The position numbers and the translations under genes are program-made. A DNA stretch of 64,000 bases from a virus (lineage: Duplodnaviria; Heunggongvirae; Uroviricota; Caudoviricetes): the IMG/VR virus record IMGVR_UViG_3300028895_001083, one strand, 5' to 3'. The notes under the pieces are model-generated. The model searched no databases. It was not told where the DNA came from and saw only the letters and a list, made by a program, of their open reading frames with translations. Shown here piece after piece: positions 1 through 64,000 of the stretch. How positions within the stretch are numbered: the first letter of the stretch is position 1; the number at the start of each line of letters is the position of its first letter.

Positions 1-81
1 TAGTGCAGCGTGTGGCGAAGGTGTCTAGCCGCGGCCGGGCAATAGTCAGGTGCACCTGGCAGGTCGAACAACGAGCGCCGA

Positions 82-147
82 GGTATCGGTTGGCGCCCGA
101 AAGGGCCACGACCAGGCCTGTTGGGGTTCGATTCCCCTTCGATACCG
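82..147 (+). tRNA. Degenerate tRNA-like element (possible pseudo-tRNA)
   Basis: Acceptor GGTATCG pairs with CGATACC. It has a canonical T-arm (GGGG-TTCGATT-CCCC) and a 5-bp stem with a 7-nt loop (ACGACCA). At 66 nt the D-arm is nearly absent and loop positions 33 and 37 are atypical. Confidence 0.3.
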
Positions 148-271
148 ACGCGCTTTTGATACAGAAACGCGTTTCCCCACGTGGGAACTCAAGGGATTGT
201 GCCCCCTTGAGAAAACTGGTAGCCCCGACCGGCAGTACCGACTGCTCAACCGGACTGACCGGTTCGGCGGA

Positions 272-598
272 CTACCTATAACCATGCTCGTAGTGTACGA
301 TTCGGTGACAGTTGGCGCACAGGACAATGCATTTGTCAATCTCTACTTGGATCCTCGCGATAGAGAATGAGCGATTGATCATCTCACTAACCTCGTGCGT
401 TTTTACAGCTGGATCCTCGTGGTGGAAGCATAAGCACCGAAAGTCGTCGCAGCCGCAATGTAGGCATACGCTACGTTTTTTGACCTCCTCGACAAACTCG
501 CGGTTGCGCTGTCGTGCGCGTGCGCAGCGCGCCTTATACTGCGCCTTGTTTGCTTGATAGTGTTTTGAGGCGTATTTCTTGGGATCTTTAGCTGGCAT
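272..598 (-). CDS. HNH homing-type endonuclease
   Basis: Translation contains CLHCGC...HHEDP...LCANCHR, the HNH zinc-finger nuclease motifs. A GGAGGG SD sits 5 nt upstream of the internal Met chosen as start. Confidence 0.8.
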   Translation of the reverse strand: MPAKDPKKYASKHYQANKAQYKARCARARQRNREFVEEVKKRSVCLHCGCDDFRCLCFHHEDPAVKTHEVSEMINRSFSIARIQVEIDKCIVLCANCHRIVHYEHGYR

Positions 599-679
599 TG
601 GTCCCTCCATGGTTAGAATACACAGTGCAGTTTCTAACCTAATTATGCCGGTAGCTGTCGTAACGTACAATAGGAATAA

Positions 680-753
680 CGCGGAGTGGTGCAGAGGCCT
701 AGCACGCGAGCCTCATAAGCTCGAAGTCGCGGGTTCGAATCCCGCCTCCGCAA
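680..753 (+). tRNA. tRNA-Met (anticodon CAT)
   Basis: Full cloverleaf: D-stem GTGC/GCAC, anticodon stem CGAGC/GCTCG with loop CTCATAA, T-arm GCGGG-TTCGAAT-CCCGC. Position 1:72 is a C:A mismatch. Confidence 0.75.
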
Positions 754-961
754 ATTGGTCGGTATATCAAGGATCATGCGAGCGAAAGCTGCAGTCAGCA
801 TAGTGCAACGGTATGGGCCCGCATGTAGCGGGTACCGCCTGCGCACTGAAGCGGGCCGGCCCGGGAGCAGACCCGGAATCCGGATGGACCCGTGCTGATC
901 GCCGTAAAGACTGATGCGGGAGCGAGATGTCCCGTACCGACCATGAAATAACGGCGCCGCG

Positions 962-1876
962 GTGGCGCCACATTGTTGTGCCATAGGAGAAAGACTCTTG
1001 GCAAAAGCTCGACGAAAAGTCGACCCCGTGGCGGCACTGGCCGCCGTCTCAGAAGCCGACGTCAAGCAGACGCTTGATCAGATCGGTGATTTACAAGCCA
1101 GCATGCAAGGTACGCTGGCAGGTCTTGGTGCCACGATGGTGTCCAAGATTGAGGAGCTCGGACAACTCAACACTGCCATCGACGTGCAGAAAGATGCGTT
1201 GAAAGAGCTCCACGATATCGAAGTACAAGCGGAAACGCTGGCCGAGCTCGAGGAGCGCGAACAGGAGCGCCTCACGGCTCACGAAAAGGCTGCGGAAGCG
1301 AGGGCACTCGAGTGGGCCGAACAGGACGCCGCACGATTGCAGTTGCTGACCCGCGAATCCGAACAGGCACAGTACCAGCGCGAGCAACGCGAGAAGCGTG
1401 CGCTTGAGGAATTCAACGCCAGCGTCACCGAACGTCAGCGCCAAGAACGCTTTCGGATGGAAGACGTGAACCGGCAGATGTCGGACAAGATCGAGGCTGT
1501 CGAAGCGCGTGAGGCTGCGGTGTCGGAGAAGGAGGAAGAGATTGCCGCCTTCCCGGCTAAGCTGGAGGCTGCTGTCGCTGCTGCGACGGAGGCAGCCGAG
1601 ACGAAAGCTCAACAGGCGTTCGGCCATGAGCGGACGATCCTCAAGAAGGACGCCGAGGGCAAACTGGCGCTGGCGCACCAGCAGATCCAGGCGCTCGAAG
1701 CGACGATCCGCAGCCTGCAGGATCAACTGGAAGCTGCCGAGAACGCCGCACGCGACGCACAGACGGACGCGAAAGAGATTTCGCAGAAGGCCGTCGAGGC
1801 GAGTGCGGATCGTCAGGCGCTCACGACGCTGCAAAAGGCGATGGAGGTTCAGGCCTCTGCGCCGCAGAAGCGATAG
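962..1876 (+). CDS. Coiled-coil protein (A/E/Q/R-rich), unknown function
   Basis: Long ORF with heptad-like charged composition. The antisense ORF is R/L-rich junk typical of a shadow frame. GTG start at 962; an alternative TTG at 998 has an AGGAG SD. Confidence 0.55.
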   Translation: MAPHCCAIGERLLAKARRKVDPVAALAAVSEADVKQTLDQIGDLQASMQGTLAGLGATMVSKIEELGQLNTAIDVQKDALKELHDIEVQAETLAELEEREQERLTAHEKAAEARALEWAEQDAARLQLLTRESEQAQYQREQREKRALEEFNASVTERQRQERFRMEDVNRQMSDKIEAVEAREAAVSEKEEEIAAFPAKLEAAVAAATEAAETKAQQAFGHERTILKKDAEGKLALAHQQIQALEATIRSLQDQLEAAENAARDAQTDAKEISQKAVEASADRQALTTLQKAMEVQASAPQKR

Positions 1877-2071
1877 GAAGCACAAGCGGCGGTTGGGAAG
1901 TCTGCGGGAGCCCGTTTATGCGCTTAGCGGCGCAGGGCGATGAGCAAGGACTGTGCAATCCATCTGTCGTTGTCGCTCAGATGACGTGCGCTGCGAGGCA
2001 AAGTCAGGTCTGAGGACTAAAATGGAGGTATAGGATGGCGCGCGCTAGGCCTAATCACTTACCTCCTAAAT

Positions 2072-2144
2072 GGCCCGTTGGTCTATCGGTTATGACACCG
2101 GACTTTCGATCCGGTAAGGGTGGGTTCGATTCCCCCACGGGTCA
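2072..2144 (+). tRNA. tRNA-Glu (anticodon TTC)
   Basis: Acceptor GGCCCGT/ACGGGTC, anticodon stem CCGGA/TCCGG with loop CTTTCGA, T-loop TTCGATT. Confidence 0.8.
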
Positions 2145-2583
2145 CTTGCGCAGCTTGTTCACCGTCTGTTTAGATGCGATCGCGCATCGCACCAGGCCTC
2201 TCGGCGCGCATTGGGAGAGGATGGCAGATGAACGAGTTATTGACTCCGGCAAGAACGCTTGCCCAACGCTGGGAGCAATAGAGGTGGGTGTTAAAGCCGT
2301 GGCAACGGGTTGATACCACCTAAGCGCACAAATCACATGCGTACGGGCTATGTAGGTACGGGAGAGCCGGCCGTTCTTCGGGAGCGGTTGCCGCCCTAGG
2401 TAGGTGAAACCAATTCCGCGAGGAGTCGGGATTAGCTGGACGGGTCCGTCAAGAGCGCCGCGGTGCATAGGTTGCGGGAGTAGCCAGCGGGATTGAATTG
2501 CGTCGTCGCTGGTCCGCCAACAGTGACCACCATACCACGGCTATGTGTCGCAACGGTCGGGGTGGTCCATGGTACGCATGATT

Positions 2584-2599
2584 TTATTCACGTCAATAA
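2584..2599 (+). promoter_or_regulatory. Palindrome-family site 1 (TTATTCacgtCAATAA, one mismatch)
   Basis: Lies 3 nt upstream of the SD of gene 2612. Confidence 0.45.
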
Positions 2600-2611
2600 G
2601 ATTGGAGACCG

Positions 2612-2866
2612 ATGGATTTCGAGGAAGCTCTGCGCCAGTGGTGCGCACGCAACCTGCAGGTCACGCTGAGCCACTTCGATCGTGACAACGGCTTGCTTGA
2701 CTTGGTTCTCGACCTTTACGTGAATGGCGTCGTCGTTTCGACGGCGACCACGATGGTCGATCTTAACGAGCTGCTCCGGAAACCCGAACCGGAGCCGGAT
2801 CCGCCGTCCGACGAGCGGAATCCACGAGGCGTGCGGCTCGATCGCACGGAAAGCCCTGTGGTGTAA
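2612..2866 (+). CDS. Hypothetical protein
   Basis: ATG with a GGAGAC SD. Preceded by palindrome site 1 (2584-2599). The 3' end overlaps the predicted tRNA-Gln by 15 nt. Confidence 0.5.
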   Translation: MDFEEALRQWCARNLQVTLSHFDRDNGLLDLVLDLYVNGVVVSTATTMVDLNELLRKPEPEPDPPSDERNPRGVRLDRTESPVV

Positions 2867-2924
2867 TCGGTAACACACGGGATTTTGGTTCCCGTATTGC
2901 TAGGTTCGAGTCCTGCCGGGGCTT
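2852..2924 (+). tRNA. tRNA-Gln (anticodon TTG)
   Basis: Acceptor AGCCCTG/CGGGGCT, D-stem GTGT/ACAC, anticodon stem CGGGA/TCCCG with loop TTTTGGT, T-loop TTCGAGT. Confidence 0.7.
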
Positions 2925-2926
2925 CT

Positions 2927-3637
2927 ATGGCAATGATTGCTGAGGCTTTGCCAATCATCCAGTATCGCAACGATACAGTCGGCAACAGCCACCACGTGTC
3001 GCTACCAAGAGCTAAAACATGCCCGGGGCGGTCGCATCTTTGCGATGAGTTGTGCTACGGGAAAAAGGGGTGCTGCGCGCAGCCGCATTCCGTGGCGTCA
3101 TATGAACGCTTCTACAAGGCAACACTGCGCGAAGACTTCGCCGATTGCATGATCGCGCAGTTGGCACGCAAGCGTGCCGGCATCTTTCGCATCCATGCCG
3201 TGGGTGACTTCTACAGCGCGGCTTACATCAACAAATGGCGTAAGATCGTGCAGGCGTCGCCGCACATTAAGTTCTGGACGTATACTCGCTCCTGGCGGAT
3301 TCCGTGGCTGTACAGACACCTGCGACAGCTAGCTGCGCTGCCAAACATGAGCATGTTCTGGTCCACAGACGCCGAAACGCATGCACGTAATGGTGCGCCG
3401 CCGCACGTACCGTATGTACGCGTAGCGCACCTCCGGTCGTCCGACGACGAGACCATCCCGTGGTACGCCGATGTTGTTTGGTGCGACCACCGTGGTGTAG
3501 TCTGGCCAGAGCCGTATCTACGATCCTGCCCGCAGGGTTTGGTCGAAGGATGTAACTGCCGCGATTGTCAGTGGTGCGTTCAAAAATCGATGTCACGCCG
3601 TGATCGCTTGGCGCTGGGAACCGTACCAGCCACGTGA
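2927..3637 (+). CDS. Cys-rich hypothetical protein
   Basis: ORF begins immediately after tRNA-Gln. It carries Cys clusters CPGRSHLCDELCYGKKGCC and CNCRDCQWC, suggesting metal binding. Confidence 0.55.
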   Translation: MAMIAEALPIIQYRNDTVGNSHHVSLPRAKTCPGRSHLCDELCYGKKGCCAQPHSVASYERFYKATLREDFADCMIAQLARKRAGIFRIHAVGDFYSAAYINKWRKIVQASPHIKFWTYTRSWRIPWLYRHLRQLAALPNMSMFWSTDAETHARNGAPPHVPYVRVAHLRSSDDETIPWYADVVWCDHRGVVWPEPYLRSCPQGLVEGCNCRDCQWCVQKSMSRRDRLALGTVPAT

Positions 3638-3644
3638 GGAAAAC

Positions 3645-3914
3645 ATGTCTACACGCGATATTGAAGAACTTGAGGATGCGTTCGACGCACAGGTCGGACG
3701 TTGTGAGCCGAACAAAGTTGTCGGCATACAGTTTCAGGGTGAATGGTTAAAGCTTGGCAGTAAGAGCGCATGGCACGGCACCGGGCCGGCTAAGAACGCG
3801 CTGCGCCAGCGTCTACGATACATCACCCGCTGGGATCGTGAGGACGCGTCGCGTCTGTATGATCACCTCATCAACAACGGACTGATTGAGTTCGTTCCAC
3901 TCATGCCCGAATAG
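3645..3914 (+). CDS. Hypothetical protein
   Basis: ATG with a GAGGAA SD; coding-like composition. Confidence 0.55.
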   Translation: MSTRDIEELEDAFDAQVGRCEPNKVVGIQFQGEWLKLGSKSAWHGTGPAKNALRQRLRYITRWDREDASRLYDHLINNGLIEFVPLMPE

Positions 3915-3923
3915 GAGTGCCCT

Positions 3924-4067
3924 ATGTCTGAGGAATCGGGTGATCGTAGCTTGGTACACATCGACGATGGCGGCTGCCTCGGTTGCGGCTGCTTCATCTT
4001 CTTGGTGTTGCTGGGCTTGGCGGCGCTATCGCTTGCGACGTCTTTCGGGCGATGGCTGTGCAGCTAA
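3924..4067 (+). CDS. Small membrane protein (48 aa, one TM helix)
   Basis: AGGAG SD. Hydrophobic stretch CFIFLVLLGLAALSLA. Too short for the ORF track. Confidence 0.4.
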   Translation: MSEESGDRSLVHIDDGGCLGCGCFIFLVLLGLAALSLATSFGRWLCS

Positions 4068-4195
4068 ACGATGTATATTCCGAAGTGGGACGACGCATGT
4101 TCTGCAGGTAATTCTCCGTTTACGCTGCTAGTCTACGTTTTCGGCGACTGGGCGTGCTTGTCACCCTGGCACAGGCCGAATATCTATCCGAGGGT

Positions 4196-4456
4196 ATGGT
4201 TGCCCGCGGGTTTACTTATCCAGCAGCACGGTGCGGCATCCGGATCACCGGCGGCCACGTGTTAATCTGGCTCAAAAATCGATTATTGGAGATGGGATAT
4301 CTCAAATGCGGTTCGACCTATCCCCCAGGGGTTAATACCGCCGACGAGGACGGTATGCAGTTAGATGGTCATGTAGCGCGTTCGAAGATAGCGTCCACTC
4401 CGTTGGTGATCCGCCCGATCGATCGGGTGGCTCATCGCGTATCCCGTGATCGTTAA
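4196..4456 (+). CDS. Hypothetical protein
   Basis: ATG with a GAGGG SD; moderate GC3. Confidence 0.4.
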   Translation: MVARGFTYPAARCGIRITGGHVLIWLKNRLLEMGYLKCGSTYPPGVNTADEDGMQLDGHVARSKIASTPLVIRPIDRVAHRVSRDR

Positions 4457-5837
4457 TGTTCACCCCAATAGGAGAAAAGAAACAGTGCCAAATGACGGAC
4501 TTGGTCCCCCACGTGTAGGGGACCGGTGCCGAGTCATCAAAGCCAGCATGTGGGCTCGTGCGGAAGATCGTGCCGGCAACTTAGTAGTCGGCGACACGTT
4601 CACCGTTGTCAGAGTCCGCGGAGTGCGTGCTGACGGCGGACCCGGAGTTGAATTCCGGACGTACGAGGGCAACCTTCACACCTTTCCGATCGGCGATGTC
4701 GAAGTCATCGCACGTGCGAGCGGTGAGGACGCCCCACAGGAATTCAGATCCGGTGATTTGGTACACGTCGTATCGAAACCGATTTCTGCGCACAACCCGC
4801 ATCACGCCGGGTATCTGCAGCGCGGACATGTTATCCAGGTATCACACGCTGAGGACCGGTGGATTCATTACGATCTGCCGGGCGGCGGCACACAGTCGAT
4901 ACATGCGACTGATTGCCGCTTGCTCTGGCGTTCCGACGATGCAGAGATTATACCTGGGTGCACTGTGACTGTGCTACGTAACAACGTCTCAGCGCGGAAG
5001 CAACACATCGGCGCTTTGCTGGAGGTAGGCGACCACCTGAGGGTGTTACGCACGGACGGTAAATCGGTTTGGTACAAACGTGTAAATGATGGCTACGGTC
5101 AAGAACACAATATCCCATATAAGGACGTCCGCCGTGACGGGTGTGATGATGTGTTCAAAGACTGCCGCGCAAGAGACGTGGTAGTTGTCAAAAATCCGCA
5201 CGGTTGCATGCACCCAGATGGGCATCGGCAGCTGCGCAAGGGTGACATGGTCACTGTCAGCAATCGCGATAGCTGCGGCATCGCGTATAAATACATCAAT
5301 GCGGAGGGCAAGCTGGCTTTGGCCTGGTTGGACCACCGCGATATTGTGCTGTACAGACGACCGGTCGCCGGAGGTGCTGGGCCTCGACGCAAGAAGCCCA
5401 AGAAATCAAGCCGGTACCCTATGAAAGCCATGAGTACCGGTCGAACCAAAACTGTTTCTGAAACCAAAGAAGGAGCTTGTGACGCTATGCAGTCATTCAA
5501 CGCCAATCGAGAAGAGTATATCAAGTTGCTGGAGGCCCACTTCACCAAGTGCGAGGCCGCCAAGAAAGAAGCCGATGCCAGCATCGCCGCGGCGCTCAAG
5601 GAAGGCTCGGCGAAGATCACCGAACGCGTGGAGAAAGCCCCGACGAGCCACGTCAGCGCGGACGTCAAGGTCGCCACGTATTCGGGGCCGAACATCGCCA
5701 ACCTCGCGGCGCATATCGCGACGTTGAAGCGTTGCTGCGACGAGGTCGTTGAAGTCGACGCCCGCGAAGATCAGCAATACTTCGCCGAGCCGTCGGTCAA
5801 CATGGACCGTCACGCGCAGGTTACGCTCAGCATGTAG
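4446..5837 (+). CDS. Hypothetical protein (463 aa) with C-terminal K/E-rich helical segment
   Basis: Long ORF. GTG start at 4446; an alternative GTG at 4485 has an AGGAG SD. Confidence 0.6.
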   Translation: MIVNVHPNRRKETVPNDGLGPPRVGDRCRVIKASMWARAEDRAGNLVVGDTFTVVRVRGVRADGGPGVEFRTYEGNLHTFPIGDVEVIARASGEDAPQEFRSGDLVHVVSKPISAHNPHHAGYLQRGHVIQVSHAEDRWIHYDLPGGGTQSIHATDCRLLWRSDDAEIIPGCTVTVLRNNVSARKQHIGALLEVGDHLRVLRTDGKSVWYKRVNDGYGQEHNIPYKDVRRDGCDDVFKDCRARDVVVVKNPHGCMHPDGHRQLRKGDMVTVSNRDSCGIAYKYINAEGKLALAWLDHRDIVLYRRPVAGGAGPRRKKPKKSSRYPMKAMSTGRTKTVSETKEGACDAMQSFNANREEYIKLLEAHFTKCEAAKKEADASIAAALKEGSAKITERVEKAPTSHVSADVKVATYSGPNIANLAAHIATLKRCCDEVVEVDAREDQQYFAEPSVNMDRHAQVTLSM

Positions 5838-5944
5838 CAAACCATCAGAGTGTCTTTCTCAAGAAAGGCAACAGGGGCGGCGGTTGACCGCTTCCGCCGC
5901 CCCTACTTTTACTTTCAAGCATACAACTACCGGGAGGGTTCACA

Positions 5945-6454
5945 ATGAACAGACGAGACATGCTGAAGACATCGGCCGCTGCCGTTGCGGCCACCGGGAT
6001 GCTCCCGCGCGCGGAAGCCAAACCCACACCGACGGGCGACAAACAGATCATCGAACATTACGCCGCGACGATCTATGCGATCCCAGTCGTGGCCGCCCGG
6101 CGTGTTCTGGGCCTCTACCGCGGTGACTACAGCCTGTCCGTGTTGAAGGACGGCCAGCTGCTCGGCAATGCCAGGATAGTCGTTGCAACCGAAGAGGACA
6201 TCGACCGGTTCTTCAAGCCCGTGGCCGTCGGAGACGGTTTTACTCCGCGGATGGTAGCGAAGATACCGTCGGTGCGCTTCGGTGACGATCTCACTCTTAG
6301 AGACTTCTGGGTCTATACCGATCCGCCGGAGCCGGCCGACGGCTTCGTGAACCGTGAGGGTGCTGGCAAACTGATCGGCCTGCCGTACGCAACCTACGGC
6401 GGACGCCTCTGGAGAATGAAAGGACGTAAGCTCTATGAAATTCGGGACTCTTAG
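5945..6454 (+). CDS. Tat-signal secreted protein
   Basis: N-terminus MNRRDMLKTSAAAVAATGMLPRAEA is a twin-arginine signal peptide with an AxA cleavage site. GGGAGGG SD. Confidence 0.65.
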   Translation: MNRRDMLKTSAAAVAATGMLPRAEAKPTPTGDKQIIEHYAATIYAIPVVAARRVLGLYRGDYSLSVLKDGQLLGNARIVVATEEDIDRFFKPVAVGDGFTPRMVAKIPSVRFGDDLTLRDFWVYTDPPEPADGFVNREGAGKLIGLPYATYGGRLWRMKGRKLYEIRDS

Positions 6455-7325
6455 CGTCGTTTGCGGCACGTCCGCATGCAACGCCGGCTGCCCGTTCTGC
6501 GTGAGCAAGATGACCACGCAGGCAGAAACCGTAAAGAGGCCAAACTGGAGGCGATGTGAGGTCGCCTGCGAATTGGCAAAGCGCAGCGGCGTGACCACTG
6601 CGCTGATTACCGGTAAAGGCGAGCCCACACTCGTCCCCAAAGAGATTTCCGCCTACGTCCGCCGCCTCGCCGTGCACTTCCCGTTGATCGAACTGCAGAC
6701 CAACGGGATTATGCTGGCACACGAGAAGGACGACAGATGGATAAACGAGTGGGCGTGCTCCGGCATGACGCTCATCTGTGTCTCGGTGGTACATCACGAG
6801 AAACTGATCAACAGCGACATGATGGGCTACAAAGGCAAGGAGTTCGAGCTGTCGACGCTGATCGAGCGCATCCACAAAGCCGGTATGTCCGTGCGGATCA
6901 ACTGCACGGCCATGAAAGGCGGCGTTGAGACGTCCGACCACATCCACGACATGATCGACTTCTGCGCCTGCTTCGATGTCGAGCAGTTCACTATCCGCGA
7001 GGTCACTGCGCCGGACGCTGACGAACGCGTCGCACATCCCGGCGTCGCCAAATGGGTCCACGAGCATCAGCTCAACCAAAAGGACAGTGACGGCGCTAAG
7101 ATCGCCGGCGATCTGGCCATCCAGCGCGCAGTCGAGGAGCTGGGTGGGCAGAAACTGCTGGCACTTCCACATGGCGCAATGGTCTACGATGTCGGAGGCC
7201 AGAACGTCTGCACGAACAATTGCTTGACGGATACGCTCAATCCAGAAGAGATCCGCCAGCTCATTTACTTCCGGGACGGCCATTTGAGGTACGACTGGAA
7301 GTATCCCGGTGCTATCATCATCTAG
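6435..7325 (+). CDS. Radical SAM enzyme (family not resolved; QueE-like or activase-like)
   Basis: CNAGCPFC is a CX3CX2C 4Fe-4S/SAM motif at the N-terminus. A glycine-rich ITGKGEPTL SAM-binding motif follows. Confidence 0.8.
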   Translation: MKFGTLSVVCGTSACNAGCPFCVSKMTTQAETVKRPNWRRCEVACELAKRSGVTTALITGKGEPTLVPKEISAYVRRLAVHFPLIELQTNGIMLAHEKDDRWINEWACSGMTLICVSVVHHEKLINSDMMGYKGKEFELSTLIERIHKAGMSVRINCTAMKGGVETSDHIHDMIDFCACFDVEQFTIREVTAPDADERVAHPGVAKWVHEHQLNQKDSDGAKIAGDLAIQRAVEELGGQKLLALPHGAMVYDVGGQNVCTNNCLTDTLNPEEIRQLIYFRDGHLRYDWKYPGAIII

Positions 7326-7334
7326 GAGACTAAG

Positions 7335-7436
7335 ATGAAGGAACACCACCAGCTTGCGGCAGTATTAATAGGCACGCTGCTTATCCCGGCGCTGCTGGTA
7401 CTGACGTATGCTATCCTTTATGCCTATGGGGATTGA
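7335..7436 (+). CDS. Small membrane protein (33 aa)
   Basis: AGGAGA SD. Single TM helix LAAVLIGTLLIPALLVLTYAILYAY. Confidence 0.4.
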   Translation: MKEHHQLAAVLIGTLLIPALLVLTYAILYAYGD

Positions 7437-7666
7437 CCATGGGAAACCGACGACGCAAAACCGGCGGCAAACGCCGGAAAAGTGTACGTTGCACCCTGTG
7501 CACCGACGTTCGGTGGCTGGGCAACGCCTCGGGTAGATTCAAACGCAAAGACGAACTCGAGATGCGCGACCGAGGGCGCTTGGAGGAGTTCGAGAAGGAG
7601 AAAGACGATGGCCAAACTACTGGGCCAGGGGGTGAACACCCTCAAGAAGATGAAGAACGACTGTGA
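7433..7666 (+). CDS. Small basic protein (CxxC-containing)
   Basis: ATG overlaps the upstream stop (TGAccATG). R/K-rich with CTLCTD. It overlaps the next gene by about 58 nt. Confidence 0.35.
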   Translation: MTMGNRRRKTGGKRRKSVRCTLCTDVRWLGNASGRFKRKDELEMRDRGRLEEFEKEKDDGQTTGPGGEHPQEDEERL

Positions 7667-8393
7667 AAAAGTCGTGACCAAGCAGTACCAGTTGCTGCAG
7701 GTCTCGCAGTCCTTCGGTGGGTATGACAAGTCGTACACGCCGCTGGACGAAGACGGTCGTCAGCTGCCCAGCGAGGGGCAGACGATCAAGCAGGACCCGC
7801 GCGATCTCGTCGCCCGCGTCGAGAAAGAGTGGACCGCACTTTTCGACATGATGGCGGGCTGCGACAAGACGAACTGCACGGCCGCAGCGGACATCGTGGT
7901 CCGCGACGAAGCCGGCGACCCGTTCGTCATCGCCGAGCGCGTGCCCGTCACGACGCTGATGCCGCTGCAGAAGAAAGCAGACGACATCCTCACACTCATC
8001 CGCCACATCCCGACGCTCTCGATGAGCCGTACGTGGACGTGGGACGACAACGCAAACTGCTACGTGTCGGATGAGGAGTTCACGGACAAGACCGAAAAGG
8101 TGCACCGCCACCAGATCGTCGTCGAGCCCACCGAATTCCACCCGGCGCAGACGCATACGTACACCGAGGACCGCCCGATCGGTACCTGGCGAACGGTTTG
8201 GACCACGTCCTGCCGTCCGGCAGCCGAAGTGGCGGCCATGGAGGCGCGCGCCATTGCATTCAAATACGCAATCGGCGAAGCTGTGCAGAAGGCCAACACG
8301 GCCGAAATGCAAGAGAGAAAGATCGCCAAGCCGATCTTTGATTGGATCCTTCGGGGAGTGAAGCCTGCAGCCCAACAGCCCAGCGAGGCATAG
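7608..8393 (+). CDS. Hypothetical protein
   Basis: ATG with a GGAGAA SD; 262 aa. The antisense ORF was rejected. Confidence 0.6.
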   Translation: MAKLLGQGVNTLKKMKNDCEKVVTKQYQLLQVSQSFGGYDKSYTPLDEDGRQLPSEGQTIKQDPRDLVARVEKEWTALFDMMAGCDKTNCTAAADIVVRDEAGDPFVIAERVPVTTLMPLQKKADDILTLIRHIPTLSMSRTWTWDDNANCYVSDEEFTDKTEKVHRHQIVVEPTEFHPAQTHTYTEDRPIGTWRTVWTTSCRPAAEVAAMEARAIAFKYAIGEAVQKANTAEMQERKIAKPIFDWILRGVKPAAQQPSEA

Positions 8394-8447
8394 GCGCAGG
8401 CATAACAGAGCTTTAGAGTCAGGTTTAGATTTATGTTAGAGGGACCC

Positions 8448-8469
8448 GTGCGCTCTGCGCACTTTTAGG
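8448..8469 (+). terminator. Rho-independent terminator
   Basis: GTGCGC-tct-GCGCAC hairpin followed by TTTTAGG, directly after the stop at 8393. Confidence 0.5.
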
Positions 8470-8908
8470 TTCGAGTCCTGACGCGGGCACTTTTTCGACT
8501 GTCCGTGTGGCGAAATTGGAAAACGCAGGTCCCCTCCCAGCAGACTTCGACAGCTTACTCCTAGGCTCACATAGGTTTGTCATGATGTGCAATCAATCGC
8601 TACGAGAAACCCATTTTGAATATACGGGTTAGATTCCCGTCCCGGCCTCCTTATTGTCCACACGCTACCCATAAGGGCCGGGTCGTATAATGTTAATACG
8701 TTCAACATACTCAGACTAACCTCGTGGCTTAAACGGTGGACAGTGCATATCTGCGTTTACGCTAAACCGAACCCAGGGCCCCCCCTGTCAGGACAATATG
8801 GGTTAGGGGCCCGCCAGTGCCGAGTCAATAGTCGACAGCCGTGGCTTCACAGCCTTGCGGTAGCCCGGTGCGATCCCGGGTCGGCGCTCTCATAGAAAGG
8901 AGGACGAC

Positions 8909-9262
8909 ATGTCCGAAGAACTCGATACCAGTACCGACATCTCGCCGTCCGACGACGGATCGGAACTGAACGTACACATCGACCTCACGCCGAAAAACGA
9001 CAAGTCGGAGACGTTGGTGTGCAACTGGTGTGCTGAGCCGCACGCCGTCGACGCTGATTACAAGGAAGCGATGCTCGAACGTGGCGAAGAGCAGCTTATG
9101 GTGCTCCGCCAGCAGTATCCCGACAAAGCCGAGGTGCACGAGCTCGAGCCCGACCAGACATGGACATGCGGCAGGTGCTTGCTATTCCTGTGCGGGCATT
9201 CGCCCGATTCCATGCGAACCGACTGCCACGATCACGCAGTCCCAGAAGAGAGACAAACGTGA
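8909..9262 (+). CDS. Acidic Cys-containing hypothetical protein
   Basis: Perfect AAAGGAGG SD. CNWC...CGRC...C..H spacing suggests a zinc ribbon. Confidence 0.6.
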   Translation: MSEELDTSTDISPSDDGSELNVHIDLTPKNDKSETLVCNWCAEPHAVDADYKEAMLERGEEQLMVLRQQYPDKAEVHELEPDQTWTCGRCLLFLCGHSPDSMRTDCHDHAVPEERQT

Positions 9263-9480
9263 TGAGCGTCGAGTATATCGACACTGACTTGTGGACGAAA
9301 CGGTGCGGCAGCGACTACAGCCGCAACCGCTTCTCGCTCGGCCTGGCGCTCAGCCGCGTCGACTGCTTGGACTTCATCCTTGTGAGTGTGTACATCGGCC
9401 CCTGGAAACTCTGGTGGCGTACACGCACCAAGGCGGAACGCATCAAAAAGGCCGAGGCCGCTTGGCCTTGGTGGTACTAA
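9262..9480 (+). CDS. Hypothetical protein (W-rich)
   Basis: ATG overlaps the upstream TGA (TGATG), consistent with translational coupling. Confidence 0.55.
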   Translation: MSVEYIDTDLWTKRCGSDYSRNRFSLGLALSRVDCLDFILVSVYIGPWKLWWRTRTKAERIKKAEAAWPWWY

Positions 9481-9492
9481 AAGGAGGATACG

Positions 9493-9744
9493 ATGTCATG
9501 GAGAAAATTCTGGCGCGATTTGCGATGTTTTGCGGCCGGAGAACCCAGTCCCCGCAACGTAACTCTCGGCGAGGCTCACATCAAACATTTGGCCGGCGGA
9601 GGCAACATTGTTTTGCCCCGCAACACCGTCAAGATCACGTTTGCCGACCTCGGCCTCGAAGGCATGCTCGCAGCCATCTCGTCAGGACATCTTACTATTG
9701 ACGCCGTCGGCGATGACTTCGTCTACAGAAAGGAAGACGCTTGA
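9493..9744 (+). CDS. Hypothetical protein
   Basis: AAAGGAGG SD with 6-nt spacing. Confidence 0.6.
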   Translation: MSWRKFWRDLRCFAAGEPSPRNVTLGEAHIKHLAGGGNIVLPRNTVKITFADLGLEGMLAAISSGHLTIDAVGDDFVYRKEDA

Positions 9745-10337
9745 AATCGATTGTGCACGAGGACTTTTTCAAGAGCCTCAAGCGCCTGTGCCGCTCCAAG
9801 TGGCACCCATCAAACCTCTGGTACCGGTTCAAATGTTGGGCCTGGAAGAGGTATACCACGATCAAGCCACGCAATCTCGACCATACGTGGTGCGATCGCT
9901 GTGAACTACTCCCGCACATGATGTTCGAGATCTTGGGCGAGTTCATCGAGAAGGAGTGCTCGCCCGGCCATGTCGAGTGGTACGGCGAGCACGGCCACAA
10001 GATCGAAGTCGATGGCGAGGAAGTCTACGTCATGGACGAGATGAAAGCCCTGTGGGAGTGGTTCACTGAGAAGTACATGAAGGCCTACCCGGAAGCCGAG
10101 GAGATGATCTACGATCGCATCCGCGCGATCGACGAGCAGCATCTGAAAGCGCACTTCGTTCCGTACGGAGACAGCGACGACCTCGTCGAGTGGGACCCGC
10201 AGTACGACGATGCTTCTAAGAAAGAGTTTGTCTCGAAGCTGTACTCGGAGTGCAGCGAACGCGAGCAGCTCGTTGAAGAAGAGAAGGCGGAGATGATGCA
10301 CCGCCTCGTCAACATTCACCGGTATATGTGGACTTGA
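9741..10337 (+). CDS. Hypothetical protein
   Basis: TTG start overlaps the upstream stop. An alternative ATG-ATG start lies near 9918. Confidence 0.5.
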   Translation: MKSIVHEDFFKSLKRLCRSKWHPSNLWYRFKCWAWKRYTTIKPRNLDHTWCDRCELLPHMMFEILGEFIEKECSPGHVEWYGEHGHKIEVDGEEVYVMDEMKALWEWFTEKYMKAYPEAEEMIYDRIRAIDEQHLKAHFVPYGDSDDLVEWDPQYDDASKKEFVSKLYSECSEREQLVEEEKAEMMHRLVNIHRYMWT

Positions 10338-10340
10338 ATT

Positions 10341-10634
10341 ATGGATGTAGAGACGTATTTGCGGGAGCATTCTGTACTTGACGGCCACGGCAATCTGGAC
10401 GGGGAGTTTGTGCCCCTACCGATAGCATGGTTAGCTGTGCAGATGCATTCCGAAGGTAAACTCGAACTCTTACCGCGGTCGTGGGTGCGGGACGATCACG
10501 TAGGCAGTCTCAGTGTCATAGCGGCTGGTGTGGATCCCAACCACCAGACCGACCACTGCGACCACTGCGGATATGTCTTCGCAGAGAAAGATGACGAGAT
10601 TATCCCGACATGCACACACACACTGAGCATGTGA
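10341..10634 (+). CDS. Hypothetical protein (C-terminal CDHCG motif)
   Basis: ORF with coding-like composition; no clear SD. Confidence 0.45.
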   Translation: MDVETYLREHSVLDGHGNLDGEFVPLPIAWLAVQMHSEGKLELLPRSWVRDDHVGSLSVIAAGVDPNHQTDHCDHCGYVFAEKDDEIIPTCTHTLSM

Positions 10635-10681
10635 CCCTATGCCGGACCTGCTACAACAAGGCCGGAACGAATGTACGTTAG

Positions 10682-12565
10682 TTACTCGAGCAGCTCGTCA
10701 TCCCACTCACCATCCGTAAGCGGCACCGATGCCCGCAGTTGTTCGTCGGTGATCGCGTAGGAGGCGAGCTCGTCGAGTCGTGGCCACCGCTTGGTGCGGT
10801 ACCACACCGCCACGCAGCCCAAATTGACAGCCTGGGCGAAGTCGTCAGTGAATCCTTCCTGCCGGGTGATCCGGTAGATCTCACCGGCGGCCATCGTGGT
10901 GATTTTGTCTTCGGTCAAGGCCAGAAAGTCCCGGATCAGGCCCGGATCCTCTTGGGAGTTGTAGTCCTTGTCGAAGAAACGGAGCTTCTGGCACTTGATC
11001 ATCGCACACGTCAGCAAGAGCGTTCGGCTCTTGTCGACACGGTAGTGGCTACGCGGATGCTGCATCGTAGGAGCAACGTGGTAGCAGGGCTGCTGGTTAG
11101 CGGAGCGGACGTACTGACAGGGCATCACTTTGCGAGTCGGAATGCCCGCTTGAATCAGGAACGTCTCCCGCAGAGAGCCGGCACCAGTGTAGTCGTGTGC
11201 GAGAATCTCGGGCTTGAAGATATCCCAGTAGTGTTTGACCTCTTTGGCTTCGCGCAGGTGGTCGTGGGGTGTAAGGAGCCGCTTGCCCCACAGTACGTCG
11301 ATCGAGCCATCGTGCTTCACACCAAGGAGAGCGATCGTCGTAAAGCTGATCTTCTTTTCACCGCCCCCTCCCCAGTCAACGCCCAGCACGCGAAATTTGT
11401 ATTGCCCGCAGCGACCACGGGCACGTGCAACTGTGTTGGGCCCGAGGTCAGACACCCGGTCAATTTCAGTCAGCGTAACGAGTTTGGCGGCCGTGTCGTA
11501 AGACTCGCCGAGAACCTCGTTCCAAAACACGTTCGCAGGCGTGTTGCCTTTGCCCGCCATCTTGGCGAGGAGTTCAGCCCACTTGTCAGGCTTGGCATAG
11601 TGCAAAGGCATGATCACCTGTGGAACATGGTATCCCGCCTGTAGCCATACCCGGTCGGGATGCCGGTGTACCCAGCGCCCCAGTCGGGGACTAATCGGCT
11701 TGCCGCAATGATAACAAATCGTCGCCGGGCACTTCTCGCTGATGTCGGTGTGATACTCGCCGATCATCTTCTCGAGATGGAACTCCATGGACGGTATGTT
11801 CCAGCGCGGCTTGCCGTTCTGGGTACAATGAAAACAGGGAATAAACCACTCGGCCTGGCTGGACTCGGTCCACAGGGCCTCTAGAGTGTTGTCCAACGTC
11901 TTCGGCGTGCCGGTGAACTGCCGGATCGCCCAGTCGGATGCCGACATCGTTTCGCGGATGATCGGGATATGTTCATGGTTCATATCCTGGACCTCGTCGA
12001 TGGCCACTTTGTCCGCGGAAATACCCCGGACACGGTCAGCGTTGAGGAATGCGAACGAAAAGAGCATTTTGGAGTCGTTACGGAAGGAGCGGTGCAGCAC
12101 GCTGTTCACGGTGGTCGTGTCCGACCACAAGAACTTCACCGGACTTTGGTCGATGAAGGGCTGGACGAACATCGTGCTGAAGCGCCGAACCTGCTCGAAC
12201 AGCGGCATCACGTAGAGTGTGCTGAAGTTCGGGATGGAGGTGGATGTGATTACCCCGTGGGCAGCGAGCGATGTGCTCTTGCTCACCTGCCGCCCCGTCT
12301 TGTAGACTATGGCGGACGGCATACGGAATCTGAAGATCTCTTCAAAGGGGAAGTGGTTCGCCAAGGTGTACGGCTTACCCTTGAGATTGAGGAGCAGCAT
12401 GAGCCCGTTGGCAAGTGAGTCCAACCGGCCCGACTGCAACAGCTGCGTGAAGAGCCTGACTCTTTCGTTAGCTGACAACTCCTCGATATTCTGGGGACTG
12501 AATGCGGCCCTCATCCGCATCTGCAGTCGTGCCAGTGCTTCAGGTTCTTGAAAGGGTACATCCAT
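10682..12565 (-). CDS. Terminase large subunit (GpA-like)
   Basis: 627 aa. Walker B-like AIDEVQD. Central CFHC...CYHCGKP zinc-finger pair and a C-terminal nuclease-sized domain match the lambda gpA-type terminase architecture. Confidence 0.8.
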   Translation of the reverse strand: MDVPFQEPEALARLQMRMRAAFSPQNIEELSANERVRLFTQLLQSGRLDSLANGLMLLLNLKGKPYTLANHFPFEEIFRFRMPSAIVYKTGRQVSKSTSLAAHGVITSTSIPNFSTLYVMPLFEQVRRFSTMFVQPFIDQSPVKFLWSDTTTVNSVLHRSFRNDSKMLFSFAFLNADRVRGISADKVAIDEVQDMNHEHIPIIRETMSASDWAIRQFTGTPKTLDNTLEALWTESSQAEWFIPCFHCTQNGKPRWNIPSMEFHLEKMIGEYHTDISEKCPATICYHCGKPISPRLGRWVHRHPDRVWLQAGYHVPQVIMPLHYAKPDKWAELLAKMAGKGNTPANVFWNEVLGESYDTAAKLVTLTEIDRVSDLGPNTVARARGRCGQYKFRVLGVDWGGGGEKKISFTTIALLGVKHDGSIDVLWGKRLLTPHDHLREAKEVKHYWDIFKPEILAHDYTGAGSLRETFLIQAGIPTRKVMPCQYVRSANQQPCYHVAPTMQHPRSHYRVDKSRTLLLTCAMIKCQKLRFFDKDYNSQEDPGLIRDFLALTEDKITTMAAGEIYRITRQEGFTDDFAQAVNLGCVAVWYRTKRWPRLDELASYAITDEQLRASVPLTDGEWDDELLE

Positions 12566-12982
12566 GGATAGAACTCCGTTTGAGGTAGAGAGGTATCGTC
12601 AGCGCGAGCTTGCAAAGTTCGATGCTGCTGGTCACTTCTGTGGCGAGGTCGCTCGACGAACCCGCCCGTTCTGGGTCACTGTTTTGATCGCTTGGGTGAT
12701 CATAATGGTGGTCTGCTATCTGTGACATGATAGCACAGACATGCTAAAACGCGAAGTCTGATACACTCCAGCCTGGGAGGAGCTGCTAATGGCAGTAACA
12801 ATGAATGCGAGGTTGTTTCTTGAGCGTGCGGGTCTCCGGCCAACATTCAGGCGACCGGTCCCGACCACAGTCCCGGAGGATAATCCCATCTTCTCCCTCC
12901 CGTTGGATCCGCCACTACCACCGGCGGAATTGATACGGGACGGATGGCCTCCGCCGGACAGGTCTTCGACTCAGAATGACCC

Positions 12983-13192
12983 ATGGCATCTTGGATCTAC
13001 AGAGTAACCATGTTTGCAAGTTGGTTTCGCGTGGCCATATGGTTGATCGTGCTGGCCTTGCTTGGAGCCGTCATCTTCGACGGGCCTTTCAAGCTTGTAC
13101 CAGCCATCATTATTGGCTTCGTTCTTTACGGATTTTTCCATGTAGCAAGAGGCTTCGCAAGTGCGAAGGGCTGCGGAGAGTGGGAAGAATGA
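12983..13192 (+). CDS. Small two-TM membrane protein (holin-like size class)
   Basis: 69 aa with two hydrophobic helices. The stop overlaps the next start (ATGA). Confidence 0.45.
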   Translation: MASWIYRVTMFASWFRVAIWLIVLALLGAVIFDGPFKLVPAIIIGFVLYGFFHVARGFASAKGCGEWEE

Positions 13193-13584
13193 CTTTAATC
13201 GATCTTTTGGTGCTCGCTATGGCGGCACATACCCTCGTCAGCGTGTGGTTGCAAGACGGCGGGCTATTCGAAAGCTGGCGCGATTGGCTTCGTGCCTGGG
13301 CAACGCCCACGATGCGCCAGCACAGCTCGTACGAAATGCCCACCCGTTGGTCAATGGTTCGTATGAAGATCGCATACTTGGCAGAATGTCGTTTCTGCCT
13401 AACCTGCCAGGCCTGCTTTTGGCTTCTGGTACTCTTCTGGCTCCCCGGCTATTGGCTTCCAGCCATCTGGGGTGAAATCCTCTACGTGCCGGTGTACGCA
13501 CTGGCTGCTGCATGCATTGCTAGTGCCGCGACGTATCTGATGGATGCGCTCGAGGCGAAAGCAGAATCTTATTCACGAGAATAA
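13189..13584 (+). CDS. Integral membrane protein
   Basis: GGGAAG SD and multiple TM helices. The stop TAA lies inside palindrome site 2. Confidence 0.5.
   Translation: MTLIDLLVLAMAAHTLVSVWLQDGGLFESWRDWLRAWATPTMRQHSSYEMPTRWSMVRMKIAYLAECRFCLTCQACFWLLVLFWLPGYWLPAIWGEILYVPVYALAAACIASAATYLMDALEAKAESYSRE
13569..13584 (+). promoter_or_regulatory. Palindrome-family site 2 (TTATTCacgaGAATAA)
   Basis: Perfect TTATTC-N4-GAATAA ending 1 nt before the ATG of gene 13586. Confidence 0.55.
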
Positions 13585-13585
13585 T

Positions 13586-14008
13586 ATGTCCGAACGCAAA
13601 GTACCGTTCAATGAGCAGCTTCAGGCTGCTGTTGACGCATGCGAGGAGACTCTAAGGGACATTCCGGAGGTCGAAGGCGTGGCATTCACGTTTATCTACG
13701 CCGACGGCCTTACGGAGTCCGAGCCCTCGAACGTGCTTATCGGGCCTGACGACCCGATCTTTCTCGCTAAGGCTGGTAAGCAACTCACAAAGCTCCAGCG
13801 CACTGTGACCGCAGCGTTGCAGGAAAAGTTCACCGTGGCCGAGACCGTTCTATCGAACCTCAAGGCGCAAATTGACGAACACATCGCAAAAGCCAAAGAC
13901 CAGGAAGGGAACCAAGCGGAAGAAACCCCAGATCAAGGGGATAGCGACGCTGGACGACCTCCTGAAACACCTGCACATCCAGACGTGGGACACCCTGATA
14001 GTGGGTGA
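13586..14008 (+). CDS. Hypothetical protein
   Basis: ATG 1 nt after palindrome site 2, with no SD. GC3 is high until about 13880, then drops where the RNase H frame takes over. Confidence 0.5.
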   Translation: MSERKVPFNEQLQAAVDACEETLRDIPEVEGVAFTFIYADGLTESEPSNVLIGPDDPIFLAKAGKQLTKLQRTVTAALQEKFTVAETVLSNLKAQIDEHIAKAKDQEGNQAEETPDQGDSDAGRPPETPAHPDVGHPDSG

Positions 14009-14516
14009 CGGGTCTGGGACCGGGTGGAAACAAGGGGCCGGCTGGGCCTCCGTACTCATCGACCAGTCCTCAGGCGCCCGCAAACTCTTCTATGGCGCCA
14101 TGAACACTGGGACCGTCACTCTTGGCGAGATGTTCCCGTATCTGCATGCCCTATCGTGGTACGCCGGCCGAGACGGGCCAGGGCGTAACCGCCGACAAGA
14201 GGTCCAGCAACTGGGCCGTGACATGCAGGTGCACATCGTTACCGATTCCCAAACCGTCGCAACGTGCGGAAACAACCCCGCATCCCGGCGCTCGCATCGC
14301 GAGCTCTGGAAAGCGTTCGACGAGTACCGCAGCAACGGCTTTGCCTTGCAGTTCCACTTCGTTGCCCGGGACGTGATCAACTTGAACGTCCTGGTCGACG
14401 AGATTTCGCGTCAAGCACGCAAAGACATGGAGGAGACATACAGTACCGCCATGGAAACGCTGTGCAAACGATACCCAGGCCTCCCGGAGGATGCCACCAT
14501 CTATGACTTCAACTGA
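13872..14516 (+). CDS. RNase H-like ribonuclease with basic N-terminal extension
   Basis: LIVGDGSG, TDSQ and D..N..DLW-type spacing match the RNase HI fold. N-terminal tail KPKTRKGTKRKKPQIKG. Only a TTG is available as start. Confidence 0.7.
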   Translation: MTNTSQKPKTRKGTKRKKPQIKGIATLDDLLKHLHIQTWDTLIVGDGSGTGWKQGAGWASVLIDQSSGARKLFYGAMNTGTVTLGEMFPYLHALSWYAGRDGPGRNRRQEVQQLGRDMQVHIVTDSQTVATCGNNPASRRSHRELWKAFDEYRSNGFALQFHFVARDVINLNVLVDEISRQARKDMEETYSTAMETLCKRYPGLPEDATIYDFN

Positions 14517-14958
14517 TCCCACGCTGGCGACGTATCACAAAGACCTCTACGAGGACGATACGCCGCTTGCCATCATCAAGTTCTTCGAAGCCCAGCTCAA
14601 CCGGACGCCCGACAGCGACCGCGACTGGCACGAGAACGTCCGCTACCGTGTCCATTACGGTAACACCATCACAGGGCGTTGCTGGGGCGAGTACGACGAA
14701 GGCACTGTGGCACTCAACAACGAGGAGCCACAGGGCCTGATGATGCTCGCGACGCCGTCTACGAAGGAGGGGCCGCTGGTCCTGACTGGGTCGATCGTAC
14801 GGATCGATAAGCTTGCTGGCCGCTCGGTCGAGCAGGTGTACAGACATCCCACATATCACACCCACGAGGAGGAAGCGCGCGTTGCAAAAGCGGAAGTGCA
14901 GCCTGAACGGCGGCCGCGACGCATCGTGCTCAGAGGAAATGCCGACGGAGACACGTAG
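14503..14958 (+). CDS. Hypothetical protein
   Basis: ATG overlaps the RNase H 3' end by 14 nt. Confidence 0.5.
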   Translation: MTSTDPTLATYHKDLYEDDTPLAIIKFFEAQLNRTPDSDRDWHENVRYRVHYGNTITGRCWGEYDEGTVALNNEEPQGLMMLATPSTKEGPLVLTGSIVRIDKLAGRSVEQVYRHPTYHTHEEEARVAKAEVQPERRPRRIVLRGNADGDT

Positions 14959-16759
14959 TTTCAAGATGGACCAGAGTTTGCTGGTCAGCGTGATCAAGAA
15001 GCAGGCAGGCAGCCTGTGGAAAGCCGTTGTGGAAGGCGGGCAGAACGTCATCGACGCTGCCGCCCGCAAGTGCGAGATCGATTGCACGCCACAGATGGTG
15101 CAGATTCGCGATAACGGAAAGGGGTTCCGGTCCAAGGCGGACATTGAGAACTTCTTCGAAGTCTTCGGCAAACCGCACGAAGAAAGAGAGCAGAAAGTCT
15201 TTGGACAGTACCGCATGGGCCGCGGCCAGCTGTTCGCCTTCGGGCGTAACGTCTGGCGGTCCGGCGAGTTCGAGATGATCGTCGATATTGAGGAGAACGG
15301 CCTGGATTATGAGCTACGATCTGGCCTCGAGTATCACAACGGCTGCATCGTGACAGTGGAGCTTTATCGGCCGCTGTCGCATGTCCAGCACAACGAGATC
15401 CTCGACGAGATCAAGAAGAACATCAAGTTCGTCCAGATCCCGTTCCATCTGAATGGCGACGAGAAGCAGTTCAACAAGAAGCCCGACAAGATCGCCTGGG
15501 ACCTCTCGACGGCCGAGGCGGACTTCAAGTGGCGTGACAACGGGAACCTGGAGCTGTTCAACCAGGGCATCCGTGTCTGCTCTTACCCGCGCTACCGGTA
15601 CGGCACCGGCGGCGACATCGTGTCCAAAAAGCAGCTGGACGTGAACTTCGCCCGAAACGACGTCATGGACAGCTGTGAGACGTGGCAGGCGATCAGAAAG
15701 ACCGTGCGCGACCACGTCAACGCACGGACGTTGGCCCAGCAAGAAACGGCCGGCCGGCAACGGAATACCCCGACGCGCACACGTGCCCGGGCAACCAATC
15801 GGCGGCGTCCGACGCTGACCGAGCAGGACCGCTGCCGCGTCGTGCGCGAGATGAAAGACGGGTCGTTGAACAAGCGCCAGATGAAGGCCGCCAAGGTCTT
15901 CACGATGTGGCGTAAGGAAACGCACTCGACGATCTCCGCCGTATACAAGATCGCCAAGGGGAACGTCACGTTCCTCCCAGACGAGACACCGGCGTACTCG
16001 AGCCTACCCAAATCGCTGGCGGATCACCGCCTGGCGGTCGTGCTCGATCCCGTCATGTTCAACCGCTGGGGATGGAAACCGGAGTTCCCGGAAAAGCTAG
16101 TCGAGAACATCAACGCCACGTTCGACGAGCAGTTCGGCAAGTACGCAAACGACGTCCGGCTGAAGTACGTCGATGCGGACAAGATCGTGAAGACGATGCA
16201 AGGATCGAACACGGTCATCGACGCGAACAAGATGACACGCCTCGAACGCATCGCCACGGCGACTATGAGCGCCAATATCAGCAACATCCACTGGGCAGCC
16301 TGCCGTGTCAATGTCCAGCAGAACCGCAACGCGCAGCGGCGCATTGTGGTCGGCATCGGTCCGTTCGATTCGTGGACCGACGGCCGTACGTTCATTGCGA
16401 TCAACCGCCGGGTGATTGCTGCTGTCAAGGTCGGGCCTTCCAGCTGGTGGCGCTACGCTACGCTGCTCCTGCACGAGTATCTGCACACAGATGCGACGCA
16501 GGACGCGCATATGCACAAGAAGGACTTCTACGAGGCGTACCACAATCTCGTGCAACAGCACTTCATGGGCGTCTTCTGCTGGAACTGCATGATGCGGCTG
16601 CCCGCCAATGCGCGCAGCGTGCGTCGTCGCCTGACCAGCAAGGAGTTGGCGACTGTCGATGCGGCCGAAGAGCAGCAAATCTACGCACAGAACTGGGACG
16701 ACCTGGGTGTCATGTCACACCCGGATTTGGCGCCCACTTCGCGAGAGGCAGAGGAATGA
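14939..16759 (+). CDS. GHKL-family ATPase (MutL/MORC-like Bergerat fold) with C-terminal HExxH-containing domain
   Basis: N-box EGGQNVIDAA, G1-box IRDNGKGF and G2-box FGQYRMGRGQLFAFG. A basic linker is followed by a HEYLH motif in the C-terminal third. Confidence 0.7.
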   Translation: MPTETRSFKMDQSLLVSVIKKQAGSLWKAVVEGGQNVIDAAARKCEIDCTPQMVQIRDNGKGFRSKADIENFFEVFGKPHEEREQKVFGQYRMGRGQLFAFGRNVWRSGEFEMIVDIEENGLDYELRSGLEYHNGCIVTVELYRPLSHVQHNEILDEIKKNIKFVQIPFHLNGDEKQFNKKPDKIAWDLSTAEADFKWRDNGNLELFNQGIRVCSYPRYRYGTGGDIVSKKQLDVNFARNDVMDSCETWQAIRKTVRDHVNARTLAQQETAGRQRNTPTRTRARATNRRRPTLTEQDRCRVVREMKDGSLNKRQMKAAKVFTMWRKETHSTISAVYKIAKGNVTFLPDETPAYSSLPKSLADHRLAVVLDPVMFNRWGWKPEFPEKLVENINATFDEQFGKYANDVRLKYVDADKIVKTMQGSNTVIDANKMTRLERIATATMSANISNIHWAACRVNVQQNRNAQRRIVVGIGPFDSWTDGRTFIAINRRVIAAVKVGPSSWWRYATLLLHEYLHTDATQDAHMHKKDFYEAYHNLVQQHFMGVFCWNCMMRLPANARSVRRRLTSKELATVDAAEEQQIYAQNWDDLGVMSHPDLAPTSREAEE

Positions 16760-17004
16760 ACGGGCTACCTTGGGACATCCAGGTAGCCCTTGACCTCCGC
16801 ATCTCACACGGGGCCGAGAAGGTGGAGGAGTACTGGGACACGAACATGCACGCCAAGAAGCGGACAGCCGCTATCCGGTGGATCATGTTCAACCGCCCGG
16901 ATCTCCTCAACTTCTCCGGCGCCCCTGTTAAACGGTTCATGGCGCTGATCGAGGCGCTTTTCGAAGAATATAAGGAGGAGCGTCATGTCAAAGAAGGAGC
17001 TTAG
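16756..17004 (+). CDS. Hypothetical protein
   Basis: ATGA overlap with the GHKL gene stop; 82 aa. Confidence 0.5.
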   Translation: MNGLPWDIQVALDLRISHGAEKVEEYWDTNMHAKKRTAAIRWIMFNRPDLLNFSGAPVKRFMALIEALFEEYKEERHVKEGA

Positions 17005-17263
17005 GCAGTGCACACACAAGGACTGCCGACAGTGGACCACGGATTGGTACCCGATCACTGGAGGCGCTCGCCTTAAACACGTCCGCTGCGCCGAGTGCTT
17101 TGAGCGCGAGGTGCGTGCCGCTGTCCACGACGGGATCGTCCCGTTCGACAAGCTGCAGGAGCGGGAGAAGAAGGACACGTATAAGGAGCCACAAACTGTA
17201 CCGGATCAAGATTCAGATGCCGGTCCTAGTCCACCAGGAGAAGATCCATGTGGTGGAGACTGA
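16985..17263 (+). CDS. Zinc-finger-like small protein
   Basis: AAGGAGGAG SD. CTHKDC...CAEC four-Cys arrangement. Confidence 0.6.
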   Translation: MSKKELRQCTHKDCRQWTTDWYPITGGARLKHVRCAECFEREVRAAVHDGIVPFDKLQEREKKDTYKEPQTVPDQDSDAGPSPPGEDPCGGD

Positions 17264-17540
17264 ACTCGAGGTCCCCGACCAGTTCCAACTGGTTGCTGGG
17301 CACTACATATATCACAAGGTGACCAGCGGGCTGATGCCCATCGGCACCGTGATCTACGACGGAAAGCGTGACGTCCTGGTAGCGTGCCTGGACGGAGCGG
17401 CTTATGACAAGACCGTTACTATCGACGAATGGCTGGTGGAGCGTCCGCACTGGGTCGAAGCGACCGGCGAGGACGACGCACCGACGCCGTTCCTCGAGAT
17501 GCAACGGATCAAACTCGCGCCGCCGGATGACGGCGACTAA
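17217..17540 (+). CDS. Hypothetical protein
   Basis: ATG at 17217; an alternative GTG at 17250 has an AGGAG SD. Confidence 0.45.
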   Translation: MPVLVHQEKIHVVETELEVPDQFQLVAGHYIYHKVTSGLMPIGTVIYDGKRDVLVACLDGAAYDKTVTIDEWLVERPHWVEATGEDDAPTPFLEMQRIKLAPPDDGD

Positions 17541-17559
17541 CCCCTTCAGGAGGATGTAC

Positions 17560-19683
17560 ATGAACAAGAAAGCGGCTGCCGCCAGAATCGCTGAACTGTC
17601 AGCGGACGTGGATCGGCACAACATGTTGTACTATTGCTATGGTGAACCAGCGATCCCGGATAGGGTGTTCGACGAGCTCCTCAAGGAACTGGTTGCACTA
17701 GAGCAGGAATTCCCGGATCTGGCGCTGCCAGATAGCCCGACCCAACGTGTGGGCGGCGCTCCTGTTGAGGGCCTCGAGTCCATGGAGCACCCGTCGCTCA
17801 TGTTTTCTATCGACAACTGCTTCGACCTCGATGAGGTCAAGAAGTTTCATCAGCGTGTGGTGAAGAAGCTCGGCCACGAGCCGCTCTGGACGCCCGAATG
17901 GAAGATTGACGGTTGCGCTGTCAATCTGATCTATGAGGACGGCGTACTCACCCATGCCATAACCCGCGGCGACGGTGCAGTCGGCGACGACATCACGCAC
18001 GCTGCCAAGGCAATGCGCGGCGTCCCTCTCAAGCTGGACCGTCTCTACGACGAGGAAGGCAATGTGATGGGGAATCCCAAGCCGTTGCCGAAGCTCTTGG
18101 AGATCCGTGGCGAAGCGTTCATCACGCACGATGACTTCACGCAGGTCAACTGTGCGCGCAACAACGCTGGTGAGGAGACGTTCGCCAACTCCCGCAACGC
18201 CACGTCCGGCGCTATCCGTAGCGTCGATCCGGCCGACTGTCACGAGCGGCGTGTACGTTTTATGGCGCACGGCATCGGCAAGTGTGAGTACGAAGGCGAC
18301 GTCGATATCGAGTCGTACTTCGAGACGCTGTTTGCCTTTCATCTTTGCGGGATGCCGATCACAGATCACTATGGCCTGCCCGCCCCGATGGATAAGGCGC
18401 TGAAGACCGTCGCAGAGATGGTTGCCATGCTGCCAGAACTGAGCATTCCGGTCGACGGGATCGTCCTGAAGCTGGACAAGTTCAGCGATCGTGAAGCCAT
18501 GGGCCAAGAGTCCAAGAAGCACGTGAGCTGGGCGCTGGCCTACAAGTGGGAGAAGTACGAGGCCGTAACCGAGGTCGAGCGCTTCGACGTACAGGTAGGC
18601 AAGCAGGGCACGCTGACGCCGGTGGTTTACTGCAAACCGGTGGAGATCGCTGAGACGATGGTCGGCAAGGCGTCGCTGCACAACTGGCACGAAGTCTTGC
18701 GCCTGGGCATCGCCCACGGTGACTCGATCGTCATGGAAAAGGCCGGCAAGATCATTCCGCACGTCGTACGTGTGGTCAAGGAGAAGCGCACCGGACCGGT
18801 CGCGCCGTTCCTGCCGCCCGCTACCTGCCCGTCCTGCGGCAGCGACGCCATCGAGGATGGTCCGTTCCTGCGCTGCTCAGGTGATTCGTGCCCCGCACAG
18901 ATCGCCGCCCTGCTCCGATCGGCCGCTGACCGGTCCCGCCTAGATATAGATGGTTTGGGGGAGACCCTAGCCACCCAATTGGCGGAGGCAGAGCTGGTTG
19001 AGGACCTCTCGGACCTCTTCACGCTTGAGCATCGCAGAGACAGCGTTCTGAGGCTTGCACGCATGGGCGAGAAGAAAGCCGACAAGCTCTTCGAAGCCCT
19101 CGCAACGGCGCGTGAGCGGCCTTCCTGGCGATTATTGGCGTCTTTGAACATCAAGCACGTCGGAAGGACCATGTCGGAGGCCATCTGCAAGGCTGCTAGC
19201 GCTGCTGGCGCCGAGCTGAAGGAACCCGCCGACCCCTTCCAAGTGATGGTGTCCTTGTGGTCGATCGACGACTATACCCAGATTGAGGGGGTTGGCGAAG
19301 CCGCCGCTCGATCGATCTGGACGTGGATGCACAGCGAGAAAAACCTGAAGCTGCTGAAGCGCCTCCGGGACTACGGCGTCAACATGGGCGTCAACGACCC
19401 GGTGCCCGAAGTAGACGACGGATCTCCGAAGCCGCTCGCCGGTATGAAGATCTGTGCGACCGGGAAACTGGTCGGGTACTCTCGCGAAAGCATCAAGGAG
19501 ACGATCGTGCAACACGGCGGTACAGTCGCCAGCGCGGTCTCGGCGAAGACCGACATGCTCGTCGCCGGCGAAAAAGCCGGCAGCAAACTGAAGAAGGCCC
19601 AGGACCTGGGCGTTCGTGTCGTCAACGAAGCGGAGTTCAATGACCTCATATCGGTCGAGCAGCAAGAATCCGCCAGTAAGTAA
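17560..19683 (+). CDS. ligA: NAD-dependent DNA ligase
   Basis: AGGAGG SD. KIDG adenylation lysine motif (EWKIDGCAV), Zn finger CPSCGS...C..C, HhH region and a C-terminal BRCT-like domain. The N-terminus aligns with the LigA Ia domain (YYxxxxPxIxDxEYD). Confidence 0.9.
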   Translation: MNKKAAAARIAELSADVDRHNMLYYCYGEPAIPDRVFDELLKELVALEQEFPDLALPDSPTQRVGGAPVEGLESMEHPSLMFSIDNCFDLDEVKKFHQRVVKKLGHEPLWTPEWKIDGCAVNLIYEDGVLTHAITRGDGAVGDDITHAAKAMRGVPLKLDRLYDEEGNVMGNPKPLPKLLEIRGEAFITHDDFTQVNCARNNAGEETFANSRNATSGAIRSVDPADCHERRVRFMAHGIGKCEYEGDVDIESYFETLFAFHLCGMPITDHYGLPAPMDKALKTVAEMVAMLPELSIPVDGIVLKLDKFSDREAMGQESKKHVSWALAYKWEKYEAVTEVERFDVQVGKQGTLTPVVYCKPVEIAETMVGKASLHNWHEVLRLGIAHGDSIVMEKAGKIIPHVVRVVKEKRTGPVAPFLPPATCPSCGSDAIEDGPFLRCSGDSCPAQIAALLRSAADRSRLDIDGLGETLATQLAEAELVEDLSDLFTLEHRRDSVLRLARMGEKKADKLFEALATARERPSWRLLASLNIKHVGRTMSEAICKAASAAGAELKEPADPFQVMVSLWSIDDYTQIEGVGEAAARSIWTWMHSEKNLKLLKRLRDYGVNMGVNDPVPEVDDGSPKPLAGMKICATGKLVGYSRESIKETIVQHGGTVASAVSAKTDMLVAGEKAGSKLKKAQDLGVRVVNEAEFNDLISVEQQESASK

Positions 19684-19732
19684 CGTCGGGAAAAGTCGTA
19701 ACATCGACCCTCGGCGACTATTTGGTAACGGC

Positions 19733-19772
19733 GTGCCGGCACACCGGATTGAATCGTACCGGGTGCCGGCAC
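19733..19772 (+). promoter_or_regulatory. Paired 10-bp palindromes GTGCCGGCAC x2 (putative operator pair)
   Basis: Perfect palindrome at 19733-19742 and again at 19763-19772, with 30 bp centre-to-centre spacing, in the intergenic gap downstream of ligA. Confidence 0.4.
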
Positions 19773-19813
19773 CTGCCGGTATTTCGATCCCCTTTGGCAC
19801 CGTCCCGCGGGAT

Positions 19814-20314
19814 GTGTACATACAGGGGCCGCGTTACAAAGTCGAGTTTTACGCCTTCGAGACGCTTGGCGGGGTCATCGGCCACACCGGAGCGCTTGCG
19901 AGGGCTGATTTCAGTACAGGAGATACCTTGGGATTCAAGATCAATGTCACCGTCGAGGCGCTGCGGACCAAACTGCAGGCGAACCTGGCGCGGCACAAGG
20001 ACCTTTACCAAGAAGCCAGAGATGGCTACTGCGAGAAGGCGAAGGCGCAGCTGTGTGAAGCTGTTGATCGCCTGAAGGATGGCAAGCTCATCCGACTACG
20101 GTTCGACCTCGAGCCGCCTACCGATCACTCCGAGGACTACGAGCGGGTTTTGCGTATGCTTGACGCCTGCACGGACGAATCGATGGAAATCACAGAAGAA
20201 CAATTCGCCGCGTATTGGGACGACGACTGGTCGTGGATGTACAACTGGGTGTGCACGAACAGCAAGATGTCGTCCAAGACGCTGGCATACGGCCAATCAA
20301 AAGGATTACTGTAA
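19814..20314 (+). CDS. Hypothetical protein
   Basis: Frame has coding-like GC3. There is no in-frame ATG for about 180 codons; GTG at 19814 chosen as start and is uncertain. Confidence 0.45.
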   Translation: MYIQGPRYKVEFYAFETLGGVIGHTGALARADFSTGDTLGFKINVTVEALRTKLQANLARHKDLYQEARDGYCEKAKAQLCEAVDRLKDGKLIRLRFDLEPPTDHSEDYERVLRMLDACTDESMEITEEQFAAYWDDDWSWMYNWVCTNSKMSSKTLAYGQSKGLL

Positions 20315-20342
20315 TTTACGCTCGAAAAGCCAAGGGAGAGCG

Positions 20343-20418
20343 AACAGGCGGTGCGGCGGGTTCCTTTTGGGCCCTGTTTACAGGGTTTTATCCTGCTCGT
20401 CGTGCCGCCTGTTGTTTT
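20343..20418 (+). terminator. Compound hairpin terminator between convergent genes
   Basis: Outer stem AACAGGCGG/CCGCCTGTT followed by GTTTT. Inner CCCTG-ttta-CAGGG hairpin followed by TTTT. Confidence 0.45.
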
Positions 20419-20420
20419 AA

Positions 20421-20678
20421 CTACTCCTCCACGCCGGCGGCTTTGAGAAGCTCGCCGCGGAAGCAGCTGATCGAGCAGTTGAAGCTGAGATGCTCCTTCG
20501 CCCAATCGAACAGGTCCTTCATCGAGAGACCTTGGTATTTGCCGTCGGACCAGTTCTTGACGAACTCTTCCCACAGCTCGCGTTCCTCGCCTTGGAGGAC
20601 GCGCGGGGTGACCAGACGCGGTTTCGCAGCGAGAGCGGCGAGGGCGTCCTTGTTGTTTTTCTTGGTGGCTTTGGCCAT
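20421..20678 (-). CDS. Small Lys-rich N-terminus protein, unknown function
   Basis: AGAGGAAG SD on the minus strand; 85 aa. Confidence 0.55.
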   Translation of the reverse strand: MAKATKKNNKDALAALAAKPRLVTPRVLQGEERELWEEFVKNWSDGKYQGLSMKDLFDWAKEHLSFNCSISCFRGELLKAAGVEE

Positions 20679-20680
20679 GA

Positions 20681-21259
20681 CTATTCTTCCTCTTGTTCTT
20701 CAGCAGGATACTCGTGCAACGGCATGACGGCAGTTGAACCGATCACCCGGTGCATGTTCGTCAGGTGGAAGTCGGACATGAATGCGCGCTCCACGTTGAC
20801 GCCAAACGGTTCTAAATCCTCGCGGATCTTTTTGGTGAGCGAGTTGTTGATGCTCCGGAACTTCCGGATCAACGTCTCGACGTCTTTACCGATAACGGAT
20901 TCGACGACGCCCTCTTGTGCGCGATCACGGATCGTGACGTTGAAGTCGTACGTGTGGGCCAGCGCCTTGACGATGTCGTCGATTGTGAAAACCACTGTCA
21001 CTGATATTGTCAGTCCGATAGCTTCTTTGGTATCATGCGGCAGTGTTTGAGCTTCAAGATTGATCGTGTCACGGATAACGGGATGGACCACCGGTCGTTG
21101 GATGGGTGGCCAGTAGAGATGAAAGCCAGGGCCAATGGCCTTCACTCTGCCGAGCGTGAACATGACTCCCATCTGGGTCCTGTCGACGTGGAGCCCACGA
21201 GGGAAGATCCGAGATGCCCAACGCAGGAGGTCGCTCAGCCATCCAAGACCGATGTCCAT
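20681..21259 (-). CDS. SPFH/Band-7 domain protein
   Basis: Core GVMFTLGRVKAIGPGFHLYWPPIQ...IRDTINLEAQTLP matches the prohibitin/stomatin-like fold signature. Confidence 0.6.
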   Translation of the reverse strand: MDIGLGWLSDLLRWASRIFPRGLHVDRTQMGVMFTLGRVKAIGPGFHLYWPPIQRPVVHPVIRDTINLEAQTLPHDTKEAIGLTISVTVVFTIDDIVKALAHTYDFNVTIRDRAQEGVVESVIGKDVETLIRKFRSINNSLTKKIREDLEPFGVNVERAFMSDFHLTNMHRVIGSTAVMPLHEYPAEEQEEE

Positions 21260-21260
21260 A

Positions 21261-21752
21261 TTACCCGTTCCGTATGCCAAGAGACTTCGAGAGTCTTTCC
21301 AATTTCCCGTAGAACTCGTCGAGCGTCCCGTAGTTCGGGATGACGATGTCTGCAACGTCTAGATCCATCTCGAGCGACGGATCGTTGGGGACGGCACGGC
21401 TGACCCAGACGATCAGGTCAAGCATGTCCCGTTCTAGCAATGCTTGCAGTTCTCCCGCCCGTCGGATTCCGTTGAGAATATCGCTGTCCTTCAGCATATC
21501 CTCGTACAGCGTGATCCCAAAGGGCTGATTGTACTCCCAGATCGCGTTTGCCCACCGTACCCGGTGATTATGGCGATCTTCCCAGCATTCCCGGACGGTT
21601 TTGTACCCCAGGGTCTTGCCGAATCGCTCAAAAATCATGGGTGCGGCAGCTTCGCTAGTACTGCCAGCATCTGTCAGAATCGTGTTCTCGGTGAGCCATT
21701 GCATGGCGGTGTCTTTGCCGCAGCGCCCTGGCCCACAAATGGCGATTTTCAT
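21261..21752 (-). CDS. P-loop nucleotide kinase (dNMP kinase-like)
   Basis: N-terminal Walker A MKIAICGPGRCGKDT. 163 aa, the size class of phage deoxynucleotide monophosphate kinases. Confidence 0.55.
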   Translation of the reverse strand: MKIAICGPGRCGKDTAMQWLTENTILTDAGSTSEAAAPMIFERFGKTLGYKTVRECWEDRHNHRVRWANAIWEYNQPFGITLYEDMLKDSDILNGIRRAGELQALLERDMLDLIVWVSRAVPNDPSLEMDLDVADIVIPNYGTLDEFYGKLERLSKSLGIRNG

Positions 21753-22066
21753 GAGTCGTTGTAAACCTTCTTCCCAGTGGCATCGATACGAAACGTCCGC
21801 GGATGGGCGCCGTAGAGCAGCATGGCGCGGCAGGCGATCGCTGCAACCTTACGCAGCGCCCGCAACGTCTTCTCTTCGTCGGCACCGTGCACCCAGGCCT
21901 CCTCGGCCTTGCGCATGTAGACCCGCAACGTAGTAAGCTGTCCCACGACACCGTGGTCCAGGCCGTCGCTGCGGTCGGTATCAGCGAATGAGTTTTGGTA
22001 CTCAAGTTCGCTGTTGATAGCGTCGATCACGTCCTGCGAGAGCGCAGGATTCTCAATGGTCATCAT
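21749..22066 (-). CDS. Hypothetical protein (possible MazG-like NTP pyrophosphohydrolase; weak)
   Basis: 105 aa acidic helical protein with EE..E pattern; the assignment is tentative. Confidence 0.4.
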   Translation of the reverse strand: MMTIENPALSQDVIDAINSELEYQNSFADTDRSDGLDHGVVGQLTTLRVYMRKAEEAWVHGADEEKTLRALRKVAAIACRAMLLYGAHPRTFRIDATGKKVYNDS

Positions 22067-22632
22067 TCTTCGAGCAGTCCTTCGTATTGTTCAATCACAC
22101 AGTCCATCGGGTCGTCTCGACGTAGACGGAACCGATTCCAGCTTTTAGGGAAGACGATCTGCCGACCGCCACGCTCCCGGAACTTGGGTTCGTAGCCCTC
22201 GGAGTCATCGATGAGCAGGGCACCAGGGCGGGCCACGCTCTCCTTGCGTCCGGTGAAGATCACGTCGCTGTCGTCGATCTCCTGGCCGTAGACGCGTCGT
22301 AGCCATGTGAGCTTGCCTCGCACGGCGTAGCCAGAGTCAGCACCGCCGAACTCTGGTTTGCAGATATTCCGGGTCAGGAACGTCACTGGCCCGATCTGGC
22401 GGCAGAAATGAAACAACTCTACCGCCCACGGTAGTACCTCGAGTTCGTCCCAGAAGTAGTGCTTCTGATCCACGATCGGTGTCCAGATCTCCGAGTCGGT
22501 CTTGCCGAGTACCGCCACGTCGTGCGTCTCAAGCGTGCCGATCAGGTCTGAACGCCCGTGAAGGCGCAGCACTGCCGGTAGGAAGTCCGCGAGGACATCG
22601 TCAACATCTAGGTAGACTTCGTCGAAACGCAT
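22063..22632 (-). CDS. 5'(3')-deoxyribonucleotidase (HAD superfamily)
   Basis: LDVDDVLADF is the DxDxV phospho-aspartate motif of NT5C-type nucleotidases; 189 aa. Confidence 0.7.
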   Translation of the reverse strand: MRFDEVYLDVDDVLADFLPAVLRLHGRSDLIGTLETHDVAVLGKTDSEIWTPIVDQKHYFWDELEVLPWAVELFHFCRQIGPVTFLTRNICKPEFGGADSGYAVRGKLTWLRRVYGQEIDDSDVIFTGRKESVARPGALLIDDSEGYEPKFRERGGRQIVFPKSWNRFRLRRDDPMDCVIEQYEGLLEE

Positions 22633-23792
22633 CAGCTCTTCGTGGGCTTGTCATCACAGAAAATTGGCATGGACATCGTCATGCCGTGTTCGTAGTCTAT
22701 AACTATGAACGTCTGCGTGGGCGGCTGGGCTTTGAATCCGCCGCGTTTGGCGTACGGACTGATGCCGATCAGGCAGCCACACAGGACATAGTTCCAGTCA
22801 CAGCCGTACTGGTGGAAGTGCCCCATCACGTCGAGCTCAGCGGGCGTCGCCGGCGGCTCGTTCCACTGCGCGATCTTCCGGCGCAGAGGCACGTGGACAC
22901 CACCGATCCCGCCGCCGTACTTGATGGCGTGGCCGTGGTGGAATCGAACAGTGTGCCCTTGAACGGGCAAAATGTTGTGATACCCAGGCTCCAGTTTGCA
23001 CTGGACCTTGTCGTCGTCGCGGAAGAAATTGGCGACGTTGTTGTAGATCAACCACTCCCAAGAACTGCGGGGCTCAGTGGCGATGCGGCGATCCTTGGTG
23101 GAGCGCCCGTGATTGCCCAAGCTGGTCGTGAACAACACGTGGTCAGCTTTGGATTCCCGCTTAAGGAGGTCGATACCCTGGATCAGGTGGTTTTGCACTT
23201 CGATCGAGGCTTCGGCCGGGCCCTTACGGTTGCCCTCCATGAGCTCTTCATGGATGTAACCAGTGATCATGTCACCGCCGGCCCATAAGACGACTTCGTT
23301 GATATTCGCAATCGAGCGAGCGAAGTCGAGAAGGTAGAGCGACTTTTGCCAGGTAGTAGCAATGCGCCGATTAGCAACACGCTCGTTGAACTCGTTGACC
23401 CCGTTAACCATTTTCGGGTCGACGACCTCTTCAAGGTGCCAATCGTTGACACAGATGATGGCGGACGCTTTGCCGCGTCCCTTGCGTTTACGACTCCGCT
23501 CCAGCTTTCGGAGCGTCGCCTGGTCCTGCGAGGCCAGGAGCCTTTCGCAGTTGTCCTCGGAGACCTGCAAGTCCGCCTCGGCCTGCTTGTACTTCTTCTC
23601 CGCGTCCTTTTTGGCCGCGTTGGCAGAAGCGAGCTTCCGTTCGAGTTTGCGGATTTCGCGGATCTTCTCGTCCTCGCTCATGTCAGCGAGGGTTTGCAGC
23701 TGCGCAAGCTTTTCGCGTGCTTCAGCCGTCTTCGAGCTAGCCATTGATTGTCCTCGTGTTGAAGATGCATCTGTTACGACTTGCGATATCAT
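22632..23792 (-). CDS. Calcineurin-like metallophosphoesterase with N-terminal coiled coil
   Basis: Motifs VNDWH (DxH), GDMI (GD), GNHG and GHFHQ (GHxH); N-terminal K/E/A-rich coiled coil. Confidence 0.65.
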   Translation of the reverse strand: MISQVVTDASSTRGQSMASSKTAEAREKLAQLQTLADMSEDEKIREIRKLERKLASANAAKKDAEKKYKQAEADLQVSEDNCERLLASQDQATLRKLERSRKRKGRGKASAIICVNDWHLEEVVDPKMVNGVNEFNERVANRRIATTWQKSLYLLDFARSIANINEVVLWAGGDMITGYIHEELMEGNRKGPAEASIEVQNHLIQGIDLLKRESKADHVLFTTSLGNHGRSTKDRRIATEPRSSWEWLIYNNVANFFRDDDKVQCKLEPGYHNILPVQGHTVRFHHGHAIKYGGGIGGVHVPLRRKIAQWNEPPATPAELDVMGHFHQYGCDWNYVLCGCLIGISPYAKRGGFKAQPPTQTFIVIDYEHGMTMSMPIFCDDKPTKS

Positions 23793-23854
23793 GTGAGTCT
23801 ACCAGATCTGTCGATCGTGTGTCAAGTGTCTTACCTGAAAAAATCTGACAATTT

Positions 23855-23871
23855 TGCTTGCAATGCAAGCA
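23855..23871 (+). promoter_or_regulatory. Inverted repeat TGCTTGCA-a-TGCAAGCA in divergent promoter region
   Basis: Perfect 8-bp arms between the minus-strand block and the plus-strand gene at 23890. An adjacent TGACA is -35-like. Confidence 0.35.
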
Positions 23872-23889
23872 CCCCCAAGGAGAGCTACC

Positions 23890-24225
23890 ATGCACCATAT
23901 TCCAGTGGATCATTGTCCGGACGTGGAGTTGACGAAACTCCCGAACGAGAAGGTGGTCACATTCGACGGGCATGAGTTGAAGCTGGGGTCAGTCATCTAC
24001 TTTCGCTTCTGTCCGCGCGAGGCGGCGTCCGAATACGTCGTAGTCTCAGATCGCGCGATTCGTGGCAGAGGCACTACAAAAATAATGGTGGTAGGCAGCC
24101 GTGGCATCGCAGCGGCTATGGACGCCACCGAATTCGTTAGAGACAAAAAGATTTGGTGGGACTGGTACCAGCAGAGGTACAAGCCCGCCGGGAGACGAAC
24201 CAATGGCGAAACAGCCAGAGACTGA
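23890..24225 (+). CDS. Hypothetical protein
   Basis: AAGGAGAG SD. Confidence 0.55.
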   Translation: MHHIPVDHCPDVELTKLPNEKVVTFDGHELKLGSVIYFRFCPREAASEYVVVSDRAIRGRGTTKIMVVGSRGIAAAMDATEFVRDKKIWWDWYQQRYKPAGRRTNGETARD

Positions 24226-24838
24226 TCTCGTTCCCACTGACCTCGTCACTGTCACCATGGATATGGACAAGGACGACGTCGCGGCCATTTTGATGTCCCG
24301 CGCTGAAGAGCGCATCAAGCTGGCCATTAAAGCTTGTCAGGACCGTGAAAAGGTTCTGACGAAGGAGCACGACGAGCTGCGCGAAGCCTTCAACGACCTC
24401 TGCGAAGAGTTCGCAAAGGAGAAGATGGAGGACACCGTCGAGACCCTCACCGAAGCGGCCACTGCGCTGAAGTGCAAGAATATCAGCACGGAAGTGTACT
24501 CGGGCGGATTCACGCTCCACAACAACATGGTCGCGGCAAGCATGAGCCTCAACGCCCAAAAGCCGCGTGTGCGCTGGGAGGTGAGTACGTCCTTCAAGGC
24601 CACGGCTGCGCTGAAGAAGGCCTACCAGACCGGCGAGAAGAAGCGCAAGGAGATCGACGACAACAAGAAGCAGTGGATCGAATGGCGGCGCAAGCTGGCC
24701 GATCTGCCGTCGATGGAACGCCGTGCCAAGGCGGCCGTCGCCGAGTCCCGGCTCAAGTCCACGAAAGAGGGCCAAAAGCTGGTCGACATGCTCAACGGCG
24801 ATCTCGACAACTCCGTGAAGCTGCTCGGCATCTGTTGA
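24203..24838 (+). CDS. Hypothetical helical protein
   Basis: GGGAGA SD; overlaps the upstream gene by 23 nt. Confidence 0.5.
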   Translation: MAKQPETDLVPTDLVTVTMDMDKDDVAAILMSRAEERIKLAIKACQDREKVLTKEHDELREAFNDLCEEFAKEKMEDTVETLTEAATALKCKNISTEVYSGGFTLHNNMVAASMSLNAQKPRVRWEVSTSFKATAALKKAYQTGEKKRKEIDDNKKQWIEWRRKLADLPSMERRAKAAVAESRLKSTKEGQKLVDMLNGDLDNSVKLLGIC

Positions 24839-24845
24839 TATTGCA

Positions 24846-25991
24846 ATGCCTGCCAGTGGTGATCTAAAACTGCTTGGATTCTGGCGACAGCCGGACGCCA
24901 CGCGGTGGAAACCATTTTCTGAAGATCAAGAGAGCGTAACGCTCAACGCGCCGATCGATGACGTGGTGTTTGGCGAGACTCGGGAAGATTGTCTTGCCCA
25001 GATTCACGCCAAATACCCGGCATCGGATCCCAATATGTCGCTCGTGGAGTATCGCTGGCAAACGCATCCGCGTCACCAGTCAATCAGCGGCGACCCGTCT
25101 ACGAATTGGGATAAGGACGACTCCATCGACGTGAGCGAGACGGAGCGCTACTGCGGAGCCGATCCGTGGGAAGCTCTTGCGCTTGCTAAGAAACTCGGCA
25201 CGATTGAAACTCGCAATCTGACTACGGAAGGCTACTGCTACGACGGGCCGAAGTGGGAGGAGGAGGGTTGTATTGTGACGAGTGTCGGTTGGTACACCGG
25301 CATTAAGAAGATCAAGTATGATCCCAAAGGCCTGCTACGTGCGAAGAAAGCCGCAGCGACACGCCAAAAGACGGGGGCCGTCCTCGTTAGCGACGTGGCT
25401 TCGGCGATCTGGCAGCTTGCGATGCAACTCAACGATGTTGTACGCATCCGCGGCGTCGGCAGCGATTGGAATAGCCGCTACTCCTGCTGCATCTGCGCAT
25501 TAGAGACGATCAAGTGGTTCAACGCCGTCTTCGGCAAGAACGCACATCGTCGCAACAAGCACTTCCGCGAACTCAAAAAGAAGTGGAAGGAGCGTGCAGA
25601 GGCGTCGCGCAAAGCGTGGTATCGTGACGCGCAGGTCGAATACAATGACAACGATCCGCGGGCCGTCTTCGCCAACTTCATGGCCGAAGAGATCAAGGTC
25701 CGTAACTCGCCCGTACTGACCGAAAAGGAGTGGCGAAAACGCGGCGAACGTTGGAAGCCCCCGCCGGGCACGTTCAAGGCGTTCGGCCACAAAGCCTATG
25801 CCAAACAAAGGGCGCGCGACGAAAAAGCGCAAGCCAAAAAAGAAGCCGAAGCCAAAAAAGCCGCCGCCAAAAAGAAAGCCAAAGTCGGTGGCAAAAAAGG
25901 CAAAGGCAACGCCAAAGCCAAAAGGCCGACCAAAAAGAAAGCCCCCGCAAAGAAGCGGCCGTCCCGACGTAAGTCCAAAGCTGCGCGCTGA
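24846..25991 (+). CDS. Protein with histone H1-like Lys/Ala-rich C-terminal tail
   Basis: The C-terminal ~70 aa are AKKEAEAKKAAAKKKAKVGGKKGKGNAKAKRPTKKKAPAKKRPSRRKSKAAR. Confidence 0.55.
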   Translation: MPASGDLKLLGFWRQPDATRWKPFSEDQESVTLNAPIDDVVFGETREDCLAQIHAKYPASDPNMSLVEYRWQTHPRHQSISGDPSTNWDKDDSIDVSETERYCGADPWEALALAKKLGTIETRNLTTEGYCYDGPKWEEEGCIVTSVGWYTGIKKIKYDPKGLLRAKKAAATRQKTGAVLVSDVASAIWQLAMQLNDVVRIRGVGSDWNSRYSCCICALETIKWFNAVFGKNAHRRNKHFRELKKKWKERAEASRKAWYRDAQVEYNDNDPRAVFANFMAEEIKVRNSPVLTEKEWRKRGERWKPPPGTFKAFGHKAYAKQRARDEKAQAKKEAEAKKAAAKKKAKVGGKKGKGNAKAKRPTKKKAPAKKRPSRRKSKAAR

Positions 25992-26016
25992 GATCATTCG
26001 ACTCGGCACGCTGTTC

Positions 26017-26244
26017 ATGAAGGAGGCCAAAAACTTCAAGGCGGCATTCAAACGTCCCTTACACGACTTCTGGATCAACAATGTACGCGGCTTCGACATC
26101 CAGCGCTTCTGCGACGAGATGCTCGAGGCGTGCCACGGGAGTTTGGTCAAAGCCGTGCGTGCTGAATACGGGGACGAAAAGGCGGCATTAATCAAACGAC
26201 TGGTGCCTAGTGGTTCCAGCGTCATGTGGCCACAAGCCACATAA
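26017..26244 (+). CDS. Hypothetical protein (75 aa)
   Basis: First ATG after the upstream stop, in the frame that carries the coding-like C-terminal segment ...FDIQRFCDEMLEACHGSLVKAVRAEYG. Confidence 0.4.
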   Translation: MKEAKNFKAAFKRPLHDFWINNVRGFDIQRFCDEMLEACHGSLVKAVRAEYGDEKAALIKRLVPSGSSVMWPQAT

Positions 26245-27094
26245 CTTCTGAAGACCAGGCTGCTCCCAGGTGTGTGCGACACCACCGTCGCAGTGCGTCA
26301 CCGTCACGGCCCTCTGAGAACTTCCGATAGTACGCTATCGGGTCCATAAAGAGCTGACTGACGGGTTTTGCCTCGGCAAATAGTGTCATCATCCTGGACC
26401 AATTGAACGCGAAGGCATGGCGCAGCTGGGTGTCGTTGTAGGACACGCGGCCCGCCTGAATCTCTTGTTGTACATGACAGACAATCGCCAGTGCGTTGAT
26501 TGCTGACTCTGCTGTGAAAAGCAGGTCGCCAGCACCGTCGCCGATGGAACCACCATTCTTCGCCATCCACACGTTATGCGTCGCGCCGTTCAGGTAAGCG
26601 ACCCACTCGTCTAGGATGTAGAGGGGGATCTGATTCCATTGGCGAGTTCTGCCGATCATGTACTGCGCGTACATTCGCGATCTGAGTCCGGTTGGGACAT
26701 ACCGGGCAGCATCCCTGATAGTGCAGGGCCGCGGCTCTTCGATGAGCGCGGTCCTGCCGTTCAAACAATAGAGTGCGTTTTCCACACCCGTGCCGGCACC
26801 ATGCTCGTTCCTCATGAGCGAGTTCACACCATGGGTCGCTTCATGCGCCCACGTGCCCAGATCTGAGTCACGGTAAGTCGCGGAGCTTGTCAGGCCCGTT
26901 GCGGGCAGCCGCGAATCAATGTCCGCCAATACCTGCCCCAACCGTGTGTCGTCTACCGCTCTGACAACCGGCGCGTAGGTCCACAGCGGTTCACGGGCAG
27001 CCTCATTGGAGCGATCGTCGCCGGCAGCGTACATTGGTCCCGCCAGTACGCTGCCGGCTGACGCCGCTATGAATGCCCGTCGTGATAGTTTCAT
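26222..27094 (-). CDS. Tat-signal secreted protein with HExxH (HEATH) zincin-like motif
   Basis: MKLSRRAFIAASAGSVLAG is a twin-arginine signal. WAHEATHGVNSLMRNEH...VEN is compatible with a gluzincin HExxH+E arrangement. Confidence 0.55.
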   Translation of the reverse strand: MKLSRRAFIAASAGSVLAGPMYAAGDDRSNEAAREPLWTYAPVVRAVDDTRLGQVLADIDSRLPATGLTSSATYRDSDLGTWAHEATHGVNSLMRNEHGAGTGVENALYCLNGRTALIEEPRPCTIRDAARYVPTGLRSRMYAQYMIGRTRQWNQIPLYILDEWVAYLNGATHNVWMAKNGGSIGDGAGDLLFTAESAINALAIVCHVQQEIQAGRVSYNDTQLRHAFAFNWSRMMTLFAEAKPVSQLFMDPIAYYRKFSEGRDGDALRRWCRTHLGAAWSSEVMWLVAT

Positions 27095-27144
27095 GGCGTC
27101 AAATATACCGTTCTTTCGGGATCCGGGGAGGACCAATTTTGTTA

Positions 27145-27915
27145 ATGGAAACAAAATGTGCGCATGCGCAGCAGGACTGGGCGACAGCCTTACTGCAGCG
27201 ACACGGCAAACTGATGGAAGTCGAGGAGATGGAGGCCCTCATTAAGAGGGGTAAGGCAGGGGACGACGACGCGCGGAACCGCGGGATTGCTGGTTGCTAC
27301 AGGCTGGCCTTTCAACAGGCCTGGCGCGCAGCGTACAACGATCCCCACTTCTCCGTCGACGATCTCTTCCAGGAGGCCGTGATCGGCCTCATGAAGGCAG
27401 TCGAGCGCTGGCGACCAGAAACGGGCAACCGATTCGTAACCGCTGCTTGGTTCTCGATCCATGCCGCAATCTCATGGTACAAAAAGTGCCATAGGCGCCT
27501 CGTATACTACCCGCCCCGCTGGGACGAAAAGGGTGTCAAGCGGCCGGACTGGACTAAAGACTGTCCGGAGCTGTTTGCAGACTACGTGTCGTTGCATAAA
27601 CGCGTGGGCACGGGCAATAGGCGAAATCCCGGGATATTCGTGTACGAGATGATTGAAGACGAGACGCTGCGCGACTTCGTTGCCGACGTCGAGAGCGAGG
27701 ACCAAGCCGATATGGTCTACGAGGCGTTCGAGAAGTTGACGGAGCGTGAAGTCGACATACTGCGGCGTCGCTATCTCGGCGACAAGCTTTGGGAGATCGG
27801 TAAAGTTTACGGAATCACCCGCGAACGTGTTCGGCAGTTGATCATCAAAGCCGAAAATATCATCCACAATCACGTCTTGAAAGAGCAAATCGATGGAGAC
27901 GCTGGTACTGCTTAA
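27145..27915 (+). CDS. Sigma-70 family sigma factor (phage-encoded)
   Basis: Region 2-like FQEAVIGLMKAVERW...FVTAAWFSIHAAISWY. Region 4 HTH EVDILRRRYLGDKLWEIGKVYGITRERVRQLIIKAE. Confidence 0.75.
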   Translation: METKCAHAQQDWATALLQRHGKLMEVEEMEALIKRGKAGDDDARNRGIAGCYRLAFQQAWRAAYNDPHFSVDDLFQEAVIGLMKAVERWRPETGNRFVTAAWFSIHAAISWYKKCHRRLVYYPPRWDEKGVKRPDWTKDCPELFADYVSLHKRVGTGNRRNPGIFVYEMIEDETLRDFVADVESEDQADMVYEAFEKLTEREVDILRRRYLGDKLWEIGKVYGITRERVRQLIIKAENIIHNHVLKEQIDGDAGTA

Positions 27916-28318
27916 ACCCGATACGCTCAAACGGGGCCTGGTGGGGCGCGTCCTCACCAGGCTCGAGGATCGGGGCATCCGCTTCCTGCGGGTGAAAGAG
28001 TTGATCATGCTCCCCCGCCACTGCGAGGAGTTGTACGCAAAATTCAAGGGCGAGCCCTACCTGCCTCGCATCCAAGAATTTATGACCAGCGGCCCGATCG
28101 AGGCCCGTGTGGCGCACGCGCCGCACGCGCCCGACGACACGATCACGATCGTACGGTCTGCTGTTGGCAGCTTCACGGCACCCGCTGCAGGCACCATCCG
28201 TGGTGACTTCGGCGCTGTCCGCGAAAAGAACCTGATACACGCCAGCGACTCGCCAAGTGCGGCCAAAGTCGAAATCGAGATATTCTTCCCGGGGTTCCCT
28301 GGAGATGTCGGCGACTAG
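27893..28318 (+). CDS. ndk: Nucleoside diphosphate kinase
   Basis: LVLLKPD, RGLVG, EFMTSGPIEARV, GTIRGDFG and NLIHASDS match the NDK signature including the active-site His region. ATGA coupling to the sigma gene. Confidence 0.85.
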   Translation: METLVLLKPDTLKRGLVGRVLTRLEDRGIRFLRVKELIMLPRHCEELYAKFKGEPYLPRIQEFMTSGPIEARVAHAPHAPDDTITIVRSAVGSFTAPAAGTIRGDFGAVREKNLIHASDSPSAAKVEIEIFFPGFPGDVGD

Positions 28319-28685
28319 GGCCTGGCGAATGCTGCGCGACCGCGACGGACTCCCTGCAACGCTGTTCCACGGCGTACGGGGAAGCCGGCTTCTGCACCTC
28401 GACCTTTGGTACAGGGCGGAAGAGAAGATTGCGTGGGACGGTGACAAACGGAAAGCGACGCACTACACGTCGGGATTCCACGTCATGCCCACCTACGAGG
28501 ACATACTGCGCTTCTCGAACCGGTTCCGAAACATCGATGACCTTGTGATCTGCGAGGTTGATGTAAAAGGGAAGCTTCGGAAGAAGAAGCACAGTCCTTC
28601 TAACATACTGCTCGCTCCCTGGATGCGTATCCTGGATGATCAGTGGGCAAACCGATTACTACTACCTGAAGTGAGGGCAAACTGA
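28305..28685 (+). CDS. Hypothetical protein
   Basis: ATG overlaps the ndk end by 14 nt; basic protein. Confidence 0.45.
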   Translation: MSATRAWRMLRDRDGLPATLFHGVRGSRLLHLDLWYRAEEKIAWDGDKRKATHYTSGFHVMPTYEDILRFSNRFRNIDDLVICEVDVKGKLRKKKHSPSNILLAPWMRILDDQWANRLLLPEVRAN

Positions 28686-29081
28686 ATGGCAATTTTTGGG
28701 TACATCCTCATCGGCTTCGTCGTCGGCATTTCTATGGGCTGGATGGGCGGCTTCGCCTTCGGCCAGATTAGCGAGAATGAGAAGCTCCAACGGCTTGCCG
28801 TGAAGCTGAAGCTCGCACGATGGGAGACCAACCACACTACCGGGAAGCCGTACTTCGTGTGGTACACCATCCACGGCATCATGACGATGCAGCAGGCAGC
28901 GCAGTCGAAGAGCACCTTCGCATACCCGCAGTTTTCGTGGGGGCTGCCTGCGGCTGTGTTTGGCGACGTGCCTGATCATGACGAATCGACGTATACCGGT
29001 GATTTGATCGACGGCGACGAACCCTTCGACCCGATGGAAGACGAGGAGGAGTTAGAGGATGAAACCGCAGACACGACGTGA
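28686..29081 (+). CDS. Membrane-anchored protein with acidic C-terminus
   Basis: N-terminal TM helix IFGYILIGFVVGISMGWMGGFAF; D/E-rich tail. Confidence 0.55.
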   Translation: MAIFGYILIGFVVGISMGWMGGFAFGQISENEKLQRLAVKLKLARWETNHTTGKPYFVWYTIHGIMTMQQAAQSKSTFAYPQFSWGLPAAVFGDVPDHDESTYTGDLIDGDEPFDPMEDEEELEDETADTT

Positions 29082-29568
29082 CTTGCTCACCGTGCTGATC
29101 TTCGCACTCATGCTTGCCGGCGTGATACTGGTCCTTGGAGCAGTCATGTGCACGCAATCGGACGGCGCTGAGCCGACCAGCAAAGCGAGCGCTATCATGC
29201 TTGAGCCTGAAGTGTGGTTCTCGGACGTACTGCTGCCCGAGGAATACAAAATTTCGCCTGGCCACTATGACGGCCAGGAGAAGCGATACCTGACGTGGGC
29301 CGAGGCGATGCGAAAGCGCGCGGCCGATCGACAGGCCTTTCTGAACTTCATACCCAGCGAGCAGCATCGCTATCGCCTGAACCTGTTCAAGATGGTCGAG
29401 GCGTACGAGCAGCTGCCCGATGGGGCGGACAAGGAACGCATGTTCCGCATCTGCCTACTTGAGTTCATGTTCGTAACCAACCGACTCGATCTCGATCGAG
29501 TGGAGCTTTACCCCAAAGATATGCCTGGAACCGCACGCCGGGCACTGCGCGACTTCCAACCGAAGTGA
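29059..29568 (+). CDS. Membrane-anchored protein
   Basis: N-terminal signal-anchor LLTVLIFALMLAGVILVLGAV. Confidence 0.55.
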   Translation: MKPQTRRDLLTVLIFALMLAGVILVLGAVMCTQSDGAEPTSKASAIMLEPEVWFSDVLLPEEYKISPGHYDGQEKRYLTWAEAMRKRAADRQAFLNFIPSEQHRYRLNLFKMVEAYEQLPDGADKERMFRICLLEFMFVTNRLDLDRVELYPKDMPGTARRALRDFQPK

Positions 29569-29664
29569 CAGCACTTCGCGGGGTCGAAGTTGCGTCAGCC
29601 AGCCACCGAGTGTGGCCTGTGCCAAAAGCCCACTCGGTAGGCTGGTCTTATACAAGGAGCCGCC

Positions 29665-30003
29665 ATGGACCGCATGATGACGATCAGCGAGGAGGAACGG
29701 GCGATCATCGAAGCGTGTATCGCCGACTGCATCGATGCAGTGACAAAACAACGTATGCTCTGCATGCGTGAAGACCGCTTGGCTCGTAAAGAACAGCTGC
29801 AGCTGAATGAGGAGTATCGTAAGCTGTCTCCTGCGGACCGTCGACAGACGGGAAGCGAACTGTTGCAGTTGGAGGTCCGAATGGAGGAACTCATAACTCG
29901 GTTCGACCCAGATGACTGGGAACCGACACCTGACATTGAGGAACTCTGTTTGGATGGACCACGTGACACCTCGTCGACCGAAACGAAATTTTCTTCCGGA
30001 TGA
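29665..30003 (+). CDS. Hypothetical protein
   Basis: AAGGAG SD. Confidence 0.6.
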   Translation: MDRMMTISEEERAIIEACIADCIDAVTKQRMLCMREDRLARKEQLQLNEEYRKLSPADRRQTGSELLQLEVRMEELITRFDPDDWEPTPDIEELCLDGPRDTSSTETKFSSG

Positions 30004-30069
30004 AGGAGTTAGTTCCTTCCGAAGGAAGGTACTGACTCCATTGCATTGCCTTCCGTAAGGAAGGTAATG

Positions 30070-30123
30070 TAATAAACGACTAAAGTTGGTCCAGAGGGCC
30101 AAAGGCACTTTAGTCGTTTATTA
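30070..30123 (+). repeat. 17-bp perfect AT-rich inverted repeat with 20-nt spacer
   Basis: TAATAAACGACTAAAGT ... ACTTTAGTCGTTTATTA. It is flanked by further hairpins (CCTTCC-GGAAGG x2, TCCCTC/GAGGGA, GGGGGCGG/CCGCCCCC). Confidence 0.5.
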
Positions 30124-30171
30124 TAAGGCGGGGTATGGATGTGCTCCCTCTGCTGAGGGACCCGTCCAATT

Positions 30172-30187
30172 TTATTCACGTGAATAA
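30172..30187 (+). promoter_or_regulatory. Palindrome-family site 3 (TTATTCacgtGAATAA)
   Basis: Perfect copy inside the structured 30.0-30.25 kb hub, 70 nt upstream of gene 30257. Confidence 0.55.
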
Positions 30188-30256
30188 GAAGCGTTCCCAG
30201 GGGGCGGTATGTGGCCGCCCCCATAAGTGTTGTTCTTTCCCAGAAGGAGGCCTCAT

Positions 30257-30790
30257 ATGGCCAAAGGAAAGCGAAAGAAGAAGCGTGCTCCGATGATCAG
30301 CAAGACCGAGGAGCTTGGCCCGAACGACCGGACCCTCTTGATCCGGCGGTATCGGAAGAAGTTCCCCAAGACTGACCGTGTCATCAAGATGAGCAATGGC
30401 CGGAAGCGCCGAATCAAAGGCATGCCGGCCACCGTTCTGTTGAACGAGAAGATCCTGCGAGATTACCCCCACAGCGGGGTCACCGCGCAGAACATCTACA
30501 ACTTCGACTCGGACGTCAAGAACGGGAAGAAATCGAAGCCGGTGGGCAAGTCCAAGAAGACGCCGGCACGGGCAGAGGCACAGACGCCCGAGACCACGAC
30601 CCCGCAGAAGAGCGTGGACCTCAATGGCATGTCGCTGGAAAAGTCGCAGACCCTCTTCGAACAGATGAAGACTGCGAAACCCACCGCCATGCCGCGACTC
30701 TTCGGTCAGTTCATGGCCGAGATGACGACGCAGATGGACAAAGCGACGGAATGGGCATCGAAAACCACGGTGTCCGATCTGATCAGCTAA
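30257..30790 (+). CDS. Basic (K/R-rich) protein, possible nucleic-acid binding
   Basis: GAAGGAGG SD. N-terminus MAKGKRKKKRAP. Confidence 0.6.
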   Translation: MAKGKRKKKRAPMISKTEELGPNDRTLLIRRYRKKFPKTDRVIKMSNGRKRRIKGMPATVLLNEKILRDYPHSGVTAQNIYNFDSDVKNGKKSKPVGKSKKTPARAEAQTPETTTPQKSVDLNGMSLEKSQTLFEQMKTAKPTAMPRLFGQFMAEMTTQMDKATEWASKTTVSDLIS

Positions 30791-31061
30791 CCCGGGCGTT
30801 TGCCACTCTCTGTCCTACACTTGCCACAGAGAGCGTGCCGGTTACCCCCTCCTAACCCGAGGGAAGGTGATCAGGCTCCGCGGTTCGTCCTTCATTGGGC
30901 GGCCGCGGCCTCGACCTGGGGTTCGGTCGGTTTGTGACGAACGCTAGTTGAATTCCCCCCAATTTAACCAGTGGTACCGCCAAACCCCAGGTCACAAAGC
31001 ATCAAAATGCGCGCCTTCTTGATGCCCTCAGAGGCGCGTGGGAAGATGCGTTCATGTACAG

Positions 31062-31098
31062 CGCCGCCCCACATCGTCGTGGGGCGGCGTCATTTCTC
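31062..31098 (+). terminator. GC-rich 11-bp hairpin plus T-rich tail (terminator or attenuator)
   Basis: CGCCGCCCCAC-atcgtc-GTGGGGCGGCG followed by TCATTTCTC, just upstream of the SD of gene 31117. Confidence 0.4.
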
Positions 31099-31116
31099 AC
31101 ACATAGGAGAGGACAA

Positions 31117-31395
31117 GTGAACAAGGAAAAACTCGAGATGCTCAACGCTATGGGCGCCCTGCTGGACGACCCGGAGACCGTTGACGAGATCGACGAAGTG
31201 CTCGCCCGCGGCGTACAGCTGGTCGAACACGTGCTTGGCGCTATCGCCGACGCCCCGCGTGCGAAAGTGACGGCCGACCACATCGCGAAGCTGTGTCGGA
31301 TGCAGTATCAATCGTTTTTGGACGCTGGCTTCAGCGACGGGCAGGCGTTTACGCTGCTGGTCGGCATCCGCGCCGGTCTCACGAAAATCAGTTGA
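31117..31395 (+). CDS. Hypothetical protein
   Basis: GTG with a TAGGAGAGG SD. Confidence 0.5.
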   Translation: MNKEKLEMLNAMGALLDDPETVDEIDEVLARGVQLVEHVLGAIADAPRAKVTADHIAKLCRMQYQSFLDAGFSDGQAFTLLVGIRAGLTKIS

Positions 31396-31814
31396 TACAT
31401 GTGCGTGTGGGGCTGTGGGCTTAGAAGCAGCCATCAGCTAAGGAGTGGCGAGTGGAAGTGCTCTGGACCGGGTTAGCCGCCCGGCCACCACAAGATAACC
31501 GTGCAGCATGACCGTTGGCAACGGATCGGCGGCTTCGACTGGGCATGGTGTCACCACCGGGAAGCGACAGCGGATGCGACGCTACGACCGGCCACGTACT
31601 ACCGAAAGGCTTCGGTCGCCGTAGCGAATCAGAGTTCGTGAAGTCAGAGGGATGCAGTTTGCTACGGTAGTACCAGCGGAGTCCGTAGTTAAGGTTGAGA
31701 GACGACAATCGAAGTGTCGGGAAAACAATGCTCTTCCAATGCTGTATTCGTAGCCCGTGGAGCCTTTGGCGTGACAGCACACCCCACGCACATTTTTACA
31801 AAAGGAGAGGAGTT

Positions 31815-32048
31815 ATGATCGCGCGAGCGAAACCCGGCTTCGACCCGGAGATCATTCGGTGTTCCGTGTTCGCTCTTCAGGTCTGCGTGCCTGCCACGTG
31901 GACTGACGAGGAGATCGAAGAGTTCGCTGAACAAGAGCACCCGGCCGGTGCTTTCGATGGGTGGCACATCCAGCGCGACGGGCCGTATCCGGAGCGCGTT
32001 TCATGCAATGACCGCGAGGGGTTCATCCACGTGGTCGTGGAGGTATAG
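31815..32048 (+). CDS. Hypothetical protein
   Basis: AAAGGAGAGGAG SD. Confidence 0.55.
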   Translation: MIARAKPGFDPEIIRCSVFALQVCVPATWTDEEIEEFAEQEHPAGAFDGWHIQRDGPYPERVSCNDREGFIHVVVEV

Positions 32049-32279
32049 ATGGGTAAAAAAACAATCTGTGACCTGTGTGGAGCCGACATCGAAAAAGGTG
32101 AGTGCTTTACGATAAACCTGCTGCCGCCCCGTAGTTTTAACGGGCGTGGCAAACACATCCGCACATGGGACGTCTGTCGCGAGTGCTTGGACTTTCCAAT
32201 CAGCGGATCAAAAATGCGCAACGTGCTTCGGCGTCTCATCCCGGACTTCGTGCGCAGACTCTGGAAGAAGAGGATGTAG
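32049..32279 (+). CDS. Zinc-ribbon small protein
   Basis: CDLCG...CREC. GGTGGAGG SD. Confidence 0.55.
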   Translation: MGKKTICDLCGADIEKGECFTINLLPPRSFNGRGKHIRTWDVCRECLDFPISGSKMRNVLRRLIPDFVRRLWKKRM

Positions 32280-32684
32280 ATGGGAATGGACGTTTCTGGA
32301 AAGAACCCCGACGCCCCCGTCGGTGAGTACTTCCGTGCGAACGTGTGGAGCTGGCGACCAATCCACCAGCTGATGTGCAAGCTTTGCGGCGACCTGCTCT
32401 CTGAGGGGTTGCTGGAGCAGATGAGCTATAACGACGGCGCAGGCCCTGACGACCAGGAAACCTGCACGCAAATGGCCATCAGGTTCTCCCAGTGGTTGGA
32501 GAAGAACCACAATGGGCACGCTGTCGATCTGGGGTGCTATTGTGCAGAGGGTACCGGACGCTTCGTAGGCGATGAAGAGCTCGCCCGCGGCGATCCGGTT
32601 GAAACCGCACACCGTACAAGTGATGCCCATCTGAAAAGTTGGGTACAATTTCTCCTCCATTGCGGAGGATTCGCAGTCGACTAG
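32280..32684 (+). CDS. Hypothetical protein
   Basis: ATG adjacent to the upstream stop; coding-like composition. Confidence 0.55.
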   Translation: MGMDVSGKNPDAPVGEYFRANVWSWRPIHQLMCKLCGDLLSEGLLEQMSYNDGAGPDDQETCTQMAIRFSQWLEKNHNGHAVDLGCYCAEGTGRFVGDEELARGDPVETAHRTSDAHLKSWVQFLLHCGGFAVD

Positions 32685-32697
32685 AAAGGAGGCGGCA

Positions 32698-33252
32698 ATG
32701 TCAGGTTTCGTGACCGACGGTCAGCAGATCCGTGACGTCCTGCTCTTGCTCAAGAGCAGCATCGCACGCGCGACCGACACGTACCAGGTGAGTCTTAAGC
32801 AGTACGACGACGAGGATCTCGGCGATCCACTCGACCATCGGGGGACGCGCCGCGGACTGCAGTACGATTACGTCTTGATCATGGAGATGCAGCAAGCGTA
32901 CAACCGGATGGTGTCGATCACCGTCGGGGACAAAAGCATGCTACTGTCTACGGCGGTCAAGATGATCGGTATACTCGGAGAGGACAAGAACCTGCTGAGG
33001 AAGGCACTGAAGGCCGACGGGTCGGACAATTGGTACGGTCGCAACGAGCGGACGTCCGAGACGATCGTGAAGAAGGTCATGGTGCCACGACCGGTCGCTG
33101 AGAGTTTGATTGAGACGGCTGAGAAGGAGGTGACGCAGATGCGTCGCGCCATCGGTCGTGGCAATCAAGAGCAACGAGAACTTACAGCTGAGAACACTGG
33201 CCTCCCCCAGGAGGACTTTGATCGCGCTGTTAAAGTGTTGACTGAAATGTAG
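32698..33252 (+). CDS. Hypothetical protein
   Basis: AAAGGAGG SD. Confidence 0.6.
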   Translation: MSGFVTDGQQIRDVLLLLKSSIARATDTYQVSLKQYDDEDLGDPLDHRGTRRGLQYDYVLIMEMQQAYNRMVSITVGDKSMLLSTAVKMIGILGEDKNLLRKALKADGSDNWYGRNERTSETIVKKVMVPRPVAESLIETAEKEVTQMRRAIGRGNQEQRELTAENTGLPQEDFDRAVKVLTEM

Positions 33253-33498
33253 GCGGCTTCGGCCGCTTGCGGGTAGTGGGAAAGTACCTAATTACCGCGA
33301 GAGCGGTGATACGCATGTCCAAATGCGCGGAAACGCCTGTGTAAGCCCTGGTAAAACCTCGGCGGCTATATGACCTCGTCCCTCGCAAATCGTGCGTGAT
33401 TAAGGGGTCCATGGCATCGAGATTATATGAGGGGGCAGCTCAAGTAAGCCTACCAGCATCTCACTTTCCTACTACCTTTTTTCACAAGGTGGTGACTC

Positions 33499-34326
33499 AT
33501 GGTCAAAGACCTGATTCTCGGTACGCCGTCACGGTCCCCTGCGGCCATGGCGGCGTACCATGCCACCGTTATCCCAAATGGTGGTGTAGTCGAAGACTGG
33601 CGAACCTATCTCGTGCCGCGGATCGCCAATATCCGTCGCGCATGGGTCGCCCGTGTCATAGCGCTCTTTAATGCTGGCTGGTCTGTTTTGCAAAGCCCCA
33701 AGCTCGCCTATGCGCAAAACTGTCTGCCGTGCATCTGCACATCAGACCCGATAACACAGACGTGCAAACTGATACCGTGCCCTTTCTGCCACGCCAGGAA
33801 GGTTGCCGATATCTACATGCGCGCCCAAAAGCTGATCATCAAGCTCGGTAACGTCCGCGTAATCAGTTGGCGACGAAAACACGGTCGGGCTGCCGTCGAC
33901 ATGATCTACCTGAACGAACACGGCCGTGTAACGGGGTTGGGTGAAGTCTTTGCAGAGCATAACGGCCGCCGACGCGAGATCCGCAGAACGCAGCTGCAGG
34001 CTGCATACGGTGGTGCACAGATGGTCACGATCGCTCCGCATACATTCGACCACCCTTCGCCGGAGGGTGCCTGTGGCCGCTGGCTCGTACAGCAGAGCGT
34101 TCTTGCTGTTGTGCCGCGCTATTGGCGTCCACCCAGAGGTATTCGCAAGCGTGCAGTCGTACGCACAAATCCCGATCCCCACGACTTGGCATACCAGGTT
34201 GGGCGGGCGTTTCGGTATCCGCAACACTGGCTTACCAGCGATCCGTGCATCATGCGTGACCTGCTGGAGGCTATGAAAGGCAGACGATTCAAAGAAATTT
34301 TTGGAGACTTACGTGGGTCAGTATGA
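33499..34326 (+). CDS. Cys-cluster (putative zinc-binding) protein
   Basis: AAGGTGGTG SD. Cluster CLPCICTSDPITQTCKLIPCPFCH. Confidence 0.6.
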   Translation: MVKDLILGTPSRSPAAMAAYHATVIPNGGVVEDWRTYLVPRIANIRRAWVARVIALFNAGWSVLQSPKLAYAQNCLPCICTSDPITQTCKLIPCPFCHARKVADIYMRAQKLIIKLGNVRVISWRRKHGRAAVDMIYLNEHGRVTGLGEVFAEHNGRRREIRRTQLQAAYGGAQMVTIAPHTFDHPSPEGACGRWLVQQSVLAVVPRYWRPPRGIRKRAVVRTNPDPHDLAYQVGRAFRYPQHWLTSDPCIMRDLLEAMKGRRFKEIFGDLRGSV

Positions 34327-35038
34327 TCCTATCGAGCGATTAGCATCGCTCGAGTCCAGACATTCCCTGTCGGCTCAAGAGCAGTTCGACATTATCTCCA
34401 ACGCCGTCGACTTCGCGAAGAACTCGCCGTTGGCGTTCGTACAGTTCATCGACATCATGGACGAGGAGCTGCAGTCGCCGCAGATGGCGGTTGCAGAGGT
34501 CAAAGACATGCTGCAGAACCCTGTGGCTGACCTCGAGGCTTTCTTCGACCGCGACCTGTCGTTGGCGTCGCTGAACAACCTCACCGAACTTGAGAGCTCC
34601 GGTGACGTGCCAGAGATGCCGTCGACCGATCTCATCAAATCAGCGGTGCTAGCAATGACGCCGTTCGACTACGAGCAGATGCGCTCCCATCTCACCATGA
34701 CCGACTTCGACTCGGCCTACCACGAAGGCGCTATTGTCACCGGGTGTTACACCCGTTTTGATGACGGTTCTATCGCTGCTGTCGCTCTCGTCCACGCCAC
34801 CCCCGCTAACGGCGGGCCGTACCTTGATGCGTGGCTGTGCCTGCCCCCGGACAAGTTTCCGGATACGCTGAATCCGTCGTTGCCTGCCACAAGGGATATG
34901 GACCAGATCTTCGAGTTCCAGTATCCTGATGGCACGTATCGCGTAATCAAACTCGTATCCGCAGCTGGCCAACAGGAATGTCCAGGTACAACGACGACAG
35001 ACACTGTGAGAAGCCACGAAGGTGCCTCCGGTGCATGA
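34301..35038 (+). CDS. Acidic hypothetical protein
   Basis: TTG or GTG (34313) start overlapping the upstream 3' end. Confidence 0.5.
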   Translation: METYVGQYDPIERLASLESRHSLSAQEQFDIISNAVDFAKNSPLAFVQFIDIMDEELQSPQMAVAEVKDMLQNPVADLEAFFDRDLSLASLNNLTELESSGDVPEMPSTDLIKSAVLAMTPFDYEQMRSHLTMTDFDSAYHEGAIVTGCYTRFDDGSIAAVALVHATPANGGPYLDAWLCLPPDKFPDTLNPSLPATRDMDQIFEFQYPDGTYRVIKLVSAAGQQECPGTTTTDTVRSHEGASGA

Positions 35039-35164
35039 ACATGTTCCTTTCCAAACATGCGGGCAACCGCATATGCCCGGACTGCACCGCGCATCCGCCG
35101 AATGTGAGCGGACTGCGTCGGGTGCACTTCGACCTTGACACCTATATGAGTCAGAAAGAGAAGG

Positions 35165-36676
35165 ATGACAAATTCGACGGAAGAGCTGGCCTCTGACGAT
35201 TACGTCGTCGTCATTGGTCCCGTCATTGTCGATCGCTACTTCGTGGGCAAACCCAGACGACTTGACCGTACGGCGCCGGTGCCTCTAATCGGCGTCACGG
35301 GACAGTTCTGGGCGCCCGGTGGCGGCGGCAATGCCGCAAACTGCTTGGCCCATCTGGCCCTCCCAACGACGTTCGTCGGCATGGTCGGAGACGACGACGC
35401 CGGCGAAGAGTATCTCAAGGCACCGATGCCTCCCAACCTGCAGCTGAAGGTTGGCAAATACGCTAACTACAGCACCCCCGTAAAAACCCGCGTCTATGCC
35501 AACAATCGCCTTGTAGCACGGTTTGACGCGGACGATCCTTACACAGGGTCGTTCGAGTCTACGACTGCGTCCTTATTTTTTAGCGCTGTGGCAGAGAAGC
35601 CGCCTTTGGCGATACTTATCAGCGACTACAACAAGGGGGTGTGCACGCCCGACATCATCGGGTCCGTGCTGCTCTACGGCGAGGATCACAACGTCCCCGT
35701 GATCGTGGACCCTGATCCGGCGCACACAGAGAGCTATCAGGGCGCTACGCTACTCACGCCGAACGCCGACGAGGCAATGCGGATGGCAGCGGCCTGCGGG
35801 TATGCAGATCGCGCAACCGATCCGGTCGAAGCAGCTGACTTCCTGGCCAACAAGTTCGATTGTGACGTCCTCGTCACGCTCGGCAGCCACGGAATGGTGC
35901 TGGTTCCGCCCCACGGGCAGGAACGGTTCCCGCTGCAAGCGCTGCCCGCCGCTGCGATCGATACGTGCGGTTGCGGAGATGCTGTGGCGTCGGCGATGAC
36001 CTACGGGATTGCCACCGGAATGAACGCACGCACGGCTACGCGCTTTGCAAACGTGTCCGGTTCGCTATGCTGCGAGATCATTGGTGCTATGCCCATCCCG
36101 CTGCACCGCCTCAACCAACGCGTGACGCTGTCGCTCGGGCTCGATCGAAAGGTCGTGACCCTCGACGAGCTGCGTCTCCTGCGGCAATCCGTCGCCGTCG
36201 CCGGCGAAATCTTCGGGGTTGCCAACGGCGTGTTCGACGGCGTCCACGACGGGCACACCTCGCTGCTACGGCAGGCCAGGGAGCATTGTGACTTCCTGGC
36301 GGTGCTCGTGAACACTGACGAATCGGCGGAGCGCATCAAGCGCCGACCGCAACACAGTCAGATAGCCCGTTCGCTCAGCCTGGCGGCGCATCCGTTGGTG
36401 GATGCGGTGCTGCTGTTCGACGGCGATAACGCAGTACCAGAGTATCAGGCGTTGCAGCCCGATATCATGGTAAAAGGGCCGGACTACAAGGATAGGGAAG
36501 ACCTGCTACCGGAAGCTGCGGTGCTGCCTGAATGGGGCGGCGAGCTGCGGTTGGCCGAGCTAGAGGTCGACGTCAGTAGTACCCAACTGCGGGAAGAAGA
36601 TGAGGCCCTCAAAGAGAGCACTGCGCCAGGAGAGACTGAAGACAGCGCTGGAGGAGCTGGAGACGCTGCGGACTGA
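35165..36676 (+). CDS. Bifunctional sugar kinase / nucleotidyltransferase (HldE/RfaE-like)
   Basis: N-terminal ribokinase/pfkB motifs GGGGNAANCLAHLA and DTCGCGDAVASA. C-terminal cytidylyl/adenylyl-transferase motif GVFDGVHDGH (the (H/T)xGH family). Confidence 0.7.
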   Translation: MTNSTEELASDDYVVVIGPVIVDRYFVGKPRRLDRTAPVPLIGVTGQFWAPGGGGNAANCLAHLALPTTFVGMVGDDDAGEEYLKAPMPPNLQLKVGKYANYSTPVKTRVYANNRLVARFDADDPYTGSFESTTASLFFSAVAEKPPLAILISDYNKGVCTPDIIGSVLLYGEDHNVPVIVDPDPAHTESYQGATLLTPNADEAMRMAAACGYADRATDPVEAADFLANKFDCDVLVTLGSHGMVLVPPHGQERFPLQALPAAAIDTCGCGDAVASAMTYGIATGMNARTATRFANVSGSLCCEIIGAMPIPLHRLNQRVTLSLGLDRKVVTLDELRLLRQSVAVAGEIFGVANGVFDGVHDGHTSLLRQAREHCDFLAVLVNTDESAERIKRRPQHSQIARSLSLAAHPLVDAVLLFDGDNAVPEYQALQPDIMVKGPDYKDREDLLPEAAVLPEWGGELRLAELEVDVSSTQLREEDEALKESTAPGETEDSAGGAGDAAD

Positions 36677-36905
36677 ACTCGCCTTCGACGAGATCACCGT
36701 AACGCTCAGCGACTTCCAACGACACTGGCAGTTCAAATATGGCGACAAGCATTTGGCGGACTGGTGGCCAGCTTCTGCGAAGGGACAGCTCACAGGGTCA
36801 CAAGACTCCGTCGACTGTGTGAGCACGTCTCAAGCGCAGAAGCTGGCCATCGCCGCTAAGAAGAAGCTGTTTACCGAGATTCGGCAGGCGCTTCAGCAGA
36901 GGTGA
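36600..36905 (+). CDS. Hypothetical protein
   Basis: High GC3 in this frame where it overlaps the low-GC3 tail of the HldE-like ORF. Confidence 0.5.
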   Translation: MRPSKRALRQERLKTALEELETLRTELAFDEITVTLSDFQRHWQFKYGDKHLADWWPASAKGQLTGSQDSVDCVSTSQAQKLAIAAKKKLFTEIRQALQQR

Positions 36906-37044
36906 GCTCCTCTCGCAGGATTTGTACATCCGGCGGGGCGTCGACACCGAGGCGGATCCGATCACGACCAGTGCGGATGACCGTGACGGTGATGTCGTCG
37001 CCAATCTTGATCTGCTCACCTTCTTTGCGGGACAGGACCAACAT
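36871..37044 (-). CDS. csrA: Carbon storage regulator CsrA/RsmA homolog
   Basis: 57 aa, MLVLSRKEGEQIKIGDDITVTVIRTGRDRIRLGVDAPPDVQILREEL. This nearly co-linear alignment to CsrA ([48 protein letters not shown]) was done by eye. AAGGAGG SD. Confidence 0.8.
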   Translation of the reverse strand: MLVLSRKEGEQIKIGDDITVTVIRTGRDRIRLGVDAPPDVQILREELTSAEAPAESR

Positions 37045-37113
37045 GGTAGACCTCCTTGTGCTTGCAGTAACAATACGCCCAGTTTATCACCTTCGGACCC
37101 CCGGAGCAACCAA

Positions 37114-37488
37114 ATGGGACAATTTCACTTCATGCAGATGTACAACGACGCCGCGGCGCGCGACTGCGCTGCCATGCCGCAGGCGTTGCTGATGATCGGA
37201 GCCGTTACGGCGGCTGAAAAGGACGCACGCGGGATGGGATATTGGGATGACCTGACCATCGACGTGCTGTTCGAGAAGGCTCGCAGGCTTGTTGACCTGA
37301 GGGACTGTTTTTCGGAACGACTAAAGCTTATGCTATTGGATGGTGAAATCCTCGTCTTAGTCCGGGACCCTGTAGATGGACGCGTCCATCGGCTCCGAGA
37401 CACCGACGTGATCGATTTCGATGACCCGATAGTAGGCCCGGAGCAGTTCTTTACATTGGCTGAAAAGCTGATCGAGCACTCGGCCTGA
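37114..37488 (+). CDS. Hypothetical protein
   Basis: ATG with a GGAG SD. The upstream part of the long ORF is antisense to csrA and was discarded. Confidence 0.5.
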   Translation: MGQFHFMQMYNDAAARDCAAMPQALLMIGAVTAAEKDARGMGYWDDLTIDVLFEKARRLVDLRDCFSERLKLMLLDGEILVLVRDPVDGRVHRLRDTDVIDFDDPIVGPEQFFTLAEKLIEHSA

Positions 37489-37491
37489 ATC

Positions 37492-37507
37492 TTATTCAGG
37501 AGAATAA
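37492..37507 (+). promoter_or_regulatory. Palindrome-family site 4 (TTATTCaggaGAATAA)
   Basis: Perfect copy ending 1 nt before the ATG of the SbcD-like gene (37509). Confidence 0.55.
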
Positions 37508-37508
37508 A

Positions 37509-38726
37509 ATGGCAGCGAGACCGCTAGCACTGGTATCGGCTGACTGGCATCTTCGTAAGTACGACCGCGTGTGGTACCGACGTGACACGCTGCGCGGCGA
37601 CGCCGCGTGGGGCGTCCGACAGGTATGCGACATTGCGGCCGAGCAAATGCCTGATTGTCTGATCCTGCTGGGCGACCTGTTCGACCAGCGGCTGCAGCAG
37701 TCAGATTCTCTGATGCTCATGCGACGAGCTATGGCTGATTTCCAGGAGAACAATATCCAAGTGCAGTTCATTCAAGGACAGCACGAGCGGTCTTCACCGA
37801 CGCTGATGAAGTCGATCCACAGCTGGTCACAGCATATCGACGAGCGGATGGTGGAGTTGGACAACGGCAACCTGCTCATGTACGGCCTGGATTATCGCAA
37901 TCCGGTCGAGGTTGAGGAGGCGCTGCGTGCCGTGCCTACAAACGCTGACATTTTGGCGACTCATCAGGTTTGGAAGGATTACCTTGGCGAGGAGCGCGGC
38001 GATGCCTGGTTCCACTGGGCGCCGACGCAGTTCATTGCCACGGGAGATTTCCACAAAGCGAAATTCGAGACGCGTGGGACGCAGAAGATCCTGTCACCGG
38101 GACCGCTCTGCATGCAGAACATCGGCGAGGATCACGAGAAGTTCGTGTTCATGCTGAACTCTGATCTCACCGTCACGCCATACAAATTGCGATCGCGCGG
38201 CTACTATGAGGCACGCCTGTACGAGGAAGCGCAACTCGAGCAATTCCTCGACGAGTGGGACGCCTCCCCGGCGAAGATCCCGCAGGTTGGCGTGCCGCCC
38301 GCCGTCGCAACAAACATCATCCGCGTTTGGTACCGTTCGGATATTCCCGACGCCAAGCCGCGGTTGGAAGGTAGGATCGGCTCATCGGCCCACCTATTTA
38401 CAACGATGATCCCTGTCGAAGACCAGGCACAGACGGTCGACGCCGAGCGGCGTGTCCAGGCTGTACTTGGTGCGGGCATGGTCGGATGCATCAACGAGTT
38501 TTACGGAGATGACCCTCGCGCATGCGCAGATGCCGTGCGGCTCTACCGTAGCAAAGACATCCAAACCGAGCTACTTTCAATCTTCAAGGAGCAAGTTAGT
38601 GTCCCTAACGGTCACCGAGAAGGAACATTTCAAGACGAGACTCCAGGAGATCCACGATCGAGCGACTGCACAACTGACGGCCGACGCGCCAGCGTGGGAG
38701 CCACGGCTCCGCAACAAGGCAGCTAA
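37509..38726 (+). CDS. sbcD: SbcD/Mre11-family nuclease
   Basis: Phosphoesterase motifs SADWH, LLGDLFD, GQHE and ATHQ. Paired with the downstream SbcC-like ATPase. Confidence 0.8.
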   Translation: MAARPLALVSADWHLRKYDRVWYRRDTLRGDAAWGVRQVCDIAAEQMPDCLILLGDLFDQRLQQSDSLMLMRRAMADFQENNIQVQFIQGQHERSSPTLMKSIHSWSQHIDERMVELDNGNLLMYGLDYRNPVEVEEALRAVPTNADILATHQVWKDYLGEERGDAWFHWAPTQFIATGDFHKAKFETRGTQKILSPGPLCMQNIGEDHEKFVFMLNSDLTVTPYKLRSRGYYEARLYEEAQLEQFLDEWDASPAKIPQVGVPPAVATNIIRVWYRSDIPDAKPRLEGRIGSSAHLFTTMIPVEDQAQTVDAERRVQAVLGAGMVGCINEFYGDDPRACADAVRLYRSKDIQTELLSIFKEQVSVPNGHREGTFQDETPGDPRSSDCTTDGRRASVGATAPQQGS

Positions 38727-39213
38727 GGTCGTCGAACAGCAGTTCGGCGTCGCGGAACTTCTGAATAAACAAATGGAAATTCGGCGTCAGCGGCGCGAGC
38801 TAGGCAGACAACTAGAGCAGCTCGACACCGAGATCTATGAGAAAATCCACGGCCTGCTGTCAGATGACGCACCCTGGGTCGAGGACGATAGGCGTTACTA
38901 CAGCCGTAACCGCCATGAACGCCAGGAATTCGCACGCTACCCGGAGAACTGCCGACAGCCAATGCGCTGCCAGCTTCAATACGAGTTCGAAAAACTCCGG
39001 GCAGAGCATCCCATTGGACGCGCTCTTGCTGAACTCAAGGACCGCGTTGACCATTACCGAGATCGCATCATTGCGTGCGCATCGCACGCAAAGATGGAGA
39101 CATTATGGGAGGAGGTTGTCGAAGAGCTGGGCAACTTCGAGCCCAGTGATCCCGACGCCCGGACTCCTAGAAAGGTGGAGACCGCCCGTGTCACACACGA
39201 TAAGAAGAAGTGA
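38599..39213 (+). CDS. Hypothetical helical protein
   Basis: GTG with an AAGGAG SD; overlaps the sbcD tail (phase +1). Confidence 0.5.
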   Translation: MSLTVTEKEHFKTRLQEIHDRATAQLTADAPAWEPRLRNKAAKVVEQQFGVAELLNKQMEIRRQRRELGRQLEQLDTEIYEKIHGLLSDDAPWVEDDRRYYSRNRHERQEFARYPENCRQPMRCQLQYEFEKLRAEHPIGRALAELKDRVDHYRDRIIACASHAKMETLWEEVVEELGNFEPSDPDARTPRKVETARVTHDKKK

Positions 39214-39226
39214 GCTGCCGCCGATA

Positions 39227-39574
39227 GTGCTTCCGAACATTATCGAGCAGGCTGTGAAGGAAACCGAGGCTGCGATGCGGGAAGCTATGGAACGCATCAA
39301 GAACATGCCGACGACACTGCTTGCCGTGGATACCGAGTCGGGGGCTATAAAAGCCGTCGACGAGTTCTCTACGGAAGCAGTGGCAGCCCGCTGTAGCCAT
39401 GAATGTCCGTGCGTTATCGGTGAAACCCATTACCGCGCACCAAATTGCCCCAATAGGAGCCCCCATGGAACATTACCCAAGCCATCTGACCCCGGCGTTG
39501 CCGATTTTCTTGGACCGAATCCGGTCGGCTGCACAATCACTCCCGGTGCACATAAGCCATCCGCCCGCGACTGA
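39227..39574 (+). CDS. Hypothetical protein (weak)
   Basis: GTG start, no SD. GC3 drops in the part that overlaps the next gene. Confidence 0.3.
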   Translation: MLPNIIEQAVKETEAAMREAMERIKNMPTTLLAVDTESGAIKAVDEFSTEAVAARCSHECPCVIGETHYRAPNCPNRSPHGTLPKPSDPGVADFLGPNPVGCTITPGAHKPSARD

Positions 39575-39668
39575 ATCCGCTGATCGGTCGTACGGAATGA
39601 CCTGTGTGCAGGCGCTCCGGATGTATGCGCCGGACCTGATCGAAGAAGGGAGGGTGATCATAGAATGA
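39465..39668 (+). CDS. Hypothetical protein
   Basis: TAGGAG SD; high GC3. Confidence 0.45.
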   Translation: MEHYPSHLTPALPIFLDRIRSAAQSLPVHISHPPATESADRSYGMTCVQALRMYAPDLIEEGRVIIE

Positions 39669-40003
39669 GTGCGGACCTCACGTTGAAGTACGCAACCACT
39701 TTCACGAGTCTTGCTAACGCTATGCGACTTGTGAAGGCGTCGCTGCTGGCCCTCAAGGATGCCAGCGATAATCTCAACGACTGGTGGGACGACCAAGACC
39801 TCGAAGGTGTGGAGGACGAGGACGAGTTCCTCGCCAAGAAAGCCGCCGAGACTTTTGGCATCCCGGAGAGCTTCGCGCTCGCCCTTGTCGACTTTTCGTT
39901 GCTTCCAGAGATCAAAGGTATGAAGGCTGCGCCGCCTGACGCCATGACGCTCGCCGAAGCGCTATCACTACTGCACCCCCTAACAAGTGAGAGCTGGCCA
40001 TGA
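39665..40003 (+). CDS. Hypothetical acidic protein
   Basis: ATGA coupling on both sides. Confidence 0.55.
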   Translation: MSADLTLKYATTFTSLANAMRLVKASLLALKDASDNLNDWWDDQDLEGVEDEDEFLAKKAAETFGIPESFALALVDFSLLPEIKGMKAAPPDAMTLAEALSLLHPLTSESWP

Positions 40004-42144
40004 TAATCCAGAAGGTCAACCTTCGACATTTCTGCCAGCACATCCAGGAAGAATTCACGCTGTCGCCTGGGCTCAACATGATCGTTGGGCCCAACGGCAG
40101 CGGGAAGACCAACCTCCTGCGTGCTACGCAGTTTCTCGTCACGGGGGACTCGGGCGGCAATCGCCCCAAGGCGGACGACGTCTACCAAGGCGTGTTCGGC
40201 TCAAACGAGGAGTCCTTTGTGAGCGGCCAGCTGTTGCACGAGGGAACAGTCATTACCCTCAAGCGTGCGCTCCAGCCGGCGACAGCCAATCTCATGGAGA
40301 TCGGCGACGAGACCTGGACGTCTGTCAATGCCATCAACAGCGAGCTGTTCCGACGGCTGGGCACGACGAAGAAGCAGATCCACGACTACATCTTCGTCCG
40401 CCAACGCGGCATCGACGAGATGTTCGACCAAAAGCCCGCCGAGCGGGCCGCATCGCTGGCATCCCTCTTCGGCCTCGACAAGGCTGAGAAGATCTGGAAG
40501 CAGACCGGCGACTTCCTCAAAACGATCGAGGTGCCGACCACGACGTTGAGTCTGGATGAGCTGAACGCGCAGCACGCTGACATACAGGTGCAGATCACCG
40601 AGCTCAACAACCAGTTCGCGGCGCTCCATCTACCACTCGACGGCGACGCCAAGCTTGCGGAACATCAAACCGTGATCGACGGCTGTAAGCAGCGTGAGAT
40701 GCTGATGAACAAGCAGGCGGTCCTGGAGAAGACGCGTGAAGAGACGCTCGCTTCTGCCAAGGCTGCGATGTCGTACCGGCAACAGTTGCAGACAGAGGCT
40801 ACGCTGCTGGAGAACGCTATGGCCGCCGTCAGCGTCGAAGCCAATGACGCGCACGGCGAGCTGGCACGTTGGGACGCGTACGATAAGTCGCTGACAGCGC
40901 GCGAGCAGTTCGTCGCCGACGAGCTGGCTTTTCGTACCAAGTGGCCGAGTCATCCGAAGCAGCCGCGCGAGGTCGCACCGCTCGGTGAGGACCTTGTCGA
41001 GGCGTTGAAGGGCTATCGTGCAGTGCGTAACAGTCTCACCAACAGCATCAAAGGCCTGGAGGATGAGGACGACAACTGTCCGACGTGTGGCCAGCCACTG
41101 CCCGAGGCCGACCAGGCCACGGCACGCTTGCAGGAGCTGCACGATCAGCTGCGTGAGTGCGAGATGGAACGACAGCCGCTCGAGGAACAGCAACGTGCGT
41201 ACGATCAGTACTGCGCCGAGCTGTTACACTGGCAACGGCAGTGCGAGGAGATGGATAAAGAGCAGGAAGCCTTGGAGCAACGCAAAGAGGCCCTGCAGCT
41301 GGTTGAGCAACCACGCAGCGCGCGTGACGCTCTCCAGGCCGTCATCGACGAGCACACCGAGTTCTGTGCGGCGCATAAGGAGATCCAGGAGAAGCTTAAG
41401 GTGGCGCTTGCTACTGAGGCCAGCCTCGACGCGAAGCTGGACCAGCAAAACCAGACGCACTTTGAGCAGACCGCGGAGATCGACTCGCTGCATAAGTACA
41501 CGGCGGAGGCCGCTACCATTGCTCGCCAGGAGTTGCAGCAGCTGAAAGGCCGGCTGGCGCAGGCCACCGAGCTCGACAAGCAGATCGCTGTGCTGCGCGC
41601 CACGCTCGACGGCGTGGAGTCGAAGATCGACGACGTGCGGCGTGTGGAGCAAAAGAGCATCCGCACTCGGCAGGCTGTCGACCACCTGCAGCGTATCCGA
41701 GACATGTACCACCGCAACGAGGCCCCGCGCTTGGTGTCCTACACCTATATCGAGAACATGCTCGACGAGGTGAACCGAACACTGGAGCTATTCGAGGCGC
41801 CTTTCCGGGTGGAGATGGACGAGGATCTGGGCTTCATCTGCCGGTTTACCGATGGTATTCGGGTGCAGCCCGACAGTCGGCTCTCGGTCGGCGAGCGGAT
41901 CGTTCTTGCTATGGCGTTCCGCATTACAGTAAACTCTACGTTCGCAGGTCAGGTGGGTGTCCTCATTCTGGACGAGCCCACTGCCGGCCTTGACGAACAC
42001 AACCTCGGCTGTCTACCGCACGCCCTGGAACGTCTGCAGGTACTATCTGCAGAGCGTGGACTCCAGGTTTTGTTCGTCACGCACGAACCGCGGATTCAGC
42101 ACCTGTTTGACAACGTCATTACGTTACGAGCCCATGAAAACTGA
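40000..42144 (+). CDS. sbcC: SbcC/Rad50-family ATPase
   Basis: N-terminal Walker A GPNGSGKTN, long coiled coil with a central CPTCGQPL zinc hook, and a C-terminal signature/Walker B region (VLILDEPTAGLD). Confidence 0.85.
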   Translation: MIIQKVNLRHFCQHIQEEFTLSPGLNMIVGPNGSGKTNLLRATQFLVTGDSGGNRPKADDVYQGVFGSNEESFVSGQLLHEGTVITLKRALQPATANLMEIGDETWTSVNAINSELFRRLGTTKKQIHDYIFVRQRGIDEMFDQKPAERAASLASLFGLDKAEKIWKQTGDFLKTIEVPTTTLSLDELNAQHADIQVQITELNNQFAALHLPLDGDAKLAEHQTVIDGCKQREMLMNKQAVLEKTREETLASAKAAMSYRQQLQTEATLLENAMAAVSVEANDAHGELARWDAYDKSLTAREQFVADELAFRTKWPSHPKQPREVAPLGEDLVEALKGYRAVRNSLTNSIKGLEDEDDNCPTCGQPLPEADQATARLQELHDQLRECEMERQPLEEQQRAYDQYCAELLHWQRQCEEMDKEQEALEQRKEALQLVEQPRSARDALQAVIDEHTEFCAAHKEIQEKLKVALATEASLDAKLDQQNQTHFEQTAEIDSLHKYTAEAATIARQELQQLKGRLAQATELDKQIAVLRATLDGVESKIDDVRRVEQKSIRTRQAVDHLQRIRDMYHRNEAPRLVSYTYIENMLDEVNRTLELFEAPFRVEMDEDLGFICRFTDGIRVQPDSRLSVGERIVLAMAFRITVNSTFAGQVGVLILDEPTAGLDEHNLGCLPHALERLQVLSAERGLQVLFVTHEPRIQHLFDNVITLRAHEN

Positions 42145-43174
42145 TTCGCAGATCCTTAAGCTGCATGTTGCTCACAAGCAAGTGTGGTATTTGGATGGCA
42201 TGGATATAGCACGGACCGATGGCCACGCGATCGAGGACTTCCTCGATACAAGCCGGCTACAGTGCGCCGAGCGGGTCCGCCTGCTCGGTCTCCATGCCAA
42301 TGCGAGGCTCATTACGGCGTTGTACGACCGCAAGCTCAAAGGTCAGCCCTTGGAGATTGAAGTCGCATCGCCGTTGGCGTGCGCGTCTGTTGCGGAGCGT
42401 CATAACCCAGAGGCTGTGCTGTATCGCATGCGCCTCTTCGAACGCGCTCCGAGTGTCGGCGGCTTTCATACCGTCACTGAGAACGACTACCGTGCATATG
42501 CCCTCGCGGTCGAAACCATGCAGAGCGTCTTTAACAACATGCCAACAACCCAGCAGGCGTTACGACTTCTGCGTGCCCATCCAGCGTGGCGCGCAGTGTC
42601 GTTCATCCACAGCGTCAACCCCATGGCTGTCGCTGGCCTGCTCAGCTACATGCTCGATCCGCGGTGGTTCGTTGACCCGTGCTACCCGGACCGTTTGAGT
42701 AAGCTGTACATGAGTCTCGGGCTGCATCCAAAGACGCAGGCTGGGGTGACGTTGGGCGGTGCGCAGCACCGTAACCACAAACGCTGTGCGCTGGTACTGC
42801 GTTGCTGGAAAGACAGAACACGTGAGGGCGAGGTGCGCAGCAAGTTCGAAGTCACCGCGCCTGTCGCCGTGACAGGCAGCTCCGAACTCGGGCTCGCACC
42901 GTATGACTTCTCGTGGCGTCAGTGGGGATTGCACATGGGTATCGGCATGGACACCGACATCGAACCCAATCCTGTCAAGGCGGATCTGCGTGCGTCACAA
43001 CGCTTCGTGGCCTTCCTGAGGCATACGTGGCTGGATGCGCTTTATCGCGATTCGAGTGCCTTGCCAGGCGTCAATACCGAACTGTTCCGACCCGGCGATT
43101 TCTTCAAGCAACACAAGGAGATCATCGCTTACCAACAGCACGTGGAAGCGACCGAAGGAGACAGTTACTGCTGA
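42134..43174 (+). CDS. Hypothetical protein
   Basis: ATG overlaps the sbcC end by 11 nt; 346 aa. Confidence 0.55.
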   Translation: MKTDSQILKLHVAHKQVWYLDGMDIARTDGHAIEDFLDTSRLQCAERVRLLGLHANARLITALYDRKLKGQPLEIEVASPLACASVAERHNPEAVLYRMRLFERAPSVGGFHTVTENDYRAYALAVETMQSVFNNMPTTQQALRLLRAHPAWRAVSFIHSVNPMAVAGLLSYMLDPRWFVDPCYPDRLSKLYMSLGLHPKTQAGVTLGGAQHRNHKRCALVLRCWKDRTREGEVRSKFEVTAPVAVTGSSELGLAPYDFSWRQWGLHMGIGMDTDIEPNPVKADLRASQRFVAFLRHTWLDALYRDSSALPGVNTELFRPGDFFKQHKEIIAYQQHVEATEGDSYC

Positions 43175-43243
43175 CCGTATCTAGTGGTGTTGAAGTTTCT
43201 GACCACAAAATATGGGATTGTCAAAACTGCCGGTGTTTATCCG

Positions 43244-43272
43244 TTGACAGGCTCAACAACGGCAGGTAGTAT
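43244..43272 (+). promoter_or_regulatory. Sigma70-like promoter (TTGACA-N17-TAGTAT)
   Basis: Perfect -35 with 17-bp spacer. The -10 keeps the invariant A2/T6. Lies upstream of the AAAGGAAG SD and GTG at 43304. Confidence 0.5.
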
Positions 43273-43303
43273 GCATACTGCCAACGGGCAAAAGGAAGTT
43301 CCC

Positions 43304-43756
43304 GTGATCGAAGTAAGGATACAGCTGCGGTTCAATCAGCACTCACTCGGAGACCGCCGAACTAAGCAGCTCAACCAGATGCTGCGCGACCCTGACGGCC
43401 GTGTAATGTTCATGCCGACCTGGTGGAAGGCATTGATGCGTTATGCGGCTCAAGTTGTCAATAGACACCACGATGCTGTCAAAGACATCGACTGGGCGCC
43501 CGTCATCGAGGGAACTCCAAGGGAGTACAAACGATTCTACGCCCCGCAGAAGTTCACACTTCACGAGGCGTTCTTTCCAGGGGACGAGATCATCGTACAC
43601 GCAGTGCTGCCGACGGAACTTCCTATCGACGACTTCAAGGAGTTGCTTGAGGTGGCCGGCAAGTACAGAGGCATCAGTCCCTATCGCAAGGATCAGAAGT
43701 ACGGCACCTTTGATGTCATTGCTGTGACGCGGAGGATCAGGACAAAACCCAAGTAA
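43304..43756 (+). CDS. Hypothetical protein
   Basis: GTG with an AAAGGAAG SD, downstream of the promoter. Confidence 0.5.
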   Translation: MIEVRIQLRFNQHSLGDRRTKQLNQMLRDPDGRVMFMPTWWKALMRYAAQVVNRHHDAVKDIDWAPVIEGTPREYKRFYAPQKFTLHEAFFPGDEIIVHAVLPTELPIDDFKELLEVAGKYRGISPYRKDQKYGTFDVIAVTRRIRTKPK

Positions 43757-43763
43757 AAGAAAA

Positions 43764-43797
43764 GGCCCGCTGGTGGCACAGCGAGCCTTTTGTGTTT
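43764..43797 (+). terminator. Rho-independent terminator
   Basis: GGCCCGCTG-gtggca-CAGCGAGCC (9 bp, 1 mismatch) followed by TTTTGTGTTT. Confidence 0.6.
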
Positions 43798-43898
43798 CAC
43801 GACCTGCAGGGGCATGCGGTCATGGCGGTATGTTACTGCCAATGATAGCGGACCCTGCGCATGTGGTCAACCCCGTTGGGGGGACCAAAGGACGCAGA

Positions 43899-45440
43899 AT
43901 GTCAAAAGTGGCAATGATCCGCAAAAGCGGACCGTTCATTGCGGTCTCGCAGGACGGCGTAGCTTCGCTCACGCCGAACGAATACCGGATCCTTGAAAAC
44001 CAGCTCTGGTACACCAAGCTCACGTTTCACTACGGTGCAGCTGCCTATGACCCCCATACGGGGGATCGGCAGAGCATGTCCGGCGAGCGCCGAAAGCTCT
44101 ATCAGTACGACAATAACGGACATTTCATCTGCCAGCGCGGCTTCTACCCCCGGGTTAGGGGGTTACTTGAGGAAGCCGGGTATACCATCACCTTCGTCGA
44201 CACGGATCCGCCTGTGGATCCTGTCATCTACACGCCCGACTGGGATCGGATCTTCGAACGCTTCCAACTCCGTGCGAAGCAGGACGAGTGTCTCGCCCAG
44301 ATCGACATGCACGACGGTGGCTATATCGATGCGCCTCCAGCGTTCGGTAAGACGCACGTAATGGCCATGGTGAGTTCCATGTACCCGAGGGCCAAGATTG
44401 ACATCGTGGCCAAGAGAAAGGACGTGGTGGGCCGTATACGCGATCTCCTGACGCGTTGGGTCCCTAGCGTCGGTATGGTCGGCGGAGGCAAGAAGCAGAA
44501 GGGGCGAGTCACGGTCTACACCGCTGACAGCTTGCACCACTCTGACTTCGACGCGCATATCATGCTGGCCGACGAAGGGCACGAGTTGATGACAGATCGT
44601 CTAGCCAAGCTGCTGGGCAACTATCACTACTCTCGCAACTTCGCATTCTCTGCTACCCCGGACACGCGCCTCGACAATGCCCACTTCCGCATGGAGGGCA
44701 TCTTTGGGCCGTGCGTCTTCAAGATGTCTCAGCAAGAGGCAGAGCAGGCGGGACTCGTGTCGCCTGTCTTCGTACAGTGGATCGATGTTCGGCTGTCGCA
44801 CAACCCGATCGCCAACATCAAGACTCTCGTGGCGCAGAAGCGCAACGGGATCTGGAGGAATCAATACCGCAACCAGGTCATCGCTGAAACCGCTCGGGCG
44901 TTCCGAGAGGGCGACGATCAGGTGCTCATCCTCGTCGACACAGTGGACCATGCATTGCATCTGCGAAAGCTGTTGCCGGAGGCGGCGCTGTGTTACTCTG
45001 AAGGTGCTCTCACCGACGGATCGAAGCGGGCCATGTTCATACGGAACGGTTTGCTCGACGAGGACGAACAGATGACTACGGCGCTGCGCAACAGTCTGCG
45101 GCACCAGTTCGAGAACCGTGAAATCAAGCTGGTCATCGCTACAGGTGTCTGGTCCGTCGGCGTGTCTTTCGATTCGCTGAACGTCTTGATCCGCGCCGAT
45201 GCCGGCGCCAGCGAAACTACCAACATCCAACTGCCCGGCCGCGTGTGTCGAATCGACCCATCGAGCGGCAAGCAGTGTGGCATTCTCATCGACTTCAATG
45301 ACGTATGGGATACGAAGTTCAAAGGCCGAGCCGCAGACCGTCGACGCGATTATCACAAACGCGGATGGACGCAGCTGCTGGCTGACGGCAAATTGTGGAC
45401 CCCAGGCATGAGAGTGAACCGTGTCGGAACACAGAAATAG
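43899..45440 (+). CDS. Superfamily-2 DNA/RNA helicase (DEGH-box)
   Basis: Motif I PPAFGKTH, II LADEGHE, III SAT, VI QLPGRVCR. AAAGGA SD. Confidence 0.75.
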   Translation: MSKVAMIRKSGPFIAVSQDGVASLTPNEYRILENQLWYTKLTFHYGAAAYDPHTGDRQSMSGERRKLYQYDNNGHFICQRGFYPRVRGLLEEAGYTITFVDTDPPVDPVIYTPDWDRIFERFQLRAKQDECLAQIDMHDGGYIDAPPAFGKTHVMAMVSSMYPRAKIDIVAKRKDVVGRIRDLLTRWVPSVGMVGGGKKQKGRVTVYTADSLHHSDFDAHIMLADEGHELMTDRLAKLLGNYHYSRNFAFSATPDTRLDNAHFRMEGIFGPCVFKMSQQEAEQAGLVSPVFVQWIDVRLSHNPIANIKTLVAQKRNGIWRNQYRNQVIAETARAFREGDDQVLILVDTVDHALHLRKLLPEAALCYSEGALTDGSKRAMFIRNGLLDEDEQMTTALRNSLRHQFENREIKLVIATGVWSVGVSFDSLNVLIRADAGASETTNIQLPGRVCRIDPSSGKQCGILIDFNDVWDTKFKGRAADRRRDYHKRGWTQLLADGKLWTPGMRVNRVGTQK

Positions 45441-45450
45441 CTCGTTGCGT

Positions 45451-46134
45451 ATGCAGCGGCCGCCGCCGGAAGAATACGAGGCGCTGCCGGAACGCAACAT
45501 GTTCTCCACCAACCCCGCTGGTCACATGGCCAGGCGGCTCTACCAAGCGTACAAACGCGAGACATACTGGCGTGCTATGCGCGTGGAGAATGTCAAGCTA
45601 CCGAACTTCAACACGCGCGAGCTGGGTGACTGCTGGCCGCGGCTGGCACGCCTCATCATGCAGTCGGGCTGGTCGAATGCCGAGCGGTTCATCCACGTGC
45701 AGTTCAAGTACGGGCCGAGCAGCGAGAAGCTGCAGACGCTCGAGCACGGACCGCTGGTGAACATGCTCACGTCCGAAAAGGCGATGAAGCAGTACACGCA
45801 GTACATCGTCCGTGCCGACAGCATGCTGGTACAGCAGTTGGAGTCTGCCAAACTCGAGTTCAAGTGTGCTAGCGCTGAATGCGCGGGACAGTACCCGCAC
45901 CTGCCCACCAGGGAGCGCTGGGAACTTATTCTCATGAATAAAATGTTGGATCTCCCGCCGCTGTTCCGGTACTGCGTGGCCTCTTCCGAGGGGCTCGCCT
46001 GTGCCAAGGACTTGTGGGAAGAAGGCTTTCAGCAGTTCATGTCCGATCCGATCGGGTATACGCGTACGTGGGAAGCGACCATTCCTGCCGAAATGAAAGC
46101 CGAAGCCGAAGAACTACTGCAGCTCAAACTCTAG
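45451..46134 (+). CDS. Hypothetical protein (contains intragenic palindrome site 5)
   Basis: First ATG after the helicase stop. Confidence 0.45.
   Translation: MQRPPPEEYEALPERNMFSTNPAGHMARRLYQAYKRETYWRAMRVENVKLPNFNTRELGDCWPRLARLIMQSGWSNAERFIHVQFKYGPSSEKLQTLEHGPLVNMLTSEKAMKQYTQYIVRADSMLVQQLESAKLEFKCASAECAGQYPHLPTRERWELILMNKMLDLPPLFRYCVASSEGLACAKDLWEEGFQQFMSDPIGYTRTWEATIPAEMKAEAEELLQLKL
45926..45941 (+). promoter_or_regulatory. Palindrome-family site 5 (TTATTCtcatGAATAA), intragenic
   Basis: Perfect copy inside ORF 45451-46134. It embeds in-frame ATG AAT AAA ATG and lies about 200 nt upstream of the DnaB-like helicase gene. Confidence 0.45.
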
Positions 46135-46145
46135 AAAGGGGCATC

Positions 46146-47801
46146 ATGGAGAACCCTATGGTCAAAGTGGAAGCGCCGGTAGCTCCTGTCAACGAGCCCG
46201 GGCAACTCCAGGAAACCAAGAAGGACGATATCGATCCCAATCCGATCGACGACTTCTCGATCGAGTTCCTGTTGCTGCACGCTTCTCGTGACCGCGAAGT
46301 CTACTATGCTGTGCGTCAGCACCTGGAGCCTGAGCATCTCGGCTTCCCGCAAGAGCTGCCGTATCGGGTGTACCTGAAGGCGTTGTACGAGTATTTCGAC
46401 AAGTACAACCGCCTACCCAATCGGCAGAGCATCTGGATCCGAGTGATCGACGAGCTTAACGCCATGCCAAACCTGCACGCCGATGTGTTCAAGGTGGCAG
46501 AGGGCGTGATGGACTGGATCTTCGACGAGAACGTCAACCCAATCTCGTCGTTCGAGCCCGACGCCGCGCTGGACATCCTGCGGAAGGTCCTGGTTGACCG
46601 CGGCCCCGGCCGCAGGTTGAAGGACGCCGTCGCCAGAGCGGGCTACAGCCACATCAACGATCTCCCAAAGCTGGTGCTCGCAGCACAGAAGCAGATCGAG
46701 GTGATCGAAACTATCGGACGTGTCAACGAAGAGGAGACAATACCGATGGAATGGGACCAAGTAGCGCGGCCACGCTGGCCGACTGGCGTGTCGTTTATCG
46801 ATCGCGCGATGGAAGGCGGTTCCGAGCCGGGTGACGTCAACGTCATCATCGGAGCCACGGGCGGCGGCAAGACTACACTGTCCATGCAGATGGCGGTGTC
46901 GATCGCACGCATCCAGAACCAGATCGAGATGACCGGAGACGGTGAGCCCGGCCTGGTGGTCTTCATCAGCTACGAGGATAACCGTCGAATGCTACAGATC
47001 CGTGCTGCATCCTGTGCGGCGCAGGTCCCGAAGAACCAGCTGCGCTTCATGCAAGAGCCGCTGAGCACTACGGGCAATCTGAAGAGCTACGAGCAGACCA
47101 TGTATCGTGCAGCGCCCGCCACTGGTGAGCTGCTGGGCGAACGTGAGCGCCTGCAAGCTGCCCGTGGGTGGCTCAACAGGTACATGAAGTTCGTCGACTT
47201 CCACGACGGTAAGGAAGGCGGCGGAGGCGGCGTTATGGAGGCACGGCAACGGTTACTCGCCATCCAGGGCAAGTCCGACATACCCATCCGCACCGTGGTG
47301 CTGGACTGGGCGGGCCTGATGGTGCGGAAGCACCTGCTGGAGACGAACCGTCAGGTCGACGGCAGCAACATGGCTGTGATGCTGGGCGGCTTGGTCGCTG
47401 AGCTGAAAGAGCAAGTCGCTGCCGAGTTCAACTGCACTGTATGGCTGCCGCACCAGCTTCGCGGACAGGCGACAGGCAGGTCTCCATCGGTTGCCCCAAA
47501 CCACAATGAGGCCGAGTGGTGTGCCTCCTTCGCCAATATGGCGTGGTATGCGTTCTGCATAGGGACCAAGGACAAGCAGCATAATGTCTGCCAGCTGGTC
47601 GCTACGAAGACGCGCCACGGTGAAGGTATGCCTCCGGCGATCGTACGCGTAGACGGCGGGTTTTGCAAGCTGACCGACGTGTCGGACCAGTTTGAGCCGG
47701 ACCATGTCCGACGACAGATCGTGCCGCGTGACGATGTTGCGAACTACCACGACAACATCCAAAACGAATCTGACGACTACTGGGACGAGGTCACATCATG
47801 A
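46146..47801 (+). CDS. DnaB-like replicative helicase
   Basis: C-terminal RecA-fold with Walker A GATGGGKTT and SYED-type Walker B region. N-terminal helical domain. AAAGGGG SD. Confidence 0.8.
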   Translation: MENPMVKVEAPVAPVNEPGQLQETKKDDIDPNPIDDFSIEFLLLHASRDREVYYAVRQHLEPEHLGFPQELPYRVYLKALYEYFDKYNRLPNRQSIWIRVIDELNAMPNLHADVFKVAEGVMDWIFDENVNPISSFEPDAALDILRKVLVDRGPGRRLKDAVARAGYSHINDLPKLVLAAQKQIEVIETIGRVNEEETIPMEWDQVARPRWPTGVSFIDRAMEGGSEPGDVNVIIGATGGGKTTLSMQMAVSIARIQNQIEMTGDGEPGLVVFISYEDNRRMLQIRAASCAAQVPKNQLRFMQEPLSTTGNLKSYEQTMYRAAPATGELLGERERLQAARGWLNRYMKFVDFHDGKEGGGGGVMEARQRLLAIQGKSDIPIRTVVLDWAGLMVRKHLLETNRQVDGSNMAVMLGGLVAELKEQVAAEFNCTVWLPHQLRGQATGRSPSVAPNHNEAEWCASFANMAWYAFCIGTKDKQHNVCQLVATKTRHGEGMPPAIVRVDGGFCKLTDVSDQFEPDHVRRQIVPRDDVANYHDNIQNESDDYWDEVTS

Positions 47802-48919
47802 AATCGGTTACCGGCGTGACCCTGGGCAACGATGCCGCAGGCGCACACGTCATCAACCCGTTCCTTTACGAGAAGCTCCAGAAACGCTTCGGCGATGTTA
47901 TCATCGCCAAGCAAGGCGAGCCGATCTACGGGAACTACACGTATGACGGCAGCGGCTTCAAGTACGACACCCTCGGCGGAGAGTATTATCGCGTCTGCTG
48001 CCCGTTCTGCGAGCAGAAGCGCGCGGTGGATACCAAACACCGACTGTGGATCAGCCATCGCTGGGGCGTCGGCCTCGACGAGGATGACCCGCAGACCAAA
48101 CTGAAGCCGAACGATCGGTTTTGGTGGGCGTGGGTGTGCTACAACGAGCATTGCGAAGAGAACCCGGCGAACACCAAACAGTTGCAGACCTGGGTCTACG
48201 GCGGTATCGGCCGGGAGCTACACGCGCCCGCCGTCAAGCTGCAGTTCCACACTGTGCCGATGGCGTCGCTCGGACTCGTCGACTGGCCTGGCCGCTGCTT
48301 GCGGGTGGACCAGCTGCGACCGGAGCACCACGCATGGCAGTACCTGGCGACCCGCGGCTTTGACCCCGCGGCAGTTGGCCCACGCTACGGCGTGACGTAC
48401 TGCGAGAGTGGTTCGGCGCGCTTCCCGATGGCGTTCGGACGGTTGGTGATCCCGATCGTGATGAACGGCGATATGGTTGGCTGGCAAGCCCGCCCGCCAT
48501 ATGAAGCAGACTGGAAGACCACCGCCAAGTACTACAACTGTCCCGGCATCAACCGGCGACTCATGTTGTACGGCTTCGACATAGCCAGGGCGTATCCGTA
48601 CTGCGTCATAACCGAGGGCGTCACCGACGTGTGGGCTGTCGGCCAGGGGGCGATCTCGCTCCTCGGCAAGCACATATCCCCGCAGCAGGCAGAGCTGATC
48701 GCGCAGAACTGGAAAGCAGCCGTGATCGCTCTCGACCCTGACGCAATGGACCGAGTCGAGCGTATCCAGCAGCAGCTGGGCAGTATGCCGACGGTGGTCG
48801 TGAAACTCCCAGACGGTTGCGATCCAGCTGACATGGATCAGGATCGCTTCTGGGATCTTGTATGGCAAAGTTCCGTAAACCAGAATGTTGATCTGTTAGG
48901 ACTACAGAATGATTCCTGA
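47798..48919 (+). CDS. DnaG-like DNA primase
   Basis: Zn-binding CCPFC...CYNEHC. TOPRIM acidic motifs VITEGVTD and ALDPD. ATGA coupling to the helicase. Confidence 0.8.
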   Translation: MKSVTGVTLGNDAAGAHVINPFLYEKLQKRFGDVIIAKQGEPIYGNYTYDGSGFKYDTLGGEYYRVCCPFCEQKRAVDTKHRLWISHRWGVGLDEDDPQTKLKPNDRFWWAWVCYNEHCEENPANTKQLQTWVYGGIGRELHAPAVKLQFHTVPMASLGLVDWPGRCLRVDQLRPEHHAWQYLATRGFDPAAVGPRYGVTYCESGSARFPMAFGRLVIPIVMNGDMVGWQARPPYEADWKTTAKYYNCPGINRRLMLYGFDIARAYPYCVITEGVTDVWAVGQGAISLLGKHISPQQAELIAQNWKAAVIALDPDAMDRVERIQQQLGSMPTVVVKLPDGCDPADMDQDRFWDLVWQSSVNQNVDLLGLQNDS

Positions 48920-51900
48920 ACTAGGTCTCGACGACCTTCAAGCGATTTTCCGCAACGACGAGGACAACGAGTACAGTCGGCGCTTTCCGATGTACCCCCT
49001 CGTGTCTCCCGGCATGCCGCCGCCTGGCCCGGACTTCATCGCCCACGCGAAAGCGCTCGGCGATGCTAACCCCTACGTCGTAGAGGGTACGGGCAAGAAC
49101 AAGCGCGGCATCGAAGCCGGATTCAAGCTGCAGTGCCTGTATCTGAAGGCGCTGTACTCGAACGAACTCCACATGCCCATCAAGGTGAAAGGGCGTACCG
49201 AGACGGTGCGCATCCTGCCCGGGCATCTCTGGGGCGATCATGCCGAAGGTCCCAAGTACCTCGAGAACGAGGAGCTGCGGGGACGACCGCGTGTGATGGT
49301 TGTTGGAAAGCACCCTGGCCTCGAAGAGATAGGCGAGGGACGCAACTTCGTCGGCCCGTCTGGCCGGCAACTGAAGGACACGTTGACCGCGCTCGGTCTG
49401 AGTGATGCCGAGCTCAATGATTGGTACGTGTGTAACCTGGTGCGTTGGATGAACGTCAATCCGCAGAGCGGCGCGTTGCCGCAGGCGTGGATCAAGGACT
49501 GTCTTCCGCTGCTGCACCAGGAGATCCGGCTGTACCGGCCTGACTATATCCTGTGCCTCGGGGCCGAAGCGACCAAAGCGGTCATCCCGGGCAACACAGT
49601 GAATACCATGGTGGGCCGTTACGTCGAGCGCACTGAGATGCTGCAAGAGTATGGCGAGCCTGATGACCTGCATACCTCCAAGGTGATGGCCATCACGCAT
49701 CCGGCGGCTGTGCTGCGTACCACGGAGTTGTACCCGGCGTTCGAAGCCACCCTGCGGAACTTCATCCAGTTGATCCGTGGCGAGGAGTTTACGAGCGCAG
49801 AGAACGACAACATCACGATCCAATACATGTACAAGGAAAGGGAGTTGAAGGAGTACGTTGACTACGTCCTTTCTCGCCCTGGGTTGAAAAAGATAGCAGT
49901 TGACGGTGAGTGGCACGGCCAGCATCCCGGCGAGCCGGGGTCGTACCTCCGTACGATACAGGTAAGCCACACCGGCAAGTATGCCGCCGTCATCGTCCTG
50001 CGAGGGCAGGGCGGTGGTACTGCGTTTCGACCAGGCATTTCGCGCGCGATCGATCACCTTAACCGGCTGCTCGATCGTGACGACGTCCAGATTGGCGGCA
50101 GCTTCTTCGCTGCTGACCTTCCGTGGCTTGAACACAACGGCCTGAACATCGCCCACCGCTTCAAGGTACCGCCCACGGTCGACGAGATCCGCGGCGGTAA
50201 CTACGCAGGCGGCTTCGACATCGGCTTGGCCCACCACGCCTACAACGAGACCGGTGACTTCAAGCTGGAAGTCATGGCCTCTCGGTTGTGCGGTGCGCCT
50301 CGCTGGGACGTTGCGCTGGGCGAGTGGAAGAAGGCGTACCTCAAGGAGCGGAAGATGAAGGACGAGGAGCTCGAAGGGTACGGAGAGTGCCCCGACGAGG
50401 TCCTACTGCCCTACGGCGGCAAAGATGCTGCCTACACACGTCAGCTGATGGACAGGCATTGCAACCTGCTGAACGGCGATCGCTACGGCAACGACTGCTG
50501 GATCCCGTTCCATCTGTCCATGATGGCATTCCCGGCCTTCAACGAGATGGGCACGATCGGCGTCAAGATCGACCCCGAACGCATTGATGAGCTCACCGAC
50601 CAATTCATCGAAGTGAGCGCCCAGAAGCTGAAGAAGCTTCAGGAGGACATCAACTGGCCGGCGTTCAACCCTCGAAGTTCACAGCAGTGTGTGGAATTCC
50701 TGTTCGGCGAGCGCTACTCTACGCGCCGTGACAAGGACACAGGAGAGCGGCTCAGCGTGCGTCCAGCGGGCGCCATGACGCTCAACCTGGAGCCCATCAA
50801 GTCCACTGGCAAAGGTAAGCCGTGGGGCTGGGTGATGTCCAGAGGCGAACAGGAGAAGTACACGCCGAGTACAGATAAAGAGACATGTGGCATTTTGGGT
50901 TTACAACACCCAATGGCGTTACAGCTACGCGACGTGAGGCTGATCGACCAAGTGTTGAAGTCCGTATTCCGTCCGCCTAAGTACAAGGCAAAATCGACGG
51001 AGATCGAACTCGACAGCAATGGCCGACGGATCTACGGCGGTGGCATCGCTAAGTACATATGCCATGACCAGCGTGTGAGAAGTTCGTTCCAACAAGTGAA
51101 GGAAACTGGACGTGCGTCAAGTGCGAGGCCGCCATTACAGAATATCAGTAAGCGTCGCGAAGACGATTACTCGAGAATCCTGGGTGACCAATACCGCTGG
51201 CCAATCCGGTCATTTATCGTCAGCAACACCGACCCCGGCTATGCCGAACCTACCGTCCTTGTAGAGTCAGACTATAAGGGCGCGGAACTTATGGGGATGG
51301 CGGTGATGGCTCGCGATGCGCAAATGTTGGATCACTGCTTACGCGCAAACCTGCCCGATGGCGATCCGCAGCAATATGATATCCACTCAAATATCGCTGT
51401 GACTTCCTTTCAACTTGACTGCGAGGCTAGCAAAGCTGGACTCGCATCGATCAAGCAGAAGGGCAAGCGCGTTGCTGCGAAAAACATCATCTTCGGCGTA
51501 GGCTATGGACGCACCGCGGAGGCGTGCGCCAGGCAGTGCCAGGAAGAAAATGCTCCTATCACCGTTGCGGAAGCGCAAAGCATTATCGACACGATCTTCG
51601 AGCTCTATCCGGGTATTCCAGCGTTGCAAGAGGCACTCCGTGCCCGCGTCGCTAACCCGGGATGGCTTAGAAATTGTTTCGGTAGGTATCGTCGATTCAT
51701 CAGCACGTCTGATCGAGCGGCGATGGGCGAATTGGAGCGCCAGGCACTGAATTTTCCGTTTCAGAGTATGGTAGCCGATGCCGTTTCGACGGCGCTATAT
51801 TGGCTACACAACCATCCTCGTAAAGAGGAACTTGGGTACAAGATTGTCCTCCAGATCCACGATGCGATCGTGCTGGAGGTCCCATGTCGCAGCTTGGACG

Positions 51901-52094
51901 TGGTACACAACGAGATCCTGCCAGAGTGCATGGTCGACAAAGTGTCCTTCCAGGCATGTGACTTAGACGGAGCTCCGTATGCGGACAGTCCGATCTACCG
52001 ATTTGGGTTGGATCAGGACGTGTTCACGCGATGGGGCTTGAAGTTGACAGAAGAGGAGTGTGAGCGGTTGGGAATTAGTCCCGATTATATCTAG
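48909..52094 (+). CDS. Family A DNA polymerase with N-terminal UDG-like (family 4-type) domain
   Basis: Pol motif A DYKGAELM, B KRVAAKNIIFGVGYG, C QIHDAIVLEV. N-terminal GKHPGLEEIGEGRNFVGPSGRQL and ITHPA resemble the UDG family-4 motifs GE(A/G)PG...FVG.AG and HPS. Confidence 0.9.
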   Translation: MIPELGLDDLQAIFRNDEDNEYSRRFPMYPLVSPGMPPPGPDFIAHAKALGDANPYVVEGTGKNKRGIEAGFKLQCLYLKALYSNELHMPIKVKGRTETVRILPGHLWGDHAEGPKYLENEELRGRPRVMVVGKHPGLEEIGEGRNFVGPSGRQLKDTLTALGLSDAELNDWYVCNLVRWMNVNPQSGALPQAWIKDCLPLLHQEIRLYRPDYILCLGAEATKAVIPGNTVNTMVGRYVERTEMLQEYGEPDDLHTSKVMAITHPAAVLRTTELYPAFEATLRNFIQLIRGEEFTSAENDNITIQYMYKERELKEYVDYVLSRPGLKKIAVDGEWHGQHPGEPGSYLRTIQVSHTGKYAAVIVLRGQGGGTAFRPGISRAIDHLNRLLDRDDVQIGGSFFAADLPWLEHNGLNIAHRFKVPPTVDEIRGGNYAGGFDIGLAHHAYNETGDFKLEVMASRLCGAPRWDVALGEWKKAYLKERKMKDEELEGYGECPDEVLLPYGGKDAAYTRQLMDRHCNLLNGDRYGNDCWIPFHLSMMAFPAFNEMGTIGVKIDPERIDELTDQFIEVSAQKLKKLQEDINWPAFNPRSSQQCVEFLFGERYSTRRDKDTGERLSVRPAGAMTLNLEPIKSTGKGKPWGWVMSRGEQEKYTPSTDKETCGILGLQHPMALQLRDVRLIDQVLKSVFRPPKYKAKSTEIELDSNGRRIYGGGIAKYICHDQRVRSSFQQVKETGRASSARPPLQNISKRREDDYSRILGDQYRWPIRSFIVSNTDPGYAEPTVLVESDYKGAELMGMAVMARDAQMLDHCLRANLPDGDPQQYDIHSNIAVTSFQLDCEASKAGLASIKQKGKRVAAKNIIFGVGYGRTAEACARQCQEENAPITVAEAQSIIDTIFELYPGIPALQEALRARVANPGWLRNCFGRYRRFISTSDRAAMGELERQALNFPFQSMVADAVSTALYWLHNHPRKEELGYKIVLQIHDAIVLEVPCRSLDVVHNEILPECMVDKVSFQACDLDGAPYADSPIYRFGLDQDVFTRWGLKLTEEECERLGISPDYI

Positions 52095-52102
52095 CGGGGT
52101 GC

Positions 52103-52131
52103 TTGAAATGGCACCGCCCGTGTGGGATAAT
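52103..52131 (+). promoter_or_regulatory. Sigma70-like promoter (TTGAAA-N17-GATAAT)
   Basis: 5/6 matches in both hexamers with 17-bp spacing, upstream of gene 52219. Confidence 0.45.
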
Positions 52132-52146
52132 CAGGGTATCAACCGT

Positions 52147-52183
52147 TAAACCGATTGACTTGCAACTTCTAAACCGACTGACT
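52147..52183 (+). repeat. Direct repeats TAAACCGAYTGACT x2
   Basis: Two 14-bp copies 23 bp apart, each containing a TTGACT/CTGACT -35-like hexamer, between the promoter and the SD of gene 52219. Confidence 0.4.
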
Positions 52184-52218
52184 GTTTACTTGTAACCCGT
52201 TTTTGTAGGAGGTGACGA

Positions 52219-53586
52219 ATGTCACGCCAAGGTGCGGCCGCTGGCCGCTATCGTATGCGCAACGAGGGTCAAGCCTCGCAACGTGGAATTCAGGGTATGC
52301 ATATCCTGAACGACAACGCCGGTTGTCAAATCTACCGGCCAACCTGGAACGGCACCCGGACTATCTTCCGGCCGTTCCCGGGTAAGGATCCCGAGAACCT
52401 CGCAGCCTGGGACCCGTTCCGGCTGAGTGATGAAGATCGGGACTTCGGTGACTGGATCCGTCGATACGACATGGCATTCAGCATCGGTAACCCCGGGATT
52501 ACCTTCGTTATGAAGGATCCGCGGGACGGCACGCTGGACGACCAGCAGAACCCCGTCTGGATGCTGTATCGCAGCATTCAGCAAGCCGTGAAAGCCGGCA
52601 CCGGGCATCCCAGCTGGAATCCGCTTGTCTTCGGCGGCGCGGGTCGCGCCGCACCTCTGAGTTCTCCGAAGGATGGCTACATCATGCAAGGCATCCTGAT
52701 GGAACACAAATCGCAGCCGCAGAACCCGCCGCGCGGGTGCTTGCCCGACCATCAACCGGTCGTGCTGCTGATGAGCCAGTCCGCAGGCCAAGCCCTGATG
52801 GACAAGCTCGGCGAACGCGATGACCAAGGTAACTGGCGCTGGCCCGACCTTACCAGTCTTGACGCTGGCATGTTCGTCCAGTTCCACCAAGCCGGCACCC
52901 AAGCGCAACCCCAAGGCGGCGCACCCAGACAAATGGGCGCGACAACCGTCGGCGGAGGTGGCGTTGCCGAAAACCGCTACGAGGTGGAGTTCCTCGAACT
53001 CTACAGCGGTATCTCGCCCACGTTCGAAGGGATCCACGGCCTGGCCGAATCCCACGTTCGTCCCTGGGACGAGATCGTACGAATCCCCACCATTGAGGAC
53101 CAGGTCCGCATGTTGTGCGGCGCTGGCATTCCAGCGACGGCCATCGTCTACGCCCTCGGTGATGTGTACCAGGAGTTCATCCCGCAACACATCTTCGATC
53201 AGGCGCGTGCCCAAAACACGCAGACGACGGTTCCGTTCCAGAGCGTTGCCTCTGAGGGTGGTGGGACACCAAATCCAATGCAATCACAGGAAGCCCCGTC
53301 GCCGATGGGTGCTTCCCCCGCAGCTACGCAGCAGGATCCTGCCATGCCGGCGGCTACCACGCCGCCGCCTACGGCCGCTCCTGAGGCAGCTGGGAATCCC
53401 ATGGCTTCCGTGACGCAACCCGAGCAAACGCCTCCTCCAGAGGCTGCTCCTGCGCCACAGCAGACAATGACGAATGCAGAAGCAGCGCCGCAGGCGCAGC
53501 CGACGCACACTACGCCGGAGCGATCGGCGGCTACGCAGGATGCCCTCGCAAGGGCTCGTGCGCGTGCTGCTGACGCCGGCGGATAG
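52219..53586 (+). CDS. Hypothetical protein with P/A/T/Q-rich low-complexity C-terminal tail
   Basis: GTAGGAGGTGA SD. The last ~140 aa are proline/alanine-rich. Confidence 0.6.
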   Translation: MSRQGAAAGRYRMRNEGQASQRGIQGMHILNDNAGCQIYRPTWNGTRTIFRPFPGKDPENLAAWDPFRLSDEDRDFGDWIRRYDMAFSIGNPGITFVMKDPRDGTLDDQQNPVWMLYRSIQQAVKAGTGHPSWNPLVFGGAGRAAPLSSPKDGYIMQGILMEHKSQPQNPPRGCLPDHQPVVLLMSQSAGQALMDKLGERDDQGNWRWPDLTSLDAGMFVQFHQAGTQAQPQGGAPRQMGATTVGGGGVAENRYEVEFLELYSGISPTFEGIHGLAESHVRPWDEIVRIPTIEDQVRMLCGAGIPATAIVYALGDVYQEFIPQHIFDQARAQNTQTTVPFQSVASEGGGTPNPMQSQEAPSPMGASPAATQQDPAMPAATTPPPTAAPEAAGNPMASVTQPEQTPPPEAAPAPQQTMTNAEAAPQAQPTHTTPERSAATQDALARARARAADAGG

Positions 53587-53658
53587 ACGTTACTATTTCT
53601 GCACCTCAGCTCCGCCCGGTCCGTGGCCGGGCGGAGCGTTTCTTAGGACCAATATCCA

Positions 53659-55014
53659 ATGGCTAAGAAAAAGAAGCCCAATCCAGCTGAAGAGTTGCCT
53701 GTTGAGGACTTCTGCCCGAACGACGAACTGTTCGATTCAGTGGTAGAAACAGTCCAAACGAAGCTGCAGAAGGAGGGCATGCTTGTCGGTCACAATCCGG
53801 TGATGCAAGTGCTGCCCGTGCCTGCGTTCAGTATGAGGTATCTCATTCAGAACGAAGGCCTGCCGTTGAGTTGTATGTATCAAGCAGTAGGACCGGAGGC
53901 GTCCTACAAATCCACGTTCGCGATGGAAGTAGTTCGCTGGCACCGCCTGTGCGGTGGGCGTGGATTGTTGTGTGAGGCTGAGACGAAGCCGACATCTGAG
54001 TTACGCAACAGTGTCCTGAACTGGGACCTGAAAGCAGTCGATATCGAGGACTGCGAAACCTTTGAAGACTGGCAGCGCAAGCTGACTCGCTATACCGTCG
54101 GCTTGCAAAAGCGGATGGAGAAGGCGGGTACGCGGGACATCCCGTGGTGCGCTGTCGTCGACTCGCTGACCGGCAAGGCCAGTGAGCATACGCTGAAGAA
54201 CATCCAGAAGGTTGGTCATGCCAATCTGCACTTCCCCGTGGAAGCGCGACAGATGGCCGACTACATGCGTGCCTATCCGCAGATGCTTCTCGGGTGGCCG
54301 TTCACCTTCGTGGGTGTCAACCACATGAAGATCAACCGCAATCCTGACGGCACCGTCGACTACAACATCCCAGGTGGTTGGGCGCTGAAGTTCCAGTGCT
54401 CTGCTATCTTCGAGTTGGAGAAGATGGGCGGGATCAAGGAGTTCAACAACTACAAGGCGGCTACCATCCGCTTCTCCATGTTGAAGAACTCTTATGGAGC
54501 TGATGACTCCAAGATCAAGGTGCGGTTCAAGACGTGGCTGCAGGAGGACGCGCCTGATACGTTCAGGCTCCACTCTCGTTTTGAGTGGTGGGAAGCCTCC
54601 ATCCTCTTCATCGCCACTGGCAACGGGCTGTCGGCCGCTAAGGCCCAAAGGCTTGTGCCCAAGATGAAGGAAGCCTGCGACATCCACGAGAAGTCGGGCG
54701 GCAGCCGCGGGAAGCTATACTGGTCGAACGCGTTGGGCGTCCCCTCTTCGGAGGCGATGCCGCCGCACGATCTCGGCATGATCCTCGAGACGAAGCCTGA
54801 TGTGCTGAAGGACCTGTACAATGTTACCGGCATTCAGCGCCGTCAGTTCTTCCGACCCGGCGTCGATTTCCTGGCGCAGCAAGAGGCTCAGGCGCATGTG
54901 ATCGCGCAAGCCGATGCTTCGGATCTCAACCAGCAGCGTTTGCGAGAGATCCAGCAGAACATCATCGACCACGATGCCTACCCCAGCCAGGTGGAATGGC
55001 CATCCAATGAGTAA
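53659..55014 (+). CDS. Hypothetical protein (451 aa)
   Basis: Lys-rich N-terminus MAKKKKPNPAEE; no recognisable motif. Confidence 0.55.
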   Translation: MAKKKKPNPAEELPVEDFCPNDELFDSVVETVQTKLQKEGMLVGHNPVMQVLPVPAFSMRYLIQNEGLPLSCMYQAVGPEASYKSTFAMEVVRWHRLCGGRGLLCEAETKPTSELRNSVLNWDLKAVDIEDCETFEDWQRKLTRYTVGLQKRMEKAGTRDIPWCAVVDSLTGKASEHTLKNIQKVGHANLHFPVEARQMADYMRAYPQMLLGWPFTFVGVNHMKINRNPDGTVDYNIPGGWALKFQCSAIFELEKMGGIKEFNNYKAATIRFSMLKNSYGADDSKIKVRFKTWLQEDAPDTFRLHSRFEWWEASILFIATGNGLSAAKAQRLVPKMKEACDIHEKSGGSRGKLYWSNALGVPSSEAMPPHDLGMILETKPDVLKDLYNVTGIQRRQFFRPGVDFLAQQEAQAHVIAQADASDLNQQRLREIQQNIIDHDAYPSQVEWPSNE

Positions 55015-55522
55015 TCCCATCAATCCAATGGACTTTTGGGACAAAACAGATCACGAGGCGGAGGGCAACAAGCTCGCGCAGTATGAGCACGGCGCCGTGG
55101 ACAGAATTGTCAAACGAGCAAAGGTCGGCACTGCCGAGCGCGCGCTCCTCGTCTCAGATGGCGATCTAATGACGTTTGAGGCGTTGCATGAGCATGCACA
55201 TTTTCCGCTGCTCTTGCACGCCATCAAAATCCGCTCACCGGCGGACATCGAAAAAACCTTGGAGCAGCGTCCACTACGCACGCCGATGTTCATGCAGTTC
55301 TTGGACATCACTGACGGCACGCCGAAGGGCGAGTGCACATACCAGGGCGTCGTGTTCAACTGGCTGAACCACGGCCGCTGGTACGTCCTGCACGACTTCT
55401 CCATGCATACCGATCTAGGCACGTCGTTGCGCTACTGGCGCATCAACGGAAGATGTTACTATCTGGAAACCCTGGACAATCTGGTGGAACGCTTCGGCCC
55501 AGCCGAGGAGTGGTGCGCCTGA
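55007..55522 (+). CDS. Hypothetical protein
   Basis: ATGA coupling to the upstream gene. Confidence 0.5.
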   Translation: MSNPINPMDFWDKTDHEAEGNKLAQYEHGAVDRIVKRAKVGTAERALLVSDGDLMTFEALHEHAHFPLLLHAIKIRSPADIEKTLEQRPLRTPMFMQFLDITDGTPKGECTYQGVVFNWLNHGRWYVLHDFSMHTDLGTSLRYWRINGRCYYLETLDNLVERFGPAEEWCA

Positions 55523-55532
55523 TTTTGTTTCC

Positions 55533-56633
55533 ATGAATAAATTCCTAGTCAAACCAAAAGCCGAGGTGTACGCGCCGGACCAGTTCGACGGGTTCCTCGA
55601 AGCGCTGAACACAGCCGATCAGTACACCGTCCAGGTGCCGATCAACCATCCGGAAGACCTGCTCCTGGACGATGCCGGCTGTCTCGTAGAGAGTGGCTTT
55701 CGCCTCTCTCCGCTTGCTTTCAAGCAAATCTGCATGTTTGTGGCCAAGGGACTTTGGCCGCTGATCATGGATATCGGTGGTGTCACGCGTGGTTCGAGAT
55801 CCTTCGATGGAGTGATCTCGCCAGCGTTGGCAGCACGCATCTTCAATGACTGCGTGCAGCTCCGATTCCGTGTAAAAGATGGGATCTGCGGACGACTGTT
55901 GATCCAGAACCACAATACGAAGGTCATCGACGGTGTCGTCGGTGTCCGCTATCAGTACCTCGCCAATCACCTGCTGCTCGACGGCGCCTCTGACCTCCTG
56001 GCCACACACTCTGTGCCGATGGAGTTCTGGGGCGGAACGTTGACCGGCCGCCGCATGAGCGTTACCTTCCTGGCCCCCGAGGCCCTGGCTACCACGCCAG
56101 CCGGACAGGATCTCTACGGTGGCTGCTACGTGACGAACAGCGAAGCAGGTGAGTGCGGCGTACGCAGCTCATTGCTGCTCCAGTACGACGATACACCCCT
56201 CCGATGCATATCCAAGCTACACAGCATAACCCATGTGGGAAAGAGCTTCATGAAACGGCTCCAGCGCATGGTGATGAAGGTATTGCACGACTGGGACGGT
56301 ATCGTCGATGTGGTTAACGACATCGAGCATCTGGCGACCACGCTGGATGTCCTCGACGACACGGGTAAGATCAAGCGCACATGGCAGCGACGAGTGGCAA
56401 CCAGGTTGTCCAACTATGTCGACAAGGGCCTTGCTGACGCTATGATACGCCAAGCCATTTACACAGACGTGCGTGACGATCCGTTGAAAGAACGGATGCG
56501 GCGCGTGGCAGAGCGTACGGTCGAAGACTTCTTCGTGGTAATCATGGAGCATGCCGACGGCCAATATCCCGAAGTTCGCGAAAGTCTTGAGCGAGCGGCG
56601 TACGACGTCCTCGCCAAGCGCATCCCACTGTAG
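55533..56633 (+). CDS. Hypothetical protein (366 aa)
   Basis: Start ATGAATAAA carries the GAATAA half-site of the palindrome family. Confidence 0.55.
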   Translation: MNKFLVKPKAEVYAPDQFDGFLEALNTADQYTVQVPINHPEDLLLDDAGCLVESGFRLSPLAFKQICMFVAKGLWPLIMDIGGVTRGSRSFDGVISPALAARIFNDCVQLRFRVKDGICGRLLIQNHNTKVIDGVVGVRYQYLANHLLLDGASDLLATHSVPMEFWGGTLTGRRMSVTFLAPEALATTPAGQDLYGGCYVTNSEAGECGVRSSLLLQYDDTPLRCISKLHSITHVGKSFMKRLQRMVMKVLHDWDGIVDVVNDIEHLATTLDVLDDTGKIKRTWQRRVATRLSNYVDKGLADAMIRQAIYTDVRDDPLKERMRRVAERTVEDFFVVIMEHADGQYPEVRESLERAAYDVLAKRIPL

Positions 56634-56648
56634 GAGCTATTTTCAGTA

Positions 56649-57776
56649 ATGGCAAAAACCACTCTACCCGCCAAGGTCGAAGAGTACACCGCTCTTCAAG
56701 CACAATCCACCTTCACGAAGGCCGAAGAGAAGGCCTTCAAGGAGTTAAACGAATATATCACCAAGCGCGCCAAGGACGACATCTGGTGGTATTGGGAGCT
56801 CGGTCAAAAGGTCAAGAAGATCTATGAAGACGCCAAAGACCGTGAGGACATCTACGGCAAGCGCGTGTTGCTGCGCATGGCCAAGGCTCTCGGCTACAAG
56901 ACAGACCAACAGCTCCGCAACACCATGACTGTTGTGGAGACTTTCAAGACGAAGAAGGAGTTCAACAAGCTCGTCCGGCTGAAGGGCGAAGCGCAGAACA
57001 CGTTGAACTGGTCGCACCTCGTGTACCTCGCCCAGATTGGCGACGACAAGCTGCGGAACCAGCTGGCCGCCTCCACGCTCGAACAGAGCTGGAACGCCAA
57101 GGACCTCTGGGACCGTGTCAAGGAGCTGGCCAACCGCAAGAAACGCGGTTCCGGCGCCAAGGTGAAGACCAAGATCCCGGCATCGCCGGTCGGCATGTTC
57201 AGCCATGTACGTTCGCAGGCCAACAAGTTCGTCCAGAACTTCGAGGAGGCGTGGACGGGCGACGTCTACGACATCTGCGGCGAGGTGGCCAGCATCCCGG
57301 CCGACAAGCTGAACGACAAGCTCGTCCAGGCCGTCGCCGACACGCGTGCGAAGCTCGTGTCCATGCAGGAGTGCGCCGCCTCCCTCGAAGAGCAGCTCAT
57401 GCAAGTTGAGGAGGACATCGAGGCCCGTCGTAAGGCCCAGGCGGAGGCTGAGGAAGAAGCCGCGGCTGCCGAAGCTGCCGAAGAGGACTACGAAGACGAT
57501 ATCGACGAGGGGGAGGACGACGATGACGACTTCGATCCGAACGACGACGTCTACGCTGAAGACGAAGCGGAAGACGCGGAGGAGGAAGAGGACGACGAGG
57601 TTGAGGAAGATTCCGCCCAAGACGAAGAGGACTGGGAAGAGGAAGAGACTGTCAACCTTGGCAAACAACGAAACGCTCAACGGCGAGCCAAGTCTGCCGC
57701 AGAGCGGGAAAAGAAAAAGAAACGTGAAGCTCGCGCTGCAGCTCGCCGCAAGGGGCGAGTGGGAGTAAGCAAGTGA
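56649..57776 (+). CDS. Protein with ~110-aa poly-acidic (D/E) region and basic C-terminal tail
   Basis: AEEEAAAAEAAEEDYEDDIDEGEDDDDDFDPNDDVYAEDEAEDAEEEEDDEVEEDSAQDEEDWEEEE followed by KSAAEREKKKKREARAAARRKGR. Confidence 0.6.
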   Translation: MAKTTLPAKVEEYTALQAQSTFTKAEEKAFKELNEYITKRAKDDIWWYWELGQKVKKIYEDAKDREDIYGKRVLLRMAKALGYKTDQQLRNTMTVVETFKTKKEFNKLVRLKGEAQNTLNWSHLVYLAQIGDDKLRNQLAASTLEQSWNAKDLWDRVKELANRKKRGSGAKVKTKIPASPVGMFSHVRSQANKFVQNFEEAWTGDVYDICGEVASIPADKLNDKLVQAVADTRAKLVSMQECAASLEEQLMQVEEDIEARRKAQAEAEEEAAAAEAAEEDYEDDIDEGEDDDDDFDPNDDVYAEDEAEDAEEEEDDEVEEDSAQDEEDWEEEETVNLGKQRNAQRRAKSAAEREKKKKREARAAARRKGRVGVSK

Positions 57777-58636
57777 AAACGCCCATAACACCGCAGTTTA
57801 CGGTGTGCGTTTTACTCTACGGGAACTATCCGGAGTTGCTCAATAGGTGTCTCGACTCGTTGAGCAACCCGGAGTGGTACCCGTGGTTTAATCTCCGTAT
57901 CGGCTGGCAGGGCCTTGGCGCGCAGTCGGAGACGGACTTACTGAGCCACGTCGCTAAATGGCAGACGGCTAAGCTGCGTGGCACGTGCCGCGATCCGTTG
58001 GAGATGTGTCTGAAAGGGCATTCCCCCTTCTTCAAGTATCCGACGATGCGCCGGATGTTCTACGAGATGCCGATCAAGACGCCCTACATCATGTGGTTCG
58101 ATGACGACTCGTTCATCAACACCTGTGCCAACGGTTTCTTCCGGGGCATTCAGGACTTCATGGAGTATGGTGCGCGTAAGCGAAAGCCCGACGGCACGCT
58201 TACGCCGGCAGACACTGCCGACATGATCGGCGCCAAGTACGTGATGGCCCTGCGGGGCAATCAACGACAGTACATCGAAGACCAACCGTGGTACGCGGGC
58301 AAACCAATAGCCCGGCGCCCCGGGTTCATTACCGGTGGCTGGTGGACAATCCGTACCCCGATTATCCAACAATGGAACTGGCCGTCAGAGGACTTACAGC
58401 ACAACGGCGGAGATTTGCTACTCGGGGAGTTGTGTCATCAGCAGGGATATCGTATAAAGCACTTTACGAAGGGACTGGGCATCAACTGCGATGCAAGCGG
58501 CAGATGCTCGACAGCGCCACGGCGCGGACACTCCCAGGACCCTTGCGGTACCAACTACGTGCGGCCAGCTAATCACCGTTCGCCGAACGACGAGTGGCAG
58601 CTCTCACGAAGCCGTTACCGCCGGAGGCGAGAATGA
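57773..58636 (+). CDS. Family-2 (GT-A fold) glycosyltransferase
   Basis: N-terminal FTVCVLLYGNYPELLNRCLDSL is a GT2 Rossmann start. DxD motif MWFDDDS. GTG start with a GGGAG SD. Confidence 0.6.
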   Translation: MKTPITPQFTVCVLLYGNYPELLNRCLDSLSNPEWYPWFNLRIGWQGLGAQSETDLLSHVAKWQTAKLRGTCRDPLEMCLKGHSPFFKYPTMRRMFYEMPIKTPYIMWFDDDSFINTCANGFFRGIQDFMEYGARKRKPDGTLTPADTADMIGAKYVMALRGNQRQYIEDQPWYAGKPIARRPGFITGGWWTIRTPIIQQWNWPSEDLQHNGGDLLLGELCHQQGYRIKHFTKGLGINCDASGRCSTAPRRGHSQDPCGTNYVRPANHRSPNDEWQLSRSRYRRRRE

Positions 58637-59031
58637 GTAGAAAGCATACTGCAGAGATCTTTCCTATCCAGGAATTCCTGGATGCCGGCGTTAAGCCTCA
58701 ACGGCCACTGCGGCTGCGAGAGGGCGACGCCTGGATAGTTCGCAAAGAACCATTAAACCTCGACCAGCCAGGCGCAGAAGATCCGCTGGATTGGGCGATC
58801 GTCGAATCGGGACAGCTGGTCAACATCCCGCTGATCCCGTACCGCAGTCGCCTCGATCTTATGCACATGTTGCTCGGGGCAATGGATGTGATCCAGAGGT
58901 ACGTTGAGCGGCAGCCGCATGCTGAGCGTACCCATATCATCTTAGGTGATCCAATCGAGCGGCTCGACGCCGAAGGCGTGTACCGCTACTGGATCGGTTT
59001 TGCAGTGCAGACTCAAGAGGCCCAAGGCTAA
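58633..59031 (+). CDS. Hypothetical protein
   Basis: GGAGG SD; ATGA coupling. Confidence 0.55.
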   Translation: MSRKHTAEIFPIQEFLDAGVKPQRPLRLREGDAWIVRKEPLNLDQPGAEDPLDWAIVESGQLVNIPLIPYRSRLDLMHMLLGAMDVIQRYVERQPHAERTHIILGDPIERLDAEGVYRYWIGFAVQTQEAQG

Positions 59032-59534
59032 TGAGCGAGAACCCAATGGCGCCGCAGCCGCCACAACAATTCATGCAGCTGCCGGCGCAGGTGGAGCAGC
59101 CTCCCCAACAGGAGGCGCCCCAGCCGCAAACCCCCGCTGAGCCGCCACAGCAGCGACAGCGGAGCTTGCAAGAGTATGCGTCTGGATACGCACAGCTCGC
59201 ACGCGAGCTGACGCGTCAGAACGATGCGTACGGACACTTTCGGAACGTGGTGACCAGGATCGACGAGCTGATCAAGAACCCAGGGCAAGCGCCCAACGGG
59301 TTACCGTTCGTCACGTTTACGTTTCCCGTAACGGACGGCACGGTGCCGGGCGAGCTCAAGCTCGATCTCAACACCATGCCGACTTCCGTACTTGCGGCCA
59401 TCAGGCCACTCTTCGACCAACTGCAGCAAACCTGCGGCGCTGACTTCATCGCTGCCATGAAAGGTTTCTACCAGCTGGATGCGGAGACACGGCCCGTTGT
59501 GGAAGCAATGGAGGCAGCGACCAGTGGCGGATGA
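59031..59534 (+). CDS. Q/P-rich N-terminus hypothetical protein
   Basis: AGAGG SD. N-terminal PQPPQQ...QQEAPQPQTPAEPPQQ low complexity. Confidence 0.55.
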   Translation: MSENPMAPQPPQQFMQLPAQVEQPPQQEAPQPQTPAEPPQQRQRSLQEYASGYAQLARELTRQNDAYGHFRNVVTRIDELIKNPGQAPNGLPFVTFTFPVTDGTVPGELKLDLNTMPTSVLAAIRPLFDQLQQTCGADFIAAMKGFYQLDAETRPVVEAMEAATSGG

Positions 59535-60075
59535 TGGCGACATCAACGCCTCCGAATTGATTGATCCAATGTACCGGCTACCATTCGACGGTTATCGCAT
59601 GCACGTCGAATGGGCACCGGCCGGTGCGCGCCTGGGGACGAACTTCGCCCATGTCAGGCGGCTGGATCGTGGCCAATCAATCGCTGAGTATCCTGCGATG
59701 CTCGTGTTTGGAAATACGCCCGAGGAGCGCACGTCGCTAACACGCGATTCGCTGCTTCTCGCGGCCATGCTGGACTACATCAACTCCGGAGGCGATCCGG
59801 AGGTAGTCTGTGAGATTGCGGACCAAGTCCGACAGCTGGAGCCGGTGAAAACGCCTGGCTTCGAGCTGATCCTTGCCTACGAACAGGTCGATCGAGTCCT
59901 CTACTACGAATCCAAAGACGGTAAGTACGTGGAGGTCGTGGTTGACCACTGGGCGGACGAAGCGGAGGTATCAGGGCTGCCCGACGTGTCGGATTGTACC
60001 GACATGGTTGCACGGCACCCAGAACCCGTACACTTAGGGGAGGAGGAAGATGACTCAGTCGACCCGCACCTCTGA
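59479..60075 (+). CDS. Hypothetical protein
   Basis: Start uncertain (ATG 59479 or 59569). Confidence 0.4.
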   Translation: MRRHGPLWKQWRQRPVADDGDINASELIDPMYRLPFDGYRMHVEWAPAGARLGTNFAHVRRLDRGQSIAEYPAMLVFGNTPEERTSLTRDSLLLAAMLDYINSGGDPEVVCEIADQVRQLEPVKTPGFELILAYEQVDRVLYYESKDGKYVEVVVDHWADEAEVSGLPDVSDCTDMVARHPEPVHLGEEEDDSVDPHL

Positions 60076-60883
60076 TGTCAAGATTGCCATTCCGCGGTAC
60101 AACCTGGGGCGCATCATCCAACTGCGCGACAAGCTGTGCACGGACTCGATGACCGAGTGGTTTGGTTTTACTGCCATCGGAGAGCACTTCGACCAATTCG
60201 TCGACCAACTCACCGAAGCGATACCTCGAGCCAAACGCCAAGCGGTGTACGACAGCTGTACCTGTCTCGCTGGGGAGTACCTCACCGAGGCAAGGCTGCG
60301 TACGCTGTTTTGGCGACTGGCCGGGAACACCGACAGCCTGCGGCGCGGTGTTGCTGTGCCCCCGTGGCACGTACAGTCAGAGCGAGAGTGGATGCCGGTG
60401 CAGGTCACCGGCTGGGAATTCTCGCAGAACAAGTGGGGCAAGCCCGGCGGTCTGTTTGCCATGCGCATCCTGGCCGGATCGGCGTGCCCCATGCGAATCA
60501 TAACCTTCTGGACAAGGGGATTTAGCAATCTCATTGCAAGAGGTGCGGGATATACTTCTTACCGACATGATTATCCGTTTGGGCATCCCTCCGAGCTTGT
60601 TGGTCTCCGACTCTGGGCGCTCATCGACCCAGCTTACTGCCAACAGGGACGCCCGGGTTTTCGAGAGGTGTCTTGTACGCAGACTCTACGGAACTGGAAT
60701 CGGGGGATCATCCGCAAACGATTCCGACACGGCTGGGAATGTCCACGAGGCTACGAGAGACACTGTTACAAGTGCCACGTTGGGTACGACCAGTGCCCGG
60801 CGGCGACGCACAGAACCACAAAGGAGTGCGAAGATGCCCCTGAGTCACAAACAAATACAGAAGCTGGAGAAGCGCACACATGA
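60050..60883 (+). CDS. Cys/His-rich hypothetical protein
   Basis: GGGGAGGAGGAAG SD. C-terminal WECPRGYERHCYKCHVGYDQCP cluster. Confidence 0.6.
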   Translation: MTQSTRTSDVKIAIPRYNLGRIIQLRDKLCTDSMTEWFGFTAIGEHFDQFVDQLTEAIPRAKRQAVYDSCTCLAGEYLTEARLRTLFWRLAGNTDSLRRGVAVPPWHVQSEREWMPVQVTGWEFSQNKWGKPGGLFAMRILAGSACPMRIITFWTRGFSNLIARGAGYTSYRHDYPFGHPSELVGLRLWALIDPAYCQQGRPGFREVSCTQTLRNWNRGIIRKRFRHGWECPRGYERHCYKCHVGYDQCPAATHRTTKECEDAPESQTNTEAGEAHT

Positions 60884-61295
60884 GCTCGGTGAGGAGCTCG
60901 GTGATATAGAGCAACGGCGGAAGTCGCGGCTGAGAATGCACGACTTTATGAACGCAATCAACGAGGACGAGCGTGTTGAGCTCACCTGCACAGAGGGTGA
61001 CATCTGGCTAAACGTCCGCATCAGCGAAGGTAATAACCGCTCCGTAGAGAAAGACACCATGTATCAGAGTGATTTCATGGCGCGGTTGCATACTGCCTTT
61101 CCTCTCATGCTTAAAGCACTCGTTGCTGAGTGCTGCAGTGACGCCGACGCCGACTACGAACGTCGGCTTCTTGCGGTTGTCCCGTTAGAAGAAGAACCCG
61201 AAGAAGAGGACAGACGGCGTCCGCGTGGATTGCGTCTGCCCGGAGCTACCGATGGAGACGAAAAGACTGAAGCAGTTGGAGAGCAAGCGGAATAA
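60834..61295 (+). CDS. Hypothetical protein
   Basis: AAAGGAG SD; overlaps the upstream gene by 50 nt. Confidence 0.5.
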   Translation: MPLSHKQIQKLEKRTHELGEELGDIEQRRKSRLRMHDFMNAINEDERVELTCTEGDIWLNVRISEGNNRSVEKDTMYQSDFMARLHTAFPLMLKALVAECCSDADADYERRLLAVVPLEEEPEEEDRRRPRGLRLPGATDGDEKTEAVGEQAE

Positions 61296-61998
61296 CGCAG
61301 AACGGGTGCTGCAGCTGCTCACAAACCGCGAAGACATCAACCGGTTTCTCGATATGATCCTCGGAGCGCTGCGTGACGGGGAACCGCTACACATCCAGCT
61401 CGACTCCCGTGACTACTTGGAGCTCGGGCGCAGCAGCCAAACGGTATACAGTGGCCCGCCCTCGGCGCTTTCTGAGTGGCTGGCAGTGCGGCACGAGCTT
61501 CGTGTCGGCATCTTGGACGTGGTACAGACAACGCTGCAGAAGTGGCGTGATAAGTACCAGCAAGACTACGAGGACTATCTATGCGATCTGGCTAACGAAG
61601 ACCGTGAGCACAGTGCAGGCATAGGTGACCGCACGCCCCGTGGTGTGCGTCTACGTAATACCGAGGAAGAAGGCGAGGAGGAGGAAGCAGAGATGGATGC
61701 GGCTACGGGTTGGGTGGACGGGCCAGTGCCTGTAAGCCCATCGCCGTCGGAAACACGCGAAACCTTTGACGACTTCTCCACCGAGGAACTGCGCGACACG
61801 CTCAATCGTATCCACGGCAGCGGTATGTTAAATACGCTGGATGAGGAGCAGATGCGGGCAGTAGTGGCCGCGCAGGCCGAACTCACTCGCCGCACGCAGG
61901 AGGCATCAGATGCCACCAACAGCGACAGCGCCCAAGTCTCGCCGCCAGAAGAAACGCGGCCGAGCATCGAAGATTCGGAATTCTGGGACCGTTACTAA
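61252..61998 (+). CDS. Hypothetical acidic protein
   Basis: GGAG SD. Confidence 0.55.
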   Translation: METKRLKQLESKRNNAERVLQLLTNREDINRFLDMILGALRDGEPLHIQLDSRDYLELGRSSQTVYSGPPSALSEWLAVRHELRVGILDVVQTTLQKWRDKYQQDYEDYLCDLANEDREHSAGIGDRTPRGVRLRNTEEEGEEEEAEMDAATGWVDGPVPVSPSPSETRETFDDFSTEELRDTLNRIHGSGMLNTLDEEQMRAVVAAQAELTRRTQEASDATNSDSAQVSPPEETRPSIEDSEFWDRY

Positions 61999-62023
61999 GG
62001 AAGGCCGAGACGCCGTAGAGCAG

Positions 62024-62695
62024 ATGCTATGTGATATCGATATCCAGCAAGCTGCCGAGTATCTCGACTACTGGGAAAGCATAAGACCCACCACCGACGA
62101 CGCACGTTGGCGTAGGTGGGTTTTCGCTTTCCTGTCTATCCAGCGCAACTGGCGCGCCAACTATGAAGCGTACGAATGCGTTATGGAGCTCCCTTGGACA
62201 TCCCAGTCTGAGTTGGAGGATGTGCTGCGGGGCTGCAAAGCCGGACTGCACAACCGCCACGCTGACTATATCTGGAGGTTCACCGAGCTGTGTACGTCTG
62301 CGCCGCGCGTTCTGCGCGGCCCAAAAGAAGTGGGCTTCAAGACCTGGTCCGGGTGGCGTAACCGCCTGATCGATATGGAGGACATCAAGGGCATCGGCAT
62401 CGCCAAGATCGCGTTTGCCCAAGAGATGTGCTATCCGGCCGAGTGCGGCGTCACCTGCTTCGACAGGCATGGCGCACGGCTCTACGGCGTGGACCCTGAC
62501 AACGTCACCCCTCTGCAGTATGGGGAGATGGAGAATCACTGGCAGTACGTCTGCCATCAAATCGGCATTTCGCCGGCCATGGCCCGCCACATTGTGTGGG
62601 ATCGCCTCCAGGGTGCGGATAGCACGCGCTACTGGTCGCATGTGTTCGAAGAAGAGGATACCCGGCTACTTGTATCGCTGGACGATTTCCGCTAA
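62024..62695 (+). CDS. HhH-GPD superfamily DNA glycosylase-like protein
   Basis: IKGIGIAKIAFAQEMCYPAECGVTCFDRHGARLYGV matches the helix-hairpin-helix plus Gly/Pro-Asp signature (L.GIG..A....D.H..R) of EndoIII/AlkA/Ogg-type glycosylases. Confidence 0.55.
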   Translation: MLCDIDIQQAAEYLDYWESIRPTTDDARWRRWVFAFLSIQRNWRANYEAYECVMELPWTSQSELEDVLRGCKAGLHNRHADYIWRFTELCTSAPRVLRGPKEVGFKTWSGWRNRLIDMEDIKGIGIAKIAFAQEMCYPAECGVTCFDRHGARLYGVDPDNVTPLQYGEMENHWQYVCHQIGISPAMARHIVWDRLQGADSTRYWSHVFEEEDTRLLVSLDDFR

Positions 62696-62704
62696 GATCA
62701 CACC

Positions 62705-63232
62705 ATGGCTAAACGTAGAATGTTTCAACTTCGACGTAAGGAAGCGCGGGCGGGTGCTCGCGATCCCTTTTACAATCCCGAACGGGACATCGCTCACCTG
62801 GGGCCAAACTTGCTCCGGGGCGCGATGGTCTCGTGCGAGGAGACGTACTGGGAGCCCTGGCTCAAGCAGTTCATGCTGGAGCAAGGCATCAGCTACCAGA
62901 CGATTGTGGATACGAATGCTCCTGTCATCCTGGCACGGGCGTTCAACCGCATTGTCAAGGCAGAGAATCCCAAGGTGGCGCTGGAGGCCGAAGGCTTCCA
63001 CGAGCTGCCGTCGGCGATTCAAATGCTTTTCTATACCCGCATCGGGCAGGTCTGCTTGGCCATGATCTGGGCGGGTGTGAAGGATGTGTCCAAGCCTGAC
63101 GACGCACCGCCAGCGACGGTTGTAAGCCTGCTGACGGACGTCGAGGACGGTTTCAAAACGTTCCTGGAAGGGAGCGACGAGGACGAAGATGCCGCGGACG
63201 GGAGCACCCCTGATCCAAGCCAATCCCAATAA
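62705..63232 (+). CDS. Hypothetical protein
   Basis: ORF with coding-like composition; acidic C-terminus. Confidence 0.55.
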   Translation: MAKRRMFQLRRKEARAGARDPFYNPERDIAHLGPNLLRGAMVSCEETYWEPWLKQFMLEQGISYQTIVDTNAPVILARAFNRIVKAENPKVALEAEGFHELPSAIQMLFYTRIGQVCLAMIWAGVKDVSKPDDAPPATVVSLLTDVEDGFKTFLEGSDEDEDAADGSTPDPSQSQ

Positions 63233-63293
63233 CTTACGAAGTGCGATGACCCGCGTTATCGCGCTGAGCCGACAGCTACAGTTGGTTGCTAAA

Positions 63294-64000
63294 ATGTCAG
63301 AACGATGGTTTCAAGAGTTCGCCGACCGTTACGGCTTTCCCGCAAATTACACCTGCGTGGACTGCGAGACGAACGGCGTGGACGTAGAACGCAGTCTCAT
63401 CTGCTCTATCGGGCACACGATCGTACGTGATGGCGTGCCTATTGAAACCCGGGAGGTCTACCTGAACTGGCCGGACTTCCCTGACATTGACCACGAAGAC
63501 TTCCAGCGAAAGCTGTACCAGACTCAGCAGGCGATGCAGTCGCGCGGCAAGGGCTTCCACCACACGTGGGAGCGGCTGCGCAACGAGGGTGAAGACCCCA
63601 TCGCCACCCTCGAACAATATCTCACGATGTTCGAGGACATGGAGGAGCGTCGAGAGGTCGTCGTTGCCCACAACGGGTGGCGGTTCGACATCGAGCTCTT
63701 CCAAGCGCACTTCCACAACTTCCTGCGCATCCCGTTCGTCTTCGAGCCTGAGCTCGTCTACGACTCCGGGATCGTCGAGAAGGCCAGTCAGCTTGACGAC
63801 TACGACGACCCGCTGCCTCTGCCTGGCGAGACCATGCAGCAGTGGGCGTGGCGCATCGGCGAACTCCGTCGGCGCGGCGTCATGTGGTCCCTCGAGGGCC
63901 ACTGCGATGACAAGTACCGCATCTTTGAGAAGGCGGGCGTCGGCAAGGAAGAGGCACACGCCGCGGGCGTGGACAGCCTCGTCCTGCACTATTTGGTTGA
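63294..64000 (+). CDS. DnaQ-like 3'-5' exonuclease (DEDDh), partial at window end
   Basis: Exo I CVDCETNG (DxE), Exo II VVAHNGWRFDIELF, Exo III HAAGVDSLVLHY (H...D). The ORF runs off the window and is absent from the ORF track. Confidence 0.7.
   Translation, partial: MSERWFQEFADRYGFPANYTCVDCETNGVDVERSLICSIGHTIVRDGVPIETREVYLNWPDFPDIDHEDFQRKLYQTQQAMQSRGKGFHHTWERLRNEGEDPIATLEQYLTMFEDMEERREVVVAHNGWRFDIELFQAHFHNFLRIPFVFEPELVYDSGIVEKASQLDDYDDPLPLPGETMQQWAWRIGELRRRGVMWSLEGHCDDKYRIFEKAGVGKEEAHAAGVDSLVLHYLV

Follow-up and report, generated by a model that had tools for sequence, protein, structure and literature searches.

A dispersed palindromic element near gene starts of an uncultured phage, with features of a dyad-symmetric operator

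The KorB OB sites of IncP plasmids and the centromere/operator palindromes of the prophage-plasmid N15 occur in about a dozen copies on a replicon of approximately 50–60 kb. They stand within promoters or at variable distances close to them, and through them a single global dimeric DNA-binding protein of the ParB family controls replication, maintenance, and regulatory genes. The parS/ParB system consists of a TGTTNCACGTGAAACA palindrome and a ParB gene, and the canonical parS is TGTTTCACGTGAAACA. At the RNA level, RegA sites are unstructured and not palindromic, and CsrA requires GGA. In Cluster A mycobacteriophages, repressor sites are dispersed in short intergenic gaps, and their motif diverges with the phage lineage (PMC9283540, PMC6550527). 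The closest analogues of the element described here are these mycobacteriophage stoperators and the KorB-type networks. Like the Cluster A stoperators (sites of an L5 gp71-type immunity repressor), the element consists of many copies of a short motif, mostly in short gaps between co-directional genes, and its motif also diverges among related phages, as that of the stoperators does with repressor specificity. In contrast, stoperators are asymmetric 13-mers that are bound by a monomer and follow the direction of transcription, whereas the element is dyad-symmetric with equivalent half-sites, overlaps Shine–Dalgarno (SD) sequences and start codons, occurs in an uncultured phage of approximately 220 kb, and has a binder that is putative. 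No homologue of the stoperator-type repressor (monomeric, with an HTH and a stoperator domain) was found among the 89 proteins whose genes lie in or adjoin the analyzed DNA.

The stretch of DNA analyzed here (64,000 nucleotides; hereafter, the window) comes from this uncultured, metagenomic phage. The initial annotation had reported four perfect copies of TTATTC-N4-GAATAA, and an exact search for TTATTCNNNNGAATAA returned the same four positions (13569–13584, 30172–30187, 37492–37507, and 45926–45941; expected number, 0.00), with no perfect copy in 100 dinucleotide-preserving shuffles of the window. Its one-mismatch copy at 2584–2599 (TTATTCACGTCAATAA) and its right-half copy with an ATG AAT AAA start at 55533 were both recovered when up to two mismatches were allowed, the latter as 55525–55540 (TTGTTTCCATGAATAA). 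The degenerate pattern TTRTTYNNNNRAAYAA, with at most one mismatch, matched seven window sites compared with 0.47 expected, and none of the 100 shuffles reached seven; the extra site, 27139–27154 (TTGTTAATGGAAACAA), lies at the start of the sigma-factor gene and had been missed earlier. In total, the window contains four perfect and three degenerate copies (2584, 27139, and 55525), where approximately 0–0.5 would be expected by chance. The palindrome element is under selection, as had been proposed from its over-representation. All five TTATTC hexamers on the + strand of the window are part of the element, which is both the sole recurring palindrome with 6-bp arms and the sole dispersed repeat family of non-coding type (family D2) found there. 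Its core measures 16 bp, or up to approximately 22 bp when the flanks are counted. The sites are listed below, without strand, followed by the neighboring genes.

2584–2599: copy with one mismatch, TTATTC ACGT CAATAA, in the tRNA region, flanked by tRNA-Glu and an 84-aa gene, followed by gattGGAG and an ATG at 2612
13569–13584: perfect copy, TTATTC ACGA GAATAA; the right arm holds the TAA stop of the upstream ORF 13039–13584, and the next ORF begins with the ATG at 13586
27139–27154: degenerate copy, TTGTTA ATGG AAACAA, at the first codons of the phage sigma-factor gene, which it overlaps
30172–30187: perfect, fully self-complementary copy, TTATTCACGTGAATAA, in a conserved 253-nt intergenic region
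37492–37507: perfect copy, TTATTC AGGA GAATAA, 1 nt before the SbcD-like ATG
45926–45941: perfect copy, TTATTC TCAT GAATAA, within the conserved ORF 45451–46134, as codons L-I-L-M-N-K
55525–55540: degenerate copy, TTGTTT CCAT GAATAA, in the 10-nt gap after gene 55007–55522
27145–27915, + strand: RpoS/RpoH-like sigma-70-family factor, putative target gene
30257–30790, + strand: very basic 177-aa protein, downstream of site 30172
37509–38726, + strand: SbcD-like metallophosphoesterase, putative target gene
45451–46134, + strand: conserved 227-aa ORF holding site 45926, directly upstream of the DnaB-like helicase gene
46158–47801, + strand: DnaB-like replicative helicase, downstream of site 45926

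A gene start is found no more than 30 nt away at five of the seven window sites (binomial P approximately 4e−5), the exceptions being 30172 and the intragenic 45926. The element had been described as abutting start codons, and this holds as a tendency, but the position varies: the start codon may lie past the right arm, in the center, at or before the left arm, approximately 12 nt downstream behind its own SD, or approximately 70 nt downstream, or it may be absent. An ATG stands 1 nt past the right arm at 13569, 37492, and 45926. This close abutment had been correctly recognized, but the accompanying statement that no SD is present fails at 37492, where AGGAG (37498–37502; the N4 center plus the first G of the right arm) serves as the SD, 6 nt before the ATG at 37509 and shortly after the upstream gene 37114–37488, whose stop precedes the site by 3 nt. 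At 55525, the ATG of gene 55533–56633 falls in the center and right arm. Site 45926 is indeed intragenic, in the conserved 227-aa ORF, but its nearby ATGs, which had been pointed out, are not conserved in relatives; the DnaB-like helicase gene (46158–47801), approximately 230 nt downstream, is its probable target. Site 30172 lies approximately 70 nt upstream of gene 30257–30790, and a GC-rich hairpin comes after the site. No family match was found for the 177-aa product of this gene, which is, speculatively, a candidate nucleic-acid binder. The start of the sigma-factor gene is ambiguous (an upstream in-frame ATG at 27073 or GTG at 27082, TTG at 27139, or ATG at 27145), and its 3′ end overlaps the NDK gene (27893–28318). 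A coding signature supports the ORF downstream of site 13569 (13586–13871). A CsrA homologue is also encoded by the phage.

When relatives were scanned for the motif, as the initial annotation had suggested, the same element was found at orthologous positions: upstream of SbcD, in the ORF before the DnaB-like helicase gene, at the operon of the sigma factor and NDK, and in a single long intergenic region. These relatives share 47–56% identity in SbcD, and the element is missing from more distant relatives. Orthologous copies of site 37492 occur in at least 11 relatives and of site 45926 in 7, while those of the sigma-gene site are found in L014 (439) and L017 (1769) and those of site 30172 in L007 (4716, TTGTTCAGCTGAACAA) and L019 (5273). 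The resulting comparative set comprised 38 sites (window plus relatives), gathered with a sequence-based model that would miss hairpins having wholly different stems. In the relatives, the element reads TTGTTC-N4-GAACAA, and A/T at arm position 3/14 occurs in 13 of 16 window half-sites compared with 0 of 60 in relatives. Both arms have thus changed in concert in the window phage (G:C to A:T), coding sequence included. At the intragenic site 45926, the switch took the form of GTT>ATT (Val>Ile) and AAC>AAT (synonymous), indicating that selection acts on nucleotides. The right arm of the SbcD site (GGAGAACAAAAT) is the ancestral ribosome-binding site (RBS) and persists in relatives that lack the palindrome. 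In relatives without the motif, no palindrome was present at the position of site 45926, and no hairpin was seen at the orthologous SbcD position.

Across the 38 sites, the base frequencies of the left arm and the reverse-complemented right arm were indistinguishable at 8 of 8 inner positions (p = 0.26–1.0), the arm spacing was constant at 4 in all sites, and the variants TTGATC and TTGTTT occurred on either arm, whatever the partner arm read. The arms thus behave as independent, equivalent half-sites, which vary independently within a genome yet follow the genome-wide consensus. The N4 center comprised 16 different tetranucleotides, and in 3 of the 7 sites free of RBS or coding constraints it was self-complementary (ACGT, ACGT, and AGCT; P approximately 0.007, post hoc), a property that matters if the element is a DNA dyad but would be meaningless in an RNA loop. 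The reading that we favor, at roughly even probability, is that the sites are operators of a lineage-specific, probably phage-encoded, dimeric DNA-binding regulator, situated over the RBS or start of replication, recombination, and sigma genes. The element would be a dyad-symmetric protein-binding site in double-stranded DNA, in which two half-sites of approximately (A)T-Y-TTRTTC face each other across the 4-bp center, and a two-fold symmetric (dimeric) regulator would bind it. This regulator is most likely phage-encoded, because the specificity differs between phage lineages. The sites occupy very short gaps that separate co-directional genes and, in one case, the interior of an ORF, and so overlie the DNA for the ribosome-binding site or the first codons. 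The controlled set would include SbcD(-SbcC), the operon of the sigma factor and NDK, the stretch that precedes the DnaB-like helicase gene, and several genes without an assigned function, and the regulator would probably repress transcription into or just upstream of its target genes, as an operator-bound repressor or a roadblock. The dispersed gene set originally proposed, whose members include the SbcD-like nuclease and the ORF preceding the DnaB-like helicase gene, is supported, and the comparative data (equivalent half-sites and no compensatory pairing) favor the dimeric DNA operator that had been offered as one of two options. The variable geometry relative to the start codon, with one conserved site 70–85 nt from any start, also counts for a DNA operator. 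Among the 89 proteins in or next to the window, which is part of a genome of approximately 220 kb, the sigma factor was the sole convincing match to an HTH, RHH, ParB, or S24 domain, and a scan of 26500–46400 with the sigma-70 consensus, which may not be that of the host, found no sigma-70-type promoter adjoining any of the four sites located there.

The other original option was that the element acts as RNA: the transcribed palindrome would fold into a short hairpin covering the SD or start codon and limit ribosome access, either unaided or together with an RNA-binding repressor of the phage comparable to T4 RegA, T4 gp43, or MS2 coat protein. We regard this as unlikely. The SD or start codon is overlapped or abutted at five of the seven window sites and at most of the relatives' sites, as a translational operator would show, and at SbcD the SD lies in the center in every genome despite the sequence shift (AGGA, CGGA, CCAG|GA, and ATGG|GA), so that transcription must run through the element there. 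On the coding strand, wobble pairing could accommodate four T·G closing pairs and one G·T pair, and flanking bases can lengthen the stem to cover the AU of the AUG. The T4/RB69 RegA operators likewise define an early replication-type gene regulon, with an AU-rich element over the SD/AUG. However, pairing across the 38 sites hardly departed from column composition (85.1%, compared with 83.7 ± 0.7% in shuffles), and no compensatory covariation was found between the arms, the mid-stem pair 12–21 being broken and uncompensated in 9 of the 38. Six Watson–Crick pairs form in just 17 of the 38 sites, and the 22 non-Watson–Crick pairs are mostly of neither G·U nor A·C type (14, with 5 G·U and 3 A·C); some are conserved, such as a T·T clash retained at the SbcD site in four genomes. 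The center, which would be the loop, is not conserved. The hairpins of the nine sites folded are marginal (about −2.8 to −6 kcal/mol) and no more stable than shuffled sequence at seven (z = −0.45 to +0.44; −1.2 at the SbcD site of L007 and −2.5 at 30172), and the minimum-energy fold of the SbcD site differs from the motif hairpin. The start-codon-occluding hairpin was therefore not borne out. Recognition of single-stranded or hairpin RNA also does not predict an equal variant spectrum on both arms, nor does a translational operator suit the unconserved ATGs of the intragenic site or the 30172-type (class III) site, 70 nt from the start. Unlike in RegA and CsrA RNA sites, the symmetry and mismatch pattern of the element point to DNA. 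A CsrA binding site (a short hairpin with GGA in its loop) was considered and rejected: the AGGA center of the SbcD site in its short stem resembles a CsrA target, but GGA occurs only at SbcD-type and a few other sites and is missing from 2584, 13569, 30172, 45926, and 55525.

The remaining alternatives also place the element in DNA, but assign it to other proteins. If the sites were host LexA (SOS) boxes, in Verrucomicrobia-like hosts, DNA damage would induce the lytic, replication, and recombination genes under GIL01-type control; this is distinctly unlikely. The experimentally defined Verrucomicrobia LexA motif, TGTTC-N4-GAACA (PMC4951493), is identical to the relatives' core, being a spaced dyad with the same 4-bp spacing and a variable center; the target genes are DNA-metabolism genes; and the genome-wide site table gives one Chthoniobacter LexA site a distance of 0 to a gene start (PMC4951493). 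The window phage, however, reads TATTC-N4-GAATA, with A:T where LexA requires G:C, and each single-base arm change abolished LexA binding in an EMSA with V. spinosum (PMC4951493). All three of the major Verrucomicrobia groups are reported to share the LexA motif, whereas the motif of the phages switches from one phage to another at approximately 55% SbcD identity. The tolerance pattern differs as well: phage sites accept TTGATC and TTGTTT half-sites, and they have ATY flanks with an invariant extra T/A outside the LexA core, where LexA sites have A, G, or C. The only genome match in a scan of genome contigs was an unclassified MAG, and no S24/LexA domain was found in the window. Promoters for phage-specific transcription, used by the sigma factor or an RNA polymerase of the phage to make leaderless or very short-leader mRNAs, are very unlikely. 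The element does form a conserved, oriented-looking 20–25 bp block directly upstream of genes, as phage promoters usually do, the phage encodes a sigma factor, and the left flank and arm show a −10-like A-N3-T pattern; but the SD of SbcD lies within the element, and transcription must therefore start upstream of it. Furthermore, the element overlaps the coding start at the sigma gene and once lies within an ORF, its dyad symmetry and concerted two-arm change would have no role in a sigma-type promoter, and its 4-bp arm spacing misfits the −35/−10 geometry (hexamers 16–18 bp apart), with no sigma-70-like pairs nearby. Highly improbable, finally, are parS/ParB or KorB-type architectural or partition sites that load a ParB-family clamp for segregation or organization, with gene silencing as a side effect. 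Such sites would account for a 16-bp palindrome and for the unusually even spacing of the window sites (mean, 8.9 kb; CV, 0.37; P approximately 0.006, post hoc), and site 30172 agrees with canonical parS at 12 of 16 bases, the inner TTCACGTGAA among them. Nevertheless, the CACGTG center occurs in two sites only, parS sites do not have so tight a link to gene starts at orthologous positions, and, unlike in the KorB and N15 systems, no ParB-like gene or domain was found in the 68 kb examined and no sigma-70-type promoter next to the sites in 26500–46400.

Returning to the operator of a dimeric, phage-encoded regulator, repression at these sites would make the replication, recombination, and regulatory module switchable as a unit. 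A more specific form of this proposal, tentative and on balance rather unlikely, is that the element is the dyad-symmetric counterpart of stoperators: the operator network of a phage-encoded global repressor, its specificity switched between sister lineages (G:C-type and A:T-type), able to silence, in a phage of approximately 220 kb, both the sigma factor and the replication/recombination module. In a variant of this proposal, the relatives may hijack host LexA, and the window phage may have escaped to a factor of its own. A phage-encoded repressor network, if real, would mean that an uncultured jumbo-phage clade has a lysogenic or carrier state as well as immunity groups.

The AT-rich palindrome TTATTC-N4-GAATAA, in which two arms (half-sites) flank a 4-nt center, is a real, selected, and conserved element. 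An exact search for TTATTCNNNNGAATAA returned four matches in the window (13569, 30172, 37492, and 45926), and none occurred in 100 dinucleotide-preserving shuffles. A mismatch-tolerant search added 2584 (TTATTCACGTCAATAA) and 55525 (TTGTTTCCATGAATAA), and the degenerate form TTRTTYNNNNRAAYAA, with up to one mismatch, gave seven window sites against 0.47 expected, the extra site lying at 27139 (TTGTTAATGGAAACAA). These searches agree with the coordinates and statistics of the initial annotation, which were correct. All plus-strand TTATTC hexamers in the window belong to the element, which is its only recurring palindrome with 6-bp arms and its only dispersed repeat of such a kind. When IMG/VR was scanned for TTTGTTCNNNNGAACAAA, most of the matches listed were single and apparently due to chance, and literature searches on the motif and on phage CsrA gave no earlier description.

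The window is part of a metagenomic phage genome of ~220 kb, and its SbcD-like protein also occurs on ENA contig ERZ27256770 k141_2006669 (220,266 bp) and on a 61-kb JGI contig. Among cultured-phage records, neither nucleotide nor protein searches turned up a close relative, the sole match being a distant DNA polymerase, and IMG/VR searched with SbcD and the helicase gave no match. Gene calls and precomputed Pfam hits, which span the whole window, show a gene array that is mostly co-directional, has tiny gaps, and uses ordinary Shine-Dalgarno (SD) sequences of the GGAGG type. It encodes a GpA-type terminase, an NAD-dependent ligase, an HldE-like enzyme, a CsrA homologue, SbcD/SbcC, two helicases, a UDG-PolA fusion, and an RpoS/RpoH-like sigma factor with an overlapping NDK gene. 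A comparison of Rfam with the window gave nothing besides three tRNAs. The following features were recorded:

680-753, 2072-2145, and 2852-2925: cluster of tRNA-Met, tRNA-Glu, and tRNA-Gln, near the left end
2612-2866: called 84-aa gene, sharing 15 nt with the start of tRNA-Gln
13039-13584: called 181-aa gene, with flat GC across codon positions (0.56/0.51/0.55) that differs from its neighbors, and with a homologue in the related locus L028 (E about 1e-16)
13586-14008: uncalled ORF, with a normal coding signature to about 13871, overlapping the called gene 13872-14516
25815-25877: 18-nt tandem repeat (GCCAAAAAAGAAGCCGAA-like), coding for a Lys/Ala-rich segment close to the 3' end of gene 24846-25991
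27073-27915: sigma gene, with an ambiguous start (ATG 27073, GTG 27082, TTG 27139, or ATG 27145); the longest option would overlap a divergent minus-strand gene (26222-27094) by 22 nt, and the 3' end overlaps NDK (27893-28318)
30004-30256: intergenic region conserved with the related locus L007, with twin hairpins CCTTCC-GAA-GGAAGG and CCTTCC-GTAA-GGAAGG and a long inverted repeat AAACGACTAAAG...CTTTAGTCGTTT, then the palindrome, then a GC-rich hairpin GGGGGCGG...CCGCCCCC; no Rfam entry matches it, and it could represent a structured leader or small RNA
36871-37044, minus strand: CsrA homologue, 57 aa, of canonical sequence
48909-52094: family A DNA polymerase, 1061 aa, with an N-terminal uracil-DNA-glycosylase-superfamily domain and only about 23% identity to any cultured-phage polymerase

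The initial annotation had described the element as abutting start codons. Of the seven window sites, five have a gene start no more than 30 nt away (P about 4e-5), with 30172 and 45926 as exceptions, but the geometry varies among sites:

2584, and 18060 of L073 (a copy just beyond the window end, on a related contig): followed by ATTGGAG, with the start about 12-14 nt on
13569 and 37492 (the SbcD site): ATG 1 nt past the right arm
27139 (sigma gene): element overlapping the first codons
30172: GC-rich hairpin next, with the start 70 nt off
45926: within a conserved 227-aa ORF, neighboring ATGs not conserved
55525: ATG within the center and right arm

The same annotation saw no SD sequence at 37492; this is incorrect, as AGGAG lies within the element there, 6 nt upstream of the ATG. 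This SD, provided by the center of the SbcD site, is kept in all genomes despite shifting sequence, indicating that the element is transcribed at that site. With gaps of 10-30 nt between genes, an intergenic DNA site cannot avoid overlapping a ribosome-binding site (RBS), and these short gaps may explain much of the start-codon association. An internal translation start at 45926 was rejected because its ATGs are not conserved in the relatives L017, L007, and L021 and hence are not the conserved feature; a small ORF from a GTG in site 30172 was rejected for its flat codon-position GC profile.

Starting from SbcD homologues, 62 metagenomic loci and several long contigs were examined. In every relative with an SbcD identity of at least about 47%, the element occurs at the same places, in the form TTGTTC-N4-GAACAA: directly upstream of SbcD, within the ORF preceding the DnaB-like helicase, at the sigma gene (L014 and L017) or the NDK gene (L005 and L003), and in the long conserved intergenic region (L007 4716 and L019 5273, equivalent to window 30172). 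The conserved element marks the SbcD, helicase-region, and sigma/NDK genes, and the idea of a regulon in the initial annotation is supported. A covariance model built from 25 sites detected additional degenerate copies in this clade only; its one match across about 330 kb of sequence from more distant relatives had E=6, and the genomes of distant relatives contained no recurring palindrome. Arm position 3/14 is A:T rather than G:C in 13 of 16 half-sites of the window phage, compared with 0 of 60 in the relatives. At the intragenic site, this switch consists of GTT>ATT, which replaces Val by Ile, and the synonymous change AAC>AAT, and element-less relatives have other, GC-rich codons there, which together show selection on the nucleotide sequence itself. 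Such a concerted, genome-wide change of specificity calls for a sequence-specific trans-acting partner. In L009 and L025, which have no palindrome, GGAGAAACAAAT or GGAGAACACAAT still stands ahead of SbcD (about 9975-10000); because these relatives keep the right-arm sequence, the right arm of the SbcD site is an ancestral SD-plus-spacer and the left arm a clade-specific addition.

An alignment of 38 sites was used to compare DNA-level with RNA-level recognition. In a helix of nine pairs, 85.1% of the cells were paired, versus 83.7 +/- 0.7% when the 3' partners were shuffled among sites. The lineage switch accounts for the only pair that changed on both sides; nine sites carry an uncompensated break at pair 12-21, and all six core pairs are Watson-Crick in only 17 of the 38 sites. 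The non-Watson-Crick pairs (n=22) comprise 14 of neither the G·U nor the A·C type, five G·U, and three A·C, and TTGTTC/GATCAA, with a T·T clash, is kept at the SbcD site in four genomes. The folding energy of the RNA hairpin ranges from -2.8 to about -6 kcal/mol, and its stability z is about 0 at seven of nine sites, -1.2 at the SbcD site of L007, and -2.5 at 30172. At the SbcD site of the window the best RNA fold is another fold, and no alternative hairpin was found at the SbcD position in element-less relatives. At all eight inner positions the base frequencies of the left arm are indistinguishable from those of the right arm after reverse complementation (p 0.26-1.0), and the variants TTGATC and TTGTTT recur on either arm. 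The center is variable, with 16 different tetranucleotides, and is self-complementary in three of the seven sites without RBS or coding constraints (ACGT, ACGT, and AGCT; P about 0.007, post hoc). This evidence fits two equivalent half-sites, which would be read in duplex DNA by a symmetric dimer, and fits a selected RNA helix poorly. Arm symmetry, uncompensated mismatches, and the variable center thus favor the dimeric operator that had been one of two options in the initial annotation; the other, a hairpin occluding the start codon, is not borne out by pairing close to the shuffled level and by the z values. An RNA-level operator is accordingly unlikely, and an AT-rich palindrome adjoining an ATG need not be an RNA structure.

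Other roles were weighed against this dimeric operator. TGTTC-N4-GAACA is exactly the LexA box of Verrucomicrobia (PMC4951493), which makes host LexA an attractive lead. However, LexA binding was abolished by single substitutions at a base that is altered in the TATTC/GAATA of the window, the phage sites carry additional invariant bases on the outside and differ in the pattern of changes they tolerate, and the motif switches between closely related phages, whereas the LexA motif is reported to be stable across the Verrucomicrobia phylum; binding by host LexA is therefore quite improbable. A genome-contig scan for host assignment yielded one unclassified MAG. Likenesses to the DnaA box (TTATNCACA) and to the FNR, CRP, Rex, and IHF consensuses were dismissed, being confined to a few window sites or having the wrong spacing. 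A promoter is very unlikely, since the SD lies inside the element, so that transcription would have to begin downstream of it, and two sites would fall inside coding sequence; a scan for sigma-70 promoters and terminators around four of the sites gave none adjacent and no -35/-10 pairs nearby. The eight copies from 2584 to 55525 in the window and at L073 18060 (window-equivalent about 64708) are unusually evenly spaced, with a mean of 8.9 kb and a CV of 0.37 (P about 0.006 versus random placement, post hoc); transcription-unit size or an architectural role may account for this spacing. Although site 30172 also resembles parS at 12 of 16 bases, no ParB gene was seen in the 68 kb covered, and we consider an architectural role, parS included, hardly probable. 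CsrA was rejected as a general explanation, because the GGA that it needs is absent from most centers. The AGGA center of the SbcD site, adjoining the csrA homologue gene, resembles a CsrA target; the homologue is conserved in most motif-bearing relatives and was undetected in L003, L019, L009, L025, and L028.

A dimeric DNA-binding regulator with a repressive action at the element has, in our judgment, about an even chance of being correct. The sites would be occupied by a lineage-specific, probably phage-encoded, dimeric protein, which would block transcription into, or just upstream of, a target module made up of the sigma factor/NDK operon, SbcCD, and the region of the helicase, together with several unknown genes. 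Pfam revealed no DNA-binding regulator beyond the sigma factor among 89 proteins in or next to the window, and Pfam, PHROGs, NCBIfam, and PDB sequence searches gave none besides the sigma factor among the genes adjoining the sites. Because the binder was not found among these 89 proteins, we infer the step from a symmetric DNA site to a repressor roadblock. A small Zn-ribbon protein (CxxC...CxxC, basic tail) is a possible candidate for the regulator. Its family is encoded at 32049-32279 in the window, at 5725-5940 in L014, and at 5739-5957 in L017, with the palindrome directly ahead of the gene in L014 and L017 but not in the window. The basic protein encoded at 30257-30790 is another candidate.

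KorB-type global operator networks are among the closest functional analogues of this arrangement. The dispersed operator/stoperator sites of Cluster A mycobacteriophages (PMC9283540, PMC6550527) are the other; unlike them, the present element is dyad-symmetric and lies over SD sequences and start codons. The element is a known kind of phage regulatory device, differing in detail, in a poorly known jumbo-phage clade. Almost nothing is known of gene regulation in uncultured jumbo phages, for which a single recognizable operator provides a concrete handle. Conserved at orthologous places, it connects SbcCD and the helicase region with NDK and the phage sigma factor; in one lineage its specificity has switched, a natural experiment in which operator and regulator specificity would have changed genome-wide, coding sequence included. 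With this element a regulon is defined, and a co-evolving regulator is predicted that could be sought in complete genomes; if this regulator is a silencing repressor, it would be relevant to the question of whether phages of this size can be temperate.

Follow-up and report, generated by a model that had tools for sequence, protein, structure and literature searches.

A predicted RNase HI gene of a phage probably starts at a weak TTG codon inside the gene upstream

Our analysis addressed the question of how an RNase H-like gene of a Caudoviricetes phage (IMG/VR record IMGVR_UViG_3300028895_001083) is translated, given that its open reading frame (ORF B) lacks a canonical start codon and is phased +1 to the ORF directly upstream (ORF A). 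The stretch of DNA analysed, hereafter the window, comprises 64,000 nt. The initial annotation had left two options, namely a pair of overlapping genes or a +1 frameshift, programmed or caused by a sequencing indel, that fuses an N-terminal domain to RNase H. The first of these stood, since the start position of ORF B is shared with its relatives, and the fusion was not supported, since neither fused nor same-frame relatives were found. Comparison of the related loci makes it very probable that A and B belong to one packed phage operon and are translated separately, with no frameshift involved and with B starting from TTG 13872. The locus is thus best described as an ordinary case of two overlapping genes, the second with a weak start, and no new mechanism is indicated.

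Table 1. Positions in the window of the genes, signals and residues discussed in the text.
Feature	Position	Strand	Remarks
Second TTG-start gene	9741-10337		Gene call; AAAGGAAG precedes the start
GpA-type large terminase	10682-12565	-	Gene context
Upstream gene	13039-13584	+	181 aa in public calls; TAA ends 1 nt before the ATG of ORF A
ORF A	13586-14008	+	ATG 13586 to TGA 14006-14008; 140 aa
AAGG, weak Shine-Dalgarno-like site for B	13862-13865	+	6 nt 5' of the TTG, inside the A coding sequence
TTG, inferred start of B	13872-13874	+	Sole usable in-frame start; 132 nt before GDGS
ORF B (RNase H-like)	13872-14516	+	TTG 13872 to TGA 14514-14516; 214 aa
A/B overlap	13872-14008	+	137 nt, co-directional; B residues 1-46, A residues 96-140 and the A stop
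Basic disordered N-terminal tail of B, residues 1-23	13872-13940	+	Lys/Arg-rich; mean pLDDT 46 (residues 1-10) and 57 (residues 11-20)
Asp46 of GDGSG, first catalytic carboxylate	14007-14009	+	Invariant; aligns with E. coli D10; overlaps the A stop TGA 14006-14008
Glu86, second catalytic carboxylate	14127-14129	+	Invariant; aligns with E. coli E48
Asp125 of TDSQ, third catalytic carboxylate	14244-14246	+	Invariant; E. coli D70 by the shared TDSQ motif
Asp176 of VDEISRQA, fourth catalytic carboxylate	14397-14399	+	Nearly invariant; aligns with E. coli D134 in CDELARAA
Downstream gene	14503-14958	+	151 aa; ATG overlaps the end of B by 14 nt; matches phrog_17487 (no known function)

The limits of ORF A and the +1 phase were as initially annotated, and the overlap, estimated there at about 137 nt, is exactly of that length. 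The starts of A and B lie 286 nt apart, which places B in the +1 frame relative to A, and frame B is open after a TGA codon at 13806-13808, directly before position 13809 from which it had been reported to be open. A sliding GC3 profile likewise reproduced the reported switch from frame A to frame B, here placed at about 13850-13880. GC3 in frame A was 0.67-0.80 up to about 13850, and between about 13880 and 14030 it was down to 0.30-0.40 with frame B up to 0.77-0.87; along the whole B gene the GC3 of frame B was 0.63-0.90. The flanking junctions are a TAA-n-ATG at 13582-13588 on the upstream side and a 14-nt overlap at 14503-14516 on the downstream side. The window is a phage-like region with a GC content of about 58%, and a blastn search of 13000-15500 against 50,697 GenBank phage records gave no match and thus no close relative in that set. 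An alternative genetic code was considered and rejected, since B and its homologs end at the same place, B with a TGA, and the upstream gene is closed by a TAA.

The RNase HI motifs that had been recognised in frame B are present, with VGDGSG from 14001 and TDSQ at 14241-14252. The AF2 model of B (pLDDT 88.9, pTM 0.82) shows the mixed five-stranded beta-sheet with flanking helices of the RNase H fold, and a Foldseek comparison against the PDB returned RNase H1/HI chains for 50 of the 50 matches listed, engineered, chimeric and ancestral ones included. The best match was Chlorobium tepidum RNase H1 (3h08, E=7e-9), followed by the enzymes of E. coli, Thermus and M. tuberculosis, and matches to RNase HI ranged from E=7e-9 to about 1e-6 with target-normalised TM-scores of 0.62-0.77 over approximately 146-164 aligned columns. 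B carries counterparts of all four catalytic carboxylates of the E. coli enzyme (Table 1), where the equivalence of Asp125 and D70 rests on the motif and HMMER did not align the two TDSQ opposite each other. Invariance was scored over an alignment of 33 homologs, and all 22 family-invariant residues, the catalytic ones included, are present in the B protein of the window.

The search of the protein database yielded 49 homologs of B; of the full-length ones, most measure about 190-220 aa and extend over the basic N-terminal tail. Most B homologs have a tail of similar length that is rich in Lys/Arg but shows no sequence conservation. The basic stretch KPKTRKGTKRKKPQIKG (B residues 7-23), which had been read as a possible linker joining two fused domains, belongs to an ordinary disordered N-terminal tail that follows B's own start in nearly all homologs. 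Curated models describe the family poorly: B, A and their neighbours gave no usable match to Pfam, B of the window gave none at E<=1 and so matches neither PF00075 (RNase_H) nor PF13456, and PF00075 was matched by 3 of the 33 family members, at best with E=0.032. The profile of the B family found E. coli RNase HI in the PDB at E=0.49, and phrog_531 ('Rnase H') matches B at E=1.2e-3. Compared with RNase HI (E. coli RnhA, 3h08), B has the same predicted fold, equivalents of D10, E48, D70 and D134 and an identical TDSQ motif, but its identity to these enzymes is only 16-22%, it lacks a Pfam PF00075 match, and it has three additions, namely a disordered basic tail of about 22 aa at the N-terminus, a conserved helix that precedes strand beta-1, and about 40 aa of helical extension at the C-terminus. 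Judged by its modelled fold and aligned residues, B is a type 1 RNase H of predicted activity from a divergent clade in phages, which at the sequence level falls outside the Pfam RNase_H model.

In frame B, only two ATG, GTG or TTG codons are located 5' of GDGS, namely TTG 13872 and GTG 14001. The latter lies 3 nt before the motif and starting there would remove strand beta-1, which makes it unusable and leaves TTG 13872 as the only start, in agreement with the initial annotation. The accompanying statement that no Shine-Dalgarno (SD) site is present was too strong, as an AAGG is found 6 nt before the TTG. Start codons among the 27 called genes of the phage are 24 ATG, 1 GTG and 2 TTG (B included), and other genes of the phage carry AGGAG-type SD sites. 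With a second called gene starting at TTG (Table 1), the RNase H gene is not alone in this mode of initiation.

For comparison, 23 viral and 74 metagenomic loci of B homologs were retrieved. A long upstream ORF in the frame of A is present at 43 distinct loci, counting the window. The candidate in-frame start of B is an ATG in 35 of them, situated 99-160 nt (mostly 108-156 nt) 5' of GDGS, a GTG in five and a TTG in three, including the window; the ATG counts partly reflect a rule preferring ATG within 99-160 nt of GDGS, and the compared loci are phylogenetically related, so that the counts are not independent events. An SD-like motif, defined as a tetramer 5-16 nt 5' of the chosen start, precedes that start in 26 of 50 loci compared with 10.5% of 12-mers drawn at random from those loci. 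The AAGGA, CAGGA or GAGGA that relatives carry before their ATG is located at the same position as the AAGG of the window. Written in the frame of A, the junction reads '...aag gaa tgt AAT GAC...' in L004 and '...cag ggg aca CAT GAC...' in L045 (both with an ATG start), '...gcg aga caa AGT GAC...' in L006 (GTG start) and '...aag gcg caa ATT GAC...' in the window (TTG start). This alignment puts the TTG of the window at the position of the ATG or GTG of its relatives and its AAGG at that of their AAGGA or CAGGA.

The comparison points to TTG 13872 as the start codon actually used for B. Ribosomes translating A would then pass the ribosome-binding site (RBS) and start codon of B and go on for 45 codons to a chance stop, TGA 14006-14008, a run-on that would add an unconserved, disordered tail to A. 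Initiation of B would occur independently at TTG 13872, aided by the weak AAGG 6 nt upstream, and would yield the 214-aa RNase H. The layout would be ancestral to the phage family, in which most relatives have an ATG with a stronger AAGGA or GGAG, and the lineage of the window, with TTG and AAGG, would be a weakened version of it. A TTG with a 4-nt SD makes a weak signal for initiation and is moreover located in an ORF under active translation, which counts against a reading with independent starts; B is probably made at a low level.

The same weakness could mean that the start of B has decayed, ATG having become TTG and AAGGA having become AAGGCG, to a degree at which B is barely or not translated and is a pseudogene on the way. 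Most relatives do have an ATG and a stronger SD, and the start in the window lies inside a translated ORF, as decay would have it. We nevertheless regard this as unlikely, because the ORF of 214 codons is intact with all 22 family-invariant residues, those of catalysis among them, because frame B keeps a GC3 of 0.63-0.90 throughout the gene, because the identical sequence persists in several samples, and because TTG is a legitimate bacterial start that is used by at least one other called gene of the phage.

ORF A encodes a conserved core of about 97 aa (residues 1-97; 13586-13876), composed of a helix, a beta-hairpin and a long helix, and an unconserved tail. Its AF2 model has a pLDDT of 75, with residues 109-140 predicted to be disordered. 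Homologs of the core, found among P0052-P0061, are small proteins, and a phmmer search of 1.84 billion representative proteins, with the A core as query, gave standalone homologs of 111-141 aa; a word-index search with A had returned only A itself, and the homologs came from phmmer. Four long phmmer matches (P0051, P0054, P0056 and P0060; 638-3960 aa) were rejected as fusions, being multi-repeat proteins that match over short stretches and show no similarity to B. The fold of A has no significant match in the PDB (best E=0.98), and A gave no usable match in Pfam and no functional match in PHROG. A weak Pfam match to 'tail assembly chaperone' (E=0.15) was considered as noise and was given no weight as a sign of a G/GT-like frameshift. 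With an HMM built on the A core, 43 distinct loci were seen to carry an A homolog immediately before B. This constant position of the A core family directly upstream of an RNase HI-like gene suggests a functional partnership between A and B.

Anchoring the 43 loci by the HMM gave 42 with B at +1 relative to A, one in the other non-B frame and none with both in the same frame. The A core ends at the start codon of B, and the +1 phase is conserved because the core abuts this start and a non-triplet indel would break one of the two genes. In all 43 loci the stop of A lies 22-152 nt past the candidate B start nearest to the end of the A core. The tails that result in the relatives are 1-49 aa long, of low complexity, not alignable and unconserved, and even between the close relatives L024 and L089 they measure 12 and 34 aa, respectively. 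The stops of A are often located 20 or 23 nt before GDGS, where a conserved Asp/Glu codon of B following a codon that ends in T creates a TGA in the frame of A, and the end of A is thus dictated by the sequence of B.

Permutation of the synonymous codons of B in the window left the frame of A open at least as far as observed in 33% of trials (P=0.33), and across 37 loci none reached P<0.05, with a mean P of 0.415; the overlaps tend to be slightly longer than the null, by about 1.8 SE if the loci were independent, a tendency behind which a weak selective reason for the read-through may lie. Between related pairs, the differences at B codon positions 1/2/3 were 0.31/0.22/0.43 in the overlap versus 0.16/0.10/0.44 in the rest of B. 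The overlap is therefore the fastest-evolving part of the locus and shows the periodicity of frame B only. The synonymous site of A, which is position 2 of B, is the slowest within the overlap, whereas purifying selection on A would produce the reverse, and purifying selection on both frames was not seen there. The permutation null, the substitution pattern and the predicted disorder together lead to the conclusion that the tail of A is unconstrained. The length of the overlap is what chance gives, and there is no dual-coding selection.

Palleja et al. found no genuine co-directional overlap of more than 60 bp in 338 cellular genomes, the longest real one being 56 bp (2008; PMC2478687). The pair A/B resembles co-directional pairs such as ATGA-type junctions and holD/rimI in that the RBS and start of the downstream gene lie inside the upstream gene of a tight operon, but it differs from those of cellular genomes in length, with 137 nt here and 22-152 nt in the family versus at most 60 bp. 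It fits the 3'-extension category of Palleja et al. (PMC2478687) in spirit, without a dual-coding constraint. The additional length is attributed to an unconstrained run-on of the upstream gene, not to dual-coding selection. A long co-directional overlap can accordingly arise and persist as unconstrained run-on from upstream.

It is also conceivable that the reading of A past the start of B is maintained on purpose, such that translation of the tail sets the output of RNase H or of a +1 fusion made at a low level, and we judge this improbable. Translation of the A tail might occlude the RBS of B or unfold a local mRNA structure, and nuclease dosage would in that case be tied to a conserved partner protein. 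In favour of such a role, all 43 loci with a recognisable A have overlaps, of 22-152 nt, that extend beyond the cellular ceiling of about 60 bp, and these are slightly longer than the permutation null (mean P 0.415).

Under a programmed +1 frameshift within 13809-14008, the A core would be fused to RNase H, instead of or alongside independent initiation of B. Frameshift fusions of this general kind are known, +1 from prfB and some phage structural genes and -1 from the G/GT tail chaperone, dnaX and IS3 OrfAB. A and B are like them in comprising two out-of-frame ORFs of which the downstream one encodes a catalytic RNase H-fold domain, and they superficially resemble IS3 OrfA/OrfB. The +1 relation in 42 of 43 loci, the reading of A past the start of B in all of them and the weak start of B in the window (TTG with AAGG) would suit a shift, and the sequence offers two places for it. 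GCA AAA GCC in the frame of A (13886-13894) would let tRNA-Lys re-pair at +1, and GGG TGA C at the stop of A (14003-14009) is similar to a stop-stimulated +1 site of the prfB type.

Several observations make a programmed shift distinctly unlikely all the same. The +1 phase follows automatically from the A core ending at the start of B. The downstream ORF has initiation signals of its own, with an ATG in 35 of 43 loci, an SD-like motif in 26 of 50 loci, that is in about half, and TTG with AAGG in the window. In L042, L048 and L049 a stop in frame B directly precedes the ATG and the stop of A follows 22-38 nt on, which leaves almost no room for a shift. The overlap, fastest-evolving as it is, holds no conserved sequence: the tails and stops of A vary in sequence and position, so that no conserved shift site is seen, and the slippery candidates of the window, AAA G (13889-13892) and GGG TGA C (14003-14009), are absent from the relatives. 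A shift at GGG TGA would moreover swap the conserved helix and strand beta-1 of B (residues 24-45) for the tail of A. Rfam found nothing at E<=1 in 13300-14800.

Single-ORF relatives, as a fusion might have left behind, were not encountered. The phmmer matches of the A core among 1.84 billion representative proteins included no A-RNase H fusion, no B homolog among the 49 from the protein database exceeds 233 aa, and A and B share one frame in 0 of 43 loci. Unlike the known frameshift fusions, A/B thus have a conserved downstream start and neither a conserved shift site nor fused homologs. They differ from IS3 OrfAB in their phase, which is +1 and not -1, and in B being of the RNase HI type and not a DDE transposase. 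An IS3-like frameshifted transposase was rejected on its phase, the match of B to RNase HI and the location in an operon of replication genes.

A sequencing or assembly indel near 13870-13900 that splits a single gene in two would also make the GC3 switch coincide with the change of frame, but it has next to no probability given that three contigs from other samples and different assembly pipelines are identical over 13000-15000, that the exact B protein is recorded from 7 contigs and the exact A protein (P0050, 140 aa) from 10, that no homopolymer in 13860-13900 is longer than 4 nt, and that the two-frame layout is common to all 42 related loci. The three contigs (ENA ERZ27256770, 220 kb; Logan SRR14699969, 108 kb; Logan SRR6963492) have 0 mismatches to window 13000-15000. 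They are independent assemblies, and the sequence of the window is correct in this region.

For annotation, we favour a start of the RNase H gene at TTG 13872, no flag for a frameshift or a pseudogene, and retention of both genes. ORF A is a genuine gene and has counterparts in related phages. Public gene calls on the three contigs (L098-L100) include B with a TTG start and 214 aa and omit ORF A. The gap in the calls at ORF A spans 9714-10000 in L098, 9714-10000 in L099 and 993-1279 in L100, corresponding to window 13585-13871. Prodigal has a same-strand overlap limit of 60 bp (PMC2848648), and the omission of A is probably a result of the 137-nt overlap exceeding the limit of Prodigal-type callers, if such a caller made these calls.

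The terminase gene is followed by tightly packed plus-strand genes, an NAD-dependent DNA ligase among them. Downstream of B, positions 14966-16759 encode a protein of 597 aa with a weak match to HATPase_c_3. The full-length NAD-dependent DNA ligase (17560-19683, 707 aa), with adenylation, OB and BRCT domains, is located about 3 kb downstream of B. The ATPase-like and ligase neighbours place B in a replication and repair module, in which B would presumably remove RNA from RNA/DNA hybrids during phage replication. Contigs that carry the phage reach 220 kb.

Elsewhere in the window, a short repeat differs between copies of the same phage. Positions 10613-10623 read (CA)5C in the window and (CA)4C in the contigs L098 (6743-6751) and L099, which come from two other samples. 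Owing to the additional CA, a small Cys-rich ORF (10341-10634) changes frame, and the difference may reflect a strain variant, repeat slippage or an assembly error. The copy in the window ends early, with 97 aa and the terminus ...PTCTHTLSM*. In L098 the copy extends to 112 aa, with the terminus ...PTCTHTEHVTLCRTCYNKAGTNVR*, and retains a second CxxC pair of the kind seen in zinc ribbons.

Follow-up and report, generated by a model that had tools for sequence, protein, structure and literature searches.

The window, that is, the whole 64,000-nucleotide stretch of viral DNA analyzed, carries on its plus strand a complete gene for a protein in which a GHKL-transducer ATPase, a conserved middle domain, and a zincin-like metallopeptidase domain are joined in a single polypeptide (Table 1). 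The fusion of a GHKL ATPase with an HExxH-containing domain, as claimed in the original prediction, was confirmed, and extends to three modules over 606 residues. The identification of the gene as a single-gene, three-module enzyme of mobile genetic elements is well supported, as are the identities of the domains, whereas the function proposed for the protein is tentative. No specific family for the fusion protein was found in Pfam, NCBIfam, PADLOC, or PHROGs, in line with the original prediction, which could not assign the fusion to a described family, and no description of a GHKL ATPase-zincin fusion was found in the literature.

Two candidate start codons were considered, namely ATG at position 14939, yielding 606 residues, and ATG at position 14966, yielding the 597 residues of the public gene call (P0001). 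The former is favored because the first residues encoded from it, MPTETRSFKM, match the N-termini of homologues in the alignment, and because F8 is conserved in at least 90% of the sequences of a 40-sequence alignment (A1). A total of 277 homologues of the 606-residue protein were found, with the best 120 of the 277 being mostly full length and 29–45% identical. The plus-strand frame has more than 1,000 homologues, while a search for homology found none in support of the long antisense open reading frames of this 58–60% GC region. Promoter, terminator, and Rfam scans of the interval from 12.0 to 21.0 kb yielded nothing informative.

Table 1. Features of the ATPase-zincin gene, with positions in the window, strand, and basis of assignment
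Feature	Positions	Strand	Basis
Complete gene, 606 aa: GHKL-transducer ATPase, middle domain, and zincin domain	14939..16759	+	ORF list, homologues, AlphaFold2
GHKL (Bergerat) ATPase domain and second (transducer) domain, residues 1-270	14939..15748	+	
N box E32-G-G-Q-N36-V-I-D39, Mg/ATP-binding motif I (ExxxNxxD)	15032..15055	+	Invariant residues in A1
G1 box D58-N-G-K-G62 (DxGxG, motif II)	15110..15124	+	D58, G60, and G62 invariant in A1
G2-like box G89-Q-Y-R92-M-G-R-G-Q97	15203..15229	+	G89 and R92-Q97 invariant in A1
N236-F-A-R239-N240, transducer-domain loop	15644..15658	+	Invariant columns in A1
Disordered Arg/Thr-rich linker, residues 271-294, AGRQRNTPTRTRARATNRRRPTLT, pI 12	15749..15820	+	AlphaFold2, A1, composition
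Conserved middle domain, residues 295-460: small alpha/beta unit, then helices	15821..16318	+	
Minimal zincin-like metallopeptidase domain, residues 461-560: three strands, active-site helix, further helices	16319..16618	+	
W479-T-D-G482, conserved strand just N-terminal to active-site helix	16373..16384	+	
H512-E-Y-L-H516 (HExxH), predicted: two zinc ligands and catalytic glutamate	16472..16486	+	Alignments
H524-M-H526, candidate third zinc ligand	16508..16516	+	Alignments
Long C-terminal helix and acidic disordered tail, residues 561-606	16619..16759	+	AlphaFold2

The ATPase module and the regions around it

The N, G1, and G2 boxes named in the original prediction are all present in the N-terminal module and are invariant or nearly so in A1, with E32, N36, and D39 of the N box invariant, and all three motifs were matched by regular expressions in 107 of the 120 homologues examined (the best 120 of 277). 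Membership in the GHKL superfamily is further supported by the Bergerat fold and by an above-threshold match to Pfam HATPase_c_3 (27.7 bits, compared with a cut-off of 25), and the second (transducer) domain directly following the GHKL domain is a trait of the GHKL-S5 group. Apart from the ATPase match, no TOPRIM, MutL_C, or other Pfam domain was found, in agreement with the absence of TOPRIM reported earlier. At the sequence level, the N box stretch finds its best match in the N box of MutL, PMS2, and Mlh1. In structure, the ATPase modules of MutL, MORC, and topoisomerase II are among the closest to the N-terminal module, and those of Hsp90, MORC, topoisomerase II, and MutL are approximately equally close; thus, assignment to the MutL/MORC/Hsp90 class of ATPases holds, whereas the label "MORC-like" is too specific. 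The GHKL and transducer modules of MutL, MORC, Hsp90, and type II topoisomerases undergo dimeric clamp closure on ATP binding, and those of MutL, MORC, and topoisomerase II act on DNA.

Residues 3–7 form an N-terminal strand that, together with the conserved F8, might act as a dimerization strap. GHKL-S5 ATPases have a conserved basic residue that reaches the gamma-phosphate from the second domain, and R239 of the transducer domain is a candidate for this sensor role. Equating the NFARN loop, which contains R239, with the NLSRE catalytic loop of Hsp90 was considered and abandoned, as a phmmer search with the transducer/NFARN region retrieved no Hsp90 chain and no MutL chain.

The linker following the ATPase module has pLDDT values below 50 at residues 272–290 in the AlphaFold2 model. 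In A1, it is an insertion confined to the close phage clade of the window, with the modules of most family members being joined directly. No recognizable relative of the middle domain was found, and its fold is not assignable. The C-terminal region was modeled as a helix (residues 567–588) followed by residues with pLDDT values below 50, has a pI of 4.6, and may, speculatively, serve as a dimerization or partner-binding element.

The zincin-like domain and its family

That the C-terminal module is a minimal Wss1/SprT/minigluzincin-type zinc metalloprotease is well supported. The structure model (AlphaFold2; mean pLDDT 86.9 and pTM 0.71 for the whole protein, pLDDT 88.3 for residues 291–606) displays the mixed sheet, active-site helix, and subsequent helix of a zincin fold, and the top structural matches of the domain are peptidases, namely selecase, jannalysin, and Wss1. 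HEYLH, the sole HExxH in the 606-residue protein, lies at the end of a helix (residues 500–514) in this model. On its own, an HExxH is weak evidence, since a single one arises by chance in 2.4% of shuffles of the 606-residue sequence; the motif is nevertheless judged to be more than a chance occurrence because 113 of the 119 relatives retain it and the domain around it is modeled with a zincin fold, both of which uphold the zinc hydrolase suggested earlier from HEYLH. HExxH is at least 90% conserved in A1 and invariant in alignments A3 and A4, and the extended pattern HExxH-x5-10-HxH-x3-[FYW] is found in 98 of the 113 relatives retaining the motif. Plasmid versions carry it as HEVAH, HEYAH, or HEYLH. 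The six relatives that have lost HExxH nonetheless persist.

Two histidines follow H516 at a distance of 8–10 residues, the invariant H526 and H524, which is kept in at least 90% of sequences. In A4, H526 (H236 in fragment numbering) and F530 are invariant, with H526 better conserved than H524, and a plasmid homologue (...CGHDEAFY) retains only the second His. Just ahead of the active-site helix, A1 has two invariant positions, W479 and T480, followed by two with at least 90% conservation, D481 and G482, and this stretch is likely to be the substrate-binding edge strand.

With a profile of the middle and zincin domains, 1,233 clusters (50% identity) were matched, including 694 with E ≤ 1e-30. 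The matches lie almost always behind the same ATPase, at residues ~270–560 of proteins of ~560–600 residues, and the architecture of the family is fixed and short. A search for this architecture elsewhere had been proposed with the original prediction, and it does recur on phages, plasmids, and genomic islands, although the proteins are annotated everywhere merely as "ATP-binding protein." Large uncultured phages and genomic islands carry the family, as do 203 sequenced plasmids, of which 91 are typed as conjugative; the plasmids include Pseudomonas syringae pPT23A-type, Acinetobacter (A. baumannii), and Xanthomonas plasmids. Overall, the family is sporadic and laterally mobile across many bacterial phyla and DPANN archaea. 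Variant C-termini were suggested by several plasmid and genome hits whose BLAST alignments covered no more than the first ~260 residues, but domain HMMs showed most of these proteins still to have the middle and zincin domains, with the zincin domain truly absent in only a few (L036/L059, L038-40, and L069). Pseudomonas plasmid versions have an additional C-terminal extension of ~230 residues. An M48 peptidase gene adjoining the Acinetobacter homologue was considered as one half of a split fusion, but the Acinetobacter protein itself includes a zincin domain, and this reading was rejected.

Relation to known systems and genomic neighborhood

HMM comparison rules out MutL, a topoisomerase subunit, rIIA, and ArdC as the identity of the window protein. 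A MutL paralogue was rejected on the basis of the TIGR00585 equivalog score (11.9 bits, compared with a cut-off of 180) and the absence of MutL_C in Pfam, and a type II topoisomerase subunit (GyrB, ParE, or phage gp39) on the absence of TOPRIM and DNA_gyraseB hits in Pfam. A known MutL or topoisomerase, the identity that would have told against the original prediction, is thus excluded. No topoisomerase subunit was found among conserved neighbors at 59 de-duplicated loci. Unlike Hsp90/HtpG, the protein has no Hsp90 domains detectable by HMM. Members of the T4 rIIA family are its closest viral structures in BFVD (E 1.8e-13), with the match limited to the N-terminal part and having a TM-score of 0.34 normalized to the query; membership in this family was rejected (hhalign against T4 rIIA, probability 0.3%, E 0.21), no rIIA PHROG hit was obtained, and no rIIB-like neighbor was noticed. 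In the T4 rIIA family, a GHKL N-terminus is followed by a variable C-terminus; its members are, like the window protein, phage-encoded GHKL proteins whose mechanism is unclear (PMC7824862).

ArdC, a protein that overcomes type I restriction and pairs single-stranded DNA binding with a Spartan-like metalloprotease (PMC7213743), resembles the window protein in its two-part organization, with a nucleic-acid-engaging module preceding a small Spartan-like HExxH protease, and in its occurrence on conjugative plasmids and mobile elements near SSB, topoisomerase, and transfer genes. In contrast, Pfam detects no ArdC-N domain in the window protein, which has an ATPase clamp instead, and the third metal ligand is Glu in ArdC (PMC7213743) but a predicted His here, as in Spartan/Wss1. 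The analogy is also imperfect because the protease glutamate of ArdC is dispensable for its anti-restriction phenotype (PMC7213743). With Wss1 and Spartan, DNA-dependent proteases that remove DNA-protein crosslinks, the protein shares a minimal Wss1/SprT-type zinc protease domain. Matches to the corresponding Pfam families were sub-threshold only, with a best E of 0.026 in 3 of 40 members for WLM (PF08325) and an E of 0.039 in 1 of 40 for SprT-like (PF10263), and with neither matching the window protein. The window protein differs from Wss1/Spartan in having no ubiquitin, SUMO, p97-binding, or zinc-binding subdomains, and in its fusion to a GHKL ATPase.

The locus in the window is a replication/repair region containing an exonuclease, Mre11/Rad50-like genes, helicases, and PolA, with a NAD-ligase gene 650 bp downstream of the ATPase-zincin gene. 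NAD-ligase is also located downstream throughout the close phage clade (L012 and L015–L019), directly abuts the homologue in one distant 634-kb contig (L011), and lies 3.5 kb upstream of it in Rhodovibrio. It was rejected as a family-wide partner, being absent from the other loci, which include most of the distant ones; the linkage mostly reflects gene order shared by a single phage clade and offers no more than a contextual hint. Comparison of the 59 de-duplicated loci revealed no family-wide conserved partner gene. The flanking genes at 14491–14958 (upstream) and 16756–17004 (downstream) were likewise rejected as partners, having no counterparts in distant loci and similarity, at 33–40% identity, only in one closely related phage (L004). 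A motif-based guess that the 214-residue open reading frame at 13872–14516 encodes an RNase H was not supported by Pfam, PHROGs, or a PDB sequence search.

Eleven distinct plasmid neighborhoods were inspected by eye and found to be heterogeneous. Topoisomerase III is located 10 bp upstream of the homologue in pBN4 and pEMT1; in p1448A-B, the homologue lies between virB11 and the coupling-protein gene, with Topo IA and SSB downstream; in pPp1290, it is adjoined by SSB and a C5-methyltransferase; and in a Methylobacter plasmid, relaxase and TraD genes are nearby. A ligase, topoisomerase III, SSB, or primase gene is the usual neighbor of family genes.

Proposed mechanism and competing readings

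We tentatively propose, giving it somewhat less than an even chance, that the protein is an ATP-gated clamp delivering a protease to DNA-bound proteins of the phage or plasmid. By binding and hydrolyzing ATP, the N-terminal module would gate engagement with DNA or a DNA-bound protein, and this engagement would position or activate the C-terminal protease. The protease would then cut proteins bound to the DNA of the element or covalently attached to it—possible substrates being host restriction or nucleoid proteins, trapped topoisomerases, and other DNA-protein adducts—and the cleared DNA could go on to replication, ligation, and establishment in the cell. Such a logic would parallel that of ArdC, with its DNA-binding domain and metalloprotease, and of Wss1/Spartan, the ATP-driven clamp taking the DNA-binding role. 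The invariant ATPase motifs, the confident model, the retained HExxH and downstream His, the fixed architecture, and the DNA-handling genes found nearby in the window and on plasmids all argue for a clamp-protease. Arguing against it, no recognizable DNA-binding domain was found by a Pfam search of 40 members or by structure comparison, the NAD-ligase linkage is mostly that of a single clade, the plasmid neighborhoods are heterogeneous, and 6 of 119 relatives are without HExxH.

A further step, which we regard as rather unlikely, would be to see in the family a new class of establishment or anti-defense factor, that is, an ATP-driven DNA clamp with its own Wss1/Spartan-type protease for stripping host proteins. 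Factors of this class would load on incoming or replicating DNA, with restriction complexes, nucleoid proteins, and trapped topoisomerases as targets. They would amount to a bacterial or archaeal version, in one polypeptide, of the proteolysis of DNA-protein crosslinks in eukaryotes, put to use in genetic conflict. An immunity or counter-defense role, the setting mentioned with the original prediction, would be conjectural; the data describe a lone mobile-element gene among replication, repair, and establishment genes.

It is unlikely that the protein is instead a paraMORC-like effector of defense or exclusion, in which the GHKL-transducer module acts as a sensor, for foreign DNA or a sign of infection, that switches the protease on, with an abortive-infection or anti-competitor output protecting the element that carries it against competing phages and plasmids. 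The pairing of a prokaryotic GHKL-S5 ATPase with a C-terminal effector is a known theme of restriction-type systems, with paraMORC1–5 having nuclease or TIR effectors and residing in restriction-type operons with helicases, nucleases, and methylases (Iyer, Abhiman and Aravind, 2008, PMC2292703). The sporadic, laterally mobile distribution of the present family would suit such a role, as would the defense-type genes beside some loci (a PLD-like nuclease and helicase; GmrSD and HNH; AbiJ and a restriction endonuclease). However, the effector here is a zincin domain, the window protein matched none of the families in PADLOC-DB at E values up to 1, and the family has no conserved partner of the nuclease, methylase, or helicase kind, unlike in typical MORC/paraMORC operons. 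Furthermore, in a large phage of lytic type the gene is part of the replication module, and on conjugative plasmids it lies in transfer/establishment regions; an offensive or housekeeping role fits these locations better than does defense.

Still more doubtful is an Hsp90-like chaperone-protease, whose ATPase would clamp protein clients for the zincin domain to trim or degrade in host takeover or protein maturation. Although virus-encoded Hsp90-family proteins were seen among the BFVD hits, none of the 40 members matched Pfam HSP90, the N box region is closest in sequence to the MutL group, the transducer region did not retrieve Hsp90 as described above, and the gene surroundings concern DNA metabolism rather than proteostasis.

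Autoprocessing is improbable. On this reading, cleavage by the zincin domain within the same chain, for instance in its basic disordered linker, would free the ATPase module or turn it on, which would in any case be compatible with cleavage of other proteins. Autoprocessing has been argued for many mobile-element metallopeptidase domains, including those of phage and plasmid polyvalent proteins (Iyer et al., PMC5512222), and both the linker between the ATPase and the remainder of the window protein and the C-terminal extension of the Pseudomonas plasmid versions, as a part that could be released or translocated, would be in keeping with it. However, the linker is limited to the clade of the window and missing from most members, and the family architecture is short and fixed, not polyvalent.

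Very improbable is a nuclease, with the zincin-like domain providing a YbeY-like metal site for cutting RNA or DNA in the manner of the ATPase-nucleases MutL or paraMORC3, since the YbeY site is HxxxHxxxxxH, without the glutamate of HExxH. Habitual as the pairing of GHKL-S5 ATPases with nucleases is (PMC2292703), a full peptidase signature, comprising HExxH with its glutamate, the downstream His, and the aromatic residue, is kept family-wide, and peptidases lead the structural matches.

If the ATPase does gate the protease on DNA-bound proteins, as in the ATP-gated clamp proposed here, this would constitute a new mechanism for the establishment of mobile DNA in cells, and proteolysis, rather than nicking, strand passage, or folding, would be a new output of the MutL/MORC/Hsp90 clamp. 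The family would then offer a tractable bacterial model of ATP-controlled removal of DNA-protein adducts.

Domain architecture of the GHKL-zincin protein

The plus-strand open reading frame, which stops at 16759, encodes 606 aa from the ATG at 14939. One public gene call (P0001, 597 aa) starts at the ATG at 14966; the upstream start is preferred because the first ten residues (MPTETRSFKM), including F8, conserved at ≥90% in the family alignment, match homologue N-termini. The N, G1, and G2 ATPase motifs named in the original prediction were all found—as E32-x3-N36-x2-D39, D58-x-G-x-G62, and a G2-like box, G89..R92-M-G-R-G-Q97—and are invariant in a 40-sequence alignment at 30–45% identity. Pfam HATPase_c_3 is matched at 27.7 bits, passing its gathering score of 25, and sequence-level alignment of the ATPase half is confined to the N box region, to MutL, PMS2, and Mlh1. 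In an AlphaFold2 model built from the family alignment (mean pLDDT 86.9, pTM 0.71), disorder is confined to the Arg/Thr-rich linker (residues 272–290) and the acidic C-terminal tail. Structure matches to residues ~1–270, aligned over 230–286 positions that take in the Bergerat fold as well as the next domain, were TRAP1 (18.7), GRP94 (16.5), MORC3 (16.1), phage T6 topo II ATPase (15.8), MORC2 (15.7), ParE (15.4), SMCHD1 (15.2), and MutL (15.1). As modelled, this half is of the GHKL-plus-transducer class, with no single member clearly favoured.

The linker (residues 271–294, AGRQRNTPTRTRARATNRRRPTLT), disordered and with a pI of 12, is limited to the window's phage clade; in most members the ATPase is joined directly to the middle domain. 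It may be a nucleic-acid contact or a cleavage site.

The HEYLH, whose context had been read as compatible with a zinc-dependent hydrolase, lies at residues 512–516. By itself an HExxH is weak evidence, since a lone one arises in 2.4% of shuffles of the protein, and it is considered real here because it is conserved: among the matches listed, 113 of 119 homologues keep it, 98 of these 113 within the extended motif HExxH-x5-10-HxH-x3-[FYW]. In the target, HExxH at a helix end is followed by a short loop, H524-x-H526, and F530, with H526 being the invariant His and the sole one retained in distant plasmid versions. The modelled C-terminal domain matches minimal zinc metallopeptidases, namely selecase (8.6), Wss1 (7.6 and 7.4), projannalysin (7.4), YbeY (7.1), Spartan (6.6), and M48/HtpX (about 6), and a second, independent model of residues 291–606 (pLDDT 88.3) recovered the same list (selecase 8.0; Wss1 6.9 and 6.6), in line with the hydrolase reading. 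Pfam WLM and SprT-like gave sub-threshold matches only, in few family members. HExxH is absent from six relatives among the matches listed (proteins P0021, P0026, P0039, P0048, P0080, and P0094), and the homologue loci L042 and L048 also belong to this minority; such members retain the zincin domain and, in those inspected, the ATPase motifs, which suggests from sequence that some copies function without proteolysis.

Family extent and carriage

A word-indexed protein search returned 277 proteins at E ≤ 0.001. The best 120 of these 277 are mostly full length, named "ATP-binding protein" at most, and 119 of the 120 contain all three modules by module-specific HMMs. A middle-plus-zincin profile scored against 1.84 billion cluster representatives matched 1,233 clusters at E ≤ 0.001 (694 at E ≤ 1e-30). 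Nearly all of the best 150 of the 1,233 match at ~270–560 of a ~560–600-aa protein; therefore, the module appears to occur essentially only behind this GHKL ATPase.

No curated family in PADLOC, PHROGs, NCBIfam, or Pfam covers the protein: PADLOC gave zero matches, PHROGs no more than two weakly matched families whose function is unknown, and NCBIfam only N-box matches to MutL, BbrUII, and sacsin, all far sub-threshold. T4 rIIA is the top structural neighbour among viral proteins; kinship was rejected, with profile comparison giving a probability of 0.3%. The modules are individually familiar, and, as originally suspected, no description of the GHKL + zincin combination was found in four HMM libraries or full-text literature searches.

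A search for the architecture elsewhere found it on phages, genomes, and plasmids. The window is part of a ~220-kb phage, an identical protein being encoded on a 220,266-bp contig. Cultured phages nearly lack the family (2 of 50,697 records). Genome matches come from a wide range of bacterial phyla and from DPANN archaea, a scatter typical of mobile genes. In PLSDB, 203 of 72,556 plasmids carry a homologue (Acinetobacter 89, Pseudomonas 50, Xanthomonas 22), 91 of the 203 being typed as conjugative, and the plasmid proteins retain the zincin domain and HExxH.

Gene neighbourhoods

The gene sits in a co-directional block, with the divergent large terminase gene on one side and, 650 bp downstream of the gene, an NAD-dependent ligase gene on the other; synteny with the ligase holds within the close phage clade. 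Outside that clade the ligase recurs independently only near the Rhodovibrio copy and in L011, a distant 634-kb contig where it overlaps the GHKL-zincin stop codon. In the window, farther along than the ligase, lie exonuclease, deoxyribonucleotidase, Mre11- and Rad50-like, helicase, and PolA-UDG fusion genes; the Mre11-/Rad50-like and helicase genes mark the window as a replication/recombination module. Clustering of every ORF at 59 de-duplicated loci, drawn from viral contigs, genomes, and metagenomes, revealed no neighbour conserved throughout the family; small flanking genes and the ligase are common to the close phage clade. The sole neighbour family reaching past that clade is the 214-aa ORF, present in 15 loci (including L025, L030, L032, L060, and L068); a motif-based guess of RNase H was unsupported by Pfam, PHROGs, or PDB sequence search. 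The PfkB-cytidylyltransferase fusion, found again near a homologue in an unrelated phage, could be tied to a pathway for sugar nucleotides or DNA modification.

Features of the window and of homologue-bearing loci
Feature	Location	Strand	Remarks
Radical SAM enzyme	6435-7325	+	Upstream of terminase; adjoined by DUF7873 protein in matching public contigs
Large terminase subunit	10682-12565	-	GpA-type ATPase; packaging gene beside early or replication-type genes
214-aa ORF	13872-14516	+	
GHKL-zincin gene	14939-16759	+	
Linker	15749-15820		Residues 271-294, Arg/Thr-rich
NAD-dependent DNA ligase	17404-19683		Probable start 17560; LigA type (OB, zinc-finger, HhH, BRCT)
PfkB-type sugar kinase/cytidylyltransferase-like fusion	35165-36676	+	HldE-like architecture
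Mre11-like phosphoesterase	37509-38726	+	Weak Metallophos_2 match
Rad50/SbcC-like SMC ATPase	40000-42144	+	
DnaB-like and SF2 helicases	43773-47801		
Uracil-DNA-glycosylase-superfamily/3'-5' exonuclease/family A DNA polymerase	48909-52094	+	1,061 aa
PfkB-cytidylyltransferase fusion	L006 15494-16969		~213-kb phage contig
Pseudomonas plasmid homologue	L072 8989-11379		~800 aa
Pseudomonas plasmid homologue	L073 8989-11427		~800 aa
M48-family metallopeptidase	L074 6099-6839		A. baumannii plasmids; directly upstream of homologue

In a descriptive survey of 11 distinct plasmid contexts, the gene frequently sits among genes for DNA processing or establishment: in pBN4 and pEMT1, topoisomerase III 10 bp upstream; virB11 and a coupling-protein gene on either side in p1448A-B, with topo IA and SSB downstream; SSB, a C5-methyltransferase, and ParAB in pPp1290; relaxase and TraD in a Methylobacter plasmid; and RecBD in a Photobacterium plasmid. 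From its position between virB11 and the coupling-protein gene, the p1448A-B version could possibly be transferred into recipient cells. Four unrelated plasmids (L075, L076, L077, and L079; Xanthomonas, Methylibium, Aeromonas, and P. aeruginosa) encode, within 5 kb of the homologue, a large "phosphoadenosine phosphosulfate reductase family" protein; DndB is nearby in the Aeromonas plasmid and a ParB-N-domain protein in that of Xanthomonas, and the grouping may mark a recurrent establishment or DNA-modification island. The two Pseudomonas versions add a ~230-residue C-terminal extension, acidic and Gln/Glu-rich, without a Pfam match. The M48 gene of the A. baumannii plasmids is not half of a split fusion, because the Acinetobacter homologue keeps its own zincin domain.

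Possible function

GHKL-transducer modules act as dimeric clamps that close on ATP, and DNA-associated proteins are the targets of proteases of the Wss1, Spartan, and ArdC types. The analysis shows the domain identities, the conserved motifs, a fixed fusion encoded by one gene, and its presence on mobile elements; from the background on these modules and the DNA-metabolism context, we tentatively propose that an ATP-gated clamp would deliver a zinc protease to proteins that are bound to the element's DNA or crosslinked to it, and that proteolysis there would help the element to replicate or become established. The protein has no recognisable DNA-binding domain, and the relatives without HExxH call for caution over proteolysis. 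In the plasmid anti-restriction protein ArdC, the protease glutamate is dispensable for the phenotype (PMC7213743).

The closest parallel in the literature is the radiation of prokaryotic MORC/paraMORC proteins, in which a GHKL-S5 module carries at its C-terminal side an effector that is usually a nuclease or TIR domain, in restriction-type operons (PMC2292703). paraMORC5, described there as having an unassigned C-terminal domain with an "HxH motif" (PMC2292703), might be the same family. Among the main rivals, a paraMORC-like role in defence or exclusion is unlikely. Autoprocessing, which is compatible with the other readings, is a long shot, and a YbeY-like nuclease is a still more improbable reading of the zincin fold. 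Overall, the ATPase-zincin family is large, occurs on plasmids of clinical and agricultural importance, and is directly testable.
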